Origin: an uncultured Gammaproteobacteria bacterium | GTDB taxonomy: Bacteria > Pseudomonadota > Gammaproteobacteria > UBA9214 | NCBI GenBank assembly: GCA_963701455.1 | Contig: CAVPAE010000001.1 | Coordinates: forward strand, 84,841-148,840 | Direction of reading: 5' to 3' | Length of the DNA: 64,000 nt | Shown here: positions 1 through 64,000 of the stretch, piece after piece | Position numbering within the stretch: position 1 is the stretch's first letter | Layout: each line of letters begins with the position of its first letter | Program-made: the position numbers and the translations under genes | The notes under the pieces: model-generated | What the model was told of the DNA's origin: nothing | The model's input: only the letters and a program-made list of their open reading frames with translations | The model's database searches: none

Positions 1-2
1 TG

Positions 3-413
3 ATGGCGGCGCCGATCATGACGTCCATTGCCGAGGACGCCCTCAAGGCCGTACCGGACCGCTACCGGGAAGCCGCCGAGGCCATGGGTGCCACTCGCTG
101 GCAGATGATCTTCAAGACGGTGCTGCCGGCAGCAAAGAATGGCCTGCTGGGCGCGATCCTGCTCGGCGTCGGCCGCGGCTTCGGGGAAACCATGGCGGTA
201 CTGATGGCGACCGGGCATTCAATCAATATGCCGGGCAGCATCTTTGACTCGGTACGTGCCCTGACCGCAACCATCGCGGCAGAACTCGGCGAGACCGCGG
301 TCGGATCGGATCACTACCAGGTATTGTTCACCATCGGCATCTTCCTGTTCCTGATCACCTTTGTCATCAACCTTACCGCCGACCTCGTCGTACGCGGCGT
401 GCGCAAGGGGTAG
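3..413 (+). CDS. pstC: Phosphate ABC transporter permease PstC, C-terminal part (the gene starts before the window)
   Basis: The translation has the ABC permease EAA-like motif (EAAEAMGATRWQ) and C-terminal TM helices. It lies directly upstream of pstA and pstB. Confidence 0.8.
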   Translation: MAAPIMTSIAEDALKAVPDRYREAAEAMGATRWQMIFKTVLPAAKNGLLGAILLGVGRGFGETMAVLMATGHSINMPGSIFDSVRALTATIAAELGETAVGSDHYQVLFTIGIFLFLITFVINLTADLVVRGVRKG

Positions 414-418
414 TTATC

Positions 419-1288
419 ATGTTCGAGGCATCTGAACTCAATCTAAAAAACAAGCGGGTGCAGAAGCTGTACAGGCTGCTGTTCCTGATGATGACCCTGC
501 TGCTGATCATCCCGGTCCTGCTGATCCTCGGCATGCTGATCATCAAGGGCAGTTCGGCAATCTCCATCGACTTCCTGTTTACCAGTCCCACCGACGGCAT
601 GACCGCGGGTGGCTTGTTCCCTGCCCTGCTGGGGACCATCTGGCTGGTCGCGGTAGCACTGCTGGTATCAGTGCCACTGGGGATTGCCGCGGCCATTTAT
701 CTCAGCGAATACGCCGGAGATAACTGGTTCACGCGCATCATCAACCTCGCCATCATCAACCTGGCCGGTGTGCCGTCGATCGTGCACGCCCTGTTCGGCG
801 TAGGCGCCTTCGTACTGTATTTCGGTTTCGGCACCAGCATTATCGCCGCCAGCCTGACCCTGGCGATCATGACCCTGCCGGTGGTGATCGTCGCAACCCG
901 AGAATCCCTGCAGGCGGTACCCTATGCCTTTCGCGAGGCCTGCTGGAACATGGGCGCCACCCGCTGGCAGGCGATTCACCGCGTGGTGCTGCCGAATGCG
1001 ATTTCCGGCATCCTCACCGGTGTCATCCTCGAAGTGTCGCGCACCTCGGGCGAAACGGCGCCCATCATGTTTACCGGCGCCGTGTTCTTCACCCCCTTCC
1101 TGCCGCAGGGAATATTTGACCAGACCATGGCGATGTCACTGCACCTGTTCGTGGTCGCGACGCAGGTCCCGAACGTCCCCGAAAACCTGCCTTACGGCGT
1201 TGCCCTGGTGCTGATTGCCATGGTGCTGCTGATGAACAGCCTCTCCATCGCGTTTCGCACCTACCTGCGAGGGAAAAAGAAATGGTAA
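419..1288 (+). CDS. pstA: Phosphate ABC transporter permease PstA
   Basis: A 289-aa polytopic membrane protein with the conserved permease loop (REACWNMGATRWQ). It follows pstC and overlaps the pstB start. Confidence 0.85.
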   Translation: MFEASELNLKNKRVQKLYRLLFLMMTLLLIIPVLLILGMLIIKGSSAISIDFLFTSPTDGMTAGGLFPALLGTIWLVAVALLVSVPLGIAAAIYLSEYAGDNWFTRIINLAIINLAGVPSIVHALFGVGAFVLYFGFGTSIIAASLTLAIMTLPVVIVATRESLQAVPYAFREACWNMGATRWQAIHRVVLPNAISGILTGVILEVSRTSGETAPIMFTGAVFFTPFLPQGIFDQTMAMSLHLFVVATQVPNVPENLPYGVALVLIAMVLLMNSLSIAFRTYLRGKKKW

Positions 1289-2091
1289 CAGCAGCACAAC
1301 CCGCGCAGACAACACCGGCAGCCGGTGCTGATCCGGCTGCAATCAAGCTTGCGGTGAAGGACCTGACAATACGCTACGGCAGCACAGTCGCGCTCGGCGA
1401 TGTCAGCCTGGAGATTCGCGAGCACGAAATTTTCGGCATCATCGGCCCGGCAAATGCCGGCAAGACTTCATTCCTGAAGTCGATCAATCGCATGGACATG
1501 TTCAATTCCGGCATGCATGTCGAGGGGGAAATCCTTTTCAATGGCCGCGACGTTCGCCACCTGAAAAACGTCTATGCCCTGCGCTCGCGCATCGGCGTGG
1601 TCTTTCCCCTGCCCGTCGGATTGCCGATGACCATCTACGACAACGTCGCCCTGGCGCCGCGCCTGTCCGGCCTGAATGACAAGGCGGAACTCGACGTCAT
1701 CGTCGAACGCTGCCTGACCCGCGCCGCCCTCTGGGACGAGGTCAAGGACCGCCTGAACTCACTCGGCAGCCTGCTCTCCGGCGGCCAGCAGCAACGCCTG
1801 ACGATTGCCCGCGCCCTGTCCCAGGAGCCGGAGGTGCTGATGCTGGACGAATTCTCCATCGCGGTCGACCCGGTCACGACCATGCGCATCGAGGATGTCC
1901 TCAAGGAACTGAAGCATGAAATGACGATCATCCTGGTCACCAACCTGGTACAGCAGGCGCGACGTCTTGCCAGTCGCACCGCGTTTTTCCTGAACGGCGA
2001 GTGCGTGGAGATCGGCCAAACCGAAGACCTGTTCACCGGTGAGGTAAAGGACACCAGGACACGGGATTACGTGGAGGGACGCTTCGGGTAA
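1282..2091 (+). CDS. pstB: Phosphate ABC transporter ATP-binding protein PstB
   Basis: It has a Walker A (GPANAGKTS), an ABC signature (LSGGQQQRL) and a Walker B (LMLDEF). It is about 270 aa, which is typical PstB size. Confidence 0.9.
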   Translation: MVTAAQPAQTTPAAGADPAAIKLAVKDLTIRYGSTVALGDVSLEIREHEIFGIIGPANAGKTSFLKSINRMDMFNSGMHVEGEILFNGRDVRHLKNVYALRSRIGVVFPLPVGLPMTIYDNVALAPRLSGLNDKAELDVIVERCLTRAALWDEVKDRLNSLGSLLSGGQQQRLTIARALSQEPEVLMLDEFSIAVDPVTTMRIEDVLKELKHEMTIILVTNLVQQARRLASRTAFFLNGECVEIGQTEDLFTGEVKDTRTRDYVEGRFG

Positions 2092-2161
2092 AGCCTGTTT
2101 TCGCCAGGGACAACTCCCCGGAAAACCCGCTGCACGCCTCCAGGCGCCACTCAATCTAAAG

Positions 2162-2983
2162 TTGGACAAACCGGATACAATGATGAACACAAGCAGCCAG
2201 GCAATCGTTGAAAAGCAGCCGGATTACGCCATCCATACCGAGAAGCTGAATCTCTGGTACGGCACTTTCCAGGCGCTGTTCGATGTCGACCTTGATATCA
2301 AGAACGGCATCATCACGTCGCTGATCGGCCCTTCCGGGTGCGGCAAGTCGACCTTTCTGCGCAGCATCAACCGCATTAATGAGCGCCTCGGTTACGTCAG
2401 GATCGACGGCAAGATCAATGTCTTCGATAACAATATCTACGATCCCGGCGTGGAACTGGTGCAGGTGCGCAAACAGATCGGCATGGTATTCCAGCGCCCC
2501 AACCCCCTGCCGATCTCGATTCGCGACAATGTCCTGTTCGGCTACAACCTGCATACCCCGGGCAAGCGCACCTCGCGCAGCAAGCAGGATGACATTGCCG
2601 AGGATGCACTCAAGCAGGTGCTGCTGTGGGACAAGGTCAAGGACAAGCTGGGCAGCAAGGCCACGGAACTTTCCCTGGAAGAGCAGCAGAAACTCTGCAT
2701 CGCACGGTTGCTGCCGGTGAAGCCCGGGCTGCTGCTGATGGACGAACCCTGTTCCGCGCTTGACCCCAAGGGCACCGAGGCCGTGGAAGAACTGATCTGG
2801 GAACTCCGCGGTAAATACACCATCCTCATCGTCACGCACAATATGGCACAGGCACGGCGCGCCAGCGAGGAATGCATTTTCATGCTGATGGGCAAGGTCG
2901 TGGAGCATACCGCGACCGATAAGATGTTCGTGACCCCGGAAAAGCAGGAAACCGCGAACTATATCGAAGGTCGCTACGGCTGA
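2162..2983 (+). CDS. pstB: Second PstB-type phosphate ABC ATPase paralog
   Basis: It has a Walker A (GPSGCGKST) and a C-terminal motif (ETANYIEGRYG) parallel to the first copy (TRDYVEGRFG). The true start may be the internal Met at about 2180. Confidence 0.85.
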   Translation: MDKPDTMMNTSSQAIVEKQPDYAIHTEKLNLWYGTFQALFDVDLDIKNGIITSLIGPSGCGKSTFLRSINRINERLGYVRIDGKINVFDNNIYDPGVELVQVRKQIGMVFQRPNPLPISIRDNVLFGYNLHTPGKRTSRSKQDDIAEDALKQVLLWDKVKDKLGSKATELSLEEQQKLCIARLLPVKPGLLLMDEPCSALDPKGTEAVEELIWELRGKYTILIVTHNMAQARRASEECIFMLMGKVVEHTATDKMFVTPEKQETANYIEGRYG

Positions 2984-3065
2984 TTAAGCCGGCACGCCCC
3001 CTTGCTGCGTGTCGATCCTGCCTTACCCGACACGAACACCGGGCTGCGACCACCAAAGACAGACC

Positions 3066-3752
3066 ATGAGCACGATCCTTGTAGTCGATGATGATCCCGC
3101 GATCTGTGAAATGCTGCAGCTGGCACTCAGCGGCGCAGGTTTCAAGGTACAGGAAGCCGGTAGCGCGACTGAAGCAAGACGCGCCATCGAAGCCGCACAC
3201 CCGGACCTGATCCTGCTGGACTGGATGCTCCCGGGACAATCGGGGTACGAATTCGCCCGTGCGCTGTTCATGGATACCAGCCAGCCGGCGATCCCGATCA
3301 TCATGCTGACCGCGCGCGGCCAGGTAGAGGACAAGGTCGCCGCACTCGAGGCCGGGGCCGATGATTACGTTTCCAAACCGTTCTCTATCAGTGAACTGCT
3401 GGCGCGTATCCACGCCGTATTGCGCCGCAGCAGCCGTGACACGAGGGACGAAGTTCATGGTTTCGGTGAACTGCAGCTCGACCCGACCAGCCACAGGGTC
3501 AGCATCAAGGGCATAACCCTGGAACTGGCCCCAATGGAGTATCAACTCCTGCTGTTCTTCCTGAAACATCAGGACCGGGTCTACAGCCGCAAGGAACTGA
3601 TCAAACTGGTCTGGGGCAGCGGTACCTACGTCGAGGCGCGCACCGTGGACGTCCATATCCGGCGTCTGCGGATGGCCCTGGAACCCTCAGGCTATGACCG
3701 CCTGATCCAGACCGTGCGGGGTGCCGGTTACCGGTTTTCGGCGCTGGAATAA
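3066..3752 (+). CDS. phoB: Phosphate regulon response regulator PhoB (OmpR family)
   Basis: The receiver domain has ILVVDDD...DLILLDWMLPG, and the C-terminal winged helix has VDVHIRRLR, typical of PhoB. The start was placed at MSTILVV. Confidence 0.9.
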   Translation: MSTILVVDDDPAICEMLQLALSGAGFKVQEAGSATEARRAIEAAHPDLILLDWMLPGQSGYEFARALFMDTSQPAIPIIMLTARGQVEDKVAALEAGADDYVSKPFSISELLARIHAVLRRSSRDTRDEVHGFGELQLDPTSHRVSIKGITLELAPMEYQLLLFFLKHQDRVYSRKELIKLVWGSGTYVEARTVDVHIRRLRMALEPSGYDRLIQTVRGAGYRFSALE

Positions 3753-3812
3753 CAGCGCTGCAGTATATATAGCTCGTGGAATCCATTACCATCCCCGGAT
3801 TCCGCTCGGTAA

Positions 3813-3935
3813 CTGCTCCATGCGTCGCCTAAAGGCGCCTACTTTTGGTACTCTACCTCCTACATCCATGTAGTCGTCGGCAATTGCTCCTGCATCGCCT
3901 AAGGCGCCTACTTTTGGTGCCCTATCACCTTACAT
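3813..3935. repeat. Imperfect tandem direct repeat, two copies of about 55 bp, in the phoB-phoR spacer
   Basis: The unit tgctcc(a)tgcgtcgcctaa(a)ggcgcctacttttggt..cctacat occurs twice. It contains the small palindromes CGCCTAAAGGCG and CTACATCCATGTAG and the CTCCTACA core of the REP family. Confidence 0.6.
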
Positions 3936-4049
3936 GGCCCGGGCCAGTCTCGGTCTCACCTTCTCCCTGTGGGCGTTCGCTGCATCCGGGCTACCGAACT
4001 GGCTGCATGGCAGTCCTGTGTTTTGCCCCGCTGGCGTATGATAACGGGC

Positions 4050-5354
4050 ATGCGAAATGCCTGGAAAGAAGAACTGGCGCTGCAGCTGGGGAGCATTCTC
4101 GTGGCTGTACTGGCCGGCACGCTCACGGGCTGGACATTACCCTGCCTGCTGGCCGGCCTGCTGGGCTACCTTGGCTGGCACCTCTATCAACTGCTGCGAC
4201 TGCCGCAATTGCTGACGCACCCGCAGGCTGCTGGACCACACCCCTATGGCCTGTGGCGCGAGGCAAGCGCTGCGATTCAGTCCCGGCTAAAGGAAGATCG
4301 CGAACGCAGCGGGGAACTCGAAAGCCTTGCGGCCGGTTTTCGCAGCACCATCAATGCATTGCCCGATGCCGTCATTACCCTGGACCCGACAGGCCGTATC
4401 ACCTGGTCAAACCCGGCGGCCGCAAGCCTGCTGGGTATTGTATGGCCAGCGGCAGCCGGCAGCACACTGACGGCACTCATCCCGGACCCGCTTGTCCGGG
4501 AATACATGGCCAGGGCAGATTTCACCCAGCCACTGGTATGCAACGCGCCGGTTGACCGGGCAAGAATCCTGTCACTCATGGTCATATCGCCGGACGATGA
4601 ATCCGGCCGGCACCTGCTGGTAGTACGGGAAATCACCCGCCAGTATCACCTTGACACGACAAAACGCGACTTCGTGGCCAATATTTCGCATGAACTGCGC
4701 ACCCCGCTGACCGTCATATCCGGTCTCGCGGAACAGCTGGGACGGGACAGCCGTGACCGCCCCGAATTGCAGCGGCCCACACAGCTGATGCAGCAGCAGG
4801 TGCAGCGCATGAACGAAATGATCGCCGACCTGCTGATCCTGTCACAGCTGGAATCGCAGCAGGAATCGGGGCACGCCGAGCCTGTTGACGTAGCAGACAT
4901 GCTTGAGACGATCGTCGAAGAAGCGCGCGCCCTGAGCGGCAGCGACCGCCATGTCGTAGCGCTGGAAATTGAATCCCCCGCCTGCCTGCTCGGCGACAAC
5001 CGGGAACTGCGCACGGCCTTTGCAAACCTGGTGACGAATGCCGTGCGCCACACGCCACCCAGGTCCGAAGTCCGGGTGCGCTGGCATTCGAACCGGGATG
5101 GCGCCAGTTTAAGCGTCACAGACAGCGGCGAAGGCATTGCGGCACGCCACATACCGCGCCTGACCGAACGCTTCTACCGCATCGATCCCAGCCGCTCAAG
5201 AGATACCGGTGGCAGCGGACTGGGACTGGCAATCGTCAAGCACATCCTTGACCGTCATGACGCGAAACTGGAAATCAGCAGCAAGGTGGGCGGTGGCAGC
5301 ACCTTCACCTGCCGCTTTCCGCCGCAAAGGGTTGTCGCTGAGACAGGAGAATAA
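4050..5354 (+). CDS. phoR: Phosphate regulon sensor histidine kinase PhoR
   Basis: It has N-terminal TM helices, a PAS domain, an H-box (ISHELRTPLT), and N/G boxes (DSGEGIAARHIPRLTERFYRID...GGSGLGLAIVKH). The start was placed at MRNAWKEE. Confidence 0.85.
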   Translation: MRNAWKEELALQLGSILVAVLAGTLTGWTLPCLLAGLLGYLGWHLYQLLRLPQLLTHPQAAGPHPYGLWREASAAIQSRLKEDRERSGELESLAAGFRSTINALPDAVITLDPTGRITWSNPAAASLLGIVWPAAAGSTLTALIPDPLVREYMARADFTQPLVCNAPVDRARILSLMVISPDDESGRHLLVVREITRQYHLDTTKRDFVANISHELRTPLTVISGLAEQLGRDSRDRPELQRPTQLMQQQVQRMNEMIADLLILSQLESQQESGHAEPVDVADMLETIVEEARALSGSDRHVVALEIESPACLLGDNRELRTAFANLVTNAVRHTPPRSEVRVRWHSNRDGASLSVTDSGEGIAARHIPRLTERFYRIDPSRSRDTGGSGLGLAIVKHILDRHDAKLEISSKVGGGSTFTCRFPPQRVVAETGE

Positions 5355-5540
5355 CCGCCAAACAACTGGCCGTGCACAACCCGGACGGGACCGAACGCCA
5401 CCGGCGTTCCGCCAACGCAGCACCATGAAATCAAACGTGGTTAAGGAGATTACGCCAGAAAGTCCGGCGCAGTAACGGGCTGTGAACACCTGCCGTAGCA
5501 ACACCGGGTTCCCGGCGGGAACCCGGGCTGGCTATCAATT

Positions 5541-6806
5541 TCAGGTAAATATGCCCTTCAGGGTGAAGAAGAACAGCGCGGCCAGAATACCGCCTGCTGG
5601 CAGTGTAATCACCCAGGACACCACGATGCCGCCGATGACCCGCAGGTCAATGGCGCCGATGCCGCGTGCGAGACCGACGCCGATGACCGCACCCACCGCG
5701 ATGTGCGTGGTCGATACCGGCAGGCCGGTGCGTGAGGCCAGCACGACCGTGGCAGCTGCTGCCAGGGTTGCGCAGTAGCCGCGACTCGGGGTCAGCTCGG
5801 TGATATTGGTGCCGATGGTCTGCATGACCCGGTAGCCCATGGTCGCCAGACCCACGACGATACCGGTACCACCAAGCACCAGGATCCACAGCGGCAGCGC
5901 CGCCTTCTGCGCCACTTCGCCACCCGACTGGACGATACTGACCACCGCGGCCATCGGGCCGATGCCGTTGGCGACATCGTTCGAACCGTGCGCAAATGCC
6001 ATGGCACAGGCCGTAAACAACATCATGGGAACGAACACCTTCTCCACGCTCGCATAGTGGAAGTCCTTGTCGGCACCCGGATCTACCACCACCCGCCGGA
6101 TCATCAGCCAGCCGACAAAGGCCAGCGCCAGACCAAACAGCCCGGCCACGACGAAACTCATATTAGCCGAAAGCTCGATATTCAGGTGTTTCAGCCCCTT
6201 GAACAGGGTAACCAGGGAGATGGTAAAGCCGACCAGGAACACGTAGGCGGGCCCCCAGCGCTTGGCACTCTCGAACGGGTGCTCCGTATCCAGAATCAGG
6301 CGGCGGATGCTCAGCATCAGCACGAAGGCGATGACCCCGCCGATCAGCGGCGACACTACCCAGCTGGCAGCGATCTGCGACACCTTGCCCCATGCCACGG
6401 CATCGAGACCGATACCCGCGACCGCAAAGCCGATAACGGCACCCACGATGGAATGCGTGGTCGAGACCGGCCAGCCGCGGGTGGTGGCGATCATGAGCCA
6501 GACGGCTGCCGCCAGCAGCGCCGCCAGCATGCCGAAGACCAGTATCTCCGGACTGTTGACAATGGAGGCTGGATCGATAATTCCCTTGCGGATGGTCGCG
6601 GTAACATTGCCGCCGGCAATGAAGGCACCGGCGAACTCAAAGATCGCGGCAATCAGGATCGCCTGCTTGATACTGATCGCGCCCGAACCGACCGAGGTAC
6701 CCATGGCATTGGCGACGTCGTTGGCGCCGATACCCCAGGTCATGTATACGCCAAATACAACCGCCAGTGCGATAAAGACGAAGCCGTATTGAGTTATGAT
6801 TTCCAT
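5541..6806 (-). CDS. pit: Inorganic phosphate transporter, PiT family
   Basis: The 421-aa protein carries the duplicated PiT signature GANDVANA(M/I)G near both termini. Confidence 0.85.
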   Translation of the reverse strand: MEIITQYGFVFIALAVVFGVYMTWGIGANDVANAMGTSVGSGAISIKQAILIAAIFEFAGAFIAGGNVTATIRKGIIDPASIVNSPEILVFGMLAALLAAAVWLMIATTRGWPVSTTHSIVGAVIGFAVAGIGLDAVAWGKVSQIAASWVVSPLIGGVIAFVLMLSIRRLILDTEHPFESAKRWGPAYVFLVGFTISLVTLFKGLKHLNIELSANMSFVVAGLFGLALAFVGWLMIRRVVVDPGADKDFHYASVEKVFVPMMLFTACAMAFAHGSNDVANGIGPMAAVVSIVQSGGEVAQKAALPLWILVLGGTGIVVGLATMGYRVMQTIGTNITELTPSRGYCATLAAAATVVLASRTGLPVSTTHIAVGAVIGVGLARGIGAIDLRVIGGIVVSWVITLPAGGILAALFFFTLKGIFT

Positions 6807-6901
6807 GTTTCTATCCCAGGATTAATAAACCGTTAAGCCGGTTGAGACTTCGCCGTGTAGTAGCGGCATTGTCCGCCCTTCTCCCCTGCCGGTCGCAGCA
6901 G

Positions 6902-7582
6902 CTAGCGCGCGATCAGCAGTCGCAGCCGATCCCCGACTTTTTCTGCATAATCCGCCAGGTCGCCGACCCACTCTATGAGCTGGTACCACATCATGACCGA
7001 GACCGGCTTCATCTCGTCCTCATGCTCGAACAACTGCCGTGCCAGTTTGATGCCGAGTTCGTCGGTGTCGTCCTCGATCAGGTTCAGCTTCTCCACCATC
7101 TCCTCGACGCGATTCGCCTCGCGACCGCGGAAGCCCATGGCCAGCAATTCATCAAGTTCCTCGATGATCTGCGCCGATTGCTCGCAGGTATCCAGACAGC
7201 GGCGCGCCAGCGTCAGCATGTCCTCCTGCATGAATTCCGGTATCTCCATGCGCCGCTCGATCAGCATGCCCGCGATATCCTGCGCGGTATCCGCGATGGA
7301 ATCCTGCATTTGCAGGACCTCCAGCAGGTCGCGCCGGTCGACCGGCATGAACAGGCTCTTGGGCAAGGCCCCGCGCATTTCATTCTTGATACGGTCGGCC
7401 TCGGCCTCCCGCTCGAATATCCTGTTTTTGCAGGCTGTCACCCTGTCCTGGTCGCCCGCGGCAAGGGCCTCGAACAAGGGTGGTACTTCACGCGCGCATT
7501 CCAGTACCACGCGCATGTGTTTTTGCAGGGCTGAGAACGGAGACTTGCCGAACAGACTCCCGAATGGATTGGTCGATGACAT
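6902..7582 (-). CDS. DUF47 / TIGR00153-family protein (PhoU-like Pit accessory protein)
   Basis: It is 226 aa, helical, and has the PhoU-like motif WYQLIEWVGDLADYAEKVGDRL. It lies immediately upstream of pit on the same strand. Confidence 0.75.
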   Translation of the reverse strand: MSSTNPFGSLFGKSPFSALQKHMRVVLECAREVPPLFEALAAGDQDRVTACKNRIFEREAEADRIKNEMRGALPKSLFMPVDRRDLLEVLQMQDSIADTAQDIAGMLIERRMEIPEFMQEDMLTLARRCLDTCEQSAQIIEELDELLAMGFRGREANRVEEMVEKLNLIEDDTDELGIKLARQLFEHEDEMKPVSVMMWYQLIEWVGDLADYAEKVGDRLRLLIAR

Positions 7583-7648
7583 AGTTGCTTATCCCTGGTG
7601 ACGTCCGCGATTCTGCGGGGGCGGACTGATTATGACTAACGGAATCTA

Positions 7649-7666
7649 GTAACAAAACCGTAACAA
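7649..7666 (-). promoter_or_regulatory. Candidate Pho-box-like direct repeat (GTAACAA-N4-GTAACAA, 11-bp period) upstream of the DUF47-pit operon
   Basis: Two 7-bp direct repeats are separated by 4 bp, which is the architecture of PhoB boxes, although the sequence differs from the E. coli CTGTCAT consensus. Confidence 0.25.
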
Positions 7667-7782
7667 TCTATTGATACAGATCAAGTGAAATGCAAATACC
7701 CCGGGCTGGTGTAAAAAAGAATCCTGCTTTGAACGCACGGACCGCTGCACAGCGAACCCTGTGCCGATATCAACGCCGCGGT

Positions 7783-8199
7783 TTATCTGACGACACGTGG
7801 CAGACGCTGCATGGCACGCCTGAGATCGTCCCTGCGCAAGCGCTTGAGGGCATCCTTGAGACTCAGCCACTCCCGCTCCCGGTCGGTCTCGTCCCACTTG
7901 CGGTGGACCTTCCTGACCTTCATGGCGTAGATCTGGACCGTGCAGACATCGCCCCACTTGCGGTGCTTGTATATGCCCAGCAGCTTGTTGTGCACGTCGC
8001 CCTGCACCCCGGCTTCCTCAAAGGCCTCCTTGGCGGCAGAGGTCCGTGGATTGAGATCAGACTCGATGACACCCTTGGGGATGATCCAGCGTCCCTTGTT
8101 GCGCGAGGTAATCAGCATAACCTCGATCTTTCCCTGCCTTTTGCGATAAGGGATGACACCGGATTGCTTGTAGTTGCTGGCGCATACTTTCCTGCCCAT
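7783..8199 (-). CDS. NUDIX hydrolase
   Basis: It has a Nudix box (GVIESDLNPRTSAAKEAFEEAGV). It is 138 aa and lies directly downstream of the PPK2 gene. Confidence 0.7.
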   Translation of the reverse strand: MGRKVCASNYKQSGVIPYRKRQGKIEVMLITSRNKGRWIIPKGVIESDLNPRTSAAKEAFEEAGVQGDVHNKLLGIYKHRKWGDVCTVQIYAMKVRKVHRKWDETDREREWLSLKDALKRLRRDDLRRAMQRLPRVVR

Positions 8200-8200
8200 G

Positions 8201-9778
8201 CTATTTTTCTGCCAGCGCGGCTTCCAGCCGCTCGCAGAATGTCTGAATCACCTTGATGCGGGAAAAGCGCTTGTCATTACCCTCGACCAGCACCCAGGGA
8301 GAACTCTGGGTACTGGTATGTTCCACGATGTCATTGACGGCCAGTTCATAGTCCTCCCATTTTTCCCGGTTGCGCCAGTCTTCATCGGTCAGCTTCCATT
8401 GCTTGTGCGGAGTCTGCTCCCGCAACCTGAAACGCTCCAGCTGTTCTTCCTTGCTGATATGGATCCAGTACTTCAGCAGCACGATGCCGTGTTCGGTCAG
8501 CTGTTCCTCGTAGTCGTTGATCTCCGCATAGGCACGACGCCATTCCGGCTCGGTGGCAAAACCCTCAATACGCTCGACCAGTACGCGCCCGTACCAGCTG
8601 CGGTCAAAAATACTGATGCGTCCCGCCCGGGACAGGTGCCGCCAGAAGCGCCACAGGTAATGCTGCGCCCGTTCCTCGTCCGTCGGCGCGGCGATCGGAA
8701 TCACCTGGTAGTGCCGCGCATCCAGGGCAGCCGTAATCCTGCGGATCGCCCCGCCCTTGCCTGCCGCGTCGGCCCCCTCGAACACCAGGATCGCGGAGAC
8801 CTTTTTCTTCAGCGCCTTGCGGTGCAACTGGTTCAGTTTTGCCTGCCATTGCTGCAGCTGTTTCTTGTAGTCCGCCTTGGTGACATGCAGGGACATATCC
8901 AGCCGTGACAGTACGGTTGCGACCGGCAGTGGCGGCAACGGGTTTCCCTCAGCATCAGCCTCCGTGGCGGACTCCACTGGTGCCGGCGTATCCAGCTGTT
9001 GCTGTTGCTGTTGCTGCTGCTGCTCGATGCGCTGCAGATGCTTGCGGATTTCATCCCGCACGATGGTGCCGACGGTCAGGCTGCGGTAACACGGGTCCAT
9101 GCCCTCGACGATAGTCCAGGATGCCGTGCCTGTGCTGGTGCGCATGATGATGCGCTCCGCGGCGGACTCGAAGCGGTCGTAGATATGCCAGTGGTCCCAG
9201 TCACGCGGGGTGACCCGCCACTTGGTGAGCGGGTCCTTCTCGAGTTTCTTCAGGCGCTTCTCCTGGGCATCGTGGCCGAGATGCATCCAGAACTTGAGTA
9301 TCAGCACACCGTCGTCGGCCAGTGCCTTTTCGAAGGAGAGAATGCGGTCCAGCTGCTCGTTGAAGGTCGATTCGTCCGCTTTCTCGTAAACACGATCCAG
9401 GATCGGCTGCGAGTACCAGGCGCTGAGGAACAGCCCGATGCGTCCCTTCGGCGGCAAGTGACGCCAGAAACGCCAGTATTCGGGACGTTCCCGCTCCTCG
9501 TCGGAAGGATCGTCGTAGGCCGTGGTCAGCAGCCAGCGCGGGTCCATCCACTCATTGAGGATGTTGACGGTATCGCCCTTTCCGGCCCCGTCGACGCCGG
9601 CAAACAGGATAATCACCGGGCAACTGCCGGCCTCACGCAGTTGTTGCTGCACCTCGAGGAGTTCCTGCCTGAGCAGCGGTTCCCGCTCCCGGTACTCGGC
9701 TTTCGATACCTTCTGCCCGAGTTCTGCTGTTCTGAACATGCCGTACTCCTTCATTTTGTGTCTTTCTCCCCCGACCAC
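8201..9778 (-). CDS. pap: Polyphosphate:AMP phosphotransferase (two tandem PPK2 domains) with an internal poly-Q linker
   Basis: It is 525 aa with two PPK2-like halves. Both have P-loop-like motifs (FAGVDGAGKG and FEGADAAGKG) and WxxxW motifs. The linker between the halves is QQQQQQQQQ. Confidence 0.8.
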   Translation of the reverse strand: MVGGERHKMKEYGMFRTAELGQKVSKAEYREREPLLRQELLEVQQQLREAGSCPVIILFAGVDGAGKGDTVNILNEWMDPRWLLTTAYDDPSDEERERPEYWRFWRHLPPKGRIGLFLSAWYSQPILDRVYEKADESTFNEQLDRILSFEKALADDGVLILKFWMHLGHDAQEKRLKKLEKDPLTKWRVTPRDWDHWHIYDRFESAAERIIMRTSTGTASWTIVEGMDPCYRSLTVGTIVRDEIRKHLQRIEQQQQQQQQQLDTPAPVESATEADAEGNPLPPLPVATVLSRLDMSLHVTKADYKKQLQQWQAKLNQLHRKALKKKVSAILVFEGADAAGKGGAIRRITAALDARHYQVIPIAAPTDEERAQHYLWRFWRHLSRAGRISIFDRSWYGRVLVERIEGFATEPEWRRAYAEINDYEEQLTEHGIVLLKYWIHISKEEQLERFRLREQTPHKQWKLTDEDWRNREKWEDYELAVNDIVEHTSTQSSPWVLVEGNDKRFSRIKVIQTFCERLEAALAEK

Positions 9779-9906
9779 GCCTGCGCACAGAAATTTCGCG
9801 GTTCAAGCCCTTGCTGAAAGCAACCGGAACATTAAACGATAATTATCATTTATACTAATGCTGATGTTAAGCACTTTGGTGCATAGCGCGAAAAGCGGGG
9901 GCAAGC

Positions 9907-11109
9907 ATGGCGAAGATTCTGGTTGAGGATCCCGAGGAACATACCAAGGTCCCGTTTTTACGCGGTATCCTGATCCGTTCCCTGCAGGACGCGGGGTTGT
10001 CCTTCAAGGAGGCGTACCGCTTCGCCTCGGATATCCGTTCCGACCTGGGTGATGCCCCGCTGATCACCAACCACGCCCTGCACAAGATGGTACTCAAGCG
10101 CCTGCAGGCAACCCGGGGAGACGCGATAGCCAACCGCTACCTGGAACATAACCTGCCCTATACCATCATGGTGGAACAGCGCGACGGTCACCTGACGCCC
10201 TTTTCCAGGCTGGAATACCAGCATTGCCTGGAGACCATCGGTCTGGAAGGCAACGAGGCAAGCAATTTCGTTGCCCTGCTGCACAAGCACCTGACCGACA
10301 GGCACATCGAGAAAATCACATCACGCCGCCTGGGGCTGCTGACCTACCGATACCTGCGCCAATCCCGTGAACTGGGGCCTGCCGTTGCCCAGCGCTGGCT
10401 GGTCTGGCGGGACTTCGCCCACAGCGGCCGCCCGATAATATTCCTGATAGGCGGCACGGCGGGATGCGGCAAAAGCACCACGGCCACCATGCTGGCCAAC
10501 CGGCTGGATATCGTCCGCACCCAGTCGACCGACATGTTGCGCGAGGTGATGCGCACCATGCTGCCAAAACAGCTTATGCCGGTCCTGCACACCTCGTCCT
10601 TTACCGCCTGGACGGCGCTGCCCGGCCATCCCGAAAAAGGCGCCGAGGTTTCGGACGCCCAACTGGTCCATGGTTATCTCAGCCAGGCGGACCTGCTCTC
10701 GGTGGCCATCGGGGCGGTTATCCAGCGAGCCCTGCGCGAGCGCGTTTCGCTGATCCTGGAAGGTGTCCATATCCATCCGGGGTTCGTGGAAAAACTCAGG
10801 GAAACGCTCGGCCCGAGCGGTGACGAGGTTCTGGTCCCCGTCATGCTGGGTGTACTGAAACGCAAGTGGCTGCAGGGCAGGATCCGCGGCCGCAGCACCA
10901 ACGTCCCGCAACGACGGTCGGAACGCTATCTCCAGCATTTCGATGAGATCTGGCGGCTGCAGTCACACCTGCTGTCCGAAGCCGACCGCGCCAATATCCC
11001 CATCGTGGTGAACAGCGACAAGGACAAGGTCTTTAGCGAAATCATGCGTATTACGATCGAGAAGCTGCAGCAGGATTTCACCGGATCCGCACAGGAAGTC
11101 TTTTCATGA
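9907..11109 (+). CDS. 2-phosphoglycerate kinase-like protein (N-terminal ATP-cone-like domain plus P-loop kinase)
   Basis: It is 400 aa with a Walker A (GGTAGCGKST). The overall layout matches archaeal-type 2PGK homologs, but function is inferred from family resemblance only. Confidence 0.55.
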   Translation: MAKILVEDPEEHTKVPFLRGILIRSLQDAGLSFKEAYRFASDIRSDLGDAPLITNHALHKMVLKRLQATRGDAIANRYLEHNLPYTIMVEQRDGHLTPFSRLEYQHCLETIGLEGNEASNFVALLHKHLTDRHIEKITSRRLGLLTYRYLRQSRELGPAVAQRWLVWRDFAHSGRPIIFLIGGTAGCGKSTTATMLANRLDIVRTQSTDMLREVMRTMLPKQLMPVLHTSSFTAWTALPGHPEKGAEVSDAQLVHGYLSQADLLSVAIGAVIQRALRERVSLILEGVHIHPGFVEKLRETLGPSGDEVLVPVMLGVLKRKWLQGRIRGRSTNVPQRRSERYLQHFDEIWRLQSHLLSEADRANIPIVVNSDKDKVFSEIMRITIEKLQQDFTGSAQEVFS

Positions 11110-12377
11110 CACAGCGCAAGGGCCTGATCATTATACTCGACGGGCTGGGTGACCGGCCCATTCCGGGTCTCGATGGCGCCACCCCGCTGGAAGCGGCGCA
11201 CACGCCAAACATGGATGAGCTGGTCTCCAGGGGTCGCTGCGGACTGGTTGATCCCCTGTATCCGGGGGTGCCGGTCAGCACCCATACCGGAGCCGGTGTT
11301 TTATTTGGCATCAATACCCGCGATGCCTATAACCTGCCGCGGGGGCCGGTCGAGGCGGCCGGCACCGGTCTGCCGGTAATGCCCGGCGATATCGCCCTGC
11401 GCTGCAACTTTGCCACGCTCAGGCCGGATGCAGACGGCCTCAAGATCATCGACCGTCGTGCAGGACGCATCCACGAAGGTACCCGCGAGCTCGCGGAGGC
11501 GCTGCAGGAAATCACACTGGAAGACGGATTTTCAGCCAGTGTGCGGCCGGCTACCGGGCACCGTGCCGTGATGCGCCTGTCGGGGCCGGGACCGTTGCCG
11601 GTTGTCAGCGACACGGACCCGGGCTCCGGCGCACAAAACGGCCACGTGCTTGCCTGTCATGCCCTGGACATGGATAACCCGCTGGGAGAACAGACGGCAA
11701 ACGCGATCAATACATTTATCCGGCTCGCCTACGATCGCCTCAAGGAGCACCCGGTAAACCGGAAACGCCTCCAGCAGGGACTCCCGCCCGCCAACGGCAT
11801 CATTACCCGCGGCTCCGGGAGTATCAGCAAGTTACACAACATCATTCACCATATCGGGCTGAGCACTGCCCTCGTTGCCGGCGAAAGTACCATTATCGGG
11901 CTCGCGCAGCTGTCCAACTTCGCGGTCATCTGCAAGCCCGAGTTCACCGCGATGTCAGATACCGACCTCGAGTCAAAGGTTGCCGCCACCCTGACGGCAT
12001 TGCAGGATCATGACCTGGTATTCCTGCACATCAAGGCACCGGATATTTTCTCCCATGACTGCGACCCGGAGGGGAAAAAGGCCTTTCTGGAAAAGGTAGA
12101 CGCCGCACTTGCCCCGCTGCTGCTGCAGGACATCGTGATCGGCGTGAGTGCCGACCACTCGACAGACAGCAACTCCGGCCGCCATTGCGGCGACCCGGTA
12201 CCCTCAATACTGTGCGCTCCGGCAGGTCGCCGCGACCTGTGCCGTGAATTCGGGGAAACGCAGTGTCTGTCCGGCGGACTGGGCAGAATCCCGGCCCGCG
12301 CCCTCCTGCTGACACTGCTCGACGAAATGGGTCGCATGAAGAACTACAGCACCCAGGACAGTTCGTATTTTATTTAA
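11106..12377 (+). CDS. apgM: ApgM-type cofactor-independent phosphoglycerate mutase (alkaline-phosphatase superfamily)
   Basis: The N-terminus has ILDGLGD, which is typical of archaeal-type iPGM. It is 423 aa and overlaps the upstream kinase gene, which suggests translational coupling. Confidence 0.7.
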   Translation: MTQRKGLIIILDGLGDRPIPGLDGATPLEAAHTPNMDELVSRGRCGLVDPLYPGVPVSTHTGAGVLFGINTRDAYNLPRGPVEAAGTGLPVMPGDIALRCNFATLRPDADGLKIIDRRAGRIHEGTRELAEALQEITLEDGFSASVRPATGHRAVMRLSGPGPLPVVSDTDPGSGAQNGHVLACHALDMDNPLGEQTANAINTFIRLAYDRLKEHPVNRKRLQQGLPPANGIITRGSGSISKLHNIIHHIGLSTALVAGESTIIGLAQLSNFAVICKPEFTAMSDTDLESKVAATLTALQDHDLVFLHIKAPDIFSHDCDPEGKKAFLEKVDAALAPLLLQDIVIGVSADHSTDSNSGRHCGDPVPSILCAPAGRRDLCREFGETQCLSGGLGRIPARALLLTLLDEMGRMKNYSTQDSSYFI

Positions 12378-12543
12378 TGTGTCCGGCGGGCAGCCAGAAC
12401 CGCAGGTTGGGTTAAACAACATGAAGCCCAACATGGCAGGACCGGCGGGATTCCCGCTCGTTGGGCTTCGCAGGCTCAGCCCAACCTACATGAATAAATC
12501 AGGGTTCCCCTGACGCACCCGGTGATTCGTCATCCGTCACCCG

Positions 12544-12993
12544 TCACGCAACGTTTTTGTGGTCTCCACTGAGTTCACGGATCAGCGGGTAGAGCTTTTC
12601 CGTCTCCATCTGGATGCGCTGCAGCACCAGTTCGAACATCTCCTCGGAATCCTTCAGAAAGCGGTCATGCTCGGCAATCGCCAGCGTCTCGCCGCGCTTC
12701 TTGGGACACCACTCCTTGGTGTAGGACTGCATGATGCGCTTGATTTCCTGGGAACCCGACATGAAATTGCGCGCAAGCTTCTGGATATCGTGATCGTTAT
12801 GCGACAGCAATTTGCTGTACATGTTGGTGTCCACCAGGTCGATGTGCTCCTTGACCTTGCCCATGTAGCGGTAGAACAACTCACAACAGGTCCCGGTATC
12901 GCACATGGAGCGTTCCTTGAACAGATACAGCAGGACGTTGGAGAGTTCAGTGATGGTGTGGTTCTGGGTATGTAATTCGTCGTAGGTAATCAT
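12544..12993 (-). CDS. Hemerythrin-like (HHE cation-binding) domain protein
   Basis: It is a 149-aa helical protein with His/Glu/Asp spacing consistent with a hemerythrin-like fold. The match is weak. Confidence 0.45.
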   Translation of the reverse strand: MITYDELHTQNHTITELSNVLLYLFKERSMCDTGTCCELFYRYMGKVKEHIDLVDTNMYSKLLSHNDHDIQKLARNFMSGSQEIKRIMQSYTKEWCPKKRGETLAIAEHDRFLKDSEEMFELVLQRIQMETEKLYPLIRELSGDHKNVA

Positions 12994-13125
12994 TGCTAAA
13001 TCCTTCTAATTGGCCCCGCCCCCGGGGATGAAACTGTTACTTGCTGGTGTAACCTGAGGCTAGGGCGTAATCCTGCGCTTGTCAACCGGCCGGGACCAGC
13101 CACCCGGGATCGGCCTGGGAAAAAC

Positions 13126-13491
13126 CTATTTCAGACAATCGGGAACGTAGAATTTATCATCCAGGCTGTAAACCTCATCGAATACCCCGTCACAATTACT
13201 GTCCCGAATCACGTAGTTATGCACCCCGGAATCATTGTCACGCGTGTCCAGGCTCCAGGCCCAGACCACGCCTTCGATGGACATGCTGACCAGGCTGTCA
13301 CCGTTGTCGTTCAGATAGTGTTTGACGTGGGTCTCGTTGACCTTGTCACCGTCCCCGTCTGCATCATTTTCCCGGTGCATGGTAAATCCCTCAAGATCCG
13401 GTGGCGTGAAGCTGGAGGGATCCGCTGCATGGGCGAGTTGCAGTACGGTCGCGCTGGCCAGTGCCAGCAAGGGTATGAGTTTGAGTCGCAT
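13126..13491 (-). CDS. Secreted hypothetical protein
   Basis: It has a signal peptide (MRLKLIPLLALASATVLQLAHA) and a small Asp-rich, Cys-containing mature domain. Confidence 0.5.
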   Translation of the reverse strand: MRLKLIPLLALASATVLQLAHAADPSSFTPPDLEGFTMHRENDADGDGDKVNETHVKHYLNDNGDSLVSMSIEGVVWAWSLDTRDNDSGVHNYVIRDSNCDGVFDEVYSLDDKFYVPDCLK

Positions 13492-13657
13492 TTGAACCTG
13501 CCTGTTGTATGTGTTGTCTACAGGTCTGAATGCCTGCAGGCAATGGTTCATAAGAGTCTAGCATAGAGTTCTGCGGCGGCACGACAGTTGACCGGGATGC
13601 ATTTTGAAACAGCATCCAGTATCGTAAATCAGCCTATCAATACAAACTGCCATATCC

Positions 13658-14239
13658 ATGCAACCACCGGTCAAGACAATGCGCAAGCGGACAGCGGACA
13701 TTAGCCGCCACCTTATCCTGCTGATTACAGCCGTTTACCTGATGGCAGCACTTTATGCTCCAGGCGCGCACGGCGCCGGCGAGTTGATGCCCTACCCCGA
13801 TGCCGGAGAAACGCCTGAACTCAGTCTGGCTGACACCCGCGGCGAAGTACATGACCTGGCGGATTATCGCGGCAAGGTGGTGCTGGTGAATTTCTGGGCC
13901 AGCTGGTGCCCGCCCTGCATCAAGGAGATGCCGGGCCTGCAAAAATTACAGGCAAAACTGGCAGACAGACCGTTCTCGATTCTTGCCGTAAATGTCGGTG
14001 AGAAGCGCTACGATGTCTGGAAATTCACGAAACTGGTGGACTTCACCCTGCCAACACCGCTGGACACGTACAAACGGACCTTCAGCGCCTGGGGGGCCGA
14101 GGTACTGCCCACCAGTTTCCTGCTGGACACCCGGGGACAGGTTCGCTACCGGGTCCAGGGTGACCTGGAGTGGGATACCCCCGAAGTCATATCGCTGATC
14201 GAGGAGTTGCTTGCCGAGGTGGACACCGCCAGTGAATAA
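13658..14239 (+). CDS. TlpA/ResA-like periplasmic thiol:disulfide oxidoreductase
   Basis: It has an N-terminal membrane anchor and a thioredoxin fold with the active site WASWCPPCIKEMP. Confidence 0.75.
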   Translation: MQPPVKTMRKRTADISRHLILLITAVYLMAALYAPGAHGAGELMPYPDAGETPELSLADTRGEVHDLADYRGKVVLVNFWASWCPPCIKEMPGLQKLQAKLADRPFSILAVNVGEKRYDVWKFTKLVDFTLPTPLDTYKRTFSAWGAEVLPTSFLLDTRGQVRYRVQGDLEWDTPEVISLIEELLAEVDTASE

Positions 14240-14685
14240 ACCCGTCTGGCTTGCTGGCGCCCTGCTGCTGGCGTGGCTGGCGCCGCAAGCCACCAGCGCC
14301 GATGCCGCTATCGCACCGTGCCGCCGTCGAGCACCTCTTCACCCTGACCCGGTTACAGCAGAAAATCGACGAGAGCGTGCAGACGGTCGCCATGCTGCAA
14401 CTGCAACAGAATCCCGAACTGGCGCCGCGCCGCGATGACCTCACAGCCTTCCTGGAGCAGCACATCGGCTGGAATGCCCTGCATGAGGACCTTGTCCAGA
14501 TGTACCTGCAGGCATTCAACGAGCAGGAACTCGAAACCATCAACGCCTTCTACAGCACAGCGGCCGGGCAAAAGATCATCACCACGGTGCCGCAACTCGT
14601 AGCGGAGCGAAACCGGCTAGCCAGGCAGCGACTGCAGGACAACATGGCGGAGTTCCACGCAATCGTCAGCGGCGGGAAGGAATGA
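14232..14685 (+). pseudogene. DUF2059 periplasmic protein with a frameshift between its signal peptide and mature domain
   Basis: A GTG-initiated signal peptide (VNKPVWLAGALLLAWLAPQATSADA) overlaps the tlpA stop as GTGAATAA. It is in a different frame from the downstream DUF2059-like domain, which is the 14251..14685 ORF. Confidence 0.5.
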
Positions 14686-14877
14686 TCGCGGTCAGAAGAC
14701 CGCTCCTACACGCACCGGATACACTGTAGGAGTACCCCACTGGGCATAAACGCCGCCCTTTGGCGCAATTACCTGTAACCCCATCGCGGTCAGGAGACCG
14801 CTCCTGCCCTCTCCGGATGCACCGTAGGAGCGCAGCCCTTCGGCGCGAGAAACCTACGCGGATTGTCACAAAAAAGG

Positions 14878-14903
14878 GGAAGCTTGCGCTTCCCCTCTTC
14901 CTC
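14878..14903 (-). terminator. Intrinsic terminator downstream of cytochrome gene 1
   Basis: On the minus strand there is a GGGGAAGC-GCAA-GCTTCCCC hairpin followed by a T6 run. A second hairpin (GGGGGCG-CGAA-CGCCCCC) sits at about 14917-14940. Confidence 0.7.
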
Positions 14904-14950
14904 CTGATTTGTGGTCAACGGGGGCGCGAACGCCCCCGTGACATTTACTG

Positions 14951-17900
14951 CTACCAGCCGCAGGTACTGCCGGCCTTCAGCTCTGACACGTAGGTCCACA
15001 CCTTCTCGGCGACACGACCCTTGACCAGGTGCTCCTTCCACTCCTTGCCGTCCGAGCCACTGCACTGCACATGGCTGCTCTCGTCGCCGTGGCAACCGCG
15101 GCAGACGGTAGTGAGCGGATTCACACCGTTATAACCGATATCCGGGTTCGGTTCGGGATCGCCGAACACGTGCCCTGTCTTATCGATTTCCGCCTTGTCC
15201 ATGGCGCCACGAGAGACACGGCCCTTGTCGGTATGCTCCAGCCATTCTTCCTCGTCGATCTTAACCTTATCCCACTCGTCACCGTGGCAATTCTTGCAGA
15301 CCTCGTTTCTGGGACTTGCCTCTTCCGTATAGGTGTGCATCCAGCTCACCGCGCGGTCGAAGTTGCTGCCGATGCTCTGGCCCTTGTACCTGAGGTTGTC
15401 TACCCAGGTCGGGATGCCGTTGCTGTCCACAGCGTGACAGGTACCGCACTTCAGCGGACCGTGTGAACCGTCGTGGTTCAGGCTCGCCGCCTGCGCATAC
15501 GACGTGGTGTCGATGTCCGGCGTCACCGGATACAGACCGTGGATCGACTCATGACAGCCCTGACAGCTGATGTCCTGGTGACCACGCGAGTAACGCATCA
15601 GGCTGGCCTTCTGCGGGTAGTTGAACGGCGGGAATGCATTGATGTTGCCGCTCTGCTCCACGTAAGGCGCCGCGTGACAGTCCGCACAGTGCGGTTCGCC
15701 GGCTGACAGCCAGTGATCCCGACCGTCGGTCGCTGCCGAGAACGGCACCGGTACCGCCGCCGAGTTGCTCAGCTTCGCCTGCGCCGCCGCCACACAATCC
15801 TGCGTGGTGCAGAAATCCATGGCATTTACACTGAAGTCGCCATCACCGTCCAGCGAACCGCAGATCTGGAAGTCCGATCCATTCTGGCCGTCACAATCCG
15901 GTCCCGGTACGCCGAACCCGGTCGAGCAGCTCTGGCCCGGCAGGGCCACTTCGATGGTCGCCACGTTGCCGTCCATCGCAGGAATGCCGGGGTCGCCGAA
16001 CAGCACGCCCACGTGGGCACACAGCCCCGGATCACTCTTCCAGATGTCATGAGTGGTATCACCGGTACGCGAACCGCCGTCCGGGAAGGTCGGGTTGACC
16101 AGCGGATCTGCCGGATCCAGCCACGACTTCACCTGATTCATGGTGTAGCTGGTGTTCAGCGCTGCATTCACCGCAAGCCGCACATCGTTCAGCGTTCCGC
16201 CTGCCGGCTCACGTACGTGACCCGCATCACCCGGCCTGGCATGCACCAGGCTGTCCACGTCCTCGGCCTTCCACATTTCCTGACCAAACTGCTGGTGACA
16301 GTTGGTGCACCACAGGCCGCCGTTCACGCTGTTGCCGTCGTTGAACACGTTGTCCGACAGCCACGTACCCACTGGATTCAGATGCACCGGTGTCTCCGCA
16401 CCGTCCGTATCCTTGCCCGGGTTGGAGTGCACGTCACGGCCGACGAAACAGCCGCCGTTGGCATCGCGGTTATCCGTAGTGGCGTAGAAGTTCTCGCCAG
16501 TCAGCGTGATCGGGTAGCCGCTCATGTCGCCGCTGGAACGGTGCGCCGGGTGACAACCCTGACAACCACCACTACGGCCCTCACCGTCGCCAAAGACGAT
16601 GTCACCACCCTCACTGACGCCCTTATGGTTATTGTGAATCGCCTCCGTCACCGGCGGGATGACCTGACCGCCATTGTGAGTCGCCGACTTCACTACCGCA
16701 ATCACGTTATCCGCATGACACTTCTGGCAGATCACACTCTCGTGGCCCAGACGCGTGTTCTGCGGGGCTACCCCACCCACATCCGCGCCAGGATAGTTGT
16801 CCGTGAAACTCGTGCCGTGTTCCACGTCATGACCGTGCAGCATACTGATGGCCGCACTCTTCAGACGTGAGTACCAGTCCGAGTCACCGGCGCCTGTATC
16901 GATGCCGTAGTAGCCGCTCCAGAAGTTGTACTCCTGTTGTACCAGCGCCCACTGGGCCGGATCATCGTTCGGCGTGTTCGGGGTAGCCGGCGCATTCGAG
17001 TGACAACGCTCGCAGTTCGGAATGTCGATCGGTGCCGTACCGAAGCCGATCACCGGGTCGCCATTGCTGTCCAGCACCGGTGTACCGTTGCTGCCGCCGT
17101 CGTAGTGGTACATCTGCGCCTTCATCGCCACGAACGGCCGTACCGAGTCCTCGTCCACCAGTCCCGGATCACCGAAGAAGTCGATGCTGTCCTCGAACGG
17201 CGTTAGCGGCAGGCCCAGGGCCTCCCAGATATTCGGCGAGGTCAGCATGACCGGCAGGTTCTCCAGCACCTTCATCTGCGTGAACACCACCGTGCCATGC
17301 TCGCCTGAGTAGGTCAGCACGTTGCCGTTGGAGAAACCACCACAGTCGTTGGGCGCACCACCCGTGGTAACCGGACCCATCGGGTGCAGCGCAGGACCGC
17401 AGTCGTTCGGGTAGGCCACCATGCCATCAACACCCAGGCGGATCTTGTCGGCATCCGCCGAGGTACCCGTGCTGTTACTGCCTTCCAGGTCCTCGTAGAA
17501 GTACAGGTGGTTCCACACCGCGTTCTGGTAGTTGTCGGTGGGATCGGTCAGATCGCCGTCACCCAGCACTACATCGTCGGCACCGTTGTAGGGGCCGGTT
17601 ACGAAGGTACCGTCCGGGTTCAGCGCCGCTGAATCGAACGTGGTATTCCAGGCCATCAGCGAGTTGCCCTCGACCGCACTGATCAGCGTACTGGTCTGCG
17701 GCTTGCCATTGCCGTCATTGCGCGGCTGTGCGTCGTGCCAGTACTTCAGCACGTACTTCTTGAAGTTGTTGCTGCCATCCAGCGACTTGTCGCGCAGCAC
17801 CGTCTCGCGGCCGAGACCGTCCTTGCCAACATTCGGGTCGCCTTCCAGCAACGCGGGGAAAGAAAAGTCTTCGTCCTCGTGCCCACCCGGGCCTGCAGGC

Positions 17901-18466
17901 TTGACTACCTGAGCCAGGATGGAGTTATACACCGGCAGCACGCAGCAGTAGGCGAACTCGAAACCGGTGCAGTGCATGCCCAGCTCGTAGTTCATCATGA
18001 TCTTGAAATCAGTCTGCGTCGGGAGATCCACCTGTGGCGGAGGCAGCGTGGTCGTGGTCGTCACCGCGGCCGTTGTCGTCGTCGTTGACGTGGTCGTGGT
18101 CGTTCCTCCGCCAGCACAATTGGACGGGGCGTTATTCACATCCCTGAAATCTGTCTTGCCATCGAACTGTACAGCCTTAACCTTGCAGGGTACGGACGAA
18201 GTACTGGAATAGGATTTGCTCACACTCCACTTGCGGTAACGGCAACTGGTGTCGGTAGCGACATATGCACCGCTGTCAGCATTGGTCACGGTTGCACTGA
18301 AATTGCGGCTCCTGTCGCAACTGCCATTGACACTGAGCCTCCCACTACTCCAGCTGGCCGAGTCGATGTCAAAAGAAGCCGCTGCGTTGCCCGAAAAGGC
18401 AAGCACGCCCGCCAGCAGCACCAGCAAGCCGCTACAGCGGGTCCACATTGATAGTTTTCGTCTCAT
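14951..18466 (-). CDS. Giant nonaheme c-type cytochrome, paralog 1 (signal peptide, Ig-like N-domain, poly-Thr linker, 9 CxxCH)
   Basis: The 1186-aa ORF has nine CxxCH motifs (CERCH, CQKCH, CQGCH, CTNCH, CADCH, CQGCH, CGTCH, CKNCH, CRGCH). The linker is TTTTTSTTTTTAAVTTTTTLPPP, followed by the conserved motif NYELGMHCTGFEFAYCCVLPVYNSILAQVVK. The start was chosen at MRRKLSMW, which follows a GGAGG RBS. Confidence 0.85.
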   Translation of the reverse strand: MRRKLSMWTRCSGLLVLLAGVLAFSGNAAASFDIDSASWSSGRLSVNGSCDRSRNFSATVTNADSGAYVATDTSCRYRKWSVSKSYSSTSSVPCKVKAVQFDGKTDFRDVNNAPSNCAGGGTTTTTSTTTTTAAVTTTTTLPPPQVDLPTQTDFKIMMNYELGMHCTGFEFAYCCVLPVYNSILAQVVKPAGPGGHEDEDFSFPALLEGDPNVGKDGLGRETVLRDKSLDGSNNFKKYVLKYWHDAQPRNDGNGKPQTSTLISAVEGNSLMAWNTTFDSAALNPDGTFVTGPYNGADDVVLGDGDLTDPTDNYQNAVWNHLYFYEDLEGSNSTGTSADADKIRLGVDGMVAYPNDCGPALHPMGPVTTGGAPNDCGGFSNGNVLTYSGEHGTVVFTQMKVLENLPVMLTSPNIWEALGLPLTPFEDSIDFFGDPGLVDEDSVRPFVAMKAQMYHYDGGSNGTPVLDSNGDPVIGFGTAPIDIPNCERCHSNAPATPNTPNDDPAQWALVQQEYNFWSGYYGIDTGAGDSDWYSRLKSAAISMLHGHDVEHGTSFTDNYPGADVGGVAPQNTRLGHESVICQKCHADNVIAVVKSATHNGGQVIPPVTEAIHNNHKGVSEGGDIVFGDGEGRSGGCQGCHPAHRSSGDMSGYPITLTGENFYATTDNRDANGGCFVGRDVHSNPGKDTDGAETPVHLNPVGTWLSDNVFNDGNSVNGGLWCTNCHQQFGQEMWKAEDVDSLVHARPGDAGHVREPAGGTLNDVRLAVNAALNTSYTMNQVKSWLDPADPLVNPTFPDGGSRTGDTTHDIWKSDPGLCAHVGVLFGDPGIPAMDGNVATIEVALPGQSCSTGFGVPGPDCDGQNGSDFQICGSLDGDGDFSVNAMDFCTTQDCVAAAQAKLSNSAAVPVPFSAATDGRDHWLSAGEPHCADCHAAPYVEQSGNINAFPPFNYPQKASLMRYSRGHQDISCQGCHESIHGLYPVTPDIDTTSYAQAASLNHDGSHGPLKCGTCHAVDSNGIPTWVDNLRYKGQSIGSNFDRAVSWMHTYTEEASPRNEVCKNCHGDEWDKVKIDEEEWLEHTDKGRVSRGAMDKAEIDKTGHVFGDPEPNPDIGYNGVNPLTTVCRGCHGDESSHVQCSGSDGKEWKEHLVKGRVAEKVWTYVSELKAGSTCGW

Positions 18467-18604
18467 TTCCTGTTCCTCCCAAGGATGGCTACCCTTCCCC
18501 CAATTGCACAAATTTACACATGCCGTACTTGAATACTGAAAGCATCATCTCATATATGGGAAGTTATTCCCATAGGGATAAATTTCCCAACTACAGCAGC
18601 AAAG

Positions 18605-18619
18605 GCAAATTTCGCTCCA
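18605..18619 (-). promoter_or_regulatory. Candidate sigma54 -24/-12 promoter for cytochrome 1 (minus-strand TGGAGC-N5-TTTGC)
   Basis: The GG and GC elements have canonical spacing and lie about 130 nt upstream of the start codon. A TGYCAG-type repeat array lies 100-170 bp further upstream. Confidence 0.35.
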
Positions 18620-18710
18620 GAACCCTTCCAGCAACATAAGTAGATGTACTTACGGCAGAATCCGGTAATTCAGTAATTCCAGACATACTGATGCTGCCCC
18701 TGATGACATC

Positions 18711-18770
18711 TTTGTCTGCCAGATTTGTCAGTATTGCCTGCCAGATATGGCAGACATAACGGGATGTCAC
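18711..18770. promoter_or_regulatory. Array of TTGTCTG/TTGTCAG/CTGCCAG/TGGCAG/ATGTCAC motifs (candidate enhancer/UAS)
   Basis: Five hexamer-like repeats plus the near-palindrome CTGCCAGATATGGCAG. The motif family is the same as the arrays upstream of cytochrome 2 and of the EBP gene. Confidence 0.4.
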
Positions 18771-19009
18771 TCCAACGCCAGCAACGTCAGGATACCGGGC
18801 GGCAACAGCGTGTCGCCGTGACGGACCGCGCAGAGGGGGAAACGGAGCACGGGATGAATGCCGGAATATCAATGACCGGCATCCATACGGAACGCTTGAC
18901 CTGGCGAAATGCAAACTGCCTGACCTGTGTTCAGGCCGGGCAGTTTATCAAGCAATGGTTCGCGGGCGTGTTGCCCGCGTGATGTTGCAGTATCAGAATA
19001 TCGCTTCGG

Positions 19010-20552
19010 CTATTGCTCCTTCTCCATCATCTCCCTCAGGTCCGCCTCGCGCTCGGACGTAACCGATCCTTCCCTGGCGGCCTTTTCGGTCAGCCCGGCA
19101 ATAAACTCGGCCTCACGCTTGAACTGGCGTGCCAGCTCCTCTTGATTGACGGCCACCTTGAAATCGTTCTTGCGCAACCCGATGACATAGTTGTCGAGTT
19201 TTTCGCCCATGTACAGGCGCAAGGTCATGCGGCGCGTCTGCGGCTCGCCCAGGTTAATCAGCTGGGCATCCTGCACGTCCAGCACCTTCACCAGGTGCCA
19301 GCCAGCCGGTGATTCCACCGGCCCACCCAGCACATCGGGTTCCAGGAAGAAGGTAAATTCATCCAGCTCCGGGAAACCGCTGCCGTGCAATACCCAACCC
19401 ATGTCACCCAGGGTCTGCTTCGCGGTGGGATCAATCGAATATTCCATGGCCGCCTGGAACATCGTCAGCTCACCGGCATCGATTCTCTGCTTGATGTCCT
19501 CGGCCTCCGCCTGCGTCTTCAACACAACCATCTGTACCTTGCGCATTTCCGGCACGCTGATCTGGTCCTTGTTGGCCTCGAAAAAGACTCTCAGTTCTTC
19601 GTCGGTAGGCATCCAGTCGTGTATCAGCTGACTGCGATGCAGGTTGATCAGGCGGGTCTTGCGGTATTCGCGAGTCCGCTCAACGTAGGATGGATCCGAC
19701 TCCAGACCGGCGGCGCGCCCTTTTATTGCCATCACCCGGGTATCGATGTATACATCCAGGCGTTTGAGCCGCTCGGTGTCGCTATCGAGAAAGAATTCCG
19801 CACTTTCAGCGCGCTTGTCCGCACCCCGCATCAACTCGCTGACTTCACCCCAGGTAATTGTGGTGTCATCCACCGTTGCTACGACTGTATCCTCCGTGCG
19901 CGCCTCATCACCTTCGGGGTTGAGAACATCAGGCTCTATCTCCACGGTTGCACCTTCACGAATACGTGAGCGCAGCCGGGTTTTCAGGGTATTCAGCTTG
20001 GCGTTGCGCAGACTGGCCTCGATGGCAAACCTGCTGTCCGCCGTCAGTTCATCCCCCTCCTTGGCCGTGCTGCATGAAGGACTCCTGGACCTCTTCCTCG
20101 CTAACCTGGATATCACCGTAGAGGATCTTTGAGCGGTACAGACTCGCCAGGACTGCCTCTTCAAAACGACGGATGTCCTGCTGGTAGACCGGTTGCTGAT
20201 CAACCCCCTTCTGCAAGGCATCGAGGTACAGCAGGTTGGCACTGATTGCCTTGTCCAGCAGGGTGATGATGGTCTGATTGCGCTCCGGCGTCCCGAGTGC
20301 AGGAATCGACAGGCCCACCATGGCCGAACTGTTCAGCATGGTATTGAGCAGGCTGAAGGTGATCTCCTCCGCCTCCACCGTGGCCACCACGTCGGTGAAC
20401 TCCTCGGCCGTCGCGGCCTGTGACATGGGAGCCGCGGTTGGCGGCGCGCTGCTTGCCGCCGTGTCATTCGACGGTTCGCTGCAGCCTCCCAGCAGGAACA
20501 GTCCAAGTACGATCGGTGTCAGGCATGTGAAGCTGATGTTGTTATGGCGCAT
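19010..20552 (-). pseudogene. Parvulin-type PPIase (SurA/PpiD-like) paralog 1, frameshifted
   Basis: The lipoprotein-like N-terminus (MRHNNISFTCLTPIVLGLFLLGGC) with the SurA-like N-domain is in one frame (ORF 20049..20615). The rest, including the parvulin domain (GWHLVKVLD), is in another (ORF 19010..20242). The frames switch at a GGGGG run near 20050. It is collinear with the intact 507-aa paralog at 38986..40443. Confidence 0.7.
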
Positions 20553-20656
20553 GATTGTTTTTTCCGAAGTCAGGTGAACGATATATCCTAATATACAAAT
20601 AGACTGTTGCGCCAATGGCGCCGCAGAACGGTAGCGTTCGAGGTCAAAATAAAGTC

Positions 20657-20689
20657 AAAAAAAAGGGAGAGGAAGTAGCTTCCTCTCCC
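20657..20689 (-). terminator. Intrinsic terminator downstream of cytochrome gene 2
   Basis: On the minus strand there is a GGGAGAGGAAG-CTAC-TTCCTCTCCC hairpin followed by T8. Confidence 0.75.
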
Positions 20690-20739
20690 AAACTTTGAGT
20701 CAGCTACCGGGGAGAAGTTCCTCCCCGGTGGCGTCTTTC

Positions 20740-23700
20740 TTACCAGCCGCAGTTCGAGCCGGCATAGGTGTTGGACATGTACTCCCAGGCCACTTCGGAA
20801 GCGCGTCCCTGTACCAGGTGGTTGTTCCACTTGGTGGTACAGCCCCTGCGCGACAGCGAGCTGCTACGGTCACCGTGACACGAGGTACAGACCGTGTTGG
20901 TCGGATCTTCACCGGCATTGATATCACCACCGACATGACCCAGCACTGCGATCTCCGCCTTGTCCATCATCTCGCGAGAACTGCGACCCTTGTAGGAATG
21001 CTCCGTCCAGGTCCTGTTGGTCGAGGAAATCTCACTGCTGTTATCCTGGTGACAGTTCAGACAGTAATCATCCAGTCCATCGGCCTCGGCCGTGAAGGTG
21101 TGCATCCAGGACACCGCCGCATCGTAGTTTTCCTTGATCGGCTGTCCGTTGTACGTCAGGCCATCCTCGATATGACTCGGAACACCGGCACCATTCACCT
21201 GGTGACAGGTACCGCACTTCAGCGGACCATGCGAACCGTCATGGTTCAGCGCCGCTGCCTGCTTGTACGACGTCGTGTCGATGTCCGGCGTCACCGGATA
21301 CAGACCGTGGATCGACTCGTGACAACCCTGACAGCTGATGTCCTGGTGACCACGTGAGTAACGCATCAGCGAGGCCTTGCGCGGGTAGTTGAACGGCGGG
21401 TAGGCATTGATGTTGCCGCTCTGCTCCACGAACGGTGCCGCGTGGCAGTCCGCACAGTGTGGCTCACCCGCTGACAGCCAGTGATCACGACCGTCGGTCG
21501 CTGCCGAGAACGGTACCGGTACCGCCACCGAACCCGCAGGCAGGGTCGCCTGTGCCGCCGTCACACAATCCGGCGTGGTGCAGAAGTCCATCGCATTCAC
21601 ACTGAAGTCACCGTCAACATCAACGCTGCCGCAGATATGGAACGCCGGGGCACCCGGATACTGCAGCACCGCAGTCGATCAGGCCGGTACCACCACCGGT
21701 CGAGCAGGCTGCCGCACTGGTTGACATTGACCTCAACCGTGGCCACGTTGCCGTCATGCGCCGGATCAACCGGGATGACGCCGAAGTAACCGGCCACGTA
21801 GTTACACAGACCCGGATCAGACTTCCAGATGGTGTGGGTGTCATCCACCGCATTGGTGTCCTTCGGATCCAGCCAGGAAATGGCCTGTGCCGTCGGTAGT
21901 ACCCGACCGCTGCAGCCACATCGCGCCAGCGTAGCACCGGCACGGCTCACGCACGTTGGCCATGCATCACCCGGCTGTGCATCACCAGGTCTTCCACGTT
22001 TTCAGCCTTCCACATCTCCTGACCCAGCTGCTGGTGACAGTTGGTGCACCACAGACCGCCGTTGACACTGTTGCCGTCGTTGAACACGTTGTCCGACAGC
22101 CACTGGCCGACCGGATTCAGGTGCTCAGGTGTCTCGGCACCGTCGGTATCCTTGCCCGGGTTGGAGTGCACGTCACGGCCGACGAAACAGCCGCCGTTGG
22201 CATCGCGGTTATCCGTAGTGGCGTAGAAGTTCTCGCCAGTCAGCGTGATCGGGTAGCCGCTCATGTCGCCGCTGGAACGGTGCGCCGGGTGACAACCCTG
22301 ACAACCACCATTACGGCCCTCACCGTCGCCAAAGACGATGTCACCACCCTCACTGACGCCCCGGTGATTATTATGGATCGCCTCGGTCACCGGCTTGATA
22401 ACCTGACTTCGCCATTGTGCGTGCGCTGATTTAACCACCGCAATGACGTTATCCGCATGACACTTCTGGCAGATCACACTCTCGTGACCCAGACGCGTGT
22501 TCTGCGGGGCTACCCCACCCACATCCGCGCCCGGATAGTTCGCCGTGAAGCTCGTGCCGTGCTCGACGTCATGGCCGTGCAGCATACTGATGGCCGCACT
22601 CTTCAGACGTGAGTACCAGTCCGAGTCACCGGCACCCGTATCGATGCCGTAGTAACCGCTCCAGAAGTTGTACTCCTGCTGCACCAGTGCCCACTGGGCC
22701 GGATCATCGTTCGGCGTGTTCGGCGTCATCGGTGCATTCGAGTGACAACGCTCGCAGTTCGGGATGTCGATCGGTGCCGTACCGAAACCGATCACCGGAT
22801 TACCCGCGCCGTCCAGCACTGCCGTGCTCGTTGGCACCGCCGTCGTAGTGATACATCTGTGCCTTCATGGCCACGTACGGACGTACCGAGTCCTCATCCA
22901 CCAGTCCGGGATCACCGAAGAAGTCGATGCTGTCCTCAAACGGTGTCAGCGGCAGACCCAGGGCCTCCCAGATGTTCGGCGAGGTCAGCATGATCGGCAG
23001 GTTCTCCAGTACCTTCATCTGCGTGAACACCACCGTGCCGTGTTCACCGGAGAAGGTCAGGACGTTGCCGTTGGAGAAACCGCCGCAGTCGTTGGGGGCA
23101 CCGCCCGCGGTAACCGGACCCATCGGGTGCAGTGCCGGACCACAGTCTGCCGGGTAGGCAACCATACCGTCGACACCGAGGCGGATCTTGTCGGCATCCG
23201 CCGAGGTACCCGTGCTGTTGCTGCCTTCCAGATTCTCGTAGAAGTACAGGTGGTTCCACACCGCATTCTGGTAGTTGTCGGTGGGATCAGTCAGATCGCC
23301 GTCACCCAGTACCACGCCGTCGGCACCGTTGTAGGAACCGGTCACGAAGGTACCGTCCGGATTCAGCGCCGCCGAGTCGAACGTGGTGTTCCAGGCCATC
23401 AGCGAGTTGCCCTCGACCGCACTGATCAGCGTGCTGGTCTGGCGCTTGCCGTTGCCGTCGTTACGCGGCTGCGCATCGTGCCAGTACTTCAGCACGTATT
23501 TCTTGAAGTTGCCGCTACCGTCCAGCTCCAGATCGCGCAGTACCGTCTGGCGTCCCAGCGCATCCTTGCCTTCGTTCGGATCGCCTTCCATCAGGCGGGC
23601 ATAATCACCGTTGTCGATCCGGGTCAATGGTGTTGGGCTTGACCACCTGCGCCAGGATGGAGTTGTACACCGGCAGCACGCAGCAGTAGGCAAACTCGAA

Positions 23701-24315
23701 ACCGGTGCAGTGCATGCCCAGCTCGTAGTTCATCATGATCTTGAAATCGGTCTGCGGATTGTCCAGACCAATATCAGGTGGAGGCAGTGGCGGCAGTGTT
23801 GTCGTGGTGGTTGCCGTCCCTGTTGTCGTGGTCGTCGTCGCCGTGGCCGTTGTCGTGGTCGTCGCCGTGGCCGTGGTCGTGGTCGTTACCGGAGCCGTGG
23901 TCGTGGTCGTCGCCGGTGCCGTTGTCGTGGTCGTTGTCGTGGTCGTGGTCGTTGTGGTTCCTCCAGTGACGTTCACCGTGACGCTGGCAGAACAGGTGTG
24001 ACCTTTGTCATTCTGACCATTCAGGGTGGCCTGGAAGTTACCGGCAGCAGCATAGCTGACAGTCACATTCTGTGAACTGGAGCTTGAAGGAGAACCACCG
24101 GCAAATGCCCATGAATAAGCTGTATGGACTTTTGCCCGTGACAGTGCCGTGAAACTGACTGAGCCACCGACAGCAATCTTCGCCGGGCTGGGTACGGTGG
24201 TAATCGAACAGTTGGCAGACTGGGCGGCCTGGGCGTTGGATACACCCAGCAACACCAGCGTACAGAGCATCAGCCCGGTTACTGCAGTTGAAAGAAATCG
24301 TTGCGCTAGAGACAT
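20740..24315 (-). pseudogene. Giant multiheme cytochrome paralog 2, split into at least 5 frames
   Basis: Fragments 23605..24423, 22800..23693, 21947..22837, 21597..21950 and 20740..21669 together rebuild the same architecture as paralog 1. They include the signal peptide, a long poly-Thr linker, the NYELGMHCTGFEFAYCCVLPVYNSILAQVVK motif and all the heme motifs (CERCH, CQKCH, CQGCH, CTNCH, CADCH, CQGCH, CGTCH, CLNCH, CTSCH). Confidence 0.8.
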
Positions 24316-24425
24316 GGCACTTTCCCCTATTGTTATGCGACTGTCCAGGTCGTAAAACATTCTGGTTGTAAACATTCCGGGCCGACATCGGCTCCCTTCC
24401 GGAATAGCGAGACGCCTAAACAATA

Positions 24426-24441
24426 AGCAGATTCCATGCCA
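24426..24441 (-). promoter_or_regulatory. Candidate sigma54 promoter for cytochrome 2 (minus-strand TGGCAT-N5-CTGCT)
   Basis: GG at -24 and GC at -12 have the correct spacing, about 100 nt upstream of the MSLAQRF start. An AT-rich stretch, which may be an IHF site, and the TGTCAG array lie upstream. Confidence 0.45.
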
Positions 24442-24520
24442 ACCTACCTCATTAAGGGTAAGTAGAAGTACTTATTACATAATTTTTATGACGACACCAG
24501 AGAAGTATGCGGATGAAGGC

Positions 24521-24580
24521 TGACAGTTATGTCAGGTATCTGTCAGAACTGTCAGCCATTGTCAGGACAGCACTGTCAGG
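24521..24580. promoter_or_regulatory. Array of six TGACAG/TGTCAG hexamers at about 10-bp spacing (candidate enhancer for the sigma54 activator)
   Basis: The hexamers start at about 24521, 24530, 24541, 24550, 24560 and 24574. The array includes the palindromes CTGACAGTTATGTCAG and GACAGCACTGTC. Confidence 0.5.
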
Positions 24581-24600
24581 AACAAGCAGGAAACCCGGAA

Positions 24601-25549
24601 TCAGGCTGGTGTCATAACAGGTGTCACTGCTTCATCAAAATCATCTATCTTGCTTGCTGCTACAAACAAATCAAAGCTCTGACTCCTGATTAGCGGGATT
24701 TTCGAGCAAACTTCGTCAAAAGCCACGAGCCCACGCGCCACCGATTCCGCCGCGGGAATCCATTTCATGACGGGCAGCAGATCACTCATTCCACACAGGG
24801 GCTGGGAAAGAAAAGAAAAATACTTTGTCGCATTGATCCGGAACCCCGCAGCTTCAATGGTCTTCAACCAGGGTTTGGATCTGAATGCCTTATGATCATT
24901 ACCAAAGCGCGCCATTCGCCTGTTTACAATGCTCCGCGGCAAGCGCAGCAATATCGAGTCATCATTGGGTTCGGAAAGCAACAAGGTTCCGCCGGTTTTC
25001 AATACCCGATGGGCTTCTGCAAGGGCTGCCCGCTCATTGGCCATATGATGCAAGGAGCCGCGAAAACATACGACATCGAAAATACCGGAGGGAAACGGCA
25101 TTTTCTCACCCGGACAGGCTATCCACTCCATCTTTTCGTTGTCACCCAGCCTGGCCTTTCCCTGGATCAGCATTGCCTTCGAAATGTCCATACCGAAGAC
25201 GCGCTGTCCTCTGCAGGCACAGGTCCCGGGAGAGGTCGCCATCACCACAGCCGCAGTCGAGAATATAGCCGGGATCAGGAGGCAAGTGCTCCAGGAATTG
25301 CCGGTTCCAGTAGCGAGAGTAGACTTCCGAGAAGTCTGTGCTATATCGCTTGTCATACTCACCGGAAAGTTCCTTGTGAAGATCGATCTCGGCCTGGTGC
25401 TGCTCTTCCAGGTCACCACCTGCCGTGAAGTCGACTATTCCCCGGTCTATTGAAAACTCTCTGGAACAGGAACTGCACTTGCGCGCTTCCCAATCCAGTT
25501 CGCTCTTGCATTCCGGACATCTGAGTACTGTATTAGATTTCTGATCCAT
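24601..25549 (-). pseudogene. Class I SAM-dependent methyltransferase with an N-terminal zinc ribbon, frameshifted
   Basis: The N-terminal fragment (ORF 25142..25549) carries the zinc ribbon (CPECKSEL..CSSCS) and motif I (ILDCGCGDGD). The rest of the methyltransferase fold (VVCFRGSLHHMANERAALAEAHRVLKTGGTLLLSEP) is in the frame of ORF 24601..25419. Confidence 0.6.
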
Positions 25550-25558
25550 TGAAGACCA

Positions 25559-26449
25559 CTATTGATTCCGGCGTGAGATACCAGTTCCCAGTCTCCAGAG
25601 TGCCAACAGCAAAACCGGAAAGAGAATATTAATAATAAACTCCAGCACCAGTACCGGCGGAATCGCCTCGGGAGCTACACCCCACGCCCCTAGCAATGTC
25701 AGCAGAGAGCCTTCCCGAACACCAATCCCCGCAATACTGACCGGAAGGCTCGCCAGTGCACCAACACTAACCGTTATCGCGACAATATCGAGCCAGTTCA
25801 GGTCAATGTCCACCGCCCGGAATATCAGCACATTGCTGGACACGAACATAAAAAAGCCGGCGCCCGTTAATATCCACCCTGCCAGCAACGCATTCCGCCC
25901 CAGCCTGCGTCCAAACCAGTACGATATCAGGAAGTACGCCAGCAACAAAACGATTCCGGACAGTAGCAGCAGGTTTGCCGATACCCCGTACTTCGTACTA
26001 ACCACGCCGGCTGTCAGAACAATCGCGACCGGAAGGTACAACAGGTCTGATAACTTATCGAATACCGTAACCCAGACTCTCTTGCCGGTATCCATCCCGG
26101 TATTGCGGAGCAGATATATGCGCGAGAACTCTCCCAGGCGTGATGGAGTAATCGACCCTATTGCGACACTCAGAAGATACAGGTCGATCCACGCACGGAA
26201 GGGCAAGCGTTGCGTCGCAAGCCGTTCAACCCACAGGCGCAACCGCAGCATGCGAAAACAGTAAACCAGACTAACGGCCAGGGCACTGCCGAGGAACAAC
26301 GGTATCGATACGTTCTGCAATCGATCCATAGACCCCGCCCAGTCTATATCCCGAAGCAGGTAATAAACCCACAGCAGACCGCCCAGGGAGATTGCGGCTT
26401 TCGCGATGTACCCGGCCCTGGCAGTGGACGCTTTTTTATCGATACGCAC
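25559..26449 (-). CDS. Flippase-like integral membrane protein (lysylphosphatidylglycerol-synthase TM-region family, UPF0104-like)
   Basis: It is a 296-aa polytopic protein. Its topology and size match the flippase-like family that often partners GT2 polyprenyl-phosphate glycosyltransferases. Confidence 0.5.
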   Translation of the reverse strand: MRIDKKASTARAGYIAKAAISLGGLLWVYYLLRDIDWAGSMDRLQNVSIPLFLGSALAVSLVYCFRMLRLRLWVERLATQRLPFRAWIDLYLLSVAIGSITPSRLGEFSRIYLLRNTGMDTGKRVWVTVFDKLSDLLYLPVAIVLTAGVVSTKYGVSANLLLLSGIVLLLAYFLISYWFGRRLGRNALLAGWILTGAGFFMFVSSNVLIFRAVDIDLNWLDIVAITVSVGALASLPVSIAGIGVREGSLLTLLGAWGVAPEAIPPVLVLEFIINILFPVLLLALWRLGTGISRRNQ

Positions 26450-26506
26450 GTTGAATACTATTCTGGCCGAATAAAGATATAACGCAGCAGCAATCGACAG
26501 TTCCCA

Positions 26507-27553
26507 TTATGTCGGTATTCTCACACGAACCAGCGGGCCAACCGAGCGGTGAACCCATCGTGGCAAGTGACGCCACAGCGCTATTGCGGGAGCCAGAGAC
26601 GGATTCTCCGGCAAAATCTGCGGCACCCTATGACCCGGCTTCAGAAGATAATAATAATTCAGGGGCGTCTCGACCGCGCCCCACTTGCGCTTGAAAAAAC
26701 GCTTCCCCGAATCCGCCCGGGTGCGCCCGAAATCGAAATTCGTCACCTTCCCTGCTGTTATGGTTTTTTCAAAATACGCCCATAGCAGTTTATCCATCAC
26801 CGGTATATGCCGGTAATTCGCGTCATTTATCGCAGCATGCAATATTGCCTTGTCCTCATGGTATAACACCATCAATGCACCAATCGGGGTTCCCTGAACA
26901 CTTCCTGTTATGATTTCTGCCTGCTGGCCAAATTTCTCGACAAGCGTCGGGTACCAGGACCGCTTGTGAATGGGTGTGCCGTGATAAGCTGCATGCTGCT
27001 CGTTAAGCTCCTGGAATACGTCAAGCTGACTGCCTTCACAGAAGGACACCTGCACGCCGAACTTATCCGCCTTTCTGACACTTGTCCGGGCATTTCCCGT
27101 TATCGTGTCCTTCCACATCTGCTCTACTGTATCGGGAAGAGTCAGCTCATAGCGAACGAAATCTCCTCCGGATTCGAACCCTTGCAGCGGACTCTCAAGT
27201 TCCCTGATTTCCAGGGCAAACGCCTTTGTTGCACTGAAGTATTCGTGCAGAGGCAACTGCAATTGTTCTTCAGAAAACGAAGCCGGGTCTTTGTTGTATA
27301 TAAAGCCCCCGTAATTCCCGAATGGCACTGAAATCAACATGGGCCGCAACTTGCCTATTGGCTTGATCTCGACCAGGGGCAGCAGCCAGACAAGCTCCCC
27401 GGAGTCGTCGACGCAGGCCAGTCGATGCAACCGTAACCGGGGATACACCTGTGCAATCAGTTCGAGCCAGCGCGGATCCTGATAAATTGAACCGTAGCTG
27501 GTTTCCCCGCAAAGCTTGCGCCACTCGTCTGCCGGGCAACAACGGATTTTCAC
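26507..27553 (-). CDS. FemAB-family / BioF2-like GNAT-fold acyl- or aminoacyltransferase
   Basis: It is 348 aa. The size and the pattern of conserved aromatic and charged residues match the FemAB/CelD-like fold. The assignment is by resemblance only. Confidence 0.45.
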   Translation of the reverse strand: MKIRCCPADEWRKLCGETSYGSIYQDPRWLELIAQVYPRLRLHRLACVDDSGELVWLLPLVEIKPIGKLRPMLISVPFGNYGGFIYNKDPASFSEEQLQLPLHEYFSATKAFALEIRELESPLQGFESGGDFVRYELTLPDTVEQMWKDTITGNARTSVRKADKFGVQVSFCEGSQLDVFQELNEQHAAYHGTPIHKRSWYPTLVEKFGQQAEIITGSVQGTPIGALMVLYHEDKAILHAAINDANYRHIPVMDKLLWAYFEKTITAGKVTNFDFGRTRADSGKRFFKRKWGAVETPLNYYYLLKPGHRVPQILPENPSLAPAIALWRHLPRWVHRSVGPLVRVRIPT

Positions 27554-28374
27554 GCAGCACGTGCCTCAGCACGAAACTCAATGAATAGTACGAGAAAAAA
27601 CAGCAGCACAATAAACCCTGCACCCGTGATGATCATGCGACGTTTATTATTTGATGGATCACTTGCGACAGCAACACTCTCTTCCAGTATAACCAAGCCA
27701 TGTTGCCCACTGATTGAATACTCGATAATTGCGTAAACACTGTGTCTGCTTCCGGGCAAGGCCCCGTTGTTCTTTAAGGAATAGCCAATCTGCTGTTCTT
27801 CTCCGCCAGGGATACTCAGTTTGTCACTCCTCCCCGCCACGACAAGCTCGGCAGGTGAAACCATTGTTAACCGGGCCTCAAGGGGGGAATCCATGGTGTT
27901 CCTGATGCGCAGATCCAGGCTCCCGTCACCAGCCACCTGCTCTGCAACCATCTCTCCCGCAACCGGAACTTCCAGCGGAAGACTTTTCCCGATCTGAACG
28001 CCCGTCACGCTAACCAGTGAGTACGGGTACATGTAGGCGTCGTGAAAGCGTAATTGTACGATCAGTGGATACACGCCGGCTTCGGGAAAGGCCAGTTCAC
28101 CAACAGGAAAGCTGTGGACCCATATCCGCCCTCCATCAAATGCAACATGAGGTACGGTTTCAAGGCCTGTTTTCACTCCGGCCAGTGTGAGATAGGGAGT
28201 AACCACGAGAGCATCCTCGTTGCCCCTGTTGTCAATCTCCAGTCGAACATCCACCGATTTTTCTGTTACGGTAACCGAGGTTTTTACGACCATTACAATT
28301 TCTGACGCAAGGGCAGGAGCCGGGGAAAACACCATGCACACAATCAATGAAAGGAATCTCCATCGGCAGATCAT
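27550..28374 (-). CDS. Hypothetical single-pass membrane protein (signal peptide, beta-rich periplasmic domain, C-terminal TM anchor)
   Basis: It has an N-terminal signal peptide (LSLIVCMVFSPAPALA) and a C-terminal TM segment (IITGAGFIVLLFFLVLFI). Confidence 0.4.
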   Translation of the reverse strand: MICRWRFLSLIVCMVFSPAPALASEIVMVVKTSVTVTEKSVDVRLEIDNRGNEDALVVTPYLTLAGVKTGLETVPHVAFDGGRIWVHSFPVGELAFPEAGVYPLIVQLRFHDAYMYPYSLVSVTGVQIGKSLPLEVPVAGEMVAEQVAGDGSLDLRIRNTMDSPLEARLTMVSPAELVVAGRSDKLSIPGGEEQQIGYSLKNNGALPGSRHSVYAIIEYSISGQHGLVILEESVAVASDPSNNKRRMIITGAGFIVLLFFLVLFIEFRAEARAA

Positions 28375-29336
28375 TGCGACCCTTCGTCAAGTGTACTTTC
28401 CATTATGCTAAAAGGCTTTTTGCTACCGCTGCCGTTACCATAGTAAATTCGAATCAGGTACTCACAAACAATTCCTGTAGTAAACATCTGGCCGGCAAAC
28501 AAACACAGCAGCACCCCCAGAAAGAACATCGGTTGGTAGTTCGCTATCGCCAGCAAGCCCAGCAATTTACCAATACCCAGCCACCCGAGTATCAGAAATC
28601 CGGGCACTCCCGTTAATACAGAGATATAACCGAATATGTGGATCGGGCGGTTAAAGAACCCGGAAAAAAACAACAGCAGGACAAGATCCGACAGGACCCT
28701 GAATGTCCGCCCGAAGCCGTAGTTTGAGGTACCGTGAATTCGTGGTTGCAGTTTTATTGGCAGTTCCGTGATATGACTTGTCTGCATTGCCATAAAAACA
28801 GGGATAAAGCGGTGCATTTCCCCGTAAATCGGTATCTCTCTGGCCAGTTCGGTCCGGTACGCCCGATAGGTAGAACCGAAATCCTGGATATCAAGCCCCG
28901 AAAACCGTCGCGCTATCGCATTGGCCACTTTTGAAGGGAAACGGCGTATAAAGGCATCATTGCGCTGGAAGCGGTAACTGCAAACAAGATCGTATCCCTC
29001 CTTCATCTTGTCTATAAATTCCGGTATCTGCTCAGGGGCATGCTGCAAATCCCCGTCCATGGTAATACACATTTCCCCGCTTGCCTGTTCTATACCCGCC
29101 TTGATGGCAGCAGTCTGCCCGCAGTTTTTTCTAAAGCGGATTCCCTGAAACCGCGGGTCTTTCCTGTGCTCATCCCTGATCCTGTTGAAGGTTTGATCCG
29201 TACTGCCATCATCCACGAATATGACTTCGAAGGTCTCCTCACCGGATTCCAGAACCTTGCGCAGCCGCTCCGCGAATATAGTCACATTTTCCTCTTCGTT
29301 GAAGAGCGGGACTATGATTGATATATCTTGTTTCAT
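28371..29336 (-). CDS. GT2-family polyprenyl-phosphate glycosyltransferase (DPM1/GtrB/ArnC-like)
   Basis: It has IVPLFNEEEN...VIFVDDGSTDQT and DxD motifs, plus two C-terminal TM helices, which is typical of the GtrB/ArnC/CsbB type. Confidence 0.8.
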   Translation of the reverse strand: MKQDISIIVPLFNEEENVTIFAERLRKVLESGEETFEVIFVDDGSTDQTFNRIRDEHRKDPRFQGIRFRKNCGQTAAIKAGIEQASGEMCITMDGDLQHAPEQIPEFIDKMKEGYDLVCSYRFQRNDAFIRRFPSKVANAIARRFSGLDIQDFGSTYRAYRTELAREIPIYGEMHRFIPVFMAMQTSHITELPIKLQPRIHGTSNYGFGRTFRVLSDLVLLLFFSGFFNRPIHIFGYISVLTGVPGFLILGWLGIGKLLGLLAIANYQPMFFLGVLLCLFAGQMFTTGIVCEYLIRIYYGNGSGSKKPFSIMESTLDEGSQ

Positions 29337-30226
29337 AGTATTAAGTAAGAACCAAATTGGTTGTTATGATTGCCGACAATTTCAGCAACTTCGTCACTTA
29401 AGAGAAACTCCATTTCCTCCTGGCGCGCTTTCCCGAGAAAAAATCCGCCATATTCATGGTTGAATCTCGCATCATTTTCATCGAACGGGTACCCAAGATG
29501 AAACATCCATTCTATGGTCCTGGTGCTGTCCAGTGTAACAAATGCCTTCAACAATTCGATCGCATCCGGATAGCGGGTATTGCCGCTAAGCAAAACTCCA
29601 AATGTAGTGTCGGGATGGCGCAATCCTCCCCAGATGCCTGCCACCTGCCTTGACCGCCACTCCAGCAACTCAAGCTTGGCCCGTTGCAACTGACTTCCTT
29701 TAACTGCAACCCCCTTTCTTTGCAGGTCCTTCAGCAAAGCCTTTTCGTTTATTAGCCGCACTCTTCCTATATTGAATTCCGCGGCCAATTTGCCCACTGC
29801 CCGGGCCGACTCCGGAATCAGTATATGGGTATGCTTTTCTCCATCCAGGTGCGTAGGCACAAAATTGCGCTCCAGCATGAATTCAATCTGTCGCCTGTAT
29901 TCCGTTTCCACTTCAGAGGCGGATAATTTCCCCCGCACTGACCTGGTCATTAAACGGGCCACTGAATTCAGGAACCGCCCGTCATCGCCCACCAGGGATG
30001 GCACGTCTTCCGGACTGGAAAGCGGCCGCCCCCTGACAATATTCAGATGCAGCCCTACACCCAGTCCTGCACAGTCTCGCGCCTGCTCCAGAGCGTCTTC
30101 CGCTGCCAATCCGTTGGTCATGAGACTGGCGCTACCCAGGACCCCCCTTTGCGCAACCTCGACGATGGCGCGGTTGACCTCCTTGTTGAGCCCAAAATCG
30201 TCCGAATGCAGTATTAATGCTGCCAC
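29333..30226 (-). CDS. YdjC/ChbG/HpnK-family carbohydrate deacetylase
   Basis: The N-terminus (MAALILHSDDFGLNKEVNRAI) has the conserved D-D-F-G signature of the YdjC family. It overlaps the GT2 gene. Confidence 0.7.
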   Translation of the reverse strand: MAALILHSDDFGLNKEVNRAIVEVAQRGVLGSASLMTNGLAAEDALEQARDCAGLGVGLHLNIVRGRPLSSPEDVPSLVGDDGRFLNSVARLMTRSVRGKLSASEVETEYRRQIEFMLERNFVPTHLDGEKHTHILIPESARAVGKLAAEFNIGRVRLINEKALLKDLQRKGVAVKGSQLQRAKLELLEWRSRQVAGIWGGLRHPDTTFGVLLSGNTRYPDAIELLKAFVTLDSTRTIEWMFHLGYPFDENDARFNHEYGGFFLGKARQEEMEFLLSDEVAEIVGNHNNQFGSYLIL

Positions 30227-30228
30227 AT

Positions 30229-33072
30229 TCAGGATTCCTTTTCAGGGCCGTAAAAGACAATCGGCCGCGACCATGCAAACGGTTTGCCGTCCACCTCCAG
30301 CCGGATCCTGTAATAATAAGTGCCACCGGGCTGGAAAATTTCCTGAAATCTTTCCTTCGACCCGGCTGCATCCCTGGTAACAAGGACATCCTGAAACTCC
30401 GGGTCCGTAGCAATCTCGAGGCGGAATCGTTGCCTGCCGTTTGGAATCCCGATGACATTGTTCCAGAAAAAGTCCTCCGTAGCCTCTGAAAGAACCTGCC
30501 CCTGTTGCGGCCGTATGGTGACCGGGATACGCAAATAAGCTTCGGACACAACCTTGACCACGAAGACACCGATGAACACCAGTGAGATCATTACCGGAAC
30601 ATTCCGCAGAACCAGCCCTGTCCCTGGTCTGCCTGCCTCGCCAGCTCCTTTACCGCTTGCAATAGCGGGGACCGGGCGTCGCATCCCGAATATCACCAGT
30701 GCGGCAATACTGGCCAGTGCAATCCAGAAGCCGACGACCGACCAGCGCCAGTTATTCGGACCGGTATAGCGCCAGGACACTTCATGAGTTCCGGCCGGCA
30801 CCAGTACCATCTGCAATCCCGGGGAAATGCGGTAGATGGGTGTATCCGTACCATCGAGAGAGGCTCGCCAGCCCCGATAGTACATTCTCTTGAATAGCAC
30901 CGGAGCCAGGTCTTCTGTCACTGTAAGCTTAAAAACTTCTTCCTTGCGATCGGCTCGAACAACTTCATATTCCAATGGCTCCAGCTTCATCTTGCCAGCA
31001 TCCCTGGCAGCCATTCCGGTTTTAAGCTTCAGCAATATCTGCGCTACCGGCTTCTTGCCCAACGATTCCAGTTGCAAATGCTCAACATCTTTCAGTACAG
31101 CAGACGCTTCCGCCCCGGCTCCCAAAACCACCAGGTTTATCAGCGGGGCAATTCTTTGTTCATCTTCGGCCGACAAACCGGAGTTTGAGAAATTCACGAT
31201 GGGAGGTATTTCTGATGCACCATCGCGAACCCGGGCAAGCCACTTCTCCATCAACAAATGCCATTCCCGCTCCGTTCCAAAAAAACCTGCCAGGTTCGCC
31301 GGCATCAGGTCGAAGTCTCCGAATTCCCCCTTGATTCGAACCATCTCCCAGAAGTTTGTTTCGAACAGAAGCTCGGTATTTTCATGCCATGCCATCGGTT
31401 CCTTGCGGTAAAAGGGACTGTTGACCACGTAGCGAATATTGAACAGCTTCTGAATAGCATAGTTATCCCTGAGAGGCCCCCGGAATCTATGTAAAAGGAG
31501 ATCGTAGATTCCGCCAACCACCTCGAAACCGCAGATAAAGACCAGGCGATCCGACATCAGCGGCAATATATTGTAGAGTACGGAATCGTGGTGCAACTGG
31601 GGAAAGCCCATAACATTGCCTGCCTCACCCACCTCCAGTTGATCGACCACTGACTGGAACTCCGCCCACTCACGGACTATTCCAGGCTTCATTGCAAGCC
31701 TGCCGTTTTCCGTATAAATATTTCTGACATCAATGATCCGCTTGGCGGCAACCGTCCTTTCCGTGTAGCCGCTCGCAAGTGCCCCGGCAACACATAGCGC
31801 TATTACAGCCACCAGGGAGACTCTCAATGAATCCTTGCGTATCGCTGCCGCCTTCGTGAACAGCCAGCCGATCGCAAAACCTCCCAGCATAATCGCTGTC
31901 CAGTCGAGCATGAAGATGCCGTGAATATTCTGGAACTGCTTTGCAAAGGGTATATAGTCAATCAAGGGGAAATCATCGGGCCCCATAAACAGAACCAGGG
32001 AAATGAGAAAAGACAGGCCCAGAAAAGCGCGGACAGGTGAGTTGCAACGGACCAGTACCAGTATCCATCCAAGCACGGCAAAAGTGGTGATTACCGGAAA
32101 CCGCCAGAATTGACCGTTCTCGATCCATCCCCACTCCGCATCAACAATCCATTCGCTCCCCCCGAATGGCCCCGAAAACCTGGTTGTATCGAAAATACCG
32201 CCTAAAAATAACTGGCGCAGAGTCTCCGCGGTCGTCGACACGATCACGTCGAAATAATTACGTCGGCTCAGATACGGATCGAATACCTGCGCCTCCGGAG
32301 AGGTGGCAAAGGGAATCAGCCAGATGGCCACCAGGCAGATGGCAGGAATACTCCATAGCAAGGTACGGACAAACGTGGCCTTCCAGTTCCAGTTCGGCTC
32401 CAGCGCGGCAAGCGACAGCAACATACAGGGTGCGAGTAAAGTGAAACAGTAGGCGATATAGGGATGCGTTATAAACATGCACGGAAACACGATCGCGAAT
32501 AACAGTCCATGCTCCCCTGTTTTAAACAGCCGCCATAGTGAACCCACAGCCAGGGGGAACAGCAGAATCGCTATCTGTTGTTTATAAACACCCAGATACT
32601 GGTACGCATCAATAGAGTGACCCCACAGGCTGATTGCCAGTGGCGAAAGCAGCGCGGCACCAAGCGAGGCCCCTAGCCCCATCCCCAGTAATCTGCCACC
32701 CAGAAAAATAGTAATCGGATAGAGACTGAAACCCAAAAGAACAACCAGTTTCAGGGATTCTTCTACCGTAAGTCCTGTTAAAAAATGGGTGGCCGCAGTA
32801 ACAGCGTAAAACCCGGGAGGCCGCAGTATAAAAATCGGAGTGCCAGCTGCATAAAGCTGGTTCCAGCCAAGGAAACGGCCTTCGCCCTGCCAGATCCGGA
32901 CCAGTTCATTAGCGAACGCAACATGGACGTGGTCATCGCCGGCATTAAGATAGCCATCGTTCAGTGTCGGCAGGTGGATGTAGAAAGCCCAGCACACCGC
33001 CGCAAAAAGCAACAGTATTGCTGCGATACGTACGCCACGCTCGCTGATTCTCCAGGTCACCATACTATTCAC
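30229..33072 (-). CDS. Large GT-C-fold membrane glycosyltransferase (YfhO/ArnT/PMT-like) with a C-terminal periplasmic domain
   Basis: It is 947 aa with more than 12 TM helices, followed by a soluble C-terminal domain of about 250 aa. It lies adjacent to the GT2 and deacetylase genes. Confidence 0.5.
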   Translation of the reverse strand: MNSMVTWRISERGVRIAAILLLFAAVCWAFYIHLPTLNDGYLNAGDDHVHVAFANELVRIWQGEGRFLGWNQLYAAGTPIFILRPPGFYAVTAATHFLTGLTVEESLKLVVLLGFSLYPITIFLGGRLLGMGLGASLGAALLSPLAISLWGHSIDAYQYLGVYKQQIAILLFPLAVGSLWRLFKTGEHGLLFAIVFPCMFITHPYIAYCFTLLAPCMLLSLAALEPNWNWKATFVRTLLWSIPAICLVAIWLIPFATSPEAQVFDPYLSRRNYFDVIVSTTAETLRQLFLGGIFDTTRFSGPFGGSEWIVDAEWGWIENGQFWRFPVITTFAVLGWILVLVRCNSPVRAFLGLSFLISLVLFMGPDDFPLIDYIPFAKQFQNIHGIFMLDWTAIMLGGFAIGWLFTKAAAIRKDSLRVSLVAVIALCVAGALASGYTERTVAAKRIIDVRNIYTENGRLAMKPGIVREWAEFQSVVDQLEVGEAGNVMGFPQLHHDSVLYNILPLMSDRLVFICGFEVVGGIYDLLLHRFRGPLRDNYAIQKLFNIRYVVNSPFYRKEPMAWHENTELLFETNFWEMVRIKGEFGDFDLMPANLAGFFGTEREWHLLMEKWLARVRDGASEIPPIVNFSNSGLSAEDEQRIAPLINLVVLGAGAEASAVLKDVEHLQLESLGKKPVAQILLKLKTGMAARDAGKMKLEPLEYEVVRADRKEEVFKLTVTEDLAPVLFKRMYYRGWRASLDGTDTPIYRISPGLQMVLVPAGTHEVSWRYTGPNNWRWSVVGFWIALASIAALVIFGMRRPVPAIASGKGAGEAGRPGTGLVLRNVPVMISLVFIGVFVVKVVSEAYLRIPVTIRPQQGQVLSEATEDFFWNNVIGIPNGRQRFRLEIATDPEFQDVLVTRDAAGSKERFQEIFQPGGTYYYRIRLEVDGKPFAWSRPIVFYGPEKES

Positions 33073-33087
33073 AAACCGCCTTAATAA

Positions 33088-33160
33088 TTGTAGGAGCGGC
33101 GCCCTCGCCGCGATTCTGTTTTTTGACGATTTAATTGCGGCGAGGGCGCCGCTCCTACAG
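33088..33160. repeat. REP-like inverted repeat (two 28-bp arms, TTGTAGGAGCGGCGCCCTCGCCGCGATT)
   Basis: The arms are near-perfect reverse complements around a 17-nt loop. The same arm sequence recurs at 40554..40615. Confidence 0.7.
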
Positions 33161-33165
33161 GTTAT

Positions 33166-33558
33166 TTAATAAGGCAGGTTTTCGCAATTAAGGGAGGCGT
33201 CTTTTGTCTTCGTGAAGTCGACCGTGATTCCAATCTTCAAAACGGTCCAGCCGGATCCTTTCTTTACTTCCTCTGCATAGTACTCGGCTTCAAACTCATC
33301 AACATGCTCTCCCGGCTTAAAAACCGTGGGTTGACCCCTGTCGATTGGCTCGGGATCGAAGTAATTGTCATCCCCGATCGCTACAAACACATCATCAATG
33401 GGCTGATCACTTTCAGGACATGACATCCTGTATCCAAAATGGCCAATGGCACCCCCGTCTCCCATGAATTCGGCACAATGGAAAATCGGCTCAATAGTAC
33501 AGGGATTCGACAGCTCTTCAGTGCCTTCCTGCGCCACGACCTGTGATGCAGCAAGCAT
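33166..33558 (-). CDS. Hypothetical small secreted protein
   Basis: A signal-like segment lies just upstream (..ILLGMLAASQVVAQ), but the in-frame ATG is internal, so the N-terminus may be frameshifted. Confidence 0.35.
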   Translation of the reverse strand: MLAASQVVAQEGTEELSNPCTIEPIFHCAEFMGDGGAIGHFGYRMSCPESDQPIDDVFVAIGDDNYFDPEPIDRGQPTVFKPGEHVDEFEAEYYAEEVKKGSGWTVLKIGITVDFTKTKDASLNCENLPY

Positions 33559-33596
33559 GCCCAGCAGAATCGGATATGATTCGTTTGTTACTCATT

Positions 33597-35198
33597 TTAA
33601 TGCTCCTCGTTGATCGAAAAATTCAGTATCTCTATGCGAGCGGACCTATAAAGCAATCCCGGGGCAAGCGCCTCTCTCACAATCATCAGGGTATCGCTGA
33701 GGTCGATCATCCCGTCCGGCGCGCCCTGTGGTCGCACGTCTCCATGCTGGAGATGCGACGTGGTGGCGGTCAACAACCCCAAAGTGATTCGCTCGGCAAG
33801 CAGCACGTCCGCGGCGTCCACGGCCCCGGAGGCATCCAGGTCGCCATCCGCGAAGTTGAAGATCAGCGGCAGCGGGATCATTCACGTCCAGGAAGCCGTC
33901 ACCATCATCATCATCGTCGATGTCGTTGTCCTCGCCGTCGTTGTTGGTGTCGAGCGGATTGGGATCACTCACATCCGGCATCCCGTCGTTGTCGTCATCC
34001 GGGTCGATATCATTGTCGAACCCGTCGTTGTCGGTGTCGAGCGGGAATGAATCACTGCCGTCCGGTATCCCGTCATTGTCATCATCCGGATCGCAGGCAT
34101 CTCCCATGCCGTCGAATTCCGTGTCCAGCTGGCTGGAGTTGTCCACCAGGGGACAGTTGTCATCGCAGAAGACGCAGACATCGCAGGGCTCACAGACGCC
34201 ATCCCCGGCCCCCGGTACAGTGTCGCAGTCCTCATGGAACGGATATTCACAACCCAGACCGACAATGCCTGCAGTGCAGGTCCCCCAGGGACTATTGTAA
34301 GGCTCCGCCGGCCAGTCGAGCAGTTCCGTGCACAGGGCATCTCCGGCAACACCCGAGCCGTCACCATCCGCGGGGATCTTGTCGTCGTCTTCATCGAAGA
34401 GATAGAGGAGTTGCTTGCCTGCCACGGTAGTGTCCGCAGGAAAGTACTCCATGGACGGGAGCGAACCCTCATCACAGGCGGCCCCCGAGTGGTCTGCGGA
34501 ATAGATGCCGATCGTCGCCGTCTCTTCGGTTATGGGTATTGAGACCGCTCCAACCCATGGCTGCCGTAATTGAACTGGATGCGCCCGTCTTCATAGAGGA
34601 TCAGCTGGATGTTGTTGCCGGTGGTGTTCGGGTCCCCGGATGAACTTCCGCCCTGCCAATGAAAGACATCCTCCCAGGTCACGATGAACCGCTTGGGTGA
34701 TGACACGGAATCCAGCCGCCACCAGATCTTGCCGTTTTTCTCGCCTTGAGGCACGCCGGAAGCATATTGGGTCACAATATCCGACCAGAAGAGCACGATC
34801 ATCGGATAGGGATAAAAGTCCTGGTTCAGGTCTCAAGGGGAAAGTGATAATTATAGTTATCGTCCCAACCCCCCAACGGACGGCACGGCGTCCGGAGGGG
34901 GTAATAATGTTGATCCCAGGGTGACGAAGCCATTGGCATTGATGTAGACCTCATCGTAGTTATTACAGTAGAAAGGAAAATTGAATCCCAGTGCGATACC
35001 GGGGCCAGTCTCGAAGGGGTAAAAATGGTCATCTTCCAGCAGGGTATCGGCCCCGAAGACAGGCTCCGCCGGCCAGGCCGCATCGGTGATTTTCAGTACA
35101 TACTGTTTGGCAGTAAACGCTGGCAGGTACTGCAAGTGCAAGTATCAGGACCAGGAAACAGCCTTTGGTATACAACCTCTTTGCATGACTGGTTAACA
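33597..35198 (-). pseudogene. Secreted Ca-binding protein with thrombospondin type-3-like repeats and a dockerin-like C-terminus, broken by at least 4 frameshifts
   Basis: The signal peptide (MLTSHAKRLYTKGCFLVLILALAVPA) is at about 35198. N-domain fragments are in ORFs 34857..35141 and 34530..34802. The TSP3 repeats ([22 protein letters not shown]...) are in ORF 33646..34452, and the dockerin-like segment ([18 protein letters not shown]) is in ORF 33597..33881. Confidence 0.5.
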
Positions 35199-35798
35199 TG
35201 TCACTGACCTCCGGCTATTCGATCTGGTGCCTTGTGCTCCGTGGCAGGTTGTTCTAGTCTGGCTTGTGCCGGTCTCGCCCTCGATGTAGGCCTCGATATC
35301 GGCCGCCGTGATCTGACCGGTATAACGTGCAACCGATGTGCCGCTCGGGGACACGATAAAGGTCGTTGGCAATGCCATGATCAGGCCGAAAGGCGTGGCC
35401 GGTGAGGTGCCCCAGGGCAGGATCGGGTAGGTCACATCCACGCTGTCCAGGAAAGCCCGCATCCAGCTCAACCTGATGTCCTCGAAGTTCACTCCCAGCA
35501 CGACCGCATCCTGGTCCTTGTGCCGGTCATGAAAGTCCGATAGCTCCGGCATTTCCTGGATGCACGGCGGACAGGTCGTCGCCCAGAAATTGACAACCAC
35601 CCACTTGCCCCGGTATTCCGCTAGCGTATGCAGATTGCCGTCCATGTCCTTCAGGGAAAGTTCGATAGGTATCCGTTCGGTCCCTGCCTCGGCGGCTGTC
35701 AGCGTAGCCGGTCCACAACAAAAAACAGCCACCAGCAACAGAACGGCCGACCGGAATGACCTGGATATCAGCATGGTGGTTCGCGTATCGGCTGACAT
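35193..35798 (-). CDS. TlpA/ResA-like thiol:disulfide oxidoreductase (second copy)
   Basis: The active site is WATTCPPCIQEMP, and there is an N-terminal anchor. Confidence 0.75.
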   Translation of the reverse strand: MSADTRTTMLISRSFRSAVLLLVAVFCCGPATLTAAEAGTERIPIELSLKDMDGNLHTLAEYRGKWVVVNFWATTCPPCIQEMPELSDFHDRHKDQDAVVLGVNFEDIRLSWMRAFLDSVDVTYPILPWGTSPATPFGLIMALPTTFIVSPSGTSVARYTGQITAADIEAYIEGETGTSQTRTTCHGAQGTRSNSRRSVTC

Positions 35799-36331
35799 GA
35801 CGGGCCCCCGCTATTCGCCCGTGCGGCGCAAGCGCCACGACCTGACGGACGCCTCGATCTCCAGCAGGTCGAAGGCAAGCGCCCCGCCGGGGGCAATGCC
35901 CGCGAAGCGCACCCGTGGCCTTGACCACGTCCTGACGCCGGATGCCCTTGTTCTAGCATCCATTCATCCTGTGCGGGGGTAATCCGTATCCGGATCACGT
36001 GGACAGACTGTTGTACGGGCCTGGCCGTGAAGTGGGTTTCACCGATAATGGTCTGTCGGCTCTTGGCCGGATCCACATCCTCCTTGTCACGGTAGATGTG
36101 ATAGAACTTGAACCGGTCTTCAAAGACGGTGCCCAGGTATTTTTCCGGTTCCCTGTGCATGAGATCCAGCGGGACATCCCGCATGGTCAGGACCTGCTCA
36201 TCCGCTGCAACCGGGATCCAGGGGCTGGTATTCGGGTTTTCAGCGTTTGTTGCAGTTGCAGTTTCAGCCGCGGCCACTGTCGTCATGGAAAGCGACATCA
36301 TCAGTAATGCCAGAACAATTTTTTTCATCAC
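35768..36331 (-). CDS. Hypothetical secreted protein with an uncertain C-terminus
   Basis: It has a signal peptide (MMKKIVLALLMMSLSMTTVAAA). The Gly/Arg/Pro-rich tail looks like read-through rather than real protein. Confidence 0.35.
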   Translation of the reverse strand: MMKKIVLALLMMSLSMTTVAAAETATATNAENPNTSPWIPVAADEQVLTMRDVPLDLMHREPEKYLGTVFEDRFKFYHIYRDKEDVDPAKSRQTIIGETHFTARPVQQSVHVIRIRITPAQDEWMLEQGHPASGRGQGHGCASRALPPAGRLPSTCWRSRRPSGRGACAARANSGGPSCQPIREPPC

Positions 36332-36509
36332 AACTCCCGTCTTTATTATTACGGATGGTATCTACACCATCCTTGTAAAATTCTTCCCGTAGGAGCGGTC
36401 TCTTCATGCCCGCTTTCCGGCTACTGGCCGCGCTTAGATGCCCCGAACCATCGCGCCGAAGGCCTGCGTTCATCCACTGCACAGGCCAGGCCCCGTACAT
36501 TCACCTTCG

Positions 36510-38835
36510 CTACCGCAACCGGTGCGCCAGGTCCACGGCCATTTCGTAATCCGCCCAGTAGGGACCGTCCTTCGTGATGATGTCCGGATACTCTGACGGC
36601 ACGCCGTGTTCATTCACGGCATGGCAGCCCCCGCACTTCAGCGGGCCGTGGGTTCCATCGGGGTTCAGCAGGGCCGCCTGTTCATAGCTGGCGATATCCA
36701 CCGCCGGATTCACCGGGTACAGACCGTGAGTCGATTCATGGCAACCCTGGCAGGTGATCTGCGCATGCCCCTTGGAATAGCGCATCAGCGCATACTTGCC
36801 GGGCTGGTCGATGGGGAAGGCCCCGCCGCCCATGCTCTCGACATACGGCGGCTGATGGCAGTCGGCACAGTGCGGCTCACCGGCAGCCAGCCAGTAGTCC
36901 CGGCCATGGGTCGCGGCGTCATAGGGAACCGCCACGCCCTCCTTCCCGTTCGGATCCGTATCCACAATGATCACCGACTGGTCACCGTCCTCATCGGGCG
37001 GCGTCATCACCGGCTTGCCCTTGTCATCCACCTTGATGCGTGCAATCGGGGCGATGGTCTGCCCGGTACGATCCCAGGTGCGGTACACACCACTGCTGGT
37101 GTCCTCGCCCTTCATCGGGCTCTTGGGATTGATATAGTCCTGCTTCAGGTCTTTGACCTCGACACCCACGGCGGCGGCGATCTTCTCCAGCGGCTGATTG
37201 CGCAACGTCTGGCCGGTCTGATTGACGGCATCGGTAAGATGATCCGCCTTGTACAGTTCGCGCGAGAGCATGTTGTGGCAGTTGGTGCAGTACAGTCCCT
37301 TGTCCTTGCCCCCGGTCATCATCACCTCGGAGAGCAGGTACTCGCCCACCGGATTGAGGTGAACTGGACGGTCTCCGCGCCATCGGTATTCCGCCCGGGA
37401 TTGCCGTGTGCACATCCCGTGCCCGTGAAACACCCCTTGGCATCGCGGATGTCGCCCTTGGCAAAGAAGTTTTGTCCGTCCTCGGTGAGCGGAAATTCGT
37501 CCATGCTCAGGTCGCTGCGGTGCGAGGGGTGGCAACCCTGGCAGCCGCCGGCAAAGCCAAGACTGTCCGGCAACGGGTTGTTGCGCTGATGACTCTTGTG
37601 GATGGCCTCGGTCAGGGGAGAGATCAGGTGTTCGGGATCGGCAAGATTGGCATGGTCTTTCTGCACGTCCTGTTCTTCCATTTCGCCGGCCTTCTTCGAA
37701 AACAGCCGGCCAATGACATTGTCCGCATGGCAGTCCTGGCAGAGCACGGTGCCCCGTCCCAGGCGCAGAAAGTTGTTGCCGCCGGCCGGCCAGTTGGCCA
37801 GAAAATCCGTGCCATGATTGGCGTCATGGATCTCGAGGATCGAGATGGCCGCAGCCTTGAGCTGTGCATACCATTCACTGGAGCGGCGCACCTCGCGCCA
37901 GAAGTCATGTTCCTGCTTGTATTTGAGGTACTTGTCGCCATTGGCACGCTCGTTGGAATGACAGCGTGCGCAGTTGGGCACATCGATGGGATTGACCCCG
38001 AAAAACCGCACGGGCTTCCCGGAGGAATCGATCACCGGCTCCCGCGTTTCCGGGTCCACCAGGGTCACCACGGATTTCTGGAAGGGCTGCACCATGTCTT
38101 CTTCCACGTGGATGATCGCGGTGAACATGGTCGTTAAATGGGGTCAGCGGCAGGCCCAGGGCCTCCCAGATCCCGGGATTGGTCAGCTTGATGGGCACGT
38201 TCTCCATGGCCGGAGAATCAGTGTAGACCACGGTCCCCGTTTCACCGGAATAGCGCAGGAAGCCCCTGCCCACGTGCTGCCCCGTCGGCCCCTGGTTGAA
38301 GCCGATCGGTGTATCCACCCCGACATGAAGTTTTTTGGCATCGGCGCTGGTATTGTCCGGATTGGACCCCTCGAGATCCTTGTAGAGGTAGAGGTTGCTG
38401 AAGTAGACATCGGGAAGCTTTTCATTCTCCCCGTAGACCGACGCCCCAGTAGGCCAGTTTCTTGGAAGCCGAGTAGGTGTTGGGCACGCCCCTTGGGCTC
38501 TCATGGGTATAGGCGAGCTTGAAGCGCTTGTCGCCATCCACCAGCACCTCATGATCATCGGGGTCGGCTCCCAGCAACACGGGTTTTTCACCGTTCCTGC
38601 CGGTCTTCACTACCTGGGCAAGGATGGAATTGTAGGGCGGCAGTACGCAGCAGTAGGCGAAGTCGAAGCCGGTACAGTGCATGCCCAGTTCATAGTTGAT
38701 CAGGATCAGGTAATCCCGGGGCGGGTCCTGTTCCTTGCCGGCCGGCGCACCGGTTACGGCCTGTGCCGTACCGAGCAAAAGCATGAGAAACACCCCAACC
38801 CGGCATTGCCTGAAACTCTGGAACAACCTGGTCAT
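36510..38835 (-). pseudogene. Multiheme cytochrome paralog 3 (shorter, no Thr linker), split across at least 4 frames
   Basis: Fragments 38422..38982 (signal peptide plus NYELGMHCTGFDFAYCCVLPPYNSILAQVVK), 37905..38591, 37322..38128 (CARCH, CQDCH, CQGCH) and 36510..37535 (CTNCH, CADCH, CQGCH, CGGCH) are collinear with paralogs 1 and 4. The start was placed at MTRLFQ, which follows GAGGGGGAG. Confidence 0.75.
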
Positions 38836-38985
38836 TATCTCCCCCTCATTCGTGACTGCGATCGCGCCTTGGGCGGCCGCCTTTATGCTCGGTACAGGTG
38901 CTCCCGCATTATACCCACCACCTTTTGGAGCGGCGCCTCGCCGCAATGGGACGGGATACATTGCCCCGCTGGTTGAACGCACGCC

Positions 38986-40443
38986 TCAGGAAGCCCCCTG
39001 CTCCTGCTGTGGCGTCACTTCAGGCTGAGCCGGAACCTGCCCCATTTCCTCTTCGAGCAGTCGGTTCAGCACATCATTGTAGACTTCAACCTTGTAACGG
39101 TTTTTCCTCAGGTTGGCGGTGTACTCGTTCATGCGTTCCTTGATCATCATGCGCCGGGTCTTGCGCCAGGTGTCGGCCTGCGAGATGTTGGTAGACTCCG
39201 CCTCGCTGATTTCCAGAACCTTGACCAGGTGCCAGCCGGCGGGTGATTCCACCGGCCCCCCGATTTCGTTCAGCGGCAGGGAAAACGTCAGCTCCTCGAG
39301 TTCGGGAAAGCCGCTGCCCTGTGAGACCCAGCCGATTTCTCCCAGGGTCTGCTTCGCACCCGGATCGATGGAGAAATCCTTCGCCGCCTCGTAGAAGGTC
39401 ATCTCTCCGGACTCGATCTCCTGCTTCACCCGTTCGGCATCCTCTTTCACCATCATGACCACCATCTGTACCTTGCGCGCCTCGGGGATGGTGATCCTGT
39501 CCCTGTGTTCCTTGAAATAGGCACGGATCTCGTCGTCGGTGGGCTCCAGTTCCTCGATCAGCTGGCCCCGGTGCATGCTGACCAGGCGGAGTTTCCTGAA
39601 CTCGTTGAGCCGCTCCTGGAAACGCGGGTCGGCTTCCAGGTTTGCGGCCCGCGCTTTCCTGAGCATAATGCGCCGGTCGATGAAATCATTCAGCACCGCC
39701 AGGCGTTTTTCCACCGAATCATCGCCCTTCGGCGAGGAAAACAGGCCCCTGACATCGCCCCAGGTAACCGCTTCCTGGTCCACCCTTGCGACAACTGTAT
39801 CACTTTTACGGGTCACGTCCTGTGACGGGTCGAGTTGCGTCTGGTCAACCGTGACCTCGAGGCCCTCCCTGAGCCGCTCACGCAGTCCTTTCTTGCGGGC
39901 GGTGAACTTATCCTTGCGCAGCGAGGCCTCGATGGCCGTGCCCAGGTCCTTGGTAAAGGGCGTTCCCTCGACAATATTATTCTCGTAGAACGCCATGATC
40001 TCCTCATCAGAGACCGGGATATCACCAATCACGACCTGTTGCCGGTACATGGTAACCAGCGTGGACTCGGTGAAACGTTCCACCTCATACTGATAGACAG
40101 GGGCCTGGTCCATGCCCTTGTCCAGAGCGTCGAGGTAGAGCAGGTTGGCGCTGACGATCTTGTCCAGCAGTGTGATCCGGACCTTGTTTCTCTCCGGGGT
40201 TCCCGGTGGCGGGATGTTCATGCCGATAACACCGGAACTGTTCAGCATGATCTCGATCTGGTTGAAGGTGATGGGCTGATCGCCCACCCGGGCGATAATC
40301 TCGTTGGGCTGTTCCCGGGTGATGACCTGGATACCGACCTGTGCGCCGGCCTTGTCCGCTTCAGGCGCAGCACTTGCCGAAACGGGCACGGTAGCGAGCA
40401 GGGTACAGACCAGCGTAATGAATACAGAAATAAATCTTGGCAT
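38986..40443 (-). CDS. Parvulin-type PPIase (SurA/PpiD-like) paralog 2, intact
   Basis: It has a signal peptide, a SurA-like N-domain and a parvulin domain (DFSIDPGAKQTLGEIGWVSQGSGFPE...GWHLVKVLE). The start was placed at MPRFISV. Confidence 0.8.
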   Translation of the reverse strand: MPRFISVFITLVCTLLATVPVSASAAPEADKAGAQVGIQVITREQPNEIIARVGDQPITFNQIEIMLNSSGVIGMNIPPPGTPERNKVRITLLDKIVSANLLYLDALDKGMDQAPVYQYEVERFTESTLVTMYRQQVVIGDIPVSDEEIMAFYENNIVEGTPFTKDLGTAIEASLRKDKFTARKKGLRERLREGLEVTVDQTQLDPSQDVTRKSDTVVARVDQEAVTWGDVRGLFSSPKGDDSVEKRLAVLNDFIDRRIMLRKARAANLEADPRFQERLNEFRKLRLVSMHRGQLIEELEPTDDEIRAYFKEHRDRITIPEARKVQMVVMMVKEDAERVKQEIESGEMTFYEAAKDFSIDPGAKQTLGEIGWVSQGSGFPELEELTFSLPLNEIGGPVESPAGWHLVKVLEISEAESTNISQADTWRKTRRMMIKERMNEYTANLRKNRYKVEVYNDVLNRLLEEEMGQVPAQPEVTPQQEQGAS

Positions 40444-40553
40444 GGGAATAATCCTGGTTATTGAAAACATTTTATACATCCAGTGCATACAACTTAATGT
40501 TAGTAACACAGCTACGCCCCGAAGTTCAATTTATATACGGGATGAATACCATC

Positions 40554-40615
40554 TTGTAGGAGCGGCGCCCTCGCCGCGATGAACCATAATCGCGCCGTGG
40601 GCGGCGCTCCTACAA
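40554..40615. repeat. REP-like inverted repeat, the same family as 33088..33160
   Basis: The arm TTGTAGGAGCGGCGCCCTCGCCGCGAT pairs with ATCGCGCCGTGGGCGGCGCTCCTACAA. Confidence 0.7.
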
Positions 40616-40744
40616 CAAGGTTCTTAACCGTCATTGGGGCATCGTTCCCGGCATGCTCCAGGCCAGTCTCTCGACCCGGGCTATGCCCGTAAAAAGAGTT
40701 TCACCTTCTCCATACCTCCCGCGATGCACCTACCTCCCTGTATG

Positions 40745-40779
40745 CAAAAAAATGGAGGGGAGGTTGCCCTCCCCTCCAT
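40745..40779 (-). terminator. Intrinsic terminator downstream of cytochrome gene 4
   Basis: On the minus strand there is an ATGGAGGGGAGG-GCAA-CCTCCCCTCCAT hairpin followed by T7. A second hairpin (GCCTGCCCGATATCCGGGCAGGC) lies just after the stop codon. Confidence 0.75.
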
Positions 40780-40827
40780 GTTGTTGTTAACGCCTGCCCG
40801 GATATCGGGCAGGCGCTCCTGCAGCGG

Positions 40828-43800
40828 TTACCAGCCGCAGTGGGTGCCGTCTGCTGCCGGTTGGCCGGCGACGTTGTTGGCAGTCACCTCCACCCACGCA
40901 ACCTCGGAGGCACGGCCCTCGACCAGGTGGTTCTTCCACTTGGTCGTGCAGCCCCTGCGTTGCAGTGAGCGGGTGCGGTCGCCGTGGCAACCCTTACACA
41001 CCGTCTGCTCCGGATCCTCGAAGGCCGGATCGCCGGACACGTAGCCCTGGCTCGCGATCTCTGCCTTGTCCATCGCATCCCGGGTCACGCGGCCATCAAA
41101 GGCGTGGTCGACCCACTTGCTCGCGGAGGAGCTGATCAGCGCACTGTTGTCACCGTGGCAGCGGGTGCAGATGAAGTCCGCCGGGTCCACGTCCTCGGTG
41201 TAGGTGTGCATCCAGGAGACTGCCGCGTCGAAGTCATTGTCGATCGGCGTGCCACGGAAATCCAGGGCAGTGTTCACCCGGCCATCCGGATTCACATAGA
41301 CGCCATCACCATTGGTCTGGTGGCAGGCGCCACACTTCAGCGGCCCGTGAGAGCCATCGGCATTCATGCTCATCGCCTGGGCGTAGCTGGTCTCGTCGAT
41401 CGCCTTGTCGCCGTACATCCCCGGTGGTGTCACCGGATAGAGGCCGTGGATCGATTCATGGCAACCCTGGCAGGTGATGTCCTGGTGACCGCGGGAATAG
41501 CGGTTCAGGGACGCCTTGCGCGGGTAGTTGAACGGCGGGAAGGCATTCACGTTGCCGCTCTGCTCCGTATACGGCGCCGCGTGACAGTCCGCACAGTGCG
41601 GTTCACCCGGTGACAGCCAGTGGTCACGGCCGTCGGTCGCGGCCGAGAACGGTACCGGCACTGCCGCCTGACCGGGGCCGGTCAGGGTCGCGTTCGCCGC
41701 ATCCACACAGTCCTGCGTGGTGCAGAAGTCCATGAGAGCGACGTTGACATCACCATCCACATCCAGCGATCCGCAGATGCTGAAATCAGGATTGCCGTTG
41801 CCGTCGCAGTCCGGTCCCGGCAGCCCCACACCCGTGGAGCAGTCGGTGGGTACGATCGGTTCGGACTGCAGGTTCACCTCGATCGTCGCCACGTTGCCGT
41901 CCTGTGCCGGAGTCGGCTCTGCGCCGAACAGCGAGGCGACATGGTCACAGAGACCGGGATCCGGCGCCCATATGGCGTGGGTCTGGTCCGTGGTCCGGTG
42001 GGAGCCCGGATCGATCCAGCTCTCCACCTGGTCAAGCGTATAGCTGGTACCCCGCGCCGCGTTGACCGCATTCACCACATCCAGCAGGTCGGTGCCGCCC
42101 GGCTCGCGCACGTGGCCCGGGTCACCGGGTTCAGCATGCACCAGGCTGACGACGTTCTCCGCCTTCCACATCTCCTGGCTGAACTGCTGGTGACAGTTGG
42201 TGCACCAGAGGCCCTTGCCCGAAGGGCCATTGGGGGAGGCGTCGGAGCTGACCTGGTTCCGCAACCACTGACCCACCGGATTCAGGTGCTCTGGGGTCTC
42301 CGCGCCACCGGGAGCGTCCTTCATGGCATTGGAGTGGACGTCACGGCCCACGAAGCAGCCGCCGGCCGCATCGCGGTTGTCCCCTGCTGCGAAGGCGTTG
42401 GAGCCGTCCTCGGTGATCGGATAGCTGGCGAGACCGCCGTCGGAGCGGTGCGCCGGATGGCAACCCTGGCAGCCACCACTGCGACCCTCGGCATCGGCGA
42501 ACTGGACATTGCCGGCCTCGCAGACGCCGTCACCGGCCCCCGCACTCGTGTCGCAATCTGCGTTCACACTGCACTGATTGTGGCCACCCAGGCCTGCACT
42601 GCAATAGAGCTCGGTTGTCTCACGGTGGTTGAAGTGAATCGCCTCGGTCAGCGGCGGGATCAGGTCGCCGGCTTCACAGGTGAGACTGCCGGGTCCGCAG
42701 TTGGCCGACTTGACTGTCGCGATGACGTTGTCGGCATGGCAGCGCTGGCAGAGTACCGACTCGTGGCCGAGGCGGTAGTTCTGCGGAAGACCGAAGCCGG
42801 TGCTCGGATAGTTACCCATGAAATTGGTGCCATGCTCGTTGTCGTGGATGTTCAGGATCGAGATGGCCGCCCCCTTCAGGCGCGAGTACCAGTCGGAGTC
42901 ACCCCCGCCGGTGTCGATAGCGTAGTAGGTGTTCCAGAAGTCCATCTCCAGCTGCACGTTCGCCATGACATCGGGGTTGTTGTTGACATTCTGCGCGCTG
43001 TTAATACCCGAGAAGTCGGAGTGGCAGCGCTCGCAGTTGGGAATGTCGATGGGTGCGGTACCAAAACCGATCACCGGCTTGCCGTCGTCGAGGACCGCTG
43101 CACCCGGGGTGCAGGCAGAGCCGACACAGTCGGCCTCATGCAACTGGGCCTTCATGGCGACGTACGGACGAATCGAGTCCTCGTCCACCAGTCCGGGGTC
43201 ACCGAAGAAGTCGATGGTGTCCTCGAACGGTGTCAGGGGCAGGCCCAGGGCCTCCCAGATCCGCGGAGAGGTAAGCATCACTGGCAGGTTCTCCAGCACC
43301 TTCATCTGGGTGAACACCACGGTGCCATGATCGGTGGAGAAGGTCAGCACGTTGGAAAGGCCAGCCGTGGAACCCGGTCCCATGGGATGGAAGGCGGGAC
43401 CGCTGTTGTCCGGCAGCACTGTTGAGAACGGGATATGGGCATTCGGCATGCCGAGGCGGATCTTGTCAGCCTCCGCGCTGGTAACCCCCGGAGGGATGGT
43501 GCCTTCCAGGTCGGCGTAGATGTAGAAGTGGTTCAACCACGCATTGGCATAGTTGTCCCCGGCCTGGCCGAAGGTGCCGTCACCCTGCACGACGTTTTGC
43601 GCGCCGTTGTAGTCATCGTAGATCAGCTTGTTGCCGGCATCCACATCCGCACCGTCGAATACCGTTTGCCACATCAGCAGGGAGTTGCCCTCCACATTAC
43701 TGATCAGGCGACTGGTCTGGTTCTTGCCGTTGGGATCATCGTTGCGTGGCTGGGCATCGTGCCAGTAGGTCAGCATGTACTTCTTGAAGTTGCCGTTGGC

Positions 43801-44481
43801 GTCCAGTTCCTTGTCGCGCACGACCGTGGGCCGGCCAAGAAAGTCGAGCCCGACACTGTGGTCAGCTTCCAGGGTGTCCGGGAATCCACCGCCTTTGTCC
43901 GTCTTCACCACCTGGGCAATGATGGAGTTATACGGCGGCAGCACGCAGCAATAGGCGAACTCGAATCCGGTGCAGTGCATACCCAGCTCGTAGTTCATCG
44001 GGATGATGAAGGCCTTCTGGCCGGCGTTCGCAGCAACGCAGCCGATGTCTTCCACGCATTCGCTGTCAGCGCAGTCCAGGTCGCCGTTGCCGTTGTTATC
44101 AATGCCATCGTCGCAGATTTCCAGGTTGGCGGTCTGGGCCAGCGTGGTCGTGGTGGTCGTTGTTGACGACGTTGATGTTGTTGTACCTCCTCCCTCAGTC
44201 GTGGTCGTCGTTGTTGACGTACTTGTGGTTGACGTTGTCGACGATGTCGTTGTGCCCTGACAGTAGTTAGAGCTGGTGCAATCGGGATCGTTGCAGTCGA
44301 TCAACCCGTCGTTGTCGTTGTCGACGCCGTCGCTACACTTGTTGTCGCCCTTTTCTTTCTGGCCGCCACCGCCGCCCGGTGCGGCGTAGACGTCTCCCGG
44401 CACGGTGAGTGCCAGCGGTACTGCAAGCGCAAGCCCCAGCGAAAGCAGGCATGCGGTGAAAATGCGTAGTGGATTCCTCAT
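40828..44481 (-). CDS. Giant nonaheme c-type cytochrome, paralog 4 (Cys-rich Ca-binding-like N-repeats, poly-Thr/Ser linker)
   Basis: It is 1217 aa with nine CxxCH motifs. The N-terminus has two CxDGxDNDxDGxxDCxDxDC repeats, and the linker is TTTSSTTSTTSTSTTTTTT...TTTTTTT. It carries the conserved motif NYELGMHCTGFEFAYCCVLPPYNSIIAQVVK. Confidence 0.85.
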   Translation of the reverse strand: MRNPLRIFTACLLSLGLALAVPLALTVPGDVYAAPGGGGGQKEKGDNKCSDGVDNDNDGLIDCNDPDCTSSNYCQGTTTSSTTSTTSTSTTTTTTEGGGTTTSTSSTTTTTTTLAQTANLEICDDGIDNNGNGDLDCADSECVEDIGCVAANAGQKAFIIPMNYELGMHCTGFEFAYCCVLPPYNSIIAQVVKTDKGGGFPDTLEADHSVGLDFLGRPTVVRDKELDANGNFKKYMLTYWHDAQPRNDDPNGKNQTSRLISNVEGNSLLMWQTVFDGADVDAGNKLIYDDYNGAQNVVQGDGTFGQAGDNYANAWLNHFYIYADLEGTIPPGVTSAEADKIRLGMPNAHIPFSTVLPDNSGPAFHPMGPGSTAGLSNVLTFSTDHGTVVFTQMKVLENLPVMLTSPRIWEALGLPLTPFEDTIDFFGDPGLVDEDSIRPYVAMKAQLHEADCVGSACTPGAAVLDDGKPVIGFGTAPIDIPNCERCHSDFSGINSAQNVNNNPDVMANVQLEMDFWNTYYAIDTGGGDSDWYSRLKGAAISILNIHDNEHGTNFMGNYPSTGFGLPQNYRLGHESVLCQRCHADNVIATVKSANCGPGSLTCEAGDLIPPLTEAIHFNHRETTELYCSAGLGGHNQCSVNADCDTSAGAGDGVCEAGNVQFADAEGRSGGCQGCHPAHRSDGGLASYPITEDGSNAFAAGDNRDAAGGCFVGRDVHSNAMKDAPGGAETPEHLNPVGQWLRNQVSSDASPNGPSGKGLWCTNCHQQFSQEMWKAENVVSLVHAEPGDPGHVREPGGTDLLDVVNAVNAARGTSYTLDQVESWIDPGSHRTTDQTHAIWAPDPGLCDHVASLFGAEPTPAQDGNVATIEVNLQSEPIVPTDCSTGVGLPGPDCDGNGNPDFSICGSLDVDGDVNVALMDFCTTQDCVDAANATLTGPGQAAVPVPFSAATDGRDHWLSPGEPHCADCHAAPYTEQSGNVNAFPPFNYPRKASLNRYSRGHQDITCQGCHESIHGLYPVTPPGMYGDKAIDETSYAQAMSMNADGSHGPLKCGACHQTNGDGVYVNPDGRVNTALDFRGTPIDNDFDAAVSWMHTYTEDVDPADFICTRCHGDNSALISSSASKWVDHAFDGRVTRDAMDKAEIASQGYVSGDPAFEDPEQTVCKGCHGDRTRSLQRRGCTTKWKNHLVEGRASEVAWVEVTANNVAGQPAADGTHCGW

Positions 44482-44541
44482 TTTTAATTCCCCCTAATAG
44501 TAGTTATACGGGATGAGCGGAGCCGTACTGACCGTAATCAC

Positions 44542-44557
44542 TGCAAATTGCAGGCCA
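44542..44557 (-). promoter_or_regulatory. Candidate sigma54 promoter for cytochrome 4 (minus-strand TGGCCT-N5-TTGCA)
   Basis: The spacing is canonical GG-N10-GC, and the -12 element is an exact TTGCA. It lies about 50 nt upstream of the ATG. An AT-rich region at 44590..44630 may be an IHF site. A palindrome lies further upstream. Confidence 0.5.
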
Positions 44558-44634
44558 ACAACCAACAGCTCTACAACCACCTGTTTTTCTTTTTTATTAG
44601 CATGTTAGCAACCTATTATTTACCTGTGGCACGA

Positions 44635-44656
44635 CACTATTGGCATGACAATAGTG
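44635..44656. promoter_or_regulatory. 22-bp near-perfect palindrome CACTATTGGCATGACAATAGTG (candidate activator site)
   Basis: It is an inverted repeat about 90-110 bp upstream of the candidate -24/-12 element. A TGTCAG motif follows 17 bp upstream. Confidence 0.4.
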
Positions 44657-45172
44657 GCGAAAATGGCAGTGTTGTCAGACTGGATTGCATCTCGATACAC
44701 GCAGTGCAAACCGAAAACTGCGGCAACCCGCTGCATAAAATCCTTTTGGTAACTGCATTGAAGAACAGCACCCGAATTGATTTTTCCAAAACCAGGGATG
44801 AGGACTTCAATTGCGAGAAACTGCCTTGCCGATATCCGCCGCACTGCGCCAATCAACCGGGGAATGCGGACACCTGCCAGGCAGACACAGTGGCGCTCCC
44901 CCGTTATTGCCGGGCATCGCCGGGAATGGCGCGGCGTTTAATTCAGGAGCCTCTGAATAAGTCGTCACCCCGGCGAAGGCCGGGGTCCAGCCTGTTGATT
45001 TCCTCTATGATTCGCTTCGCTTACCCTGCGGGCCGCTCTCCGGGCGCTCAACACGCCTTGCGCTTTTGTCCGGCATGCGCCGGAATGACGAAACGGGACT
45101 TGTTCAGGGTCTCCTTAATTTGTTCCAGCATGATGATCTGATGCCCCGCTGACAGGATTAGCCCCCCCGCCC

Positions 45173-46564
45173 CTAACCCAGACCGTATCGCTTGAGTTTC
45201 CGGTACAGGGTGCGCTCGCTGACACCCATGGCCTCGGCGACTTTTTTGCGGCTGCCGCCATGCTGCGCCAGCAGGTCCGTAATATGCTGCGCCTCGATAC
45301 TATGCAGTGACGTAGCGGCAGCCTGCGCGGGCGGCTTCCGGACTTCCTGCGGCTCGGCCAGGGATTCGGGTTGGCAGGGCTGCACCTTGCCCGCTGCATG
45401 CAAGTCGAATACTTCCCCGAGGATATCGGCGTCGATTTCACCATTTTTGCTGTGGGTCGCGGCAATAAACAGGATATTGCGCAGCTCCCGCACATTGCCC
45501 GGGTAGTCATACTGCTTAAGCCGCTCCACCGCGGCGCTGGTGAGACTGAAGCGGCGCGCCATGGTATTGCTGATCGGCTCCAGCAGGTTGGGCGCCAGCA
45601 TCTGGACATCATCGATACGTTCCCGCAGCGGCGGTAAGCGCACCGCCAGGCAGGCGATGCGGTAATACAGGTCTTCGCGAAACTGGCCTTCCTTGACGCG
45701 GTCCCAGAGGTGCCGGTTAGTGGCACAGATGACCCGCACATCGGCCTTGCGCGGACCGCGCCCACCCACCCGGCGGTACTGCCCGGTTTCCAGGACGCGC
45801 AGCAGCTTGGCCTGTTGCGACATTGGCAGTTCACCCACCTCGTCAAGGAACAGGGTTCCGCCATGAGCCTGTTCGAACAGACCGATGCGCTCCCCGACGC
45901 TTCCGGTGAAGGCGCCGCGCGCATGCCCGAACACCTCGGCCTCGAACAGGGGTTCGGTCAGCACCGTGCAGTCAACCGTCAGAAACGGCTGGTCACTGCG
46001 GGGTGAATTCCTGTGTATATAGCTGGCGGCGAGTTCCTTGCCGGTACCGGTTTCGCCCTGCAACAGGACCGGCGCCTGTGCCGCGGCAACCATTTTCAAC
46101 TGATCCATGCAAGCCAGAAAAGGTGGCGTACTACCGACCATACGCTTGCCATCAATACGGCGGTCTTCAGGCCCGGAGATCTCCTGGATCAGTTCCCCCA
46201 TGTAGAGTTCCCCGTCGCTGCCACGCAACGGGTATGCGGTGACTCGCACCTGGCACATGCGATGATCCTTGTCATAGTGGATATGCAAACAGGAATCCCG
46301 CTGCCCTATCTCGAACAGGTTGACGTGCGGACAATCCTCGCCGGACTCATGGCACGGCGCATCGTTGCTGTGACTGATGCGGTAGCAGGGCTGCCCGACG
46401 GCCCTTACCCTGTCGGTCCCAAAGGTTCGCTCGTAGGCGCTGTTGACCGCCAGGATCTGGTAATCCCTGTCAATGATGACAAATGGCTGCTCGTGACTGT
46501 CGACCAGTGACTGCAGCTCTATTGGTACAGACTGCGTTGCACCGCCCTTTAATATTGCCTTCAT
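45173..46564 (-). CDS. Sigma54-dependent transcriptional activator (PAS-like sensor, AAA+ sigma54-interaction domain, Fis-type HTH), with no receiver domain
   Basis: The central domain has GETGTGKE and the GAFTGS motif (HARGAFTGS). The C-terminal HTH is AEAMGVSERTLYRKLKRYGL. The N-terminal roughly 150 aa is PAS-like and contains a Cys/His cluster. Confidence 0.85.
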   Translation of the reverse strand: MKAILKGGATQSVPIELQSLVDSHEQPFVIIDRDYQILAVNSAYERTFGTDRVRAVGQPCYRISHSNDAPCHESGEDCPHVNLFEIGQRDSCLHIHYDKDHRMCQVRVTAYPLRGSDGELYMGELIQEISGPEDRRIDGKRMVGSTPPFLACMDQLKMVAAAQAPVLLQGETGTGKELAASYIHRNSPRSDQPFLTVDCTVLTEPLFEAEVFGHARGAFTGSVGERIGLFEQAHGGTLFLDEVGELPMSQQAKLLRVLETGQYRRVGGRGPRKADVRVICATNRHLWDRVKEGQFREDLYYRIACLAVRLPPLRERIDDVQMLAPNLLEPISNTMARRFSLTSAAVERLKQYDYPGNVRELRNILFIAATHSKNGEIDADILGEVFDLHAAGKVQPCQPESLAEPQEVRKPPAQAAATSLHSIEAQHITDLLAQHGGSRKKVAEAMGVSERTLYRKLKRYGLG

Positions 46565-46595
46565 AGCGCCCCCCCGTGGCTATTCAGCGAATTAT

Positions 46596-46660
46596 CTGAC
46601 TGTCATTATTGACAGTTCCTGACACCCGCGAAGGCTAACACTGACAGGAATGTCATGCTT
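46596..46660. promoter_or_regulatory. TGACAG/CTGTCAT repeat cluster between the EBP gene start and the divergent sigma54 promoter
   Basis: It contains the perfect inverted repeat CTGTCATTATTGACAG plus CTGACAC, CTGACAGG and ATGTCAT motifs. The motif family matches the arrays upstream of cytochromes 1 and 2. Confidence 0.45.
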
Positions 46661-46868
46661 TAATATAGATCAAGTGTACGACATACACACCCAACATATC
46701 CCAAAAGAAAAAACTGCCGGGCAGCGCAAGTCACAACCCGACTCACACAATACAATAACAACACCATGTTTTACATGACTATCTAACCACACAATAGCAG
46801 CAACCAGGGCACCCAACTGCTGCACCGAATCCACAAATTCCGTCATGCGAACACCAGACAATCAAGAC

Positions 46869-46884
46869 TGGCACTCATATTGCT
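46869..46884 (+). promoter_or_regulatory. Candidate sigma54 promoter TGGCAC-N5-TTGCT, reading toward the ccm operon
   Basis: It is a near-consensus -24/-12 element on the plus strand, about 210-270 bp downstream of the TGACAG cluster. The first substantial plus-strand gene downstream is ccmA at 47341. Confidence 0.5.
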
Positions 46885-47077
46885 TAGCATGTAGCAACAG
46901 ATGCTACAGGTCATATATGACAGTAGCCATACAGACCCGGCAAAGATGAAATGTGCGCCGGATCTGCGGATACAACCTCTCTCCGGGGCCGGGGACGTCC
47001 ATGACGCTTCCGGACCCGTTTCCCAAGGGCGACCCCACTCGCCCTTTTTTTTGTCCGGAGGAAAGTCCCGCCATTTG

Positions 47078-47235
47078 AATCGCGCCGGAGGACGGCGTTT
47101 ATGCCCACCGGGGTACTCCTACAGGTGCACCTGGTGGTGCAGGAGCGGTCTTTTTATGCCCGTTCTTTGGGTACTGACCGCGATTGCCTGCCTCAAGCAA
47201 TCGCGCCGGAGGACGGCGCTCCTACACCAGGATGT
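47078..47235. repeat. REP-like elements (family with core tcgcgccggaggacggcgctcctacagg)
   Basis: Two units show high identity to the 56880..57375 tandem-array units. Confidence 0.65.
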
Positions 47236-47340
47236 GATGTCCAGCCCAGGATGAAACTTTATTGTTGGGCAGCGCGCGATTCGACGGTATCATGCTCGAT
47301 TCTAATAATTCAGATAACTGTCAGACTTACGAACCATTTC

Positions 47341-47967
47341 ATGCCAGCCACGATCACACTGGAAGCCCGTGACCTCGAATGCATTCGGGACGACCGGACG
47401 CTGTTCAGCGGCCTGAACTTTCGCATCGAACCGGGACAGGCACTGCTGCTGGAAGGCCGCAATGGCAGCGGCAAAACCTCGCTGCTGCGGATTCTTTGCG
47501 GCATTCGACTGCCCGACGCCGGCACGATCACCTGGGATGGCAGCGACATCAACCGCCTGGGCGCGGACTACCACGAACACATCGCCTACGTGGGACACCG
47601 CGACGGCATCAAGCTGGACCTGACCCCGTTGGAAAACCTGGCCATGGCACGCGCCCTGGGCAAACCCAGCGACCTGGACGCCGGACGCCGCCCTGGACAA
47701 GGTCGACCTGTTCGGCTTCGAGGACGTGCTGACCCGCAACCTGTCCGCCGGACAGCAGCGCCGCCTGGCACTGGCCCGACTGCTGGTCACCGACAGTGTG
47801 CTGTGGATCCTGGATGAACCGTTCACCTCGCTCGACGTCCATGGCATCCAGGTGATCGAGAGCCTGCTGGAAGCGCACACGGCCAAAGGCGGCATGCTGG
47901 CAGTGACGTCGCACCACGCCGTCAACCTCGACACCACCCCGGTGCAACGCATCAACCTGTCCGCATG
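47341..47967 (+). pseudogene. ccmA: Heme exporter ATPase CcmA, frameshifted by a 7-bp tandem duplication
   Basis: The N-terminal part has a Walker A (GRNGSGKTS). The ABC signature and Walker B (LSAGQQRRLALARLL...LWILDEP) are in another frame. The frames switch at gacgccg-gacgccg (47677..47690). Removing one 7-mer restores ...SDLDAALDKVDLFGFED... Confidence 0.75.
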
Positions 47968-48651
47968 AACAACGATTCCCTCACCCGCGCCTTTGCGCTG
48001 CTGCTGAAGCGCGACCTGACCCTCGCGGCCCGGCACCGCGCGGAGATGATCAACCCGCTGCTGTTCTTCGTGCTGGTAACCAGCCTGTTCCCGCTGGGGG
48101 TCGGCGCCAACCCGAACATGCTGCAGGCCATCGGCCCGGGGATTATCTGGGTTGCCGCCCTGCTGGCCGCGCTGCTGTCGCTGGAAGGCATCTTCCGCTC
48201 GGACTTCGAGGACGGCACCCTGGAACAGTTGCTGCTCAGCTCGCACCCGGTCTCGGTGCTGGTGCTGGCCAAGGTGCTGGCACACTGGCTGATCACCGGC
48301 CTGCCGCTGCTGCTGATCTCGCCGCTGCTCGGCGTCCTGCTCGGCCTGCCCGTCGAAGGCATCACAACCCTGCTGATCACATTGTTACTGGGTACGCCGG
48401 TGCTCAGCCTGCTCGGCGCGGTCGGCGTGGCCCTGACGGTCGGACTGCGCAAGGGAGGGATGATCCTGTCCCTGCTCGTGTTACCCTTGTACGTACCATT
48501 ACTTATATTTGCCGCAAGTGCGGTCGATACGGCTGCAGCCGGCCTGCCGGTGACGGCGCACCTGATCGCTGATCAGCGCGCTGCTGGTGCTGTCGCTGAG
48601 CCTGTCACCGCTGGCGACGGCGGCGGCGCTGCGCATCAGCCTGGGTTGAGG
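47965..48651 (+). pseudogene. ccmB: Heme exporter permease CcmB with a 3'-proximal frameshift
   Basis: It has the CcmB TM profile. The last roughly 25 aa (ISALLVLSLSLSPLATAAALRISLG) are in another frame. The shift coincides with the near-tandem 7-bp duplication ctgatcg-ctgatca at 48562..48575. Confidence 0.7.
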
Positions 48652-48654
48652 TGA

Positions 48655-48835
48655 TGCCAGGGACCGAAACGAACATCCCCGGATTCCGCTTTGCTGCATC
48701 CGGGCTACGTATAACAATGGGTAGCCCGGATGCAGGCCAGGTCAGGCCGGAATCCGGGACTGAAACGAGCTTTCCCGGATCTCCGCTGCGCTGCATCCGG
48801 GCCACGTTCAACAGCAGCTACAAGACAACACAGAC
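48655..48835. repeat. Two roughly 50-bp direct repeats with an internal 13-bp-stem hairpin (GCATCCGGGCTAC...GTAGCCCGGATGC) in the ccmB-ccmC spacer
   Basis: Read directly from the sequence. It is unusual because ccmB and ccmC are normally tightly linked. Confidence 0.6.
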
Positions 48836-49576
48836 ATGTTCAATAATTTCTTTCACAAGATGGCCTCACCGAAATTTTTCTATCATATTTCGGGCAAGCT
48901 GATTCCCTGGTTCGCCGTTCCCTGCCTGTTGCTGACGCTGGCCGGCCTCTATTACGGTCTGGTCGAGGCGCCGGCGGATTACCAGCAGGGCGACAGCTAT
49001 CGCATCATGTTCATCCACGTGCCGGCGGCCTGGATGTCGATGTTCATCTATGTGGTGATGGCTGGCGCAGGCGCCATCGGCCTGATCTGGCGCATCAAGC
49101 TGGCGGAGATCGTTTCCATCAGCAGCGCGCCGATCGGGGCGTGGTTCACCTTCCTGGCACTGATCACCGGCTCCATCTGGGGCAAGCCGATGTGGGGCAC
49201 CTGGTGGGTCTGGGATGCGCGCCTCACCTCGGAACTGATCCTGCTGTTTCTCTACCTGGGTGTGATTGCCCTCTACAGCGCCATCGATGACAAGCGCACC
49301 GCGGCCCGCGCCACGGCTATTCTTGCCATCGTCGGCGTGGTCAACATCCCCATCATCCATTACTCGGTGGAGTGGTGGAACACCCTGCACCAGGGACCGA
49401 CGGTCACCAAGTTCGACACACCGTCCATTCACATCAGCATGCTGATCCCGCTGCTGTTGATGGCTTTCGCCTTCAAGCTCTATTACGCCTTCGTCGTGCT
49501 GATGCGCGCGCGCTGCGAACTGCTGGAGCGCGAACGCCATACCGGCTGGGTCAGGGAACTCACGGAGCAGAAATGA
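48836..49576 (+). CDS. ccmC: Heme exporter protein CcmC
   Basis: It is 246 aa with the WWxWD-type Trp-rich motif ([11 protein letters not shown]). Confidence 0.85.
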
Positions 49577-49744
49577 ATCTGAATGAATTCTTCCACATGG
49601 GTGGCTACGGGTTCTACGTGTGGACCTCCTACGGGATCGCACTGTTTGTGCTGCTGCTCAACATCATTCTGCCCGCCACGGCAACACCGGAAGCTGCTGG
49701 CGGACATTGCTCGCAAGGCCAGACGGGCCGGGAGAAAACCATGA
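49573..49744 (+). pseudogene. ccmD: CcmD with a frameshift
   Basis: The N-terminus ([34 protein letters not shown]) is in the ccmE frame. The expected basic C-terminus ([21 protein letters not shown]) is in the +1 frame and ends in an ATGA overlap with the ccmE start. Confidence 0.55.
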
Positions 49745-50208
49745 CACCGAAACGCAAGAAACGCCTGCTGCTGATTGTCCTGGTGATCGCCGGGGTCGCC
49801 ACGGCTGCAGGGTTCGCACTCAGGGCATTCAATGAAAACCTGATGTTCTTCTATACCCCGACGGCGGTCAGCGCCGGCGAAGCCCCGGTCGGACGTTCCA
49901 TCCGCGTCGGCGGCCTCGTCACCACCGGCAGCGTGCGGCGCCAGGCGGACGGCCTGACGGTAGAGTTCGACCTGACCGACAACGCCGAGACCATTACCGT
50001 GCAGTACACCGGCATCCTGCCCGACCTGTTCCGCGAGGGCCAGGGGATCGTCGCCCTGGGCAAGCTGCAGGAAAACCAGCGCTTCGTCGCCGACGAGGTG
50101 CTTGCCAAGCACGATGAAAACTACATGCCTCCGGAAGTCGCCGATGCCCTGGACGCCGCCCACAAGGCCGGCAGCGGCAATCCTGCCGAATCCGGGGGTG
50201 CGCCATGA
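49741..50208 (+). CDS. ccmE: Cytochrome c-type biogenesis heme chaperone CcmE
   Basis: It has [13 protein letters not shown] and a TM anchor. An OB-fold domain carries the heme-binding motif region. Confidence 0.85.
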
Positions 50209-52208
50209 TTCCCGAGCTTGGCAACTTTGCCCTGATCCTGGCGCTGTGCCTGACGCTGGCGCTGGCGATCTTTCCCATGATCGGCAGCCTCAACAACACC
50301 CCCGGCTGGATGGCGATGGCCCGCCCGGCCGCCTGGGGACAGTTCTTTTTCCTGGCCCTGTCGTTCGCCTGCCTCGCGCATGCCTTCCTGACCAATGACT
50401 TCTCGGTGCATTACGTCGCGCTGCACGGCAATACCCAGCTGCCGATCATCTACAAGATTTCCGCCATCTGGGGTGCGCACGAAGGTTCGCTGCTGCTGTG
50501 GGTGCTGATCCTGAGCAGCTGGACGGTGGCGGTGTCGCGCCTGAGTCGCAAGCTGCCGATCGAGGTGGTCGCCCGGGTGCTGTCCGTGATGGGTATGGTC
50601 GGCATCGGCTTCATCTCCTTCCTGCTGTTCACCTCGAATCCGTTCGATCGCCACTTCCCGGTACCGCTGGAAGGCGGCGACCTGAATCCGCTGCTGCAGG
50701 ATTTCGGCCTGGCGATTCATCCGCCCATGCTCTACATGGGCTACGTCGGCCTGTCGGTCGCATTCAGTTTCGCCATCGCCGCCCTGATCGGCGGCAAGCT
50801 GGACGCCGCCTGGGCGCGCTGGTCGCGCCCGTGGACCACGGTTGCCTGGGTGTTCCTGACCATGGGCATCACGCTGGGCAGCTGGTGGGCCTACTACGAA
50901 CTCGGCTGGGGTGGCTGGTGGTTCTGGGACCCGGTGGAAAATGCCTCCTTCATGCCCTGGCTGGCGGCAACCGCGCTGATCCATTCGCTCGCTGTCACCG
51001 AGAAGCGCGGCGCCTTCAAGCGCTGGACGGTACTGCTGGCACTGACGGCCTTCTCGCTGAGCCTGCTCGGCACCTTCCTGGTCCGTTCCGGGGTACTGAC
51101 CTCGGTGCACTCCTTCGCCGCCGACCCGGCCCGCGGCCTGTTCATCCTGGTGTTCCTGTGCATCGTCGTCGGCGGCTCGCTGATACTGTACGCCTGGCGT
51201 GCGCCGGCCGTTTCCTCCGGCGGCGGCTTTGACCTGTTCTCGCGCGAGACGCTGCTGCTCGGCAACAACGTCCTGCTGATCGTGATCACTGCCTTTATCC
51301 TGCTGGGCACCCTGGCCCCGCTGGTCTATGACGCCATGGGCTGGGGCAAGATCTCGGTCGGATTCCCCTGGTTCAGCACGATGTTCGTGATCTTCACGCC
51401 ATTCCTGGCGCTGCTGATGGGTCTCGGACCACTGGCACGCTGGAAACGTCAGGACCCCGCGGACCTGGCGCGACAACTGCGCATTGCCCTGTTGCTGAGC
51501 CTCGGCGCGGGTGTCCTGCTCGCCCTGCCACTGCTGCATGACGGGTCGCTCTCGGCAGGTCTGGCCGTCGCGCTGTCCTGCTGGCTGGTTAGCAGCCTGT
51601 TCCTGAGCCTGCGGCAACGTCTCAAGTACCGCAAGGGCCTGGCCGGCCTGCTGCGCGACCTCGGTTCGCGCGGCAGCGGCAGCTACTACGGCATGCTGGT
51701 CGCGCACCTCGGGATCGCCGTGTTCATTATCGGCATTACTTTCGTGACCCAGTTCGATGTCGAAAAGGATATCCGCATGTCACCCGGCCAGACCGTTGAA
51801 CTGGCGGGACACACGTTCCGCTTTGACGGCGTGCAAGTGGTTCCGGGACCCAATTACAGCGCCCACCAGGGCACCATCCGCGTCTTCAAGGGTGGCGAGG
51901 AAGTTGCCCTGCTGCAGCCACAGAAACGCACCTACCTGGTCCAGACCAAGCCGATGACCGAGGCCGGCATCGATGCCGGCTTCACCCGTGATATCTATGT
52001 CTCGCTCGGCGAGGCGCTGGGTGGCGGTGACTGGAGCCTGCGGCTGTACTACAAACCGTTCGTGCGCTGGATCTGGCTGGGCGGCATCTTCATCGCAATC
52101 GGCGGCCTGCTGGCGGCCAGCGACCGGCGCTACCGGATCAAGGAACTGGCGACCGAACCGGCCGTCGCCGGCACGGCACGCAAGCTGGCATCGGCAGGAG
52201 GCTCCTGA
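50205..52208 (+). CDS. ccmF: Cytochrome c-type biogenesis protein CcmF
   Basis: It is a 667-aa polytopic protein with a WWD domain ([13 protein letters not shown]). Confidence 0.9.
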
Positions 52209-52738
52209 TGGCGCGTTATCTTGTGCCGCTGGGCATTTTCCTGGTACTGGTGGCGTTTCTCTACCGTGGCCTGAGCCTGGACCCCAAGCTGGTGCCTTCC
52301 CCGCTGGTGGGCAAACCCATGCCCGCCTTTACCCTGACGCGCCTGCAGGATCCGAACGCCACCATCAGCGACACCGATATCAAGGGCAAGGTATCGGTCC
52401 TGAACATCTGGGCCACGTGGTGCGTCTCCTGCCGCGCCGAACACGAGGTGCTGCTGATGCTGGCCGATACCGGCAAGGTCGATATCTACGGCCTGAATTA
52501 CAAGGACGAGCGCGCGGCCGCGCAGCAATGGCTGCGGCAACTCGGTGATCCCTACGTGGCCAATGCCTTTGACGATACCGGCCGCGTCGGCATCGACTGG
52601 GGCGTCTACGGCGCACCCGAAACCTTTATCATCGACAGCCAGGGAATCATCCGCCACAAGCATGTCGGCCCCCTGACTGTCGACGTCGTCAACGAACAGA
52701 TACTTCCGCTGGTAGCGGAACTGCAAGACTCACCATGA
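52208..52738 (+). CDS. ccmG: Thiol:disulfide interchange protein CcmG/DsbE
   Basis: It has WATWCVSCRAEH and is a periplasmic thioredoxin of 176 aa. Confidence 0.85.
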   Translation: MARYLVPLGIFLVLVAFLYRGLSLDPKLVPSPLVGKPMPAFTLTRLQDPNATISDTDIKGKVSVLNIWATWCVSCRAEHEVLLMLADTGKVDIYGLNYKDERAAAQQWLRQLGDPYVANAFDDTGRVGIDWGVYGAPETFIIDSQGIIRHKHVGPLTVDVVNEQILPLVAELQDSP

Positions 52739-53223
52739 TGAAAAAACTTCTCACTGTGCTGACTATCATCCTGATACTCGGCAGCGGACCGCTGCAGGCG
52801 ACCGCCACCCTGGAAAGCTTCAAATTCGACAACGCGGCGGCCGAGCAGGATTTCAAGGACCTCATTGCAGAACTGCGCTGCCTGGTCTGCCAGAACCAGT
52901 CACTGGCGGATTCCGATGCCGAACTGGCGCACGACCTGCGCGCCGAGGTTTACGCAATGGTGCAGGACGGCAAGAGCGATGAGGAAATCGTCGAGTTCCT
53001 GGTGGCGCGCTATGGTGACTTCGTGCTCTACAAGCCACCGGTAAAACCCTCCACCTACCTGCTCTGGTTCGGTCCGTTTGCACTCCTGTTGCTGGCGGGC
53101 TTGTTGCTGCTGCGCGCGGTACGCCGGCAGAAGCGCACAGCGACCACGGAGATTTCCGATTCCGACCGGAAGCGTATCGATGATCTCCTCGGCGAGAACA
53201 AAGACGGGGAGCAAAAATCATGA
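52735..53223 (+). CDS. ccmH: Cytochrome c-type biogenesis protein CcmH
   Basis: It has LRCLVCQNQSLADS with a CxxC motif, and a C-terminal TM segment. Confidence 0.8.
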   Translation: MMKKLLTVLTIILILGSGPLQATATLESFKFDNAAAEQDFKDLIAELRCLVCQNQSLADSDAELAHDLRAEVYAMVQDGKSDEEIVEFLVARYGDFVLYKPPVKPSTYLLWFGPFALLLLAGLLLLRAVRRQKRTATTEISDSDRKRIDDLLGENKDGEQKS

Positions 53224-54497
53224 CCGTATTCTGGAGCCTTGCCGCTGTCATGATCATGATAGCGCTGCTGTTCGTCCTCCCCGCCCTGTTTCGCAGCGGC
53301 AGGCCCGGCGCCGCCGGCATGGACCGGGACACCCTGAACGTCGAGGTCATCCGCTCGCAGCTGGCCGAACTCGAGGCCGATCTGCAGCTCGGCCGCCTCA
53401 GCCAGGACCAGTACGCCGCCGCGCGCCGGGACCTGGAGCAGGAACTGCTGAGCGACCTTGCAGGCAGCAGCAGCAGCGGCAAAACCCGCGGTGGCCAGTG
53501 GGCAGCCCTCATCCTGATCGCCGGCATTCCGCTGCTGGCAATGGGACTCTACAACCAGCTCGGCTCGCAACAGATCATACCGCTGCTGGCGCAAATGCAG
53601 GCCAACCCGCCGCCAAAGACGAGCACAGACTCCGGGGGCAGCCCCTCGGTGGAAGAGATGGTCATCCAACTGGCGGAACGCATGCGCAACCAGCCGGATG
53701 ACATGAAGGGCTGGGTGATGCTGGCCAGAACCTACGTCGTGCTGAAACGTTACGACGAAGCCGTCGACGCCTACCGCAACATCCTGCGCCTTGGCGGCAA
53801 CAGCCCCGAGCTGCTGGCCGATTACGCCGACGCCCTGACCATGGCCGCGGGCGGCCGCTTTACCCCGGAGACCGGGGAACTGCTGACACGCGCGCTGGCC
53901 GCGGAACCCGACAACATCAAGGCGCTGTGGCTGGCGGGACACTGGAAAAACCAGGAAGGCGACTACACCGCCGCCATCGATTACTGGAAACAGGCCGCTG
54001 CCCTGCTGCCGGCGGACGGTGAAGATGTCGTGGTCATCAATCAGCAGATTACGCGCGCCCGCGGGAAGCTCGGACTGCCGCCGCTGGAAACCACGCAAAC
54101 GGCAGCCGCCGCCGTAGAAGCACCTGTGGAAACGCCCGCAGCAGCGGCAGCCACGGCCATTCAGGTCAGTGTATCGCTGGACCCGCAACTCGCCGCCCAG
54201 GTCGAGCCCGACGACACCGTGTTTGTCTTTGCCCGTGCCGCCCAGGGGCCCCGCATGCCGCTGGCGATCGTGCGCAAGCAGGTCAAGGACCTGCCGCTGA
54301 GCGTATCGCTGGATGACTCGCTGGCGATGTCACCCGCCATGGTACTGTCGAAGTTCACCGAGGTCAGCGTCGGTGCACGCATTTCCAGATCAGGCAACGC
54401 CATGCCACAGAGTGGCGACCTGCAGGGCAGCAAATCACCCGTTGCCGTAGGAAAAGACCTGAGTGTCGCGGTGACGATAGACAGCCGGGTGCCCTGA
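53220..54497 (+). CDS. ccmI: Cytochrome c-type biogenesis protein CcmI (TPR-repeat)
   Basis: It has an N-terminal TM segment and a TPR-like helical domain. Its position after ccmH is conserved. Confidence 0.7.
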   Translation: MTVFWSLAAVMIMIALLFVLPALFRSGRPGAAGMDRDTLNVEVIRSQLAELEADLQLGRLSQDQYAAARRDLEQELLSDLAGSSSSGKTRGGQWAALILIAGIPLLAMGLYNQLGSQQIIPLLAQMQANPPPKTSTDSGGSPSVEEMVIQLAERMRNQPDDMKGWVMLARTYVVLKRYDEAVDAYRNILRLGGNSPELLADYADALTMAAGGRFTPETGELLTRALAAEPDNIKALWLAGHWKNQEGDYTAAIDYWKQAAALLPADGEDVVVINQQITRARGKLGLPPLETTQTAAAAVEAPVETPAAAAATAIQVSVSLDPQLAAQVEPDDTVFVFARAAQGPRMPLAIVRKQVKDLPLSVSLDDSLAMSPAMVLSKFTEVSVGARISRSGNAMPQSGDLQGSKSPVAVGKDLSVAVTIDSRVP

Positions 54498-54502
54498 ACC
54501 GT

Positions 54503-55183
54503 TCAGCGAACCAGCAACAGCTGTGAACGGATGGCAAGCCTCTCTGAAGAATTCGCCAGGTCGTCTATCCATCCCACCAGCTGGTACAGGAATACCACCG
54601 CCACCGGGTCCATATCCCGGCACTGCGCAAACAGGAGCCGGGTAATTTCGCCGCTGATGGCATCCGCCTCGGTATCGATGGCCATGACGTCCTGAACCAG
54701 CTGCCGGGCCGCCTCCACCTGCGCCCCCTTGAAGCCGGCCTCGACCACCTTCTCGATCGATTTCACAATCTCGTATGCCACCTCGGTGGTCGCGACGCAG
54801 CGATCTACCAGGTGTACGAGCGGCTTGTGCATGTCTTTGGGCACATCCATCGGCAAGTCCAGCAGCAAGGCAGTGATCGCCCGGGTCCGGTTGGTGATGG
54901 CCTCCTGCATTTCCAGCATATCGAACAGGTCGCGCCGTTCGAGCGGTATATCCCTTGCGTCAGGCAGACGCTGCTGCAGTTCTTCGAGCAACTTGCCGGA
55001 ATCGGCTGCCAGCTCGCTGACGCCTTGCCTGATTTCCTCCAGTGCCTGCCTGTCATTCCTGAAGCAGGCCTGCATGGCGTCCGGCAGGAAGGCAGCGCTC
55101 TCGGACGCGATACGCATGTGCTTCCTGATTGGCTTGTAAGGTGACCTGGCGAACTTCTTGCCGAACTTGATGGTCGTGGGCAT
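54503..55183 (-). CDS. Second DUF47 / TIGR00153-family (PhoU-like) paralog, not next to any transporter gene
   Basis: It is collinear with the 6902..7582 protein (MPTTIKFGKKFARSPYKPIRKHMRI...LYQLVGWIDDLANSSERLA). The start was placed at MPTTIKF. Confidence 0.6.
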   Translation of the reverse strand: MPTTIKFGKKFARSPYKPIRKHMRIASESAAFLPDAMQACFRNDRQALEEIRQGVSELAADSGKLLEELQQRLPDARDIPLERRDLFDMLEMQEAITNRTRAITALLLDLPMDVPKDMHKPLVHLVDRCVATTEVAYEIVKSIEKVVEAGFKGAQVEAARQLVQDVMAIDTEADAISGEITRLLFAQCRDMDPVAVVFLYQLVGWIDDLANSSERLAIRSQLLLVR

Positions 55184-55438
55184 TCCGTTATTCCCCTGTG
55201 TGAAGGCAGCAGCCCTGCCCGCCCTGGTATAGCTGTTTTTGGTGCAGAGACATTTACTGTATTTCCCGGTGCAGATCAAATTTAAATCAGCGACTGTCAC
55301 ATGCCTGTAACATGCGGCGGCCACTGGCGTTTCCCGGCGTGGCAGACAGGCATCCGCCCTGCATGCCGGCCAGCGGCAAATCGGTTACCATCCCAACACA
55401 CCGGATGAGTCCGCGAACCCGCAGCAGGAGCCGCCGTC

Positions 55439-56873
55439 ATGGGTAGCAGCAGTCATGAAAGCATGTCGTTTCGTGAGGGCGTTGACCGCATGGTCGACCG
55501 GGCCTCTCTCGCGATCGGCCTGAATCCCAATACCACGAAGGTCATCCAGGCCTGCAATGCCGTCATCCAGATCAAGTTCCCGGTCTGCATCCACGGCGTG
55601 ATCGAGGTGTTCACCGGCTGGTGGGCAATCCACAGTGCACACCGCCTGCCGGCCAAGGGCGGACTGCGCTTCGCCCCGGTGGTCAACCAGGACGAGACCG
55701 AGGCGCTGGCCGCGCTGATGAGTTACAAGTGCGCAATTGCCGACATCCCCTTCGGCGGCGCGAAAGGCGGCCTGCATGATCACGCCCGCCAACTACACGG
55801 AAGACGAACTGCGCGAGATCGTGCGGCAATTCACCATGGAACTCGCACGCCGCGACTTCATCAATCCCGCCACCAACGTGCCCGCACCCGACCTGGGCAC
55901 CTCGGCGCGTGAAATGGCATGGATCGCGGATACCTACAAGACCCTCTACCCGGACGACGTCAACCGTGATGCCTGTGTAACCGGCAAACCGGTCAACCGC
56001 GGCGGCGTTCCGGGACGCACCGAGGCGACCGGCAAGGGGGTGCAGTTCGCCCTGCAGGAATTCTTTCGCCACACCGAACTGGTAGCAAACGCCGGCCTCA
56101 GTGACGGGCTGGGCTCGCAGCGAATCGTGATCCAGGGCCTCGGCAACGTCGGTTACCACGCCGCAAAGTATCTCTCCGAGGAAGACGGGGCGAAGATCAT
56201 CGCCATCATCCAGCGCGACGGCGTCGTGGTGAACGAGGCAGGGCTCAATGTACATGACGTGCGCCAGCATCTGGCGGAGACCGGCGGCGTGAAGGGTTTT
56301 CCCGGCGGCAGCTACAGCCCGCAGGGGGAGCAGGCGCTGGAAATGGACTGCGACATCCTGATACCCGCCGCGCTGGAATCGCAGATCCACGCGGACAATG
56401 CCATGCGCATAAAAGCGAAGCTGGTGGCCGAGGCTGCCAACGGCCCCGTAACCTACCAGGCAGACGAGATCCTGCGCGAACGCGGCATCACCATCCTGCC
56501 CGACATCTTCGTCAACGCCGGCGGTGTCACCGTCTCCTACTTCGAATGGACCCGCAACCTGTCGCACATGCGCTTCGGCCGGCTGCAGCGCCGCCTCGAC
56601 GAGATGCGCGGCTCGAACTATATCGCCGCGCTGGAATCCCTGACTGGCAAGCAGGTGCCGGAGAAGCTGTGCCGCGAGATAAAGCGCGGCGCCAACGAAC
56701 TCGACCTGATCCGCTCCGGCCTGGACGACACCATGCGCATGGCGTTCCACGACATCCTGGAAATCATGCGGAAGAACCCGAACCTCAAGGACTACCGCAC
56801 CGCAGCCTTCGCCATCGCCATCACCAAGATGGCACAGTCCTACTACGAGATGGGACTGGCGGAACCGCATTAG
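55439..56873 (+). pseudogene. gdh: Glu/Leu/Phe/Val dehydrogenase (likely NAD(P)-glutamate dehydrogenase), frameshifted
   Basis: The N-terminal fragment ends at the catalytic Gly-rich motif (IPFGGAKGG). The remainder, including the Rossmann motif (GLGNVGYHAAK), is in another frame (ORF 55737..56873). Confidence 0.75.
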
Positions 56874-56879
56874 GCAATA

Positions 56880-57375
56880 TTCGCGGACCTCATACAATCG
56901 CGCCGGAGGACGGCGCTCCTACAGGTGTGTCTATTGAGTGTAGGAGCAGTCTCTTTATGCCCGTTCTTTGGGTACTGACCGCGATGCGGTTCTTTGACAA
57001 TCGCGCCGAAGGGCGGCGCTCCTACAGGTGCGTCTATTGAGTGCAGGAGCGGTCTCTTATGCCCGTTCTTTGGGTACTGACCGCGATGCGGTTCTTTGAC
57101 AATCGCGCCGGAGGCCGGCGCTCCTACAGGTGCGTCTATTGAGTGCAGGAGCGGTCTCTTTATGCCCGTTCTTTGGGTACTGACCGCGATGCGGTTCTTT
57201 GACAATCGCGCCGGAGGCCGGCGCTCCTACAGGTGTGTCTATTGAGTGTAGGAGCGGTCTCTTTATGCCCGTTCTTTGGGTACTGTCCGCGATGCGGTTC
57301 TTTAACAATCGCGCCGAAGGCCGGCGCTCCTACAGGTGTGTCTATTGAGTGTAGGAGCGGTCTCCTGACCGCGAT
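56880..57375. repeat. Tandem array of about 103-bp REP-like units (about 4.7 copies) between convergent gdh and antiporter genes
   Basis: Unit starts are at about 56894, 56998, 57100, 57203 and 57306. Each unit contains the hairpin CTCCTACA-N15-TGTAGGAG and the palindromic gcgccggaggccggcgc. Confidence 0.85.
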
Positions 57376-58868
57376 CAGTTCGAACCAGATTCTGCGTCCG
57401 GCTTCGTATCACTGCGCAGCGCCAGCTTCAGCAACGGCGGTGCAATCAGGGTCGTGACGATCACCATCAGGACGATGGCGGAGAACAGTTCGTCGGTAAT
57501 CACACCCAGGCTCTTGCCGATGGCGGCGAACACCAGCCCGACCTCACCGCGCGGCATCATGCCCAGCCCGACGGCGAGCCGGTTGGTGCCGCGGCCGGCG
57601 CCGAAGCCGCATATCAGCTTGCCGGCAATGGCCGCGACCAGCAGGCCGCCCGCCATGTACAGCACCTGGCAGTCCATGAAGGCCTCCAGCTTGACCTGGA
57701 TGCCCATGAGGATGAAGAAGATCGGCACCAGGATCACTTCCAGCGGCATGATCAGTTCCTTGATGCTGACCTTGTACTCGTCCTTCGGGATGCGGCAGTG
57801 CTTGAAGAAGGTATCGTTCAGGATCAGGCCCGCCGCGAAGGCACCGATGATGGTCGCCAGTCCCACCAGGTTGGCGAGCCAGGCCAGCACCATCACGAAC
57901 AGGTAGGAGGTAAACATCTTCGCTTCCACCAGGTCCAGCTTGCACAACAGGCGGATGGTAAAGCGCAGCAGGTAGGGCCCGAGAAACATCACGCCGGCAA
58001 TGAACAGCACCGCCAGCACCAGCACACCGAGGATGTTGGCCACGTACACACCACCCGAGACGATGATGCCCGAAACAATGGCCAGCATCAGCAGCCCCAG
58101 CACATCGTCGATCACCGCCGCGCCGAGGATGACATGCGCCTCGCTGGTGTGCTGCCGGTGCAGGTCCTTCAGCACCCGCGCCGTGATACCCACGCTGGTC
58201 GCACCCAGGGTCGCAGCGATAAACAGATCGGTATTGAGCGACAGTTCCGGCATGAAGATGCGGGTGGCCGTAAAACCGAGGATGAACGGCATCACTACCC
58301 CGATCACCGCGACACGGCTGGAGGCTCCGCCGACGCGGCGCATCTCGACGATGCTGGTATCCAGTCCGACCAGGAACAACATGAAGATGACGCCGTAGCG
58401 CGAGAACACGTCCACGGTGTGCGCCACCTGCAGGATCTGGCCGCCATCCGGTCCCTGCAGCACCCACAGCACCTGCGCGGCCGTCTCCGGTCTCAGGGTG
58501 GTAAAGGCCGCAAGATCGAGGGACTCACCGGCGATGACCAGCTTCTCCAGATCAAAAATCGAGGGCCCCTCGCGTAGCACCATGATCAGGTCGAAATGGA
58601 AAAAGTAGGCCAGGTTGCCGAGCAGTACACCCATGATGAGTTCGCCCAGCACCGAGGGCTGACCAAGGCGGCGGGCGGCGAAGCGTCCCAGGATGGCAAA
58701 GAACAGGATACCGGTCACCCCGAGAATGACCGGTGCGATCGGGTCGTTGTGCAGGGCGGCGAACGGCGTGGCGGCGGCCGGGCCGGAAGCGGCCAGCAGC
58801 AACAGAACGGCAAACCATCGGTCGATCTTCCCGGACCGGCTGGTTGCGATTCCCCGCTGGCTGTACAT
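57375..58868 (-). CDS. Monovalent cation:proton antiporter (CPA2 / Kef-NapA type)
   Basis: It is 497 aa with 12-13 TM helices, typical of cation/H+ exchangers. There is no C-terminal KTN/RCK domain. Confidence 0.65.
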   Translation of the reverse strand: MYSQRGIATSRSGKIDRWFAVLLLLAASGPAAATPFAALHNDPIAPVILGVTGILFFAILGRFAARRLGQPSVLGELIMGVLLGNLAYFFHFDLIMVLREGPSIFDLEKLVIAGESLDLAAFTTLRPETAAQVLWVLQGPDGGQILQVAHTVDVFSRYGVIFMLFLVGLDTSIVEMRRVGGASSRVAVIGVVMPFILGFTATRIFMPELSLNTDLFIAATLGATSVGITARVLKDLHRQHTSEAHVILGAAVIDDVLGLLMLAIVSGIIVSGGVYVANILGVLVLAVLFIAGVMFLGPYLLRFTIRLLCKLDLVEAKMFTSYLFVMVLAWLANLVGLATIIGAFAAGLILNDTFFKHCRIPKDEYKVSIKELIMPLEVILVPIFFILMGIQVKLEAFMDCQVLYMAGGLLVAAIAGKLICGFGAGRGTNRLAVGLGMMPRGEVGLVFAAIGKSLGVITDELFSAIVLMVIVTTLIAPPLLKLALRSDTKPDAESGSN

Positions 58869-59128
58869 GACCGTAACGGCTCCTGCTGTGATGGCTGAGG
58901 TATTGCACGCAACCGTGGCTGCCTGTCTACGTTACCACAATCGACCACCCTGCGAGCACAGGACACAAGGCACTGGCGGTCGCAGAACGTCGCTGCGTCA
59001 GTCTCGGCAAAGGCTTGCTTTTAGTCCGTGGGAACCATAATCTTTCGACAGGTTTTTCAGAAAGATAGCAAAGCATTCCTGAGCACGCTCAAACGTGCCA
59101 CGGGTTTCCAGAATCAGTTACCGGGGGG

Positions 59129-59635
59129 GTGAGTACAGTGCACGCACTGAGCCTGACAGCCAGCCTGATGCTGTTCTGGATGCTGATATCCGGCGACTTC
59201 GGCCTGCTGAACCTGGCACTGGGTCTCGCATCCGCCCTGCTGGTGGTGGCCATCTCACACCGCATGGACGTCGACGACCAGGAATCCCAGCCGTTTCACC
59301 TGTCCGCCCGGCTGCCGGTGTACTGGGCCTGGCTCGCCGTCAAGGTCGTCAAGTCCAACCTGGATGTCACCCGCGCCATCTGGACGCCGGGAAAGTCCAT
59401 CAGCCCGACCATGGTGCGTCTCAAGCTCAGCCAGCAGACTGCGCTCGGCAAGGTCATCTACGCAAATTCCATTACCCTGACGCCCGGCACGGTGACTCTC
59501 GCCATCGAGGGCGATGAAATCCTGGTGCATGCGCTGACCCGCGCCGATGCCGCCGTGCTGGAAACCGGGGAAATGGACCGCCAGGTGCGGGAACTGGAGT
59601 GTGGATGTTTATCACCGCCAGCATCTCGATCCTGA
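59129..59635 (+). CDS. mrpE: Mrp/Pha-type cation:proton antiporter subunit E
   Basis: It is 168 aa with two N-terminal TM helices. Its position heads the mrpF-mrpG genes. Confidence 0.65.
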   Translation: MSTVHALSLTASLMLFWMLISGDFGLLNLALGLASALLVVAISHRMDVDDQESQPFHLSARLPVYWAWLAVKVVKSNLDVTRAIWTPGKSISPTMVRLKLSQQTALGKVIYANSITLTPGTVTLAIEGDEILVHALTRADAAVLETGEMDRQVRELECGCLSPPASRS

Positions 59636-59907
59636 TCGTCATGGCGCTCGCCCTGCTGCGGGCGGTCATCGGTCCGACGGTCTATGACCGCATCCTGGCC
59701 GTCAACATGTTCGGGACCAAGACCGTGCTGTTCATCGCGGTACTCGGCTTTCTCAGCGGCCGCCCGGACTTCCTCGATATCGCGCTGGTCTACACCCTGA
59801 TCAACTTCATCGGCCTGGTTGCCGTGCTGCGCTTCTTCGAGTACGGCCGCATCCGCTTCATCACCATCCCGCCCGGTGCGCCCGGCGAAGACACGGAACA
59901 TGAATGA
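59599..59907 (+). CDS. mrpF: Mrp antiporter subunit F
   Basis: It is a 102-aa, three-TM protein (MWMFITASISILIVMALALLRAVIGPTVYDRILAVN). Confidence 0.7.
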   Translation: MWMFITASISILIVMALALLRAVIGPTVYDRILAVNMFGTKTVLFIAVLGFLSGRPDFLDIALVYTLINFIGLVAVLRFFEYGRIRFITIPPGAPGEDTEHE

Positions 59908-60229
59908 GTGGCTGGACATCGGTGCATGGGTCTGCCTGCTGGGCGGCAGCTTCTTCGGCATCAGCGGCGCCATCGGCCTGCACCGCTTTCCCGACTTCTA
60001 CACGCGCATGCATGCGACCGGGGTAACCGATACCCTGTGCGCCACCCTGATTCTCGCCGGGCTCATGCTGCAGGCGGATTCCGGGCTGGTGCTGGCCAAG
60101 CTGTTCCTGACACTGGCCCTGCTGCTGCTCACCGCACCCACCGCGACCCATGCACTGGCCAAGGCAGCCATGCACGGCAAGCTGCAGCCGCTGCTCGACG
60201 CCGGGGAGGAACCGCCATCAACATCCTGA
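59903..60229 (+). CDS. mrpG: Mrp antiporter subunit G
   Basis: It has LGGSFFGISGAIGLHRFPDFYTRMHATGVTDTL, typical of MnhG/PhaG. Confidence 0.7.
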   Translation, partial: NEWLDIGAWVCLLGGSFFGISGAIGLHRFPDFYTRMHATGVTDTLCATLILAGLMLQADSGLVLAKLFLTLALLLLTAPTATHALAKAAMHGKLQPLLDAGEEPPSTS

Positions 60230-60234
60230 TCGAC

Positions 60235-60753
60235 ATGGTGCTGCTCGGCTTCCTGACGGTCACCGTGCTGTCGGTGGTCTTCCTGCGCGACCTGTTTGCG
60301 ATCGTCATGCTGTTCGGTATCTACAGCTTCCTGGCCGCTGCCCTGTTCGTTACCCTGGACGCCGTCGATGTCGCCTTTACCGAGGCCGCCGTCGGCGCCG
60401 GCATCGCCACGTTCCTGATGCTCGCCACGCTGGCGTTGACCGCCCGTCGCGAGAAGACCCTCCCGGACCGGCCGCTCGTGCCGCTGCTGGTCATCGGCAT
60501 CGTCGCTGCCGCACTGGTCTACGGCACACTGGACATGCCGCACTTCAGCGACCCGGACGCACCCGCGCATACCCGCACGGCACCCCATTACATCAATTCC
60601 ACCAGCGCCGAGATCGGCGTGCCCAACATTGTCACCGCGGTACTTGCCAGCTACCGCGGCTATGACACGCTGGGAGAACTGACCGTGATCTTCACCGCGG
60701 GCATCGGCGTCCTCGCCCTGCTCGGCTACCGCAAGCGCCGGGGGAAAGCCTGA
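60235..60753 (+). CDS. DUF4040 (MnhB N-terminal-like) membrane protein
   Basis: It is about 172 aa with 4 TM helices. It lies between mrpG and mrpB, as in Mbh/Mbx-like Mrp operons. Confidence 0.5.
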   Translation: MVLLGFLTVTVLSVVFLRDLFAIVMLFGIYSFLAAALFVTLDAVDVAFTEAAVGAGIATFLMLATLALTARREKTLPDRPLVPLLVIGIVAAALVYGTLDMPHFSDPDAPAHTRTAPHYINSTSAEIGVPNIVTAVLASYRGYDTLGELTVIFTAGIGVLALLGYRKRRGKA

Positions 60754-61191
60754 ATGCATGCGCCGCTGCAGCCATTCAACCTGGTGCTGCGCATCGGGGC
60801 GAAGATGCTGATCCCGCTGATCCTGATGTTCGCGCTGTACGTGCAGTTCCACGGCGAGTCCGGACCGGGTGGCGGCTTCCAGGCCGGCGTGATTTTTGCA
60901 GCGGCCTTTATCCTGTATGCCCTGGTGTTCGGCATGGGCGCGGCCCGCGCCGTCGCCCCGGAACGGGTATTGCGGATGCTGGCGGCACTGGGGGTGCTGC
61001 TGTACTACGGCGTTGGCGTTGCCTCACTGTTCGCCGGCGGTAATTTTCTCGACTACGACGTGCTCGCACAGGATGGTGTCAGCGGCCAGCATCTCGGCAT
61101 ATTCCTGATAGAACTCGGCATCGGCATCACGGTTGCCAGCGTCATGATGATCATCTTCTTTGCCTTCGCCGAACGCGGGGTAACGCGATGA
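60754..61191 (+). CDS. mrpB: Mrp antiporter subunit B
   Basis: It is 145 aa with the Gly-rich motif GESGPGGGFQAGVIFAAA. Confidence 0.7.
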   Translation: MHAPLQPFNLVLRIGAKMLIPLILMFALYVQFHGESGPGGGFQAGVIFAAAFILYALVFGMGAARAVAPERVLRMLAALGVLLYYGVGVASLFAGGNFLDYDVLAQDGVSGQHLGIFLIELGIGITVASVMMIIFFAFAERGVTR

Positions 61192-61544
61192 GCCACCTGG
61201 TCGGGCATTACAACTACTGGATAGTAATCTTCCTGATGATGGCCGGCCTCTACGTGGTGATCGCACAGGGCAACCTGGTAAAGAAGATCGTCGGCCTCAA
61301 CATCTTCCAGGCCTCGGTGTACCTTCTGTTCATCAGCATGGCCAAGGTCGAGGGCGGCACCGCGCCGATCATCGTCGCGGGCACCACGCTGTATTCCAAC
61401 CCGCTGCCGCACGTGCTGATCCTCACCGCCATCGTGGTCGGCGTGGCCACCACGGCCCTGGCGCTGGCGCTGGTGGTGCGCATCAACGGCGCCTACAGCA
61501 GCGTCGAGGAAGACGAGATCCACGAGCAAGACCAGTCGTTTTGA
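61188..61544 (+). CDS. mrpC: Mrp antiporter subunit C (NuoK-like)
   Basis: It is 118 aa and NuoK-like (IVGLNIFQASVYLLFIS). Confidence 0.75.
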   Translation: MSHLVGHYNYWIVIFLMMAGLYVVIAQGNLVKKIVGLNIFQASVYLLFISMAKVEGGTAPIIVAGTTLYSNPLPHVLILTAIVVGVATTALALALVVRINGAYSSVEEDEIHEQDQSF

Positions 61545-63025
61545 TCAGCGAACACCTTCCAATCCTGCAGGTCCTGGTGCCCTTGCTGGCAGCGCCGCTG
61601 TGCCTGCTGGTCTACGAGCGGCGCTTTGCCTGGGTCATCAGCATGGCCCTGAGCCTGGCGGCCCTGGTAATCGCCGTGTTGCTGCTGCAGCGCACCCTCG
61701 CGGACGGCGTCATTTCCTACGAGATTGGCGGCTGGTCCGTGCACTGGGGCATCGAGTACCGCGTCGACATCGTCAACGCCTTCGTGCTGCTGGTCGTGAC
61801 CACGATCGCCAGCGTGGTGCTGCTGTATGCCCGCCAGAGCATCCTCGGGGAACTCTACAAGGGACGTATCCCACTGTTCTACGCGCTGTACATGCTGTGC
61901 CTCGGCGGCCTGCTCGGCGTCACCATCACCGGCGATGTGTTCAACCTGTTCGTGTTCATGGAGATCTCGGCGCTGTCCTCCTACACCCTGATCGCGCTCA
62001 GCCAGGAGCGGCGCGCGCTGACCTCGGCCTACCAGTACCTGATCATGGGAACCATCGGTGCGACCTTCCTGCTGATCGGCATCGGCCTGATGTATATCAT
62101 GACGGGCACCCTGAACATGCGTGACCTGGCGGATACCCTGCCGGCGGTCACCGGCACCCGCACCATCGAGACCGCGTTTGCGTTCATCGTGGTGGGGATC
62201 AGCATCAAGCTCGCACTGGTGCCGATGCACCTGTGGCTGCCGAACGCCTACGCCTACGCACCCTCGGCGGTCACGGCCTTCATCGCCTCGACCGCGACCA
62301 AGGTCGCCTTTTACGTGCTGCTGCGCTTCCTGTTCACGATCTTCGGTGTCGGCTTCGCCTTCAGCAGCATGCTGCTCGGCGGCATCTTCCTGGTGCTGGC
62401 GCTGCTGGCGATCTTCGCCGGCTCGACTGCCGCCATCTTCCAGGACAACGTCAAGCGCATGCTGGCCTATTCCAGCGTCGCCCAGATCGGCTTCATGATC
62501 CTCGGCGTGAGCTTCGCCACGACCACCGGTGTAGGCGCCGCCATCCTGCACCTGTTCAACCATGCCCTCATGAAGGCGGCGCTGTTCATGGCGCTCGGCT
62601 GCGTGTTCTACCGGCTGGGCAGCGTGACTGTCACGGATATGCGGGGGCTGGGCCGCGAGATGCCGTGGACCATGACGGCCTTTGTCATCGGCGGGCTCAG
62701 CCTCGTCGGCGTGCCGCTCACGGTCGGCTTCATCAGCAAGTGGTACCTGGTACTGGGCGCGCTCGAACAGGGCTGGTGGCCGATTGCGGCCGCCGTGCTG
62801 CTGGCATCACTGCTGACGCTGGCATACATCTGGCGGGTGGTGGATGCGGCCTGGTTGCAGGCACCACCCGCGCAGCGGCAGGAGGTTGTTGCGGAGGCGC
62901 CGCCCGGCATGCTGCTGCCGCTGTGGGCGCTGATCCTCGCCAACCTCTACTTCGGCGTCGACACCAGCCTGTCGGTGGGTGTTGCCATGCAGGCCGCGGC
63001 CTGGCTGCTTGGGGGTGGCGGATGA
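61541..63025 (+). CDS. mrpD: Mrp antiporter subunit D (NuoN/NuoM-like proton-pumping subunit)
   Basis: It is a 494-aa polytopic protein of the complex I antiporter-like family. Confidence 0.8.
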   Translation: MISEHLPILQVLVPLLAAPLCLLVYERRFAWVISMALSLAALVIAVLLLQRTLADGVISYEIGGWSVHWGIEYRVDIVNAFVLLVVTTIASVVLLYARQSILGELYKGRIPLFYALYMLCLGGLLGVTITGDVFNLFVFMEISALSSYTLIALSQERRALTSAYQYLIMGTIGATFLLIGIGLMYIMTGTLNMRDLADTLPAVTGTRTIETAFAFIVVGISIKLALVPMHLWLPNAYAYAPSAVTAFIASTATKVAFYVLLRFLFTIFGVGFAFSSMLLGGIFLVLALLAIFAGSTAAIFQDNVKRMLAYSSVAQIGFMILGVSFATTTGVGAAILHLFNHALMKAALFMALGCVFYRLGSVTVTDMRGLGREMPWTMTAFVIGGLSLVGVPLTVGFISKWYLVLGALEQGWWPIAAAVLLASLLTLAYIWRVVDAAWLQAPPAQRQEVVAEAPPGMLLPLWALILANLYFGVDTSLSVGVAMQAAAWLLGGGG

Positions 63026-64000
63026 ATACACTCATCACCCTGCAGCTTGCCTTCTGGGTACCCCTGGCCGGTGCCGTGCTGATCGTGGCGACAGGCCGGC
63101 ATGCGGCCGTGCGCGACGGCGTCACCCTCGCCACTGCAATCACGCTGTTCGGCTCCCTGCTGGCGCTGGCACCGGCGGTCTTTGGCGGCGCGCGTCCTGC
63201 GCTGACACTGCTGGAACCGTTGCCCGGCCTGCCGCTGCAGCTGACGCTGGAACCGCTGGGCATGCTGTTCGCGCTGCTGGCGAGTTCGCTGTGGATCATT
63301 ACCACCCTGTATTCCTTCGGCTACATGGGCGCACACCAGGGGCACAACCTGACGCGTTTTTACGCCTGCTTTGCACTCTCGTTGTGGGCGGCGACGGGGA
63401 TGGCGCTTGCCGGCAACCTGCTCACCCTGTTCGTGTGCTACGAACTCCTGACGCTGGCCACCTGGCCGCTGGTCACCCATGCCGGCACGCCCGAGGCGCA
63501 CCGCAGCGGGCGCCTCTACGTGGGACTGCTGCTGGGGACCTCGATCAGCCTGCTGCTGCTCGCGATCATCTGGACCTGGCAGCTGACCGGCACCCTGGAC
63601 TTCGTCGAGGGCGGTTTCCTGCAGGACAGCGCGTCACCTGCCGTGCTGGGCATCCTGCTGCTGCTGTACGTCTTCGGCATCGGCAAGGCCGCGCTCATGC
63701 CCTTCCACCGCTGGCTGCCGGCCGCCATGGTGGCGCCCACGCCGGTGAGTGCACTGCTGCACGCCGTGGCCGTGGTGAAAGGCGGCGTGTTCTTCATCCT
63801 GAAGGTCGCGCTGTACGTGTTCGGCATCGATACGCTGGCGCAGCTATGGAGCACGCAGTGGCTGCTGTATGCCGCCGGCCTCACCATCCTGCTGGCCTCG
63901 CTGGTGGCGCTGCGCCAGGACAATCTCAAGCTGCGGCTGGCCTACTCCACCATCAGCCAGCTCGGCTACATCGTGGCAGGCGCCATGCTGGCCACCTCGG
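63022..64000 (+). CDS. Second NuoL/M/N-like antiporter subunit (MrpD2/MrpA-like), 3'-truncated by the window end
   Basis: It starts with an ATGA overlap on the mrpD stop. The open frame continues to the window edge and has the conserved HAGTPEAH...WLPAAMVAPTPVSALLHA motifs. Confidence 0.7.
   Translation, partial: MNTLITLQLAFWVPLAGAVLIVATGRHAAVRDGVTLATAITLFGSLLALAPAVFGGARPALTLLEPLPGLPLQLTLEPLGMLFALLASSLWIITTLYSFGYMGAHQGHNLTRFYACFALSLWAATGMALAGNLLTLFVCYELLTLATWPLVTHAGTPEAHRSGRLYVGLLLGTSISLLLLAIIWTWQLTGTLDFVEGGFLQDSASPAVLGILLLLYVFGIGKAALMPFHRWLPAAMVAPTPVSALLHAVAVVKGGVFFILKVALYVFGIDTLAQLWSTQWLLYAAGLTILLASLVALRQDNLKLRLAYSTISQLGYIVAGAMLATS

Follow-up and report, generated by a model that had tools for sequence, protein, structure and literature searches.

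We analysed a window of 64,000 nucleotides from an uncultured gammaproteobacterium, in which a kinase gene of the 2PGK family and a gene for an ApgM-like metalloenzyme lie among pst, phoBR, pit and polyphosphate genes. The features, in window coordinates, are as follows.

3-413, plus strand: pstC' (partial), first gene of the pst block (3..2983; Pfam BPD_transp_1 and ABC_tran)
419-1288, plus strand: pstA, in the pst block, left edge of the island
1282-2091, plus strand: pstB, in the pst block, phosphate ABC transporter
2162-2983, plus strand: second pstB, in the pst block, phosphate ABC transporter
3009-3752, plus strand: phoB (Response_reg and Trans_reg_C)
3969-5354, plus strand: phoR (TIGR02966 PhoR, 390 bits, cut-off 334)
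5541-6806, minus strand: pit/PHO4 (PF01384, 399 bits), in an operon with phoU_div
6902-7582, minus strand: phoU_div (PF01865, 195 bits), in an operon with pit
7647-7664, plus strand: Pho-box-like direct repeat TAGTAAC-AAAA-CCGTAAC, 13 of 14 consensus matches
7783-8199, minus strand: NUDIX gene (PF00293, E = 2e-10), last gene of the PPK2 operon
8201-9739, minus strand: two-domain (class II) PPK2/PAP, 512 aa (TIGR03708)
9740-9906, no strand: putative divergent promoter region between PPK2 and kinase
9907-11109, plus strand: 2PGK-family kinase, 400 aa, ATP-cone plus P-loop (NCBIfam 2PGK models)
9907-10164, plus strand: ATP-cone 1 (residues 1-86), at the kinase N-terminus
10165-10419, plus strand: ATP-cone 2 (residues 87-171; PF03477)
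10420-11106, plus strand: P-loop kinase domain (residues 172-400)
11106-12377, plus strand: ApgM-like metalloenzyme, 423 aa (TIGR00306)
12544-12993, minus strand: conserved 149-aa ORF without known domain, convergent with the ApgM-like gene

The four genes at the centre of this region (NUDIX, PPK2, kinase and ApgM-type) were all found where an earlier note on this DNA had placed them, and profile matches in Pfam and NCBIfam agreed with the families it had assigned. Its description of a pst/phoBR/pit setting was likewise correct, as pstCAB with the second pstB, phoBR, and pit with phoU_div adjoin the four genes. Many relatives likewise have tandem pstB-pstB genes upstream of their kinase gene.

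The PPK2 protein scored 696.4 bits against TIGR03708, the polyphosphate:AMP phosphotransferase (PAP) model, above the equivalog cut-off of 547.65, and PF03976 aligned to it in two stretches, corresponding to two fused PPK2 domains. The ATG at 9739 was taken as its true start, and a GTG at 9778 was rejected. Only one base separates PPK2 from the NUDIX gene, and PPK2 and kinase face apart across 167 bp; the divergent PAP-NUDIX operon of the earlier note stands. The NUDIX protein passed no curated bacterial model in NCBIfam. Its best PDB matches by phmmer were human DIPP1-3 (E = 2.7e-14 for DIPP1) and yeast Ddp1 (E = 1e-7), followed by Ap4A hydrolases; diphosphoinositol/diadenosine/polyphosphate hydrolases of the DIPP/Ddp1 type appear to be its nearest solved relatives.

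A consensus scan of the 167-bp spacer gave a candidate kinase promoter, with a -35 element GCAACC (9820-9825), an 18-nt spacer and a -10 element TATCAT (9844-9849), and a candidate PPK2 promoter, TTAACA...GATAAT, on the minus strand (9870-9842). Relatives keep a sigma70-like arrangement with -35 TTAACC and -10 TATYAT. We infer that the elements within 9740-9906 act as promoters, and kinase and partner would then probably be co-expressed with PAP and the DIPP-like Nudix from this shared divergent region. Pho boxes were scored out of 14 against the consensus CTGTMAY-N4-CTGTMAY, two half-sites with an 11-bp period that take the place of the -35 element. None was found in the 9740-9906 spacer on either the kinase or the PPK2 side, where the best score was 9-10 of 14; positive controls were recovered, namely the pstS and phoB upstream regions in relatives and the window repeat at 7647-7664. 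Among relatives, 10 of 68 kinase promoters scored at least 12, as against 18 of 400 random windows, which is no clear enrichment. The repeat at 7647-7664 lies in the spacer between phoU_div and the NUDIX gene, and how it is oriented with respect to phoU_div is ambiguous.

The kinase carries two ATP-cones ahead of its P-loop domain and aligns with 2PGK models over nearly their whole length: residues 91-391 match positions 9-296 of 306 in NF003259 (E = 2.8e-74) and residues 4-396 match positions 90-479 of 492 in NF008994 (E = 1.2e-72). Both scores lie below the equivalog cut-offs (250.2 against 343 bits for NF003259 and 245 against 603 for NF008994). The match to the mevalonate-3-phosphate 5-kinase model NF008996 was far weaker (E = 1.7e-17). 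An AF2 model (pLDDT 95.9) predicts tandem ATP-cones followed by an adenylate/gluconate-kinase-like domain of the NMP type. The top Foldseek match of this model was the tandem-cone NrdA of P. aeruginosa (5im3), and Pfam detects the first ATP-cone in the homologues P0128 and P0143. We propose that the two N-terminal cones put the kinase under adenine-nucleotide control.

Archaeal 2PGK (EC 2.7.2.16), known with cDPG synthetase from Methanothermus fervidus, is homologous to the window kinase in ATP-cone and P-loop over the full archaeal model length. The family-wide invariant residues are common to both, at about 30-36% identity to the archaeal forms of ~300 aa and with scores under the curated cut-offs; unlike archaeal 2PGK, the window kinase has an extra N-terminal ATP-cone. 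Residues G183, G188, K189, D209, R212, R216, S230, S231, Q260, R274, E278, G286, H288, R329, R336 and Y341 are invariant or at least 90% conserved. Five arginines together with D209, S230/S231, Q260 and H288 are common to the 400-aa bacterial and 300-aa archaeal '2PGK' forms, and this conservation would suit a polyanionic small substrate. We found no solved structure or ligand complex for the 2PGK family.

Could the enzyme instead be a nucleotide kinase acting together with PAP, converting PAP-made ADP or another nucleotide onward? In Foldseek the catalytic domain resembles adenylate and gluconate kinases, and its nearest solved folds are adenylate and UMP/CMP kinases (TM 0.56-0.68, normalised to target). 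ATP-cones bind adenine nucleotides, and half of the related species have PAP as the divergent neighbour of the kinase. PAP with adenylate kinase is a known route from polyphosphate to ATP, in which Pit serves Pi efflux. That system, in Acinetobacter and polyphosphate-accumulating organisms, likewise joins a class II PPK2/PAP to a P-loop kinase with an adenylate-kinase-like fold, and adjoins Pit. However, the window kinase belongs to the 2PGK family and not to the adenylate kinase family: adenylate kinase models match its P-loop only, at E = 7e-5 as against 1e-74 for 2PGK, and its identity to the solved NMP kinases among the Foldseek matches is 9-20%. A nucleotide kinase would also leave unexplained the ApgM-like partner, the fusions and the alternation with His_Phos_1 described below, and phosphoglycerate-mutase-type partners have no role in the PAP/adenylate kinase scheme. 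We consider this reading very unlikely.

The ApgM-like protein passes the subfamily model TIGR00306 (342.5 bits, cut-off 320) and falls below the equivalog NF003104 (358.6 against 489); its nearest PDB entry is P. horikoshii ApgM (2zkt, 241 bits). The two proteins belong to one fold family and agree at the metal-ligand and Arg/Lys/His positions. They differ at the nucleophile dyad, where Thr59-His60 (11280-11285) stands in place of the canonical Ser-Asp. The window protein belongs to a clade with a T-H-T-G motif, in which Thr59 is present in 100% and His60 in 96% of 45 members and the canonical His four residues further on is absent; canonical ApgM has an S-D-x-A-H motif, with Ser in 95% and Asp in 80% of 20 sequences including 2zkt. 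At D12, D16, R79, R99, R117, R118, R121, H152, R153, R221, R235, H308, K310, D313, D318, K324, D350, H351 and H360 the clade is the same as canonical ApgM. Retention of the metal ligands and of these Arg/Lys/His residues argues for a phosphoglycerate-like ligand, and the altered dyad may signal a different reaction.

As the earlier note had stated, kinase and ApgM genes are translationally coupled: the kinase stop and the ApgM start overlap in ATGA (11106-11109), with AGGAAG eight bases upstream. In metagenome loci, the kinase lies directly upstream of a Thr-His-clade ApgM in 46 of 49 cases, whereas it precedes a canonical ApgM in 2 of 24. The Thr-His clade is therefore dedicated to the kinase. 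Kinase-ApgM fusions occur in three lineages (P0127, P0128 and P0269), each in at least two assemblies. In two MAGs, fusion P0127 lies between the exopolyphosphatase gene PPX-GppA and Pit-PhoU_div; no phosphate genes were seen near the fusions of the other two lineages.

The reading of the ApgM gene as an ordinary glycolytic phosphoglycerate mutase, in incidental synteny with the kinase and the phosphate genes, draws on its score above the TIGR00306 subfamily cut-off and on one distant kinase relative that lies beside pentose-phosphate/glycolytic genes. A free-standing glycolytic enzyme would not be expected directly after, or fused to, a kinase as the Thr-His ApgM is. The contrast between the Thr-His clade and canonical ApgM, the fusions in three lineages, the 71 of 80 related species that keep the kinase and have no such ApgM at the locus, and a recurrence with PPK2, PPX and Pit far beyond chance all speak against a housekeeping role, which we regard as extremely improbable. 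The non-glycolytic role that the earlier note had given the mutase is supported, as its clade nearly always accompanies the kinase.

Relatives were taken as the 80 closest species-level loci, all from uncultured Gammaproteobacteria, of which 75 were usable for PPK2 and 77 for counting neighbours. The earlier note had centred on kinase and ApgM as a pair, which proved not to be what these genomes conserve. An ApgM partner follows the kinase in 9 of the 80 loci, a His_Phos_1 partner is present in 32, and the two types never occur together (0/80); about half of the loci have neither nearby. On the kinase tree, loci with ApgM and loci with His_Phos_1 are intermixed, and one kinase paralogue lies only a few bases from a His_Phos_1 gene. 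The conserved core is the kinase rather than the pair. The His_Phos_1 partner passed no NCBIfam equivalog and is nearer to broad phosphatases (cobC, 82 bits) than to true dPGM.

The linkage with polyphosphate and phosphate genes belongs to this core. The check that had been suggested for the pair, recurrence beside PPK2, was positive for the kinase: an orthologous PPK2 (55-89% identity) is divergently adjacent in 38-39 loci (38 of the 75 usable), usually across a gap of 103-158 bp. Within four genes of the kinase, 68 of 77 loci have a phosphate-homeostasis gene (pst, PPK2, Pit, PhoU_div, Na/Pi transporter, CHAD or phoBR), and Pit or PhoU_div is nearby in 19-22 of 77. The arrangement, with PPK2 in 38/75 and the kinase ahead of the Thr-His clade in 46/49, recurs far beyond chance. 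Because the lineages of the 80 loci are related, common descent and not independent selection accounts for part of this synteny. More distant kinases, sharing 33-44% identity, are found in unrelated contexts or beside pentose-phosphate/glycolytic genes. Linkage of the kinase to a dedicated mutase-like partner and to genes for polyphosphate breakdown and phosphate transport was found in dozens of related sediment bacteria.

These observations suggest, tentatively and with a likelihood that we put a little short of even, that the module both produces and clears 2,3-bisphosphoglycerate, or else a close analogue, under nucleotide regulation, tied to polyphosphate mobilisation. The kinase would use ATP to turn 2-phosphoglycerate into 2,3-bisphosphoglycerate or a compound very like it, and its partner, ApgM-like here and His_Phos_1 in many relatives, would handle the same phospho-acid, either supplying 2-PG from 3-PG or removing phosphate from the bisphosphate. 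Whichever way the partner works, the two would load and unload a bisphosphorylated C3 pool. Glycolysis already supplies 2-PG as an intermediate, and the need for a dedicated feeder mutase is therefore not obvious. PAP would convert AMP and polyphosphate to ADP, with PPX joining the polyphosphate breakdown set in a relative. Given the co-location with polyphosphate breakdown, Pit/PhoU_div and Pst, the module would connect an organic phosphate pool with the mobilisation of polyphosphate and with adenylate status. The specific route of the earlier note, 3-PG to 2-PG to 2,3-BPG, and its phosphate-buffer role are putative, being drawn from homology under the curated cut-offs and from analogy. We found no published description of this kinase-partner-polyphosphate module, which would point to a branch of phosphate housekeeping that is based on a small molecule, has not been described before and has a putative chemistry.

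The same architecture might act on another substrate, with the phosphoglycerate names serving as family labels only; candidates are phosphoglycolate or glycerate derivatives, phosphoserine-like compounds, inositol monophosphate and a mevalonate-phosphate-like acid. We judge this unlikely, while giving it real weight. The kinase scores below the 2PGK equivalog cut-offs in a family that holds other specificities (the NF008996 kinase; Lpa1, for which an InsP1 kinase activity has been proposed), the ApgM superfamily includes non-mutases (PhpG and proposed homoserine kinase models match at 190-205 bits), the nucleophile dyad is altered to Thr-His, and the Nudix neighbour resembles inositol-pyrophosphate/polyphosphate hydrolases. 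On the other hand, the 2PGK models match far more strongly than any other kinase model, essentially all other canonical ApgM residues are kept, including the arginine clusters, and ApgM and His_Phos_1 both come from superfamilies that contain phosphoglycerate mutases.

Related enzymes offer precedents. In M. thermautotrophicus, a role in storing carbon and phosphate has been proposed for cDPG, which is made through 2PGK (PMC1224877); reports of cDPG are confined to thermophilic methanogens (PMC10690619). No cDPG synthetase candidate was found among the conserved neighbour genes of the kinase, and the ApgM-like/His_Phos_1 partners and polyphosphate/Pi neighbourhood of the bacterial kinase have not been described for the archaeal enzyme. 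Plant LPA1/OsPGK1, weakly homologous to 2PGK and of the same kinase family as the window enzyme, is linked genetically to phosphorus storage, that is, phytate and total seed phosphorus (PMC6417671, PMC4844318); when rice overexpresses its 2PGK homologue OsPGK1/Lpa1, total P in the seed rises (PMC4844318). The ApgM/PPK2 context does not apply to the plant protein.

A regulatory role for the product would set the same genes in another light. Here a bisphosphate that reports adenylate or phosphate status would control polyphosphate breakdown or Pi transport, being a signal and not a store, a possibility that we rate as rather improbable. The kinase appears heavily regulated, with two ATP-cones here and GAF-fused variants elsewhere in the family; it is paired or fused with a phosphatase-type enzyme, the classic layout of a signal-metabolite switch; the module lies beside regulators and transporters (PhoU_div-Pit, pst, phoBR) and polyphosphate enzymes; and a C3 bisphosphate pool would be a poor bulk phosphate store compared with polyphosphate. 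Yet the genomic evidence is identical to that for storage and does not discriminate between the two.

In PFK-2/FBPase-2, a P-loop kinase and a histidine phosphatase set fructose-2,6-bisphosphate, and in Vip1/Asp1 (PPIP5K) a kinase and a histidine-phosphatase-like domain set inositol pyrophosphates. The Vip1/Asp1 product is reported to control phosphate homeostasis (PMC11323792). The layout common to them and to the module is a kinase encoded with, or fused to, a phosphatase-type domain, which comes from the histidine phosphatase superfamily or, in the window, from the alkaline-phosphatase superfamily. The kinases have no homology beyond the P-loop fold class, and the likeness is one of design and not of family membership. 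By this analogy, and with low probability, a C3 bisphosphate made according to adenylate status, as sensed by the tandem ATP-cones, and cleared by the partner might act as a second-messenger-like switch that gates polyphosphate mobilisation and Pi flux. Its presumed targets would be PAP, PPX and the DIPP-like Nudix on one side and Pit/PhoU_div and Pst on the other. If real, such a switch would correspond, in prokaryotes, to fructose-2,6-bisphosphate or the inositol-pyrophosphate/SPX system.

The 149-aa ORF, a possible member of the module that gave no match in Pfam and NCBIfam searches, occupies an equivalent position in the related loci L001, L004 and L088-L092.

ORF listing and profile searches resolved four genes in the phosphate island of the window:

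7783-8199, minus strand: NUDIX hydrolase
8201-9739, minus strand: two-domain PPK2, passing the curated polyphosphate:AMP phosphotransferase model TIGR03708 (696 bits; cut-off 548)
9907-11109, plus strand: 2PGK-family kinase, 400 aa
11106-12377, plus strand: ApgM-type metalloenzyme, 423 aa

A single base separates the PPK2 and NUDIX genes, and the PPK2 and kinase genes diverge from a 167-bp spacer. The kinase stop codon overlaps the ApgM start in an ATGA, with AGGAAG 8 bases upstream. The PPK2 start was placed at the ATG at 9739, versus the GTG at 9778 in the mechanical ORF list; MFRTAELG... is the conserved PPK2 N-terminal start among relatives. To the left of the group lie pstC', pstA, two copies of pstB, phoB, phoR and a phoU_div-pit operon (minus strand). 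Since the four genes and the left-hand phosphate genes were confirmed as placed, the earlier note had described the sequence correctly in its gene calls, coupling and phosphate-gene setting. An Rfam scan across the window gave no match. The tandem pstB-pstB2 pair (window 1282-2983) is a duplication kept in many relatives (loci L024-L047), in which the kinase gene comes after the second pstB. The intervening gap of about 110-220 bp holds a conserved promoter-like block, TTTGCATATC.GTCATTCCG.CATAAAATAG.

Relatives of the kinase were found in 476 species when one genome per species was scanned. The best 80 of these 476 species, at 49-92% identity, are almost all uncultured sediment Gammaproteobacteria, with MAG labels such as Thiogranum, Sedimenticola, Chromatiaceae, Ectothiorhodospiraceae and the Olavius Gamma 3 symbiont; locus L001, at 92% identity, is closely related to the window. 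The nearest NCBIfam models are those of 2-phosphoglycerate kinase (E 2.8e-74 and 1.2e-72), although both scores fall below the equivalog cut-offs, and the mevalonate-3-phosphate 5-kinase and adenylate kinase models are much further away. Searched exhaustively, 1.8 billion cluster representatives yielded a family of modest size (182 representatives at E<=1e-30), composed of 400-aa bacterial forms and ~300-aa archaeal forms (Thermococcus, Heimdallarchaeota, Methanofastidiosia), the latter named 2-phosphoglycerate kinase by homology. When the characterised M. fervidus 2PGK was sought by cluster name among the representatives, only the homology-annotated entries of these three archaeal groups were found.

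A PDB sequence search with the kinase gave no match even at E 1, and the family is without a solved structure. An AF2 run with 10 close homologues left the kinase domain at pLDDT 53, which was unusable, and an alignment of 88 diverse sequences was used instead, giving an AlphaFold model with pLDDT 95.9. In this model the N-terminal 170 residues form two ATP-cone repeats that are structurally closest to the tandem cones at the N-terminus of P. aeruginosa NrdA. The fold of the catalytic domain is similar to those of adenylate, UMP/CMP and gluconate kinases, with which it shares 9-20% identity. Some variants of the kinase are fused to GAF domains; in two from Gammaproteobacteria MAGs (P0168, P0195) an N-terminal GAF replaces the first ATP-cone, which again marks the kinase as a regulated node. 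Positions invariant or at least 90% conserved across bacterial and archaeal forms comprise the P-loop, D209, S230/S231, Q260, E278, H288 and Y341, together with five conserved arginines (R212, R216, R274, R329, R336). This shared set of positions suggests a chemistry common to the bacterial and archaeal forms, and the pattern would suit a small polyanionic substrate.

We examined the gene neighbourhoods of the kinase. An orthologous two-domain PPK2 (55-89% identity) is divergently adjacent in 39 loci; among loci with enough upstream sequence it is the divergent neighbour in 38 of 75, usually at a spacing of 103-158 bp. At least one phosphate-homeostasis gene lies within four genes of the kinase in 68/77 loci (PPK2 in 38, pst genes in 30, Pit in 22, PhoU_div in 19, a Na/Pi cotransporter in 9 and CHAD in 8). 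Furthermore, one fusion of kinase and ApgM (P0127) has, in two MAGs, an exopolyphosphatase (Ppx-GppA) on one side and Pit-PhoU_div on the other, and the nearest solved relatives of the window Nudix protein are DIPP1 and Ddp1, whose substrates are inositol pyrophosphates, diadenosine polyphosphates and polyP (PMC8064635). Taken together, the neighbour counts, the P0127 context and the Nudix likeness show that the recurring neighbours of the kinase are polyP-consuming enzymes and phosphate transporters. The phosphate link is not universal, however: relatives at 33-44% identity, and likewise two of the three fusion lineages, have neighbourhoods that are unrelated or contain central-carbon genes.

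Three further features were seen around these loci. Pairs of a CHAD-domain protein and a ParA-like ATPase stand a few genes from the kinase in L019, L020, L038, L059, L070, L071, L076 and L077; CHAD proteins are generally tied to polyphosphate granules, and the pairs thus strengthen the polyP theme. A ~207-aa P-loop protein with only weak AAA_33/ABC P-loop matches, absent from the window, lies by Pit/PhoU_div near the kinase in L008, L014, L018, L026, L049, L072 and L080. Between pstS and pstC, a PhoU gene (L032:5346-6425, with equivalents in L024, L036 and L045) encodes a C-terminal extension weakly similar to a low-molecular-weight phosphatase/ArsC-type domain (TIGR02691, E 5e-4).

Pho boxes were searched for by an E. 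coli-type consensus scan and then by a degenerate scan whose calibration used the pstS and phoB promoters of relatives, where canonical boxes were obvious and served as positive controls. At the kinase/PPK2 promoters, the two scans found no convincing Pho box in the window and no clear enrichment in relatives. Membership of these genes in the Pho regulon is not supported, since the spacer carries, instead of a Pho box, sigma70-like -35/-10 elements conserved among relatives. The short shared spacer suggests that the divergent PPK2 and kinase genes may be co-regulated. A strong Pho-box-like direct repeat, TAGTAAC-AAAA-CCGTAAC, does occur at window 7647-7664, between phoU_div and the NUDIX 3' end; its fit to the consensus is better on the plus strand (13/14), in the direction antisense into NUDIX, with 12/14 on the phoU_div strand (TTGTTAC-GGTT-TTGTTAC).

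The earlier note had asked, as a check, whether kinase and ApgM recur as a pair next to PPK2 genes. This held for the kinase, with its divergent PPK2, but not for the pair, as an ApgM gene follows the kinase in only 9/80 loci of the genome set (best 80 of 476 species). When metagenomes were scanned with a profile for these ApgM proteins, 80 loci were recovered. In all 55 with at least 44% identity, Thr occupies the nucleophile position, followed by His or rarely Gln/Ala (T-H-[TS]-G), whereas the canonical motif, that of the P. horikoshii structure 2zkt included, is S-D-x-A-H. Outside the dyad, the Thr-His clade retains the canonical metal ligands and the Arg, Lys and His positions. The kinase stands directly upstream on the same strand in 46 of 49 Thr-His loci with enough upstream sequence, frequently with a 4-base overlap, compared with only 2/24 canonical ApgM relatives with upstream sequence, both of which have the T-H motif. 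Natural fusions of kinase and ApgM also exist: three kinase-family cluster representatives of 819, 841 and 795 aa, each found in two or three independent assemblies, among them three Acidobacteriota MAGs. The reading of the ApgM gene as a housekeeping glycolytic mutase was rejected in view of the upstream kinase and the fusions. Because of this contrast in upstream genes and the fusions, the ApgM-like protein is a dedicated partner of the kinase, and the non-glycolytic role proposed for it earlier is supported. A conserved 149-aa ORF (window 12544-12993, minus strand), rich in His, Cys and Glu and without a family match, is always convergent directly past the ApgM-like gene (window, L001, L088-L092), and in L004 directly past the kinase; its product may be a module component that has gone unrecognised.

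A second type of partner was found in the genome set. A ~215-aa His_Phos_1 protein adjoins the kinase or stands behind PPK2 in 32/80 loci (best 80 of 476 species). No locus of these 80 has both ApgM and His_Phos_1, against ~3.6 expected under independence (p ~0.007, an uncorrected hand calculation), and the His_Phos_1 partner is absent from all 55 Thr-His metagenome loci. In about half of the loci neither partner is within four genes of the kinase. ApgM-type and His_Phos_1-type loci are interleaved on the kinase tree, and partners have thus been exchanged repeatedly. Many phosphatases, as well as the cofactor-dependent phosphoglycerate mutases, belong to the His_Phos_1 superfamily. No curated model was passed by the His_Phos_1 partner, which by sequence looks closer to broad phosphatases than to a true dPGM. 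Locus L085, from a distant lineage, carries two kinase paralogues on one contig with an IS element between them; the first lies past PhoU_div-Pit and ahead of a CHASE histidine kinase, and the second is followed after only a few bases by a His_Phos_1 gene. In L028-L047 and L064, which are of the His_Phos_1 type, conserved genes immediately downstream encode a dimeric dUTPase_2-family protein and a CitMHS/TrkA_C anion transporter, in the order KIN+ HisPhos- dUTPase_2- CitMHS-.

The observed components are thus a 2PGK-family kinase that senses nucleotides, an ApgM-like partner dedicated and sometimes fused to it, and an interchangeable His_Phos_1 protein, recurrently placed by polyP-consuming enzymes and Pi transporters. 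We propose that the kinase would convert 2-PG to 2,3-BPG, or act on a close analogue, and that the partner would either supply 2-PG or remove phosphate from the bisphosphate. Phosphate removal appears the more likely of the two, because the alternative partner is phosphatase-like and the acidic residue beside the nucleophile has been lost. Kinase and partner would then form a make-and-break cycle in which pool size tracks adenylate status, and the pool could serve as a phosphate and energy buffer, as first suggested in the earlier note, or as a regulatory signal. A precedent for a buffer is cDPG, proposed as a carbon and phosphate store (PMC1224877). On genomic and structure-prediction grounds, kinase and partner probably do form a functional module with a link to polyP/Pi genes; on the same grounds, the phosphoglycerate-based cycle as a whole is tentative, its likelihood falling a little short of even.

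The component families (2PGK, ApgM, PPK2, Nudix) are known, and the kinase and its partner each depart from strict membership of the named enzyme family in a defining feature. In the literature searched on 2-phosphoglycerate kinase, we found no description of the bacterial three-domain kinase and no bacterial polyP/Pho-linked module or kinase-ApgM cassette; nor did the literature searched describe a Thr-His ApgM clade linked to or fused with the kinase, the His_Phos_1 alternation or the PAP/PPX/Pit association. A 2005 comparison noted COG2074 and COG3635 only as 'archaeal' genes common to Thermus and Deinococcus.

This locus and more than 100 related ones turn a vague 'phosphate island' into a compact, defined module that can be assayed, set in uncultured sulfur-cycling and sediment Gammaproteobacteria, lineages generally tied to sedimentary phosphorus release. 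To our knowledge, bacterial control of polyphosphate use is poorly understood beyond PhoU/PstB and (p)ppGpp, as is its coupling to energy charge and intracellular phosphate, and the locus bears on this coupling. Should the product prove to be 2,3-BPG or an analogue, this would be the first dedicated bacterial route to, and role for, that metabolite. The proposal, if true, would also assign the Thr-His ApgM clade a role outside glycolysis and join three scattered observations on this kinase family: the methanogen cDPG store, plant Lpa1 and seed phosphorus, and the polyP islands described here.

Elsewhere in the window, two paralogous clusters (14951-22837 and 38986-44481) each encode a ~1200-aa multihaem cytochrome c and, after it, a PPIC-type peptidyl-prolyl isomerase; smaller multihaem cytochromes also occur in the first cluster, at 20740-22837. 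Together with CcmF at 50205-52208, these clusters suggest a capacity for extracellular electron transfer. The stretch at about 23600-33100 has a GC content of 0.50-0.54, versus about 0.60, and is probably an acquired island for cell-surface polysaccharide; its run of minus-strand genes encodes a methyltransferase, a FemAB/GNAT-like protein, a family 2 glycosyltransferase and a YfhO-like membrane protein.

Follow-up and report, generated by a model that had tools for sequence, protein, structure and literature searches.

A locus of four predicted Sec-exported multihaem c-type cytochromes from a widespread, unnamed family

Open reading frame (ORF) analysis of the window, the whole 64-kb stretch of uncultured gammaproteobacterial DNA that was analysed, located four related cytochrome genes (P1-P4) between positions 14951 and 44481, all on the minus strand, in agreement with the original prediction of four paralogous genes on one strand (Table 1). 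Their in-frame CxxCH motifs account for 34 of the 42 CxxCH strings present in all six frames of the window. The span comprises two operons with sigma54-type promoter elements, which encode the cytochrome family. Operon A has the order P2 (long), PPIase A, P1 (long), and operon B the order P4 (long), PPIase B, P3 (short, seven haems), a small ORF and a TlpA-like gene.

Table 1. Features of the cytochrome locus and its surroundings, by position in the window
Feature	Position	Strand	Remarks
Second TlpA-like redoxin	13658-14239	plus	WASWCPPC; convergent with P1
DUF2059 gene	14251-14685	plus	follows second TlpA-like redoxin
P1	14951-18466 (ORF 14954-18466)	minus	intact long-form nonahaem cytochrome; 1171 aa from ATG
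Sigma54-type -24/-12 element	18605-18619	minus	TGGAGCGAAATTTGC; upstream of P1
PPIase A	19010-20615	minus	parvulin, SurA/PrsA-like; two frames, split near 20074
Hairpin	20665-20689	minus	11 bp, GC-rich, then T8; gap from P2 stop to PPIase A
P2	20740-24318	minus	long-form nonahaem copy, PKD N-domain; recovered only by joining frames
Sigma54-type element	24427-24441	minus	TGGCATGGAATCTGC; upstream of P2; read directly
Lower-GC island (0.50-0.53)	24601-33072	minus	between the two operons
TlpA/ResA-like thiol-disulfide oxidoreductase	35193-35798	minus	WATTCPPC; last gene of operon B
Small conserved exported ORF	35768-36331	minus	follows short cytochrome in related loci
P3	36510-38835	minus	short-form heptahaem copy, conceptual 769 aa; recovered only by joining frames
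PPIase B	38986-40509	minus	parvulin, SurA_N-like N-terminal part; intact
Hairpin	40752-40779	minus	12 bp, GC-rich, then T7; gap from P4 stop to PPIase B
P4	40828-44481 (ORF 40831-44481)	minus	intact long-form nonahaem cytochrome; 1217 aa
Sigma54-type element	44543-44557	minus	TGGCCTGCAATTTGC; upstream of P4
PAS-domain sigma54 enhancer-binding protein	45173-46564	minus	
ccmABCDEFGHI	47101-54497	plus	cytochrome c maturation operon, adjacent

P1 consists of a signal peptide, an Ig-like N-domain, a 23-residue poly-Thr linker (18047-18115) and a core of ~1,010 residues. Its residues 33-110 were modelled by AlphaFold2 as a beta-sandwich, with fold matches to Ig/FN3-like domains only. The central part of P2 is ~90% identical to P1 in DNA; its N-domain is a PKD domain (PF00801; 44.8 bits against a cutoff of 23.5, E = 1.3e-11), and its poly-Thr linker extends to 58 residues (23797-23970). 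Two stretches at the N-terminus of P4 matched the acidic double-disulfide repeat NF033662 by a small margin (41.4 bits against a cutoff of 41), and the two repeats are separated by poly-Thr/Ser (44143-44256), with linkers of 20 and 17 residues. In P3, the core directly follows the signal peptide and no N-domain is present. The differing N-domains and the poly-Thr linkers in three copies were thus found as originally described, and the nine CxxCH motifs ascribed to each copy are present in P1, P2 and P4 but not in P3, which has seven in frame. P3 is 60-72% identical to intact heptahaem proteins of 771-786 residues from other genomes, and sequence comparison places it as the ortholog of a distinct short heptahaem subfamily that is intact elsewhere. 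These intact orthologs ruled out the reading of P3 as a broken nonahaem paralog lacking its N-domain. Family-wide, the N-domains include PKD, cadherin-like, Big_9, dockerin and acidic disulfide repeats. All three types found here are present in numerous independent homologs, which rules out assembly chimeras, and the N-domain variation noted originally is genuine.

The shared core measures 971-1055 residues in P1, P2 and P4 (~1,010) and 723 in P3, which replaces the module of ~850 residues first proposed. All four copies have signal peptides; those of the long forms are of the SPase I type, with no lipobox or lipoprotein signal, and are followed by an interchangeable adhesin-type N-domain, here on a poly-Thr stalk, and then by the core. 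The core begins with a haem-free, beta-rich section of ~330 residues that opens with the near-invariant loop NYELGMHCTGFEFAYCC, after which come four CxxCH haems and then, beyond a small Cys-rich beta domain, another five, the haems being predicted from motifs. The same order of beta, haem, beta and haem domains appeared in the AlphaFold2 model of P1 (pLDDT 80.9, pTM 0.81), where the conserved Cys loop was the worst-modelled part of the core (pLDDT < 50). As originally reported, the Cys-rich segment NYELGMHCTGF(E/D)FAYCCVLP(P/V)YNSI(L/I)AQVVK occurs in all four copies, and its conservation among 122 family members is at least 90%. Numerous His and Cys positions do not vary within the family; His165, Cys166, Cys174, Cys175, His244, His320 and His361 are conserved in the haem-free domain, and the second beta domain carries a conserved C-x4-C pair. 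P1-P4 contain no C-X11-17-CH string or CxxCK, only nine or seven CxxCH, and between 6 (P3) and 29 (P4) non-haem cysteines per protein. The signal peptides, the adhesin-type N-domains and the many non-haem cysteines are all pointers to a surface or extracytoplasmic location.

At the sequence level, P1-P4 belong to a single family of Sec-exported multihaem c-type cytochromes that is widespread and unnamed. The family has 624 homologs at E ≤ 1e-3 (best identity 71%), none of which bears an informative name, and forms 528 clusters at the 50% identity level; exactly nine CxxCH motifs were counted in 119 of 120 members. Its hosts, most of them sulfur oxidisers, are mostly Thiogranum, Thiodiazotropha, Sulfuricaulis, Sedimenticolaceae and Ectothiorhodospiraceae. 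A literature search of incomplete coverage found no paper on the family. The original placement of the module outside characterised cytochrome families was upheld: with the core, Pfam returned only generic c7/c3 haem-motif matches and a sub-threshold MtrC/MtrF domain match, NCBIfam profiles gave no match, and sequence and profile searches of the PDB gave nothing significant. Fold searches with the model were uninformative, apo models of haem proteins being poor queries. Cytochrome c7 and related (PF14522) was matched by all 16 members tested, as a domain-level match only (P1 38.0 bits, P4 26.9 bits, cutoff 24.8). Since the score of 38 bits falls on residues ~921-1011 of P1, the C-terminal pentahaem region is in part c7-like, and the likeness to the cytochrome c7/c3 class III (PF14522, PF02085) is confined to that part; the stretch makes up less than 10% of P1, and the remaining core is without a model.

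The gene neighbourhood is shared with related loci. A parvulin PPIase lies directly downstream of the long gene in 63-65 of ~80 related loci, 33-41 loci also contain a TlpA/ResA-like redoxin, and 25-39 a sigma54 activator near the cytochrome. The usual place of the short subfamily is behind the PPIase, in an operon of the order long, PPIase, short, and the arrangement of operon B is intact in at least ten other genomes; the C-terminal part of the small exported ORF is apparently out of frame here. This PPIase, TlpA-like reductase and sigma54 context had been missing from the original prediction. The second TlpA-like redoxin has orthologs flanking the cytochrome in many loci. Besides the elements in Table 1, we identified a palindrome near the P1 element (CTGCCAGATATGGCAG, 18738-18753), CTGACA repeats (24520-24590) upstream of P2, a second palindrome upstream of P4 (CTGCCAGGCAG, 44874-44884) and a perfect sigma54 element at the ccm operon (46869-46883). 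The island between the operons carries genes for a methyltransferase, a YdjC deacetylase, an ArnC/PgfS-class GT2 and a FemAB-like protein, as well as for a flippase-like membrane protein, another membrane protein and a 947-residue YfhO-like protein; it was linked to the family in none of 78 other loci. In 11 of 81 loci, the PPIase gene is followed by one for a secreted single-domain rhodanese whose active-site Cys is intact; together with the host taxa, this rhodanese is a pointer to sulfur or metals.

A PPIase beside a secreted redox protein has also been described as MofB (PMC5566968) and as UetB of the Tenderiales uet cluster, which further comprises the tetrahaem UetA, the undecahaem UetJ, the beta-barrel UetC, the NHL-repeat UetH/I, a cupredoxin and the trihaem UetD/E/G (bioRxiv 10.1101/2022.05.06.490989). 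Our loci resemble the uet cluster in their gammaproteobacterial chemolithoautotroph hosts, in a predicted extracellular multihaem cytochrome beside a PPIase and in an adjacent cytochrome-maturation cluster. However, the haem numbers differ, and the likeness is one of gene arrangement; beta-barrel, NHL-repeat, cupredoxin, trihaem or undecahaem genes of the uet type were not recurrent among neighbours in the 81 loci.

P2 was recovered through the frame order -2/-3/-1/-3/-2, with at least four changes (~23610, 22828, 21982 and 21700-21900), and P3 through -2/-3/-1/-3, with three single-base changes (~38428, 38127 and 37370). The original count of two intact and two frameshifted copies stands in that P1 and P4 are intact and P2 and P3 are frame-broken in the sequence, but the breaks are possibly an artefact, as other genes are broken too: PPIase A (near 20074), ccmA through a 7-bp tandem duplication near 47672-47685, and probably a TSP3-repeat ORF near 33900. 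Comparison of P1 with P2 gave a dN/dS of 0.10-0.15 at a dS of 0.33-0.48, indicating strong purifying selection on P2. This low ratio (~0.1), the broken PPIase A and ccmA, and the metagenomic source of the contig indicate that the breaks are either very recent or assembly errors. To us it seems an even call whether the frame changes in P2, P3, PPIase A and ccmA are metagenome consensus errors and all four cytochromes intact. Apart from the contig's source and the dN/dS, errors are favoured by the fragmentation of cytochrome genes in related MAG loci (L024, L033, L069, L075, L077 and L078), by the frameshift in ccmA, which every c-type cytochrome requires, by the lack of internal stop codons in the stitched P2 and P3 translations, and by the identity of P3 to its orthologs, which holds over its entire length. 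Conversely, at least eight disruptions cluster in P2, PPIase A and P3 (~7.5 kb), whereas P1, P4 and PPIase B (8.7 kb) are free of them, as is the island; the indels lie outside long homopolymers and include one 7-bp tandem duplication, which is more mutation-like than typical read errors, and decay would be expected to target redundant copies.

The best explanation of the locus, which we hold with somewhat better than even confidence, is that it encodes an exported multihaem family with a dedicated PPIase and an extracytoplasmic, probably surface-exposed, redox role; judged from sequence features, electron transfer at the cell surface is plausible. The polypeptide would be exported by Sec and its haems attached by the neighbouring Ccm system, with the dedicated PPIase serving the folding of this large polypeptide and the TlpA-like protein holding its non-haem cysteines reduced. 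The mature product would be an extracytoplasmic redox protein, probably surface-exposed, in which the haem-free domain with its His-Cys...Cys-Cys loop may be a substrate or cofactor site (the role of the loop being a guess), the nine haems would wire this domain to periplasmic carriers, and the variable N-domain would anchor the protein to a surface polymer or a solid phase. Hosts that oxidise sulfur would most likely use it to pass electrons between the respiratory chain and an insoluble or sulfur/metal substrate. This functional proposal is a guess drawn from domain types, host taxonomy and a rhodanese linkage seen in a minority of loci. Genes for a porin, a periplasmic decahaem protein, an NHL-repeat protein or secretion were in no case common to more than 14 of the 81 loci, so that the neighbourhood offers no account of how electrons would cross the outer membrane.

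Instead of a surface conduit, the family may represent a periplasmic multihaem enzyme for a soluble sulfur compound (sulfite, thiosulfate, polysulfide or tetrathionate), whose active site would be the His-Cys...Cys-Cys loop, for example as a Cys-ligated haem or persulfide carrier; we consider this possible, if rather unlikely. The prevalence of sulfur oxidisers among the hosts, the rhodanese after the PPIase in 11 loci and another near related locus L080 speak for such an enzyme, as do the TlpA-like reductant, which suits a need for free thiols, and the lack of a linked outer-membrane conduit in the 81 loci. It would also have a precedent in the octahaem sulfite reductases MccA/SirA of Wolinella and Shewanella, which have a dedicated PPIase (MccB/SirB) encoded next to the reductase. 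The family shares with them a multihaem gene beside a dedicated PPIase (here a parvulin, in 63-65 loci, a likeness of gene adjacency), conserved non-haem cysteines and a sulfur-metabolism setting. Nevertheless, it has nine or seven CxxCH rather than eight haems, lacks the CX15-17CH motif, as well as CxxCK, and is much longer, with adhesin-type N-domains and Thr-rich stalks that would be unusual in a periplasmic enzyme. Moreover, neither MccC/MccD-type quinol-oxidising partners nor any quinol dehydrogenase, Fe-S or NrfD-like neighbour family was linked in the 81 loci, no similarity to solved MccA emerged from PDB sequence, profile or fold searches, nor to Otr, TsdA or HAO by sequence or fold, and the rhodanese is limited to those 11 loci and absent from this window.

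A divergent relative of MtrC/OmcA/UndA that acts, like them, as the final extracellular reductase or oxidase in a porin-cytochrome conduit, with the conduit genes elsewhere in the genome, appears distinctly unlikely. Like the Shewanella outer-surface decahaem proteins MtrC/OmcA/MtrF/UndA, the family comprises large exported multihaem c-type proteins that are candidates for contact with solid substrates, and its beta/haem/beta/haem order resembles MtrC domains I-IV, down to the conserved Cys pair (C-x4-C) in the second beta domain. PF22113 (MtrC/MtrF domains II/IV) weakly matched 9 of 16 members at E ≤ 1e-3 (best 2e-7), and its match to the core here was partial (profile positions 81-137 of 176; 25.2 bits, below the gathering score of 30). 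The nine haems are arranged as 4+5 rather than as two pentahaem domains (5+5), the first beta domain is far larger and carries the HC...CC loop, the lipobox is absent, none of the 81 loci contains mtrAB-like genes, and no fold similarity to solved MtrC/OmcA/UndA was found. Redox detoxification of copper or another heavy metal, with the conserved Cys and His residues of the haem-free domain as the metal site, is very improbable. These residues speak for it, as do a multicopper oxidase and CzcB/HMBD-RND pump after the L080 operon and a CusCBA-like pump with a YtkA-like protein adjoining that of L081, but RND and membrane-fusion clusters are common to only 4 of the 81 loci, and no such genes occur within this window.

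The family, whose function is so far only inferred, is a good experimental target. A bolder version of the preferred reading, which we consider unlikely, would have the haem-free domain, with its near-invariant His-Cys-x7-Cys-Cys loop and four more conserved His, form a catalytic or cofactor centre of a new kind, such as a Cu/Fe site or a Cys-ligated haem, held reduced by the dedicated TlpA-like reductase, in a new class of tethered extracellular multihaem enzymes. In this genome, the GT2/flippase/YfhO-like island that lies inserted between the operons would then O-glycosylate the rare poly-Thr stalks. GtrB/CsbB-YfhO and Pgf-type systems are three-component extracytoplasmic glycosylation systems, and Pgf glycosylates Thr-rich repeats in secreted adhesins. 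The island is similar in that it combines a polyprenyl-phosphate GT2 with a flippase-like protein and a large membrane protein resembling YfhO, but all its scores are far below the family cutoffs, and the poly-Thr stalks are no more than a putative target. If this version were true, sulfur-oxidising bacteria, including lucinid-clam symbionts, would use these proteins for the oxidation or reduction of sulfur or metal sulfides in the solid phase.

Within the window, four related multihaem c-type cytochrome genes (P1-P4) were found on the minus strand between 14951 and 44481, as the original prediction had it. P1 and P4 are intact open reading frames, while P2 and P3 were recovered by tblastn of the window with P1 and P4 as queries; both require frame changes, and no internal stops occur in their stitched conceptual translations. 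All six frames of the 64 kb together contain 42 CxxCH strings, and 34 of these are in frame within P1-P4, a clustering far beyond chance expectation. The anticipated nine haem motifs per copy were present in the long forms P1, P2, and P4 but not in the short form P3, which carries seven. The Cys-rich motif NYELGMHCTGF(E/D)FAYCCVLP(P/V)YNSI(L/I)AQVVK, likewise foreseen, occurs in all four copies, and the shared core begins at this motif; the core length had been put at about 850 aa but measured 971-1055 aa in the long forms and 723 aa in P3. Core identity was 81% between P1 and P2, 66% for P1-P4 and P2-P4, and 48-49% between P3 and the others. P1 and P2 (15300-17900 versus 21000-23600) form a mosaic, with ~90% DNA and 92% protein identity over the first ~540 aa of the core and only 67% protein identity in the C-terminal third, a pattern pointing to gene conversion or recombination of these tandem genes.

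Features of the cytochrome locus, of the P1 structural model (residue numbers), and of related rhodanese-carrying loci
Feature	Position	Strand	Description
P1	14954-18466	minus	intact ORF, 1171 aa from ATG; GGAGG ribosome-binding site; nine CxxCH
PPIase A	19010-20615	minus	downstream of P2; parvulin, SurA/PrsA type
P2	20740-24318	minus	frames -2/-3/-1/-3/-2; nine CxxCH in stitched translation
Strong GC-rich hairpins with T7-8	20665-20689 and 40752-40779	minus	in each operon, separating the upstream long cytochrome gene from its PPIase
Lower-GC island	24601-33072	minus	GC 0.50-0.53 versus about 0.60; between the two cytochrome operons
Acidic thrombospondin type 3 (TSP3)-like Ca-binding repeat ORF	33646-34452	minus	87-bp tandem repeat at 33934-34114
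P3	36510-38835	minus	frames -2/-3/-1/-3; seven CxxCH in stitched translation
PPIase B	38986-40509	minus	directly downstream of P4; parvulin, SurA/PrsA type
P4	40831-44481	minus	intact ORF, 1217 aa; nine CxxCH
Perfect sigma54 -24/-12 consensus TGGCACTCATATTGC	46869-46883	plus	upstream of ccmA, divergent from the PAS-sigma54 activator gene
P1 model domain 1	about 155-480		beta-rich, haem-free
P1 model domain 2	485-830		helical, four haems
P1 model domain 3	834-908		small beta domain
P1 model domain 4	909-1171		five haems
Rhodanese loci	L003, L007, L011, L030, L054-L057, L069, L072, L080		e.g. L054 15147-15593

Among the scored candidates, a search with P1 returned 624 proteins at E <= 1e-3. An exhaustive profile search of 1.84 billion representatives yielded 528 clusters at that threshold and 142 at E <= 1e-30, many being fragments. 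These clusters include proteins that match the short form in size (~740-840 aa) and a few of 1,700-1,900 aa. Three giant members of 1,558-1,941 aa with ten CxxCH motifs (L044 8126-13588, L052 8384-13057, and L070 7631-13453) show that the family also has extended versions. The best 120 homologs of P1 are 51-73% identical at 73-100% query coverage (at least 83% in all except two), and are mostly unnamed, the remainder bearing generic labels such as 'hypothetical protein'. Conservation is strong, at 55-80% identity over several orders of Gammaproteobacteria. Among species-representative genomes, the carriers are mostly metagenome-assembled genomes (MAGs) of Thiogranum, Ca. Thiodiazotropha, Sulfuricaulis/Sulfurifustaceae, Ectothiorhodospiraceae, Sedimenticolaceae, Chromatiaceae, and Methylococcaceae, with single MAGs from Desulfobacterales, Nitrospirota, Ca. 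Methylomirabilis, and Bacteroidota; chemosynthetic symbionts of lucinid clams also carry the family. The earlier failure to place these proteins in a characterized cytochrome family was upheld by the database searches. Pfam, run on a 16-member alignment, gave matches at the level of haem motifs only (Cytochrome_C7 above threshold, MtrC/MtrF domain II/IV below it), and the core has no NCBIfam model. In the PDB, no significant relative emerged from a search with a single sequence, which returned just two cytochrome c7 chains (E = 0.08 and 0.17), or from a search with a 122-sequence profile, which returned none. No published description of the family was found in the literature on Thiodiazotropha, Sedimenticolaceae, Acidiferrobacterales, and sulfur oxidizers; the family lacks a name, a family model, a structure and, as far as we found, a paper.

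The AlphaFold2 model of P1 (pLDDT 80.9, pTM 0.81) comprises four domains after the N-terminal region. The conserved Cys loop fell below a pLDDT of 50 in both model runs, which would fit, though not prove, a cofactor-dependent loop. The variable domains preceding the core differ among the paralogs, in agreement with the original prediction. Residues 33-110 of P1 were modeled as a confident beta-sandwich with no Pfam match and only Ig/FN3-like fold neighbors, the P2 domain is a PKD (E = 1.3e-11), and that of P4 consists of two acidic double-disulfide repeats scoring barely over the NCBIfam cutoff; in P3, the core directly follows the signal peptide. Poly-Thr linkers were also confirmed in three paralogs, with runs of 23 (P1), 58 (P2), and 20 + 17 residues (P4), and no such run occurs elsewhere in the window. 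Assembly chimerism of the N-domains was ruled out, since every type is seen again in 14 to over 30 independent homologs and the architectures are thus genuine. Among the 120 homologs, the N-terminal extension spans ~40-380 aa, and Thr/Ser linkers that reach 8 aa or more are rare (7/120).

The genes are arranged as P2 - PPIase A - P1 (operon A) and P4 - PPIase B - P3 - orf35768 - TlpA-like redoxin (operon B). Of 78 related loci, 65 have a PPIase ortholog after the cytochrome, 41 carry a TlpA/ResA-like redoxin, and 25 carry a PAS-sigma54 activator; when all ORFs from 81 loci were clustered independently, the counts were 63, 33, and 39, respectively, with no further neighbor family in more than 14 loci. 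Thiodiazotropha carries a minimal redoxin-cytochrome-PPIase cassette. P3 is 60-72% identical to intact heptahaem proteins of 771-786 aa, which in at least ten loci come after the PPIase and are followed by a small ORF and a redoxin, the very order of operon B. The long-PPIase-long order of operon A also recurs elsewhere (e.g. L023). The closest relative, L075 (CcmF 92% and activator 86% identical), has one cytochrome-PPIase pair flanked by the activator and DUF2059, indicating that the locus in the window is expanded. Recent duplication of the operons was ruled out: judged through the shared downstream PPIase gene of related loci, PPIases A and B are each only ~40-56% identical to it, which points to an old divergence, and P3 belongs to a separate subfamily. 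In 11 related loci, the PPIase is followed by a secreted rhodanese, a single-domain protein of ~149 aa whose active-site Cys loop is intact; this rhodanese was looked for in the window and is absent.

P1, P2, and P4 are each preceded, at a distance of 65-145 nt, by a sigma54-type -24/-12 element with palindromes or repeats nearby. The ccm operon adjoins the cytochrome locus and may share its regulator with the cytochrome operons, and the hairpins may be intra-operon attenuators that set a high cytochrome-to-chaperone ratio. The lower-GC island encodes an ArnC/PgfS-class GT2, a flippase-like protein, a 947-aa YfhO-like protein, a YdjC deacetylase, a FemAB-like protein, and a methyltransferase, and shares its genome with cytochromes that bear poly-Thr linkers of unusual length. 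Its products could O-glycosylate these stalks; the island is missing from the 78 related loci, ruling it out as a conserved part of the system. The upstream Cys-rich segment of the TSP3-repeat ORF resembles an insert in P4. The flanks hold ordinary chromosomal genes with no signs of mobile elements: pst-type ABC, phoB/phoR, PHO4, PhoU-like, PPK2, and phosphoglycerate mutase genes on the left (1-12400), and glutamate dehydrogenase, Na+/H+ exchanger, and Mrp-type antiporter genes on the right (54500-64000).

The breaks predicted in P2 and P3 are present in the given sequence and were reproduced by a GC3 phase scan. PPIase A also changes frame near 20074, the TSP3-repeat ORF appears to do so near 33900, and orf35768 is probably affected. 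In addition, ccmA is split into two frames (47660-47690, plus strand) by a 7-bp tandem duplication (GGACGCC x2), and deleting one copy restores ...LDAALDKVDL. As ccmA is required for all c-type cytochrome maturation, this break is an error in the assembly or, if real, a striking loss. The exact P1, P4, activator, and CcmF proteins are recorded at NCBI and ENA from a single 241,505-bp contig, which identifies the source as a metagenome assembly. We give about even odds to local consensus error and to very recent decay of redundant copies. The former is favored by the metagenomic source of the assembly, by similarly fragmented cytochromes in several related MAG loci, by a dN/dS of 0.10-0.15 for P2 versus P1 (dS 0.33-0.48), and by the ortholog-level identity that P3 retains over its full length; however, the disruptions are concentrated in P2, PPIase A, and P3, with none in P1, P4, or PPIase B, and the indels lie outside homopolymer runs.

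Judged by their signal peptides, the P1-P4 proteins are predicted to be exported. A PPIase beside a secreted redox protein is known from MccB/SirB. Similar pairings are described for UetB (bioRxiv 10.1101/2022.05.06.490989) and MofB (PMC5566968). Here, the PPIase would act as a dedicated folding factor of the cytochrome, the TlpA-like protein would keep the non-haem cysteines reduced, the N-domain would serve as a tether, and the haem-free domain could provide a substrate or cofactor site (His165, Cys166, Cys174, Cys175, and the conserved His244, His320, and His361). We favor a putative extracellular or surface location, to which the adhesin-type N-domains and Thr stalks point, and a sulfur-related substrate, as suggested by the sulfur-oxidizer host range and the rhodanese linkage. 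The chief weakness of a surface conduit is that no linked outer-membrane conduit was found among the neighbor families of the 81 loci, which keeps a periplasmic enzyme alive as an alternative. Only a few loci point to a role in metal handling: at L080 (16819-23439) and L081 (1-3972), the operon adjoins heavy-metal RND efflux genes (CzcB/CusB, ACR_tran, OEP), together with a multicopper oxidase with an fn3 domain or a YtkA-like protein.

By analogy, the family would work most like the MtrC/OmcA class or the MccA-type multihaem enzymes, although tests for membership placed it outside both, and the defining parts of the uet cluster are absent from its loci. Rather than a system of a categorically new kind, it is a real, widespread, and uncharacterized variation on the multihaem cytochrome, whose core architecture is new and whose maturation cassette is conserved. 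The claims that stand out most, exposure at the cell surface and a new active site, are both putative. Multihaem cytochromes are the main known electron route between cells and minerals or electrodes, and the family offers a solid target for research on extracellular electron transfer and sulfur-oxidizing symbionts, with the PPIase and TlpA-like pair as a practical recipe for heterologous expression. If it is a true surface redox enzyme, this cytochrome would be a missing piece in the handling of insoluble substrates by sediment sulfur oxidizers.

Follow-up and report, generated by a model that had tools for sequence, protein, structure and literature searches.

The window, a 64-kb stretch of DNA from an uncultured gammaproteobacterium that resembles sulfur bacteria, contains three paralogous cytochrome operons (clusters A to C), the gene of an enhancer-binding protein, a candidate small RNA gene divergent from it and the start of the ccm genes (Table 1). 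The nine-heme cytochrome of cluster C is 59% identical to cytochrome 1 of cluster A. Cytochrome 2, in cluster B, is a paralog of cytochrome 1 with at most 92% amino acid identity, and its tblastn matches run through frames 2, 3, 1, 3 and 2. The initial annotation had treated it as a gene; the paralog is there, but it is frameshifted, and its spread over several frames points to either a pseudogene or assembly errors. Cluster B is possibly dead, which counts against a regulon reading.

Table 1. Features of the locus, with positions in the 64-kb window
Feature	Position	Strand	Sequence or description	Basis
Cytochrome 1 (cluster A)	14951..18466	-	intact nine-heme secreted protein, 1171 aa	
Sigma-54 promoter A	18604..18619	-	TGGAGC-N5-TTGCC, TGGAGCGAAATTTGCC; weakest of four, 8/11 positions	window sequence
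Enhancer array A	18703..18753	.	CTGCCATATCTGGCAG, CTGACAAATCTGGCAG, CAGACAAAGATGTCAT	
Cytochrome cluster B	19010..24388	-	contains cytochrome 2	tblastn of cytochrome 1, Pfam
Prolyl isomerase	19010-20242	-	downstream in cluster B	Pfam
Sigma-54 promoter B	24426..24441	-	TGGCAT-N5-CTGCT, TGGCATGGAATCTGCT	window sequence
Enhancer array B	24520..24579	.	three dyads, CTGACAGTGCTGTCCT, CTGACAGTTCTGACAG, CTGACATAACTGTCAG (last a perfect match)	
Cytochrome cluster C	35193..44481	-		Pfam, CXXCH counts
Thioredoxin-like protein	35193-35798	-	cluster C	Pfam
Smaller c-type cytochromes	36510-38128	-	cluster C	Pfam
PPIC-type prolyl isomerase	38986-40509	-	cluster C	Pfam
Nine-heme secreted protein	40828-44481	-	cluster C, 1217 aa	CXXCH counts
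Sigma-54 promoter C	44542..44557	-	TGGCCT-N5-TTGCA, TGGCCTGCAATTTGCA; ~60 bp upstream of ATG 44481	window sequence
IHF-consensus match	44606..44618	+	TAGCAACCTATTA, between array C and promoter C	1 mismatch
Enhancer array C	44632..44678	.	best dyad CTGACAACACTGCCAT (44663-44678) and three overlapping weaker dyads	
Enhancer-binding protein	45173..46564	-	FisR family, 463 aa	Pfam domains, translation, ortholog alignment
Dyad pair	46600..46656	.	CTGTCATTATTGACAG (46600-46615) and CTGACAGGAATGTCAT (46641-46656), centres 41 bp apart	conserved pair
FNR/CRP-type box	46660..46673	-	TTGATCTATATTAA; consensus TTGAT-N4-ATCAA	1 mismatch
Divergent sigma-54 promoter	46869..46884	+	TGGCAC-N5-TTGCT, TGGCACTCATATTGCT; sole perfect consensus match in 64 kb	perfect match, conservation
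Candidate sigma-54-dependent small RNA	46896..47054	+	~155 nt	fold, terminator scan, homologs
Boundary marker, outside the regulon as interpreted here	47266..47343	+	sigma-70-like promoter candidates and ccmA start (ATG 47341)	conserved

Sigma-54 elements and upstream dyads

All four GG-N10-GC elements proposed in the initial annotation are present, at most 1 bp from where they had been placed. By score, the three minus-strand elements do not stand out from about 20 other sites in the window; what gives them weight is their position and their conservation in relatives. A shared TAAGTACWTCTACTTA element lies 17 nt from promoter A and from promoter B alike, the homologous counterpart of promoter B in locus L002 reads TGGCATGGTATCTGCT, and orthologous promoters include TGGAAC-type -24 elements. 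The spacers between promoters and arrays are 55-63% A+T. An IHF site had been suggested there; TAGCAACCTATTA is the only consensus match in the four spacers, against a background of 0.025 per 100 bp, and involvement of IHF is weakly indicated.

The hexamer clusters reported upstream of the promoters are likewise found to within 1 bp, but 16-bp dyads, MTGNCA-N4-TGNCAK, describe them best. The six hexamers before cytochrome 2, described as phased at about 10 bp, are spaced by 14, 10, 9, 11 and 10 bp and resolve into three such dyads, with centre-to-centre distances of 24 and 20 bp, and leave one half-site over. Allowing up to two mismatches, CTGACA-N4-TGTCAG has 15 matches in the window versus about 2.4 expected; the same hexamer pair spaced by N2, N3, N5 or N6 has 1 to 5 each. 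Nine of the 15 fall inside four intergenic regions, and those in coding sequence mostly reflect heme-motif codons (C-Q-x-C-H, TGY CAG NNN TGY CAY). At the three paralogous cytochrome operons, two to four dyads, often ~22 bp apart, lie ~70-160 bp upstream of the -24 element; they are ~215-270 bp upstream of the fourth promoter.

This arrangement recurs in about 45 related loci, where dyads are found upstream of the orthologous activator gene and, again at ~70-160 bp, upstream of near-consensus sigma-54 promoters that precede large secreted multiheme cytochromes. They accompany the activator family at 38-87% activator identity and persist with the 38-40% identical homologs of other classes. The activator-family loci hold 163 core matches and 34 clusters, versus 6 and 0 in 35 control loci with unrelated activators. 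Dyad clusters and -24/-12 elements also occur together: a sigma-54 match (9 or more of 11 positions, 30-280 bp from the cluster and pointing outward) lies near 26 of 41 dyad clusters in related loci, where 9.6% per cluster is expected (p ~5e-17), although these statistics overcount independent events because of the relatedness among the loci. The motif reads CTGCCA-N4-TGGCAG in Rubrivivax, and the Cupriavidus fisR-pdo spacer carries TGCCA/TGGCA arrays. When metagenomes were scanned for exact tandem cores, most matches stood in unrelated contexts, which counts against the regulon reading.

The activator and the proposed control of its gene

Pfam identified PAS, Sigma54_activat, AAA_lid and HTH_8 domains in the activator, and its translation contains an AAA+ domain with Walker A/B motifs and a GAFTGS loop, as well as a Fis-type HTH. 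These domains bear out the earlier label of PAS-type enhancer-binding protein, which we amend in that the PAS domain marks the protein as FisR-like. It scores below the cut-off of all named NCBIfam activator models. FisR of Cupriavidus pinatubonensis JMP134, a name also used in Acinetobacter baumannii, is a sulfide- and sulfane-sulfur-responsive sigma-54 activator of pdo-sqr, and its chemistry has been published (PMC9495516; PMC7315123). Along its full length, the window protein has 39% identity (E 3e-104) with the C. metallidurans regulator whose gene is divergent from pdo-sqr, and its PAS cysteines C60, C71 and C78, conserved among orthologs, align with C53, C64 and C71, exactly the N-terminal cysteines of that regulator. 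This alignment makes sulfane sulfur the probable signal. The A. baumannii FisR is devoid of these cysteines (PMC7315123), and the sensing chemistry of the family is therefore not uniform. Gene neighbours of distant homologs include SQR-like genes (in L038 and L047), cydAB and Phs/Psr-like genes. Neither sqr nor pdo is present in the 64-kb window, which counts against the proposed regulon; rpoN and fnr were not seen within the same 64 kb.

The dyad pair between the activator gene and the divergent promoter has a counterpart at the same place before the activator start in nearly all orthologs, and its distance to the divergent promoter is 210-226 bp in seven related loci. It may serve both as the autoregulatory operators of the activator gene and as the enhancer of the divergent promoter. 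The FNR-type box is centred ~41.5 bp upstream of the inferred activator transcript start, and the distal dyad fills the space from this box to a TAnnnT -10 hexamer. With up to two mismatches, the box is found in 22 of 43 orthologs (0.09 expected per 260 bp), and in 18 of these 22 a dyad begins 18-20 bp past the start of the box. The same box-to-TAGATT geometry recurs in the window at 7671-7684. The class II placement of this box, together with the dyad that overlaps it, implies that the activator gene would be induced at low oxygen and autorepressed.

A candidate short RNA downstream of the divergent promoter

The divergent promoter is kept in seven relatives (L001, L002, L201, L202, L203, L206 and L207). 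The candidate small RNA consists of a variable 5' part, an invariant ACAACCUCUCUCCGG motif, a hairpin and an intrinsic terminator (stem 47025-47046 followed by U8), and its fold has a z-score of -3.4. Across six distinct homologs the 3' 80 nt are nearly invariant, whereas the 5' part and the flanks diverge; a 1-nt indel among them argues against a conserved reading frame. No Rfam family matches the candidate. Most likely, the promoter makes this conserved RNA and not ccm mRNA.

Discussion

The initial annotation had proposed one enhancer-binding protein acting through inverted-repeat enhancers on sigma-54 promoters before the cytochromes, and our comparative tests support this core. Judged from sequence, the locus is likely to be a local sigma-54 regulon run by the FisR-family protein. 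In the mechanism that we propose, activator dimers would occupy the 16-bp dyads, MTG(A>T>C)CA-N4-TG(T>A>G)CAK. By analogy with the published behaviour of the family, sulfane sulfur would act on the cysteine pair C60/C71 (FisR C53/C64) to activate the AAA+ ring, which, with the DNA looped over the A+T-rich spacer, would open sigma-54 closed complexes. Promoter, terminator and conservation suggest that the fourth promoter would yield the terminated RNA. Transcription of the activator gene itself would start at a class II promoter of the FNR type, with the two dyads lying across its spacer and early transcribed region; from this geometry, induction when oxygen is low would be expected, together with autorepression.

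The same architecture could respond to another signal, redox potential, O2 or NO, if the PAS cysteines and conserved histidines held an Fe-S cluster or metal. OrpR, also a PAS-AAA+-HTH protein, holds a redox-sensitive [4Fe-4S] cluster with three conserved PAS cysteines (PMC8359166), some family members adjoin respiratory genes (Rieske protein, cyd, NnrS) and not sulfur genes, and the FNR box already indicates oxygen-linked control. We nevertheless regard this as doubtful, as the cysteine spacing (11 and 7) and the motif around it are those of the Cupriavidus regulator in the FisR position, not the 9/4 of OrpR, and SQR-like genes adjoin two homologs. It is unlikely that the divergent promoter drives ccm, with the short RNA as a leader and with readthrough or regulation at its terminator, which would bring cytochrome maturation into the regulon. 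The promoter does point toward ccmA, ccm is linked to the activator gene in most relatives, and in L208 and L209 a divergent sigma-54 unit of cytochrome/PKD genes lies directly upstream of ccmA and co-oriented with it. Here, however, an 8-bp G+C-rich stem with U8 makes for a strong terminator, no other part of the spacer is as conserved as this terminator, ~290 nt with REP-like repeats separate it from ccmA, and conserved sigma-70-like hexamers immediately precede ccmA. The earlier suggestion that the ccm operon might belong to the regulon is therefore unsupported in this genome.

The dyads might also be bound by another regulator, either a response regulator of the CopR/CusR type or PhoB, with the activator binding elsewhere. 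The copper box of CopR/CusR has the identical inverted-repeat core, TGACA-N4-TGTCA (PMC12428095), many unrelated metagenomic contexts hold exact tandem cores, and phoB (3009-3752) and phoR lie in the window. We find this very unlikely. The CopR/CusR box is bound by OmpR-family proteins at sigma-70 promoters, where it usually stands alone and close to -35, whereas the window dyads are multiple and in phase, lie 70-160 bp upstream of sigma-54 promoters and are linked to an enhancer-binding protein gene and to no copper genes. They also follow the activator family across classes without occurring at the loci of other activators, and no other conserved candidate enhancer was found. The resemblance to PhoB half-sites noted earlier is superficial, the copper box being the closer look-alike: the Pho-box pattern is not enriched (5 matches versus 4.7 expected), and the phosphate genes of the window have no dyad. 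Finally, the -24/-12 matches of the cytochrome operons might be chance or relics of duplication, with transcription by sigma-70 and an activator that only represses at the dyads. In a window of 60% G+C, none of the three elements is remarkable by itself, and promoters A and B are paralogous copies. Yet promoter C and orthologous promoters, in spacers that cannot be aligned, keep GG-N10-GC at the same distance from the dyads, orthologous promoters are often perfect consensus matches (e.g., TGGCACGGTTATTGCT and TGGCACGACTATTGCT), and the activator retains its GAFTGS loop and ATPase motifs, making this explanation extremely improbable.

Among known systems, FisR is similar in its three-domain layout and aligned sensory cysteines, in the divergence of activator gene and target and, in Cupriavidus, in having TG(N)CA half-sites arrayed ~80-100 bp before a -24/-12-type element. 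In contrast, the predicted targets in the window are three operons for nine-heme secreted cytochromes and a small RNA instead of sulfide-oxidising enzymes, the dyad spacing is N4 where Cupriavidus mixes N3, N4 and N5, and the activator gene has an FNR-type promoter. BccR-cbcBA of Geobacter sulfurreducens also pairs a sigma-54 activator with a divergent, redox-switched cytochrome operon (bioRxiv 10.1101/2021.04.15.440034), but BccR, from a different phylum, has a receiver domain and no Cys-PAS, and it controls inner-membrane bc-type cytochromes and no small RNA. OrpR of Desulfovibrio vulgaris shares the domain order and the three PAS cysteines; its gene, too, has palindromic sites on either side, and its regulon is likewise small and local. 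It differs in the position of its cysteines (C52/C61/C65), its Fe-S cofactor and its 17-bp palindrome, GGGCGYRTTTTGCGCCC, unrelated to the window dyads. Like the candidate RNA of the window, the RNAs of LuxO-Qrr and GlrR-GlmY are short, terminated and made from sigma-54 promoters under an enhancer-binding protein, and qrr1 adjoins luxO and is transcribed divergently, as the RNA gene and activator gene are here. They have no sequence or Rfam relationship to the window RNA, however, and the window activator is not a response regulator.

Three nine-heme cytochrome gene copies and a small RNA thus appear to be switched on through a FisR-related sigma-54 activator. The wiring is that of the textbook; multiheme cytochromes and a small RNA would be new targets for the FisR-type sensor family.

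Dyad arrays, sigma-54 elements, and gene content of the window

Every GG-N10-GC element (four in all) and every hexamer cluster described in the initial annotation was found in place. The element at 46869 (TGGCACTCATATTGCT) is the sole perfect match to the sigma-54 consensus in the 64 kb, and promoters A, B, and C, taken one by one, are matched or outscored by about 20 other sites in the window. Sequence alone is thus insufficient to establish the latter three. A search for CTGACA-N4-TGTCAG with up to two mismatches yielded 15 matches in the window versus approximately 2.4 expected, and nine of them lie in four intergenic regions. When the same two hexamers were spaced by N2, N3, N5, or N6, the window scan returned just one to five matches. 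Six of the eight coding-region core matches that we examined are heme-motif codons (C-Q-x-C-H, TGY CAG NNN TGY CAY). Because TGNCA-N4-TGNCA coincides with DNA coding for this motif, the regulated cytochrome genes are dotted with look-alikes, which are a coincidence of coding sequence and not regulatory. Heme-motif look-alikes are found at 15552, 16551, 16716, 21320, 22290, and 22458.

The six hexamers with a phasing of about 10 bp that had been reported upstream of cluster B correspond to three dyads, whose centers are separated by 24 and 20 bp, and an additional half-site. In the half-site TG-N-CA, self-complementarity holds at the fixed positions and the central base is variable, which accounts for the mixture of TGACAG and CTGTCA forms described earlier and makes the question of direct versus inverted repeats ill-posed. 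The IHF site proposed between promoter and array amounts to one consensus match with one mismatch, in spacer C only, and is weakly supported.

A perfect palindrome, TAAGTA-N4-TACTTA (TAAGTACWTCTACTTA), is present on the minus strand at 18637-18652 and 24459-24474, in each case with precisely 17 nt between it and the downstream -24 element (promoters A and B). Mere paralogy of the two promoters may account for it, or another factor may bind there. Two related loci, L001 and L003, have partial AAGTAC matches. Promoter B is followed, in the predicted 5′ leader, by a conserved hairpin-like element, UUCCGGAAGGGAGCCGAUGUCGGCCCGGAA (24330-24415, minus strand), and similar sequences are present in relatives (L002, ~1890-1930; L004, ~1750-1790).

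The window contains three paralogous cytochrome clusters, all on the minus strand, and the large protein of cluster C is 59% identical to cytochrome 1. A sequence search of the PDB with cytochrome 1 gave no match. A PCC3 porin-cytochrome cluster was considered for the cytochrome targets, but no porin gene was found. The cytochrome 1 paralog of cluster B (20740-24388, minus strand) is split into at least five frame segments, and ccmA (47341-47817, plus strand) encodes 158 residues with an aberrant C terminus versus 208 residues in relatives; cytochromes 1 and 4 are intact, unlike cluster B and ccmA. These disruptions are either pseudogenes or assembly indel errors. Between clusters B and C, a block of lower G+C content (24600-34500; 50 to 53% versus ~60%) carries genes for a methyltransferase, an LPG-synthase-like protein, GNAT/FemAB proteins, a glycosyltransferase, YdjC, and a YfhO-like protein, and possibly represents a cell-surface glycan island gained by horizontal transfer. 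The phosphate cluster at 400-9800 comprises pst permease and ATPase genes, a PHO4-type transporter gene, a PhoU-like gene, and PPK2. No rpoN, fnr, pdo, or sqr gene was seen in the 64-kb window.

Features of the window
Feature	Position	Strand	Remarks
phoB	3009-3752		Within phosphate cluster
phoR	3969-5354		Within phosphate cluster
Perfect FNR/CRP-type box	7671-7684	-	Precedes PhoU/PHO4 operon; 22 nt to TAGATT
Cytochrome 1	14951-18466	-	Intact, 1171 aa, 9 CXXCH motifs
Promoter A	18604-18619	-	Sigma-54 element ahead of cytochrome cluster
Cluster B	~19010-24388	-	Copy of cytochrome 1, up to 92% identity, frames 2, 3, 1, 3, 2; followed by prolyl isomerase
Promoter B	24426-24441	-	Sigma-54 element ahead of cytochrome cluster
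Cluster C	35193-44481	-	Nine-heme 1217-aa protein, prolyl isomerase, smaller cytochromes, thioredoxin-like protein
Promoter C	44542-44557	-	Sigma-54 element ahead of cytochrome cluster
Activator gene	45173-46564	-	463 aa
FNR/CRP-type box	46660-46673	-	Precedes activator gene; 22 nt to TAnnnT
Fourth promoter	46869-46884	+	Divergent from activator gene
Candidate small RNA	46896-47054	+	~155 nt, invariant CUCUCUCCGG motif, strong terminator
ccmABCDEFGH	After activator gene	+	

Dyads and sigma-54 promoters co-occur around activator orthologs

The comparison covered 80 loci from genome collections and nine more from metagenomes, each surrounding a relative of the activator. The nearest relatives (53 to 87% identity) all belong to uncultured Gammaproteobacteria labeled Ectothiorhodospiraceae, Thiogranum, or Thiotrichales. 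Allowing up to one mismatch, the core was counted 163 times, in 34 clusters, across the 633 kb made up of the window and 41 ortholog loci, versus six matches and no cluster in 35 control loci that share the AAA+ domain alone (573 kb). In nearly every ortholog, a pair of dyads, typically 41 to 44 bp apart, lies directly upstream of the activator start. The pair is also present in homologs of 38 to 40% identity from Magnetococcales and Alteromonadaceae, and Rubrivivax homologs carry CTGCCA-N4-TGGCAG pairs in place of the usual dyad. After symmetrization, the matrix for the site is M-TG-(A>T>C)-CA-N4-TG-(T>A>G)-CA-K.

The initial annotation had suggested looking for co-occurrence of dyads and sigma-54 elements within one genome; we did so across relatives instead, with a positive outcome. 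Clusters were defined as at least two exact TGNCA-N4-TGNCA sites, and a sigma-54 match as at least 9 of 11 positions, 30 to 280 bp away and pointing outward. Such a match is found beside 26 of 41 clusters versus 9.6% expected per cluster, with a binomial P value of ~5e-17 that overstates independence since the loci are related. Many cluster-linked promoters are perfect or near-perfect consensus sequences, such as TGGCACGGTTATTGCT in L001 and TGGCACGACTATTGCT in L003, and the GG-N10-GC elements of the window are conserved in relatives. The distance from a dyad center to the downstream T of TGG ranges from 71 to 162 bp, with tandem sites commonly ~22 bp apart. The genes behind the promoters of the relatives encode large secreted multiheme proteins with PKD/Ig domains, followed by a prolyl isomerase. 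Comparative evidence thus supports the core of the original reading, namely an enhancer-binding protein acting through enhancer sites on sigma-54 promoters.

The dyads could instead be bound by a CopR-type regulator or by PhoB. Their core is identical to the reported CopR/CusR consensus, TGACA-N4-TGTCA (PMC12428095). A scan of metagenomes for exact tandem cores (TGACA-N4-TGTCA, repeated with N7-9) returned 120 loci, mostly unrelated repeats or other palindromes, of which 18 have a sigma-54-like site within 220 bp (~5.6 expected) and three an activator gene. Given these mostly unrelated contexts, the core alone is too generic to be diagnostic of the regulon. The CopR/CusR box, however, is a single inverted repeat by the -35 element of copper-resistance promoters and is bound by an OmpR-family protein, whereas the dyads occur in phased multiples far upstream of sigma-54 promoters and track the activator family across classes. 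The copper-box reading is thus disfavored: although the core is shared, the dyads differ from that box in where and how often they occur, in the type of promoter, and in the genes around them. As for PhoB, whose half-sites the hexamers had been said to resemble, the Pho-box pattern occurs at chance level (five matches versus 4.7 expected), the phosphate genes of the window, with the phoBR cluster, are devoid of dyads, and the arrays lie 70 to 160 bp from sigma-54 elements. Pho boxes are direct CTGTCAT repeats with an 11-bp period that replace a sigma-70 -35 element; the arrays differ from this arrangement, for which the window shows no enrichment.

The activator belongs to the FisR family

The activator comprises PAS, Sigma54_activat, AAA_lid, and HTH_8 domains, in agreement with its previous description as a PAS-type enhancer-binding protein. 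Its AAA+ sigma-54 interaction domain (PF00158, E value of 4e-63) has Walker A and B motifs (GETGTGKE and LFLDEVGE) and a GAFTGS loop, and its top relatives in the PDB are NifA, NtrC1, LuxO, and ZraR. It scored below the cutoff of every named NCBIfam activator model. A Fis-type HTH (HTH_8) forms the C terminus and the dyad arrays are 70 to 160 bp upstream of the -24/-12 elements, an organization in which the activator is predicted to bind the arrays.

The PAS domain contains three Cys residues, C60, C71, and C78, in the sequence GQPCYR[IV]SH..D.PC...GE.CP, and they are invariant in ~40 homologs. A tblastn search of plasmids and chromids with the PAS region returned six records only, including the chromid of Cupriavidus metallidurans CH34, with 46% identity over 84 residues. 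The CH34 homolog is 39% identical to the activator over its full length (E value of 3e-104) and is encoded divergently from genes for an ETHE1-type persulfide dioxygenase and an SQR-like protein. Its only N-terminal Cys residues, C53, C64, and C71, are in register with C60, C71, and C78. This comparator is the FisR ortholog by position; the characterized protein is that of C. pinatubonensis, a sigma-54 activator of pdo-sqr in which sulfane sulfur generates a Cys53-Cys64 tetrasulfide (PMC9495516; PMC7315123; PMC12170894). The FisR protein of Acinetobacter baumannii lacks these cysteines (PMC7315123). The fisR-pdo spacer of CH34 has the same layout as the arrays of the window, with TGCCA, TGGCA, and TGACA half-sites in steps of 8 to 10 bp, ~80 to 100 bp upstream of a -24/-12-like element. 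Based on the Cys register, the full-length identity, and the layout of this spacer, we therefore assigned the activator to the FisR family. FisR activates pdo and sqr, whereas the predicted targets of the window activator are cytochromes and an RNA, a difference that concerns regulon content and not the family assignment.

By homology, sulfane sulfur is the probable signal of the activator. The genes next to distant homologs point to sulfur and respiration: an SQR-like flavoprotein gene in L038 (with a divergent TGGCATGTCAATTGCT) and in L047 (together with cydAB), a gene for a PhsA/Psr-like molybdoenzyme in L046, cydP-cydA in Variovorax, and a Rieske protein gene in Leptothrix and Rubrivivax. 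A rival view is that the signal is perceived through an Fe-S-based redox sensor like OrpR.

The activator gene has a putative FNR-type promoter

A TTGAT-N4-ATCAA box with up to two mismatches lies upstream of the distal dyad in 22 of 43 orthologs, versus 0.09 expected per 260 bp, and in 18 of those 22 the dyad begins 18 to 20 bp past the start of the box. In the window, the box ahead of the activator gene is followed by the dyad plus 3 nt and then by a TAnnnT hexamer. This order puts the box center near -41.5, as in class II promoters of the FNR/CRP family, and on the inferred start the second dyad would span about +11 to +26. Read from geometry only, the promoter suggests that the activator gene would be induced at low oxygen and autorepressed.

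The fourth promoter is predicted to drive a small RNA

The initial annotation noted that the promoter at 46869 points toward the ccm operon and raised the possibility that ccm belongs to the regulon. Its transcript is predicted to stop short of ccmA: ~155 nt downstream lies a G+C-rich hairpin of 8 bp with a U8 tract behind it (47025-47054), and a conserved stretch with sigma-70-like hexamers (47266-47309) is present upstream of the ccmA start at 47341. A 19-mer of REP-type appearance (ATCGCGCCGGAGGACGGCG) occurs three times on the plus strand, at 47079, 47200, and 56897; the first two copies lie between the terminator and ccmA.

The dyad pair, the sigma-54 promoter, and a 3′ module are kept together in six distinct relatives (the window, L001/L201, L202, L203, L206, and L207). 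The 3′ module is almost invariant, CUCUCUCCGG-hairpin-CCCGUUUCCCAAGGGCGACCCCACUCGCCCU8, and the 5′ parts vary in sequence and length (149 to 349 nt). A 1-nt indel within the module and the lack of a common reading frame among the homologs argue against a protein product. The predicted fold is more stable than those of shuffled sequences (z = -3.4), and the hairpin tolerates G-U/A-U/G-C changes. RNAalifold analysis of the six close homologs indicated a compatible structure with no double compensatory changes. Rfam searches with the whole window and with 46850-47100 produced no hit that reached or approached the gathering scores, and neither a complement scan nor duplex folding against local 5′ UTRs revealed targets of CUCUCUCC above shuffled controls. 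With its own predicted promoter, an intrinsic terminator, no conserved reading frame, and a conserved unpaired motif, the 46896-47054 segment is best read as a candidate sigma-54-dependent small RNA. Transcription from 46869 may also read through into ccm. Such read-through looks more plausible in L208 and L209, whose sigma-54-driven cytochrome/PKD genes occupy the strand of ccmA and immediately precede it.

In three related loci, the divergent sigma-54 promoter is duplicated (L003, 9159-9789; L033, 9617-9779; L209, 9190-9751). There, the first copy precedes a 31-residue hydrophobic ORF and a terminator, and the ORF resembles the N terminus of the adjacent large gene, which follows the second copy. 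The window has no counterpart of this ORF. The terminator region after the ORF resembles that of the small RNA, a hint that the small RNA may have arisen from a 5′ fragment duplicated in this way.

Discussion

The wiring of activator, upstream dyads, and -24/-12 promoters is standard, and the mechanism would be ordinary enhancer-dependent transcription. According to literature searches, what appears to be new is the connection of a FisR-type sensor to multiheme cytochrome operons instead of pdo-sqr, together with the candidate sigma-54-dependent small RNA, which was previously undescribed. The predicted binding motif and promoter map also appear to be new and are concrete enough to be scanned for in MAGs; metagenomes hold more than 1,300 unnamed relatives of the activator family. 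We further count the putatively FNR-overlapped, autoregulated activator promoter among the novelties. Relative to the initial annotation, the corrections are the RNA in place of ccm, the frameshifted cluster B, the weak support for IHF, and the FisR identity of the activator.

If the signal is sulfane sulfur, the cytochromes are candidate sulfide-induced electron conduits of uncultured sulfur oxidizers. A broader scenario, which we consider rather unlikely, is that in sulfur-oxidizing Gammaproteobacteria of sediments a FisR-type sensor of sulfane sulfur, gated by low oxygen through FNR, deploys large cytochromes of surface type, with nine hemes and PKD/Ig-like and MtrC-like parts, and at the same promoters also fires a dedicated sigma-54 small RNA. 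If true, sulfide would make the cells turn to extracellular electron transfer, and the regulon would serve as a genetic entry point to the proposed electrical coupling between free-living sulfur oxidizers and minerals or cable bacteria.
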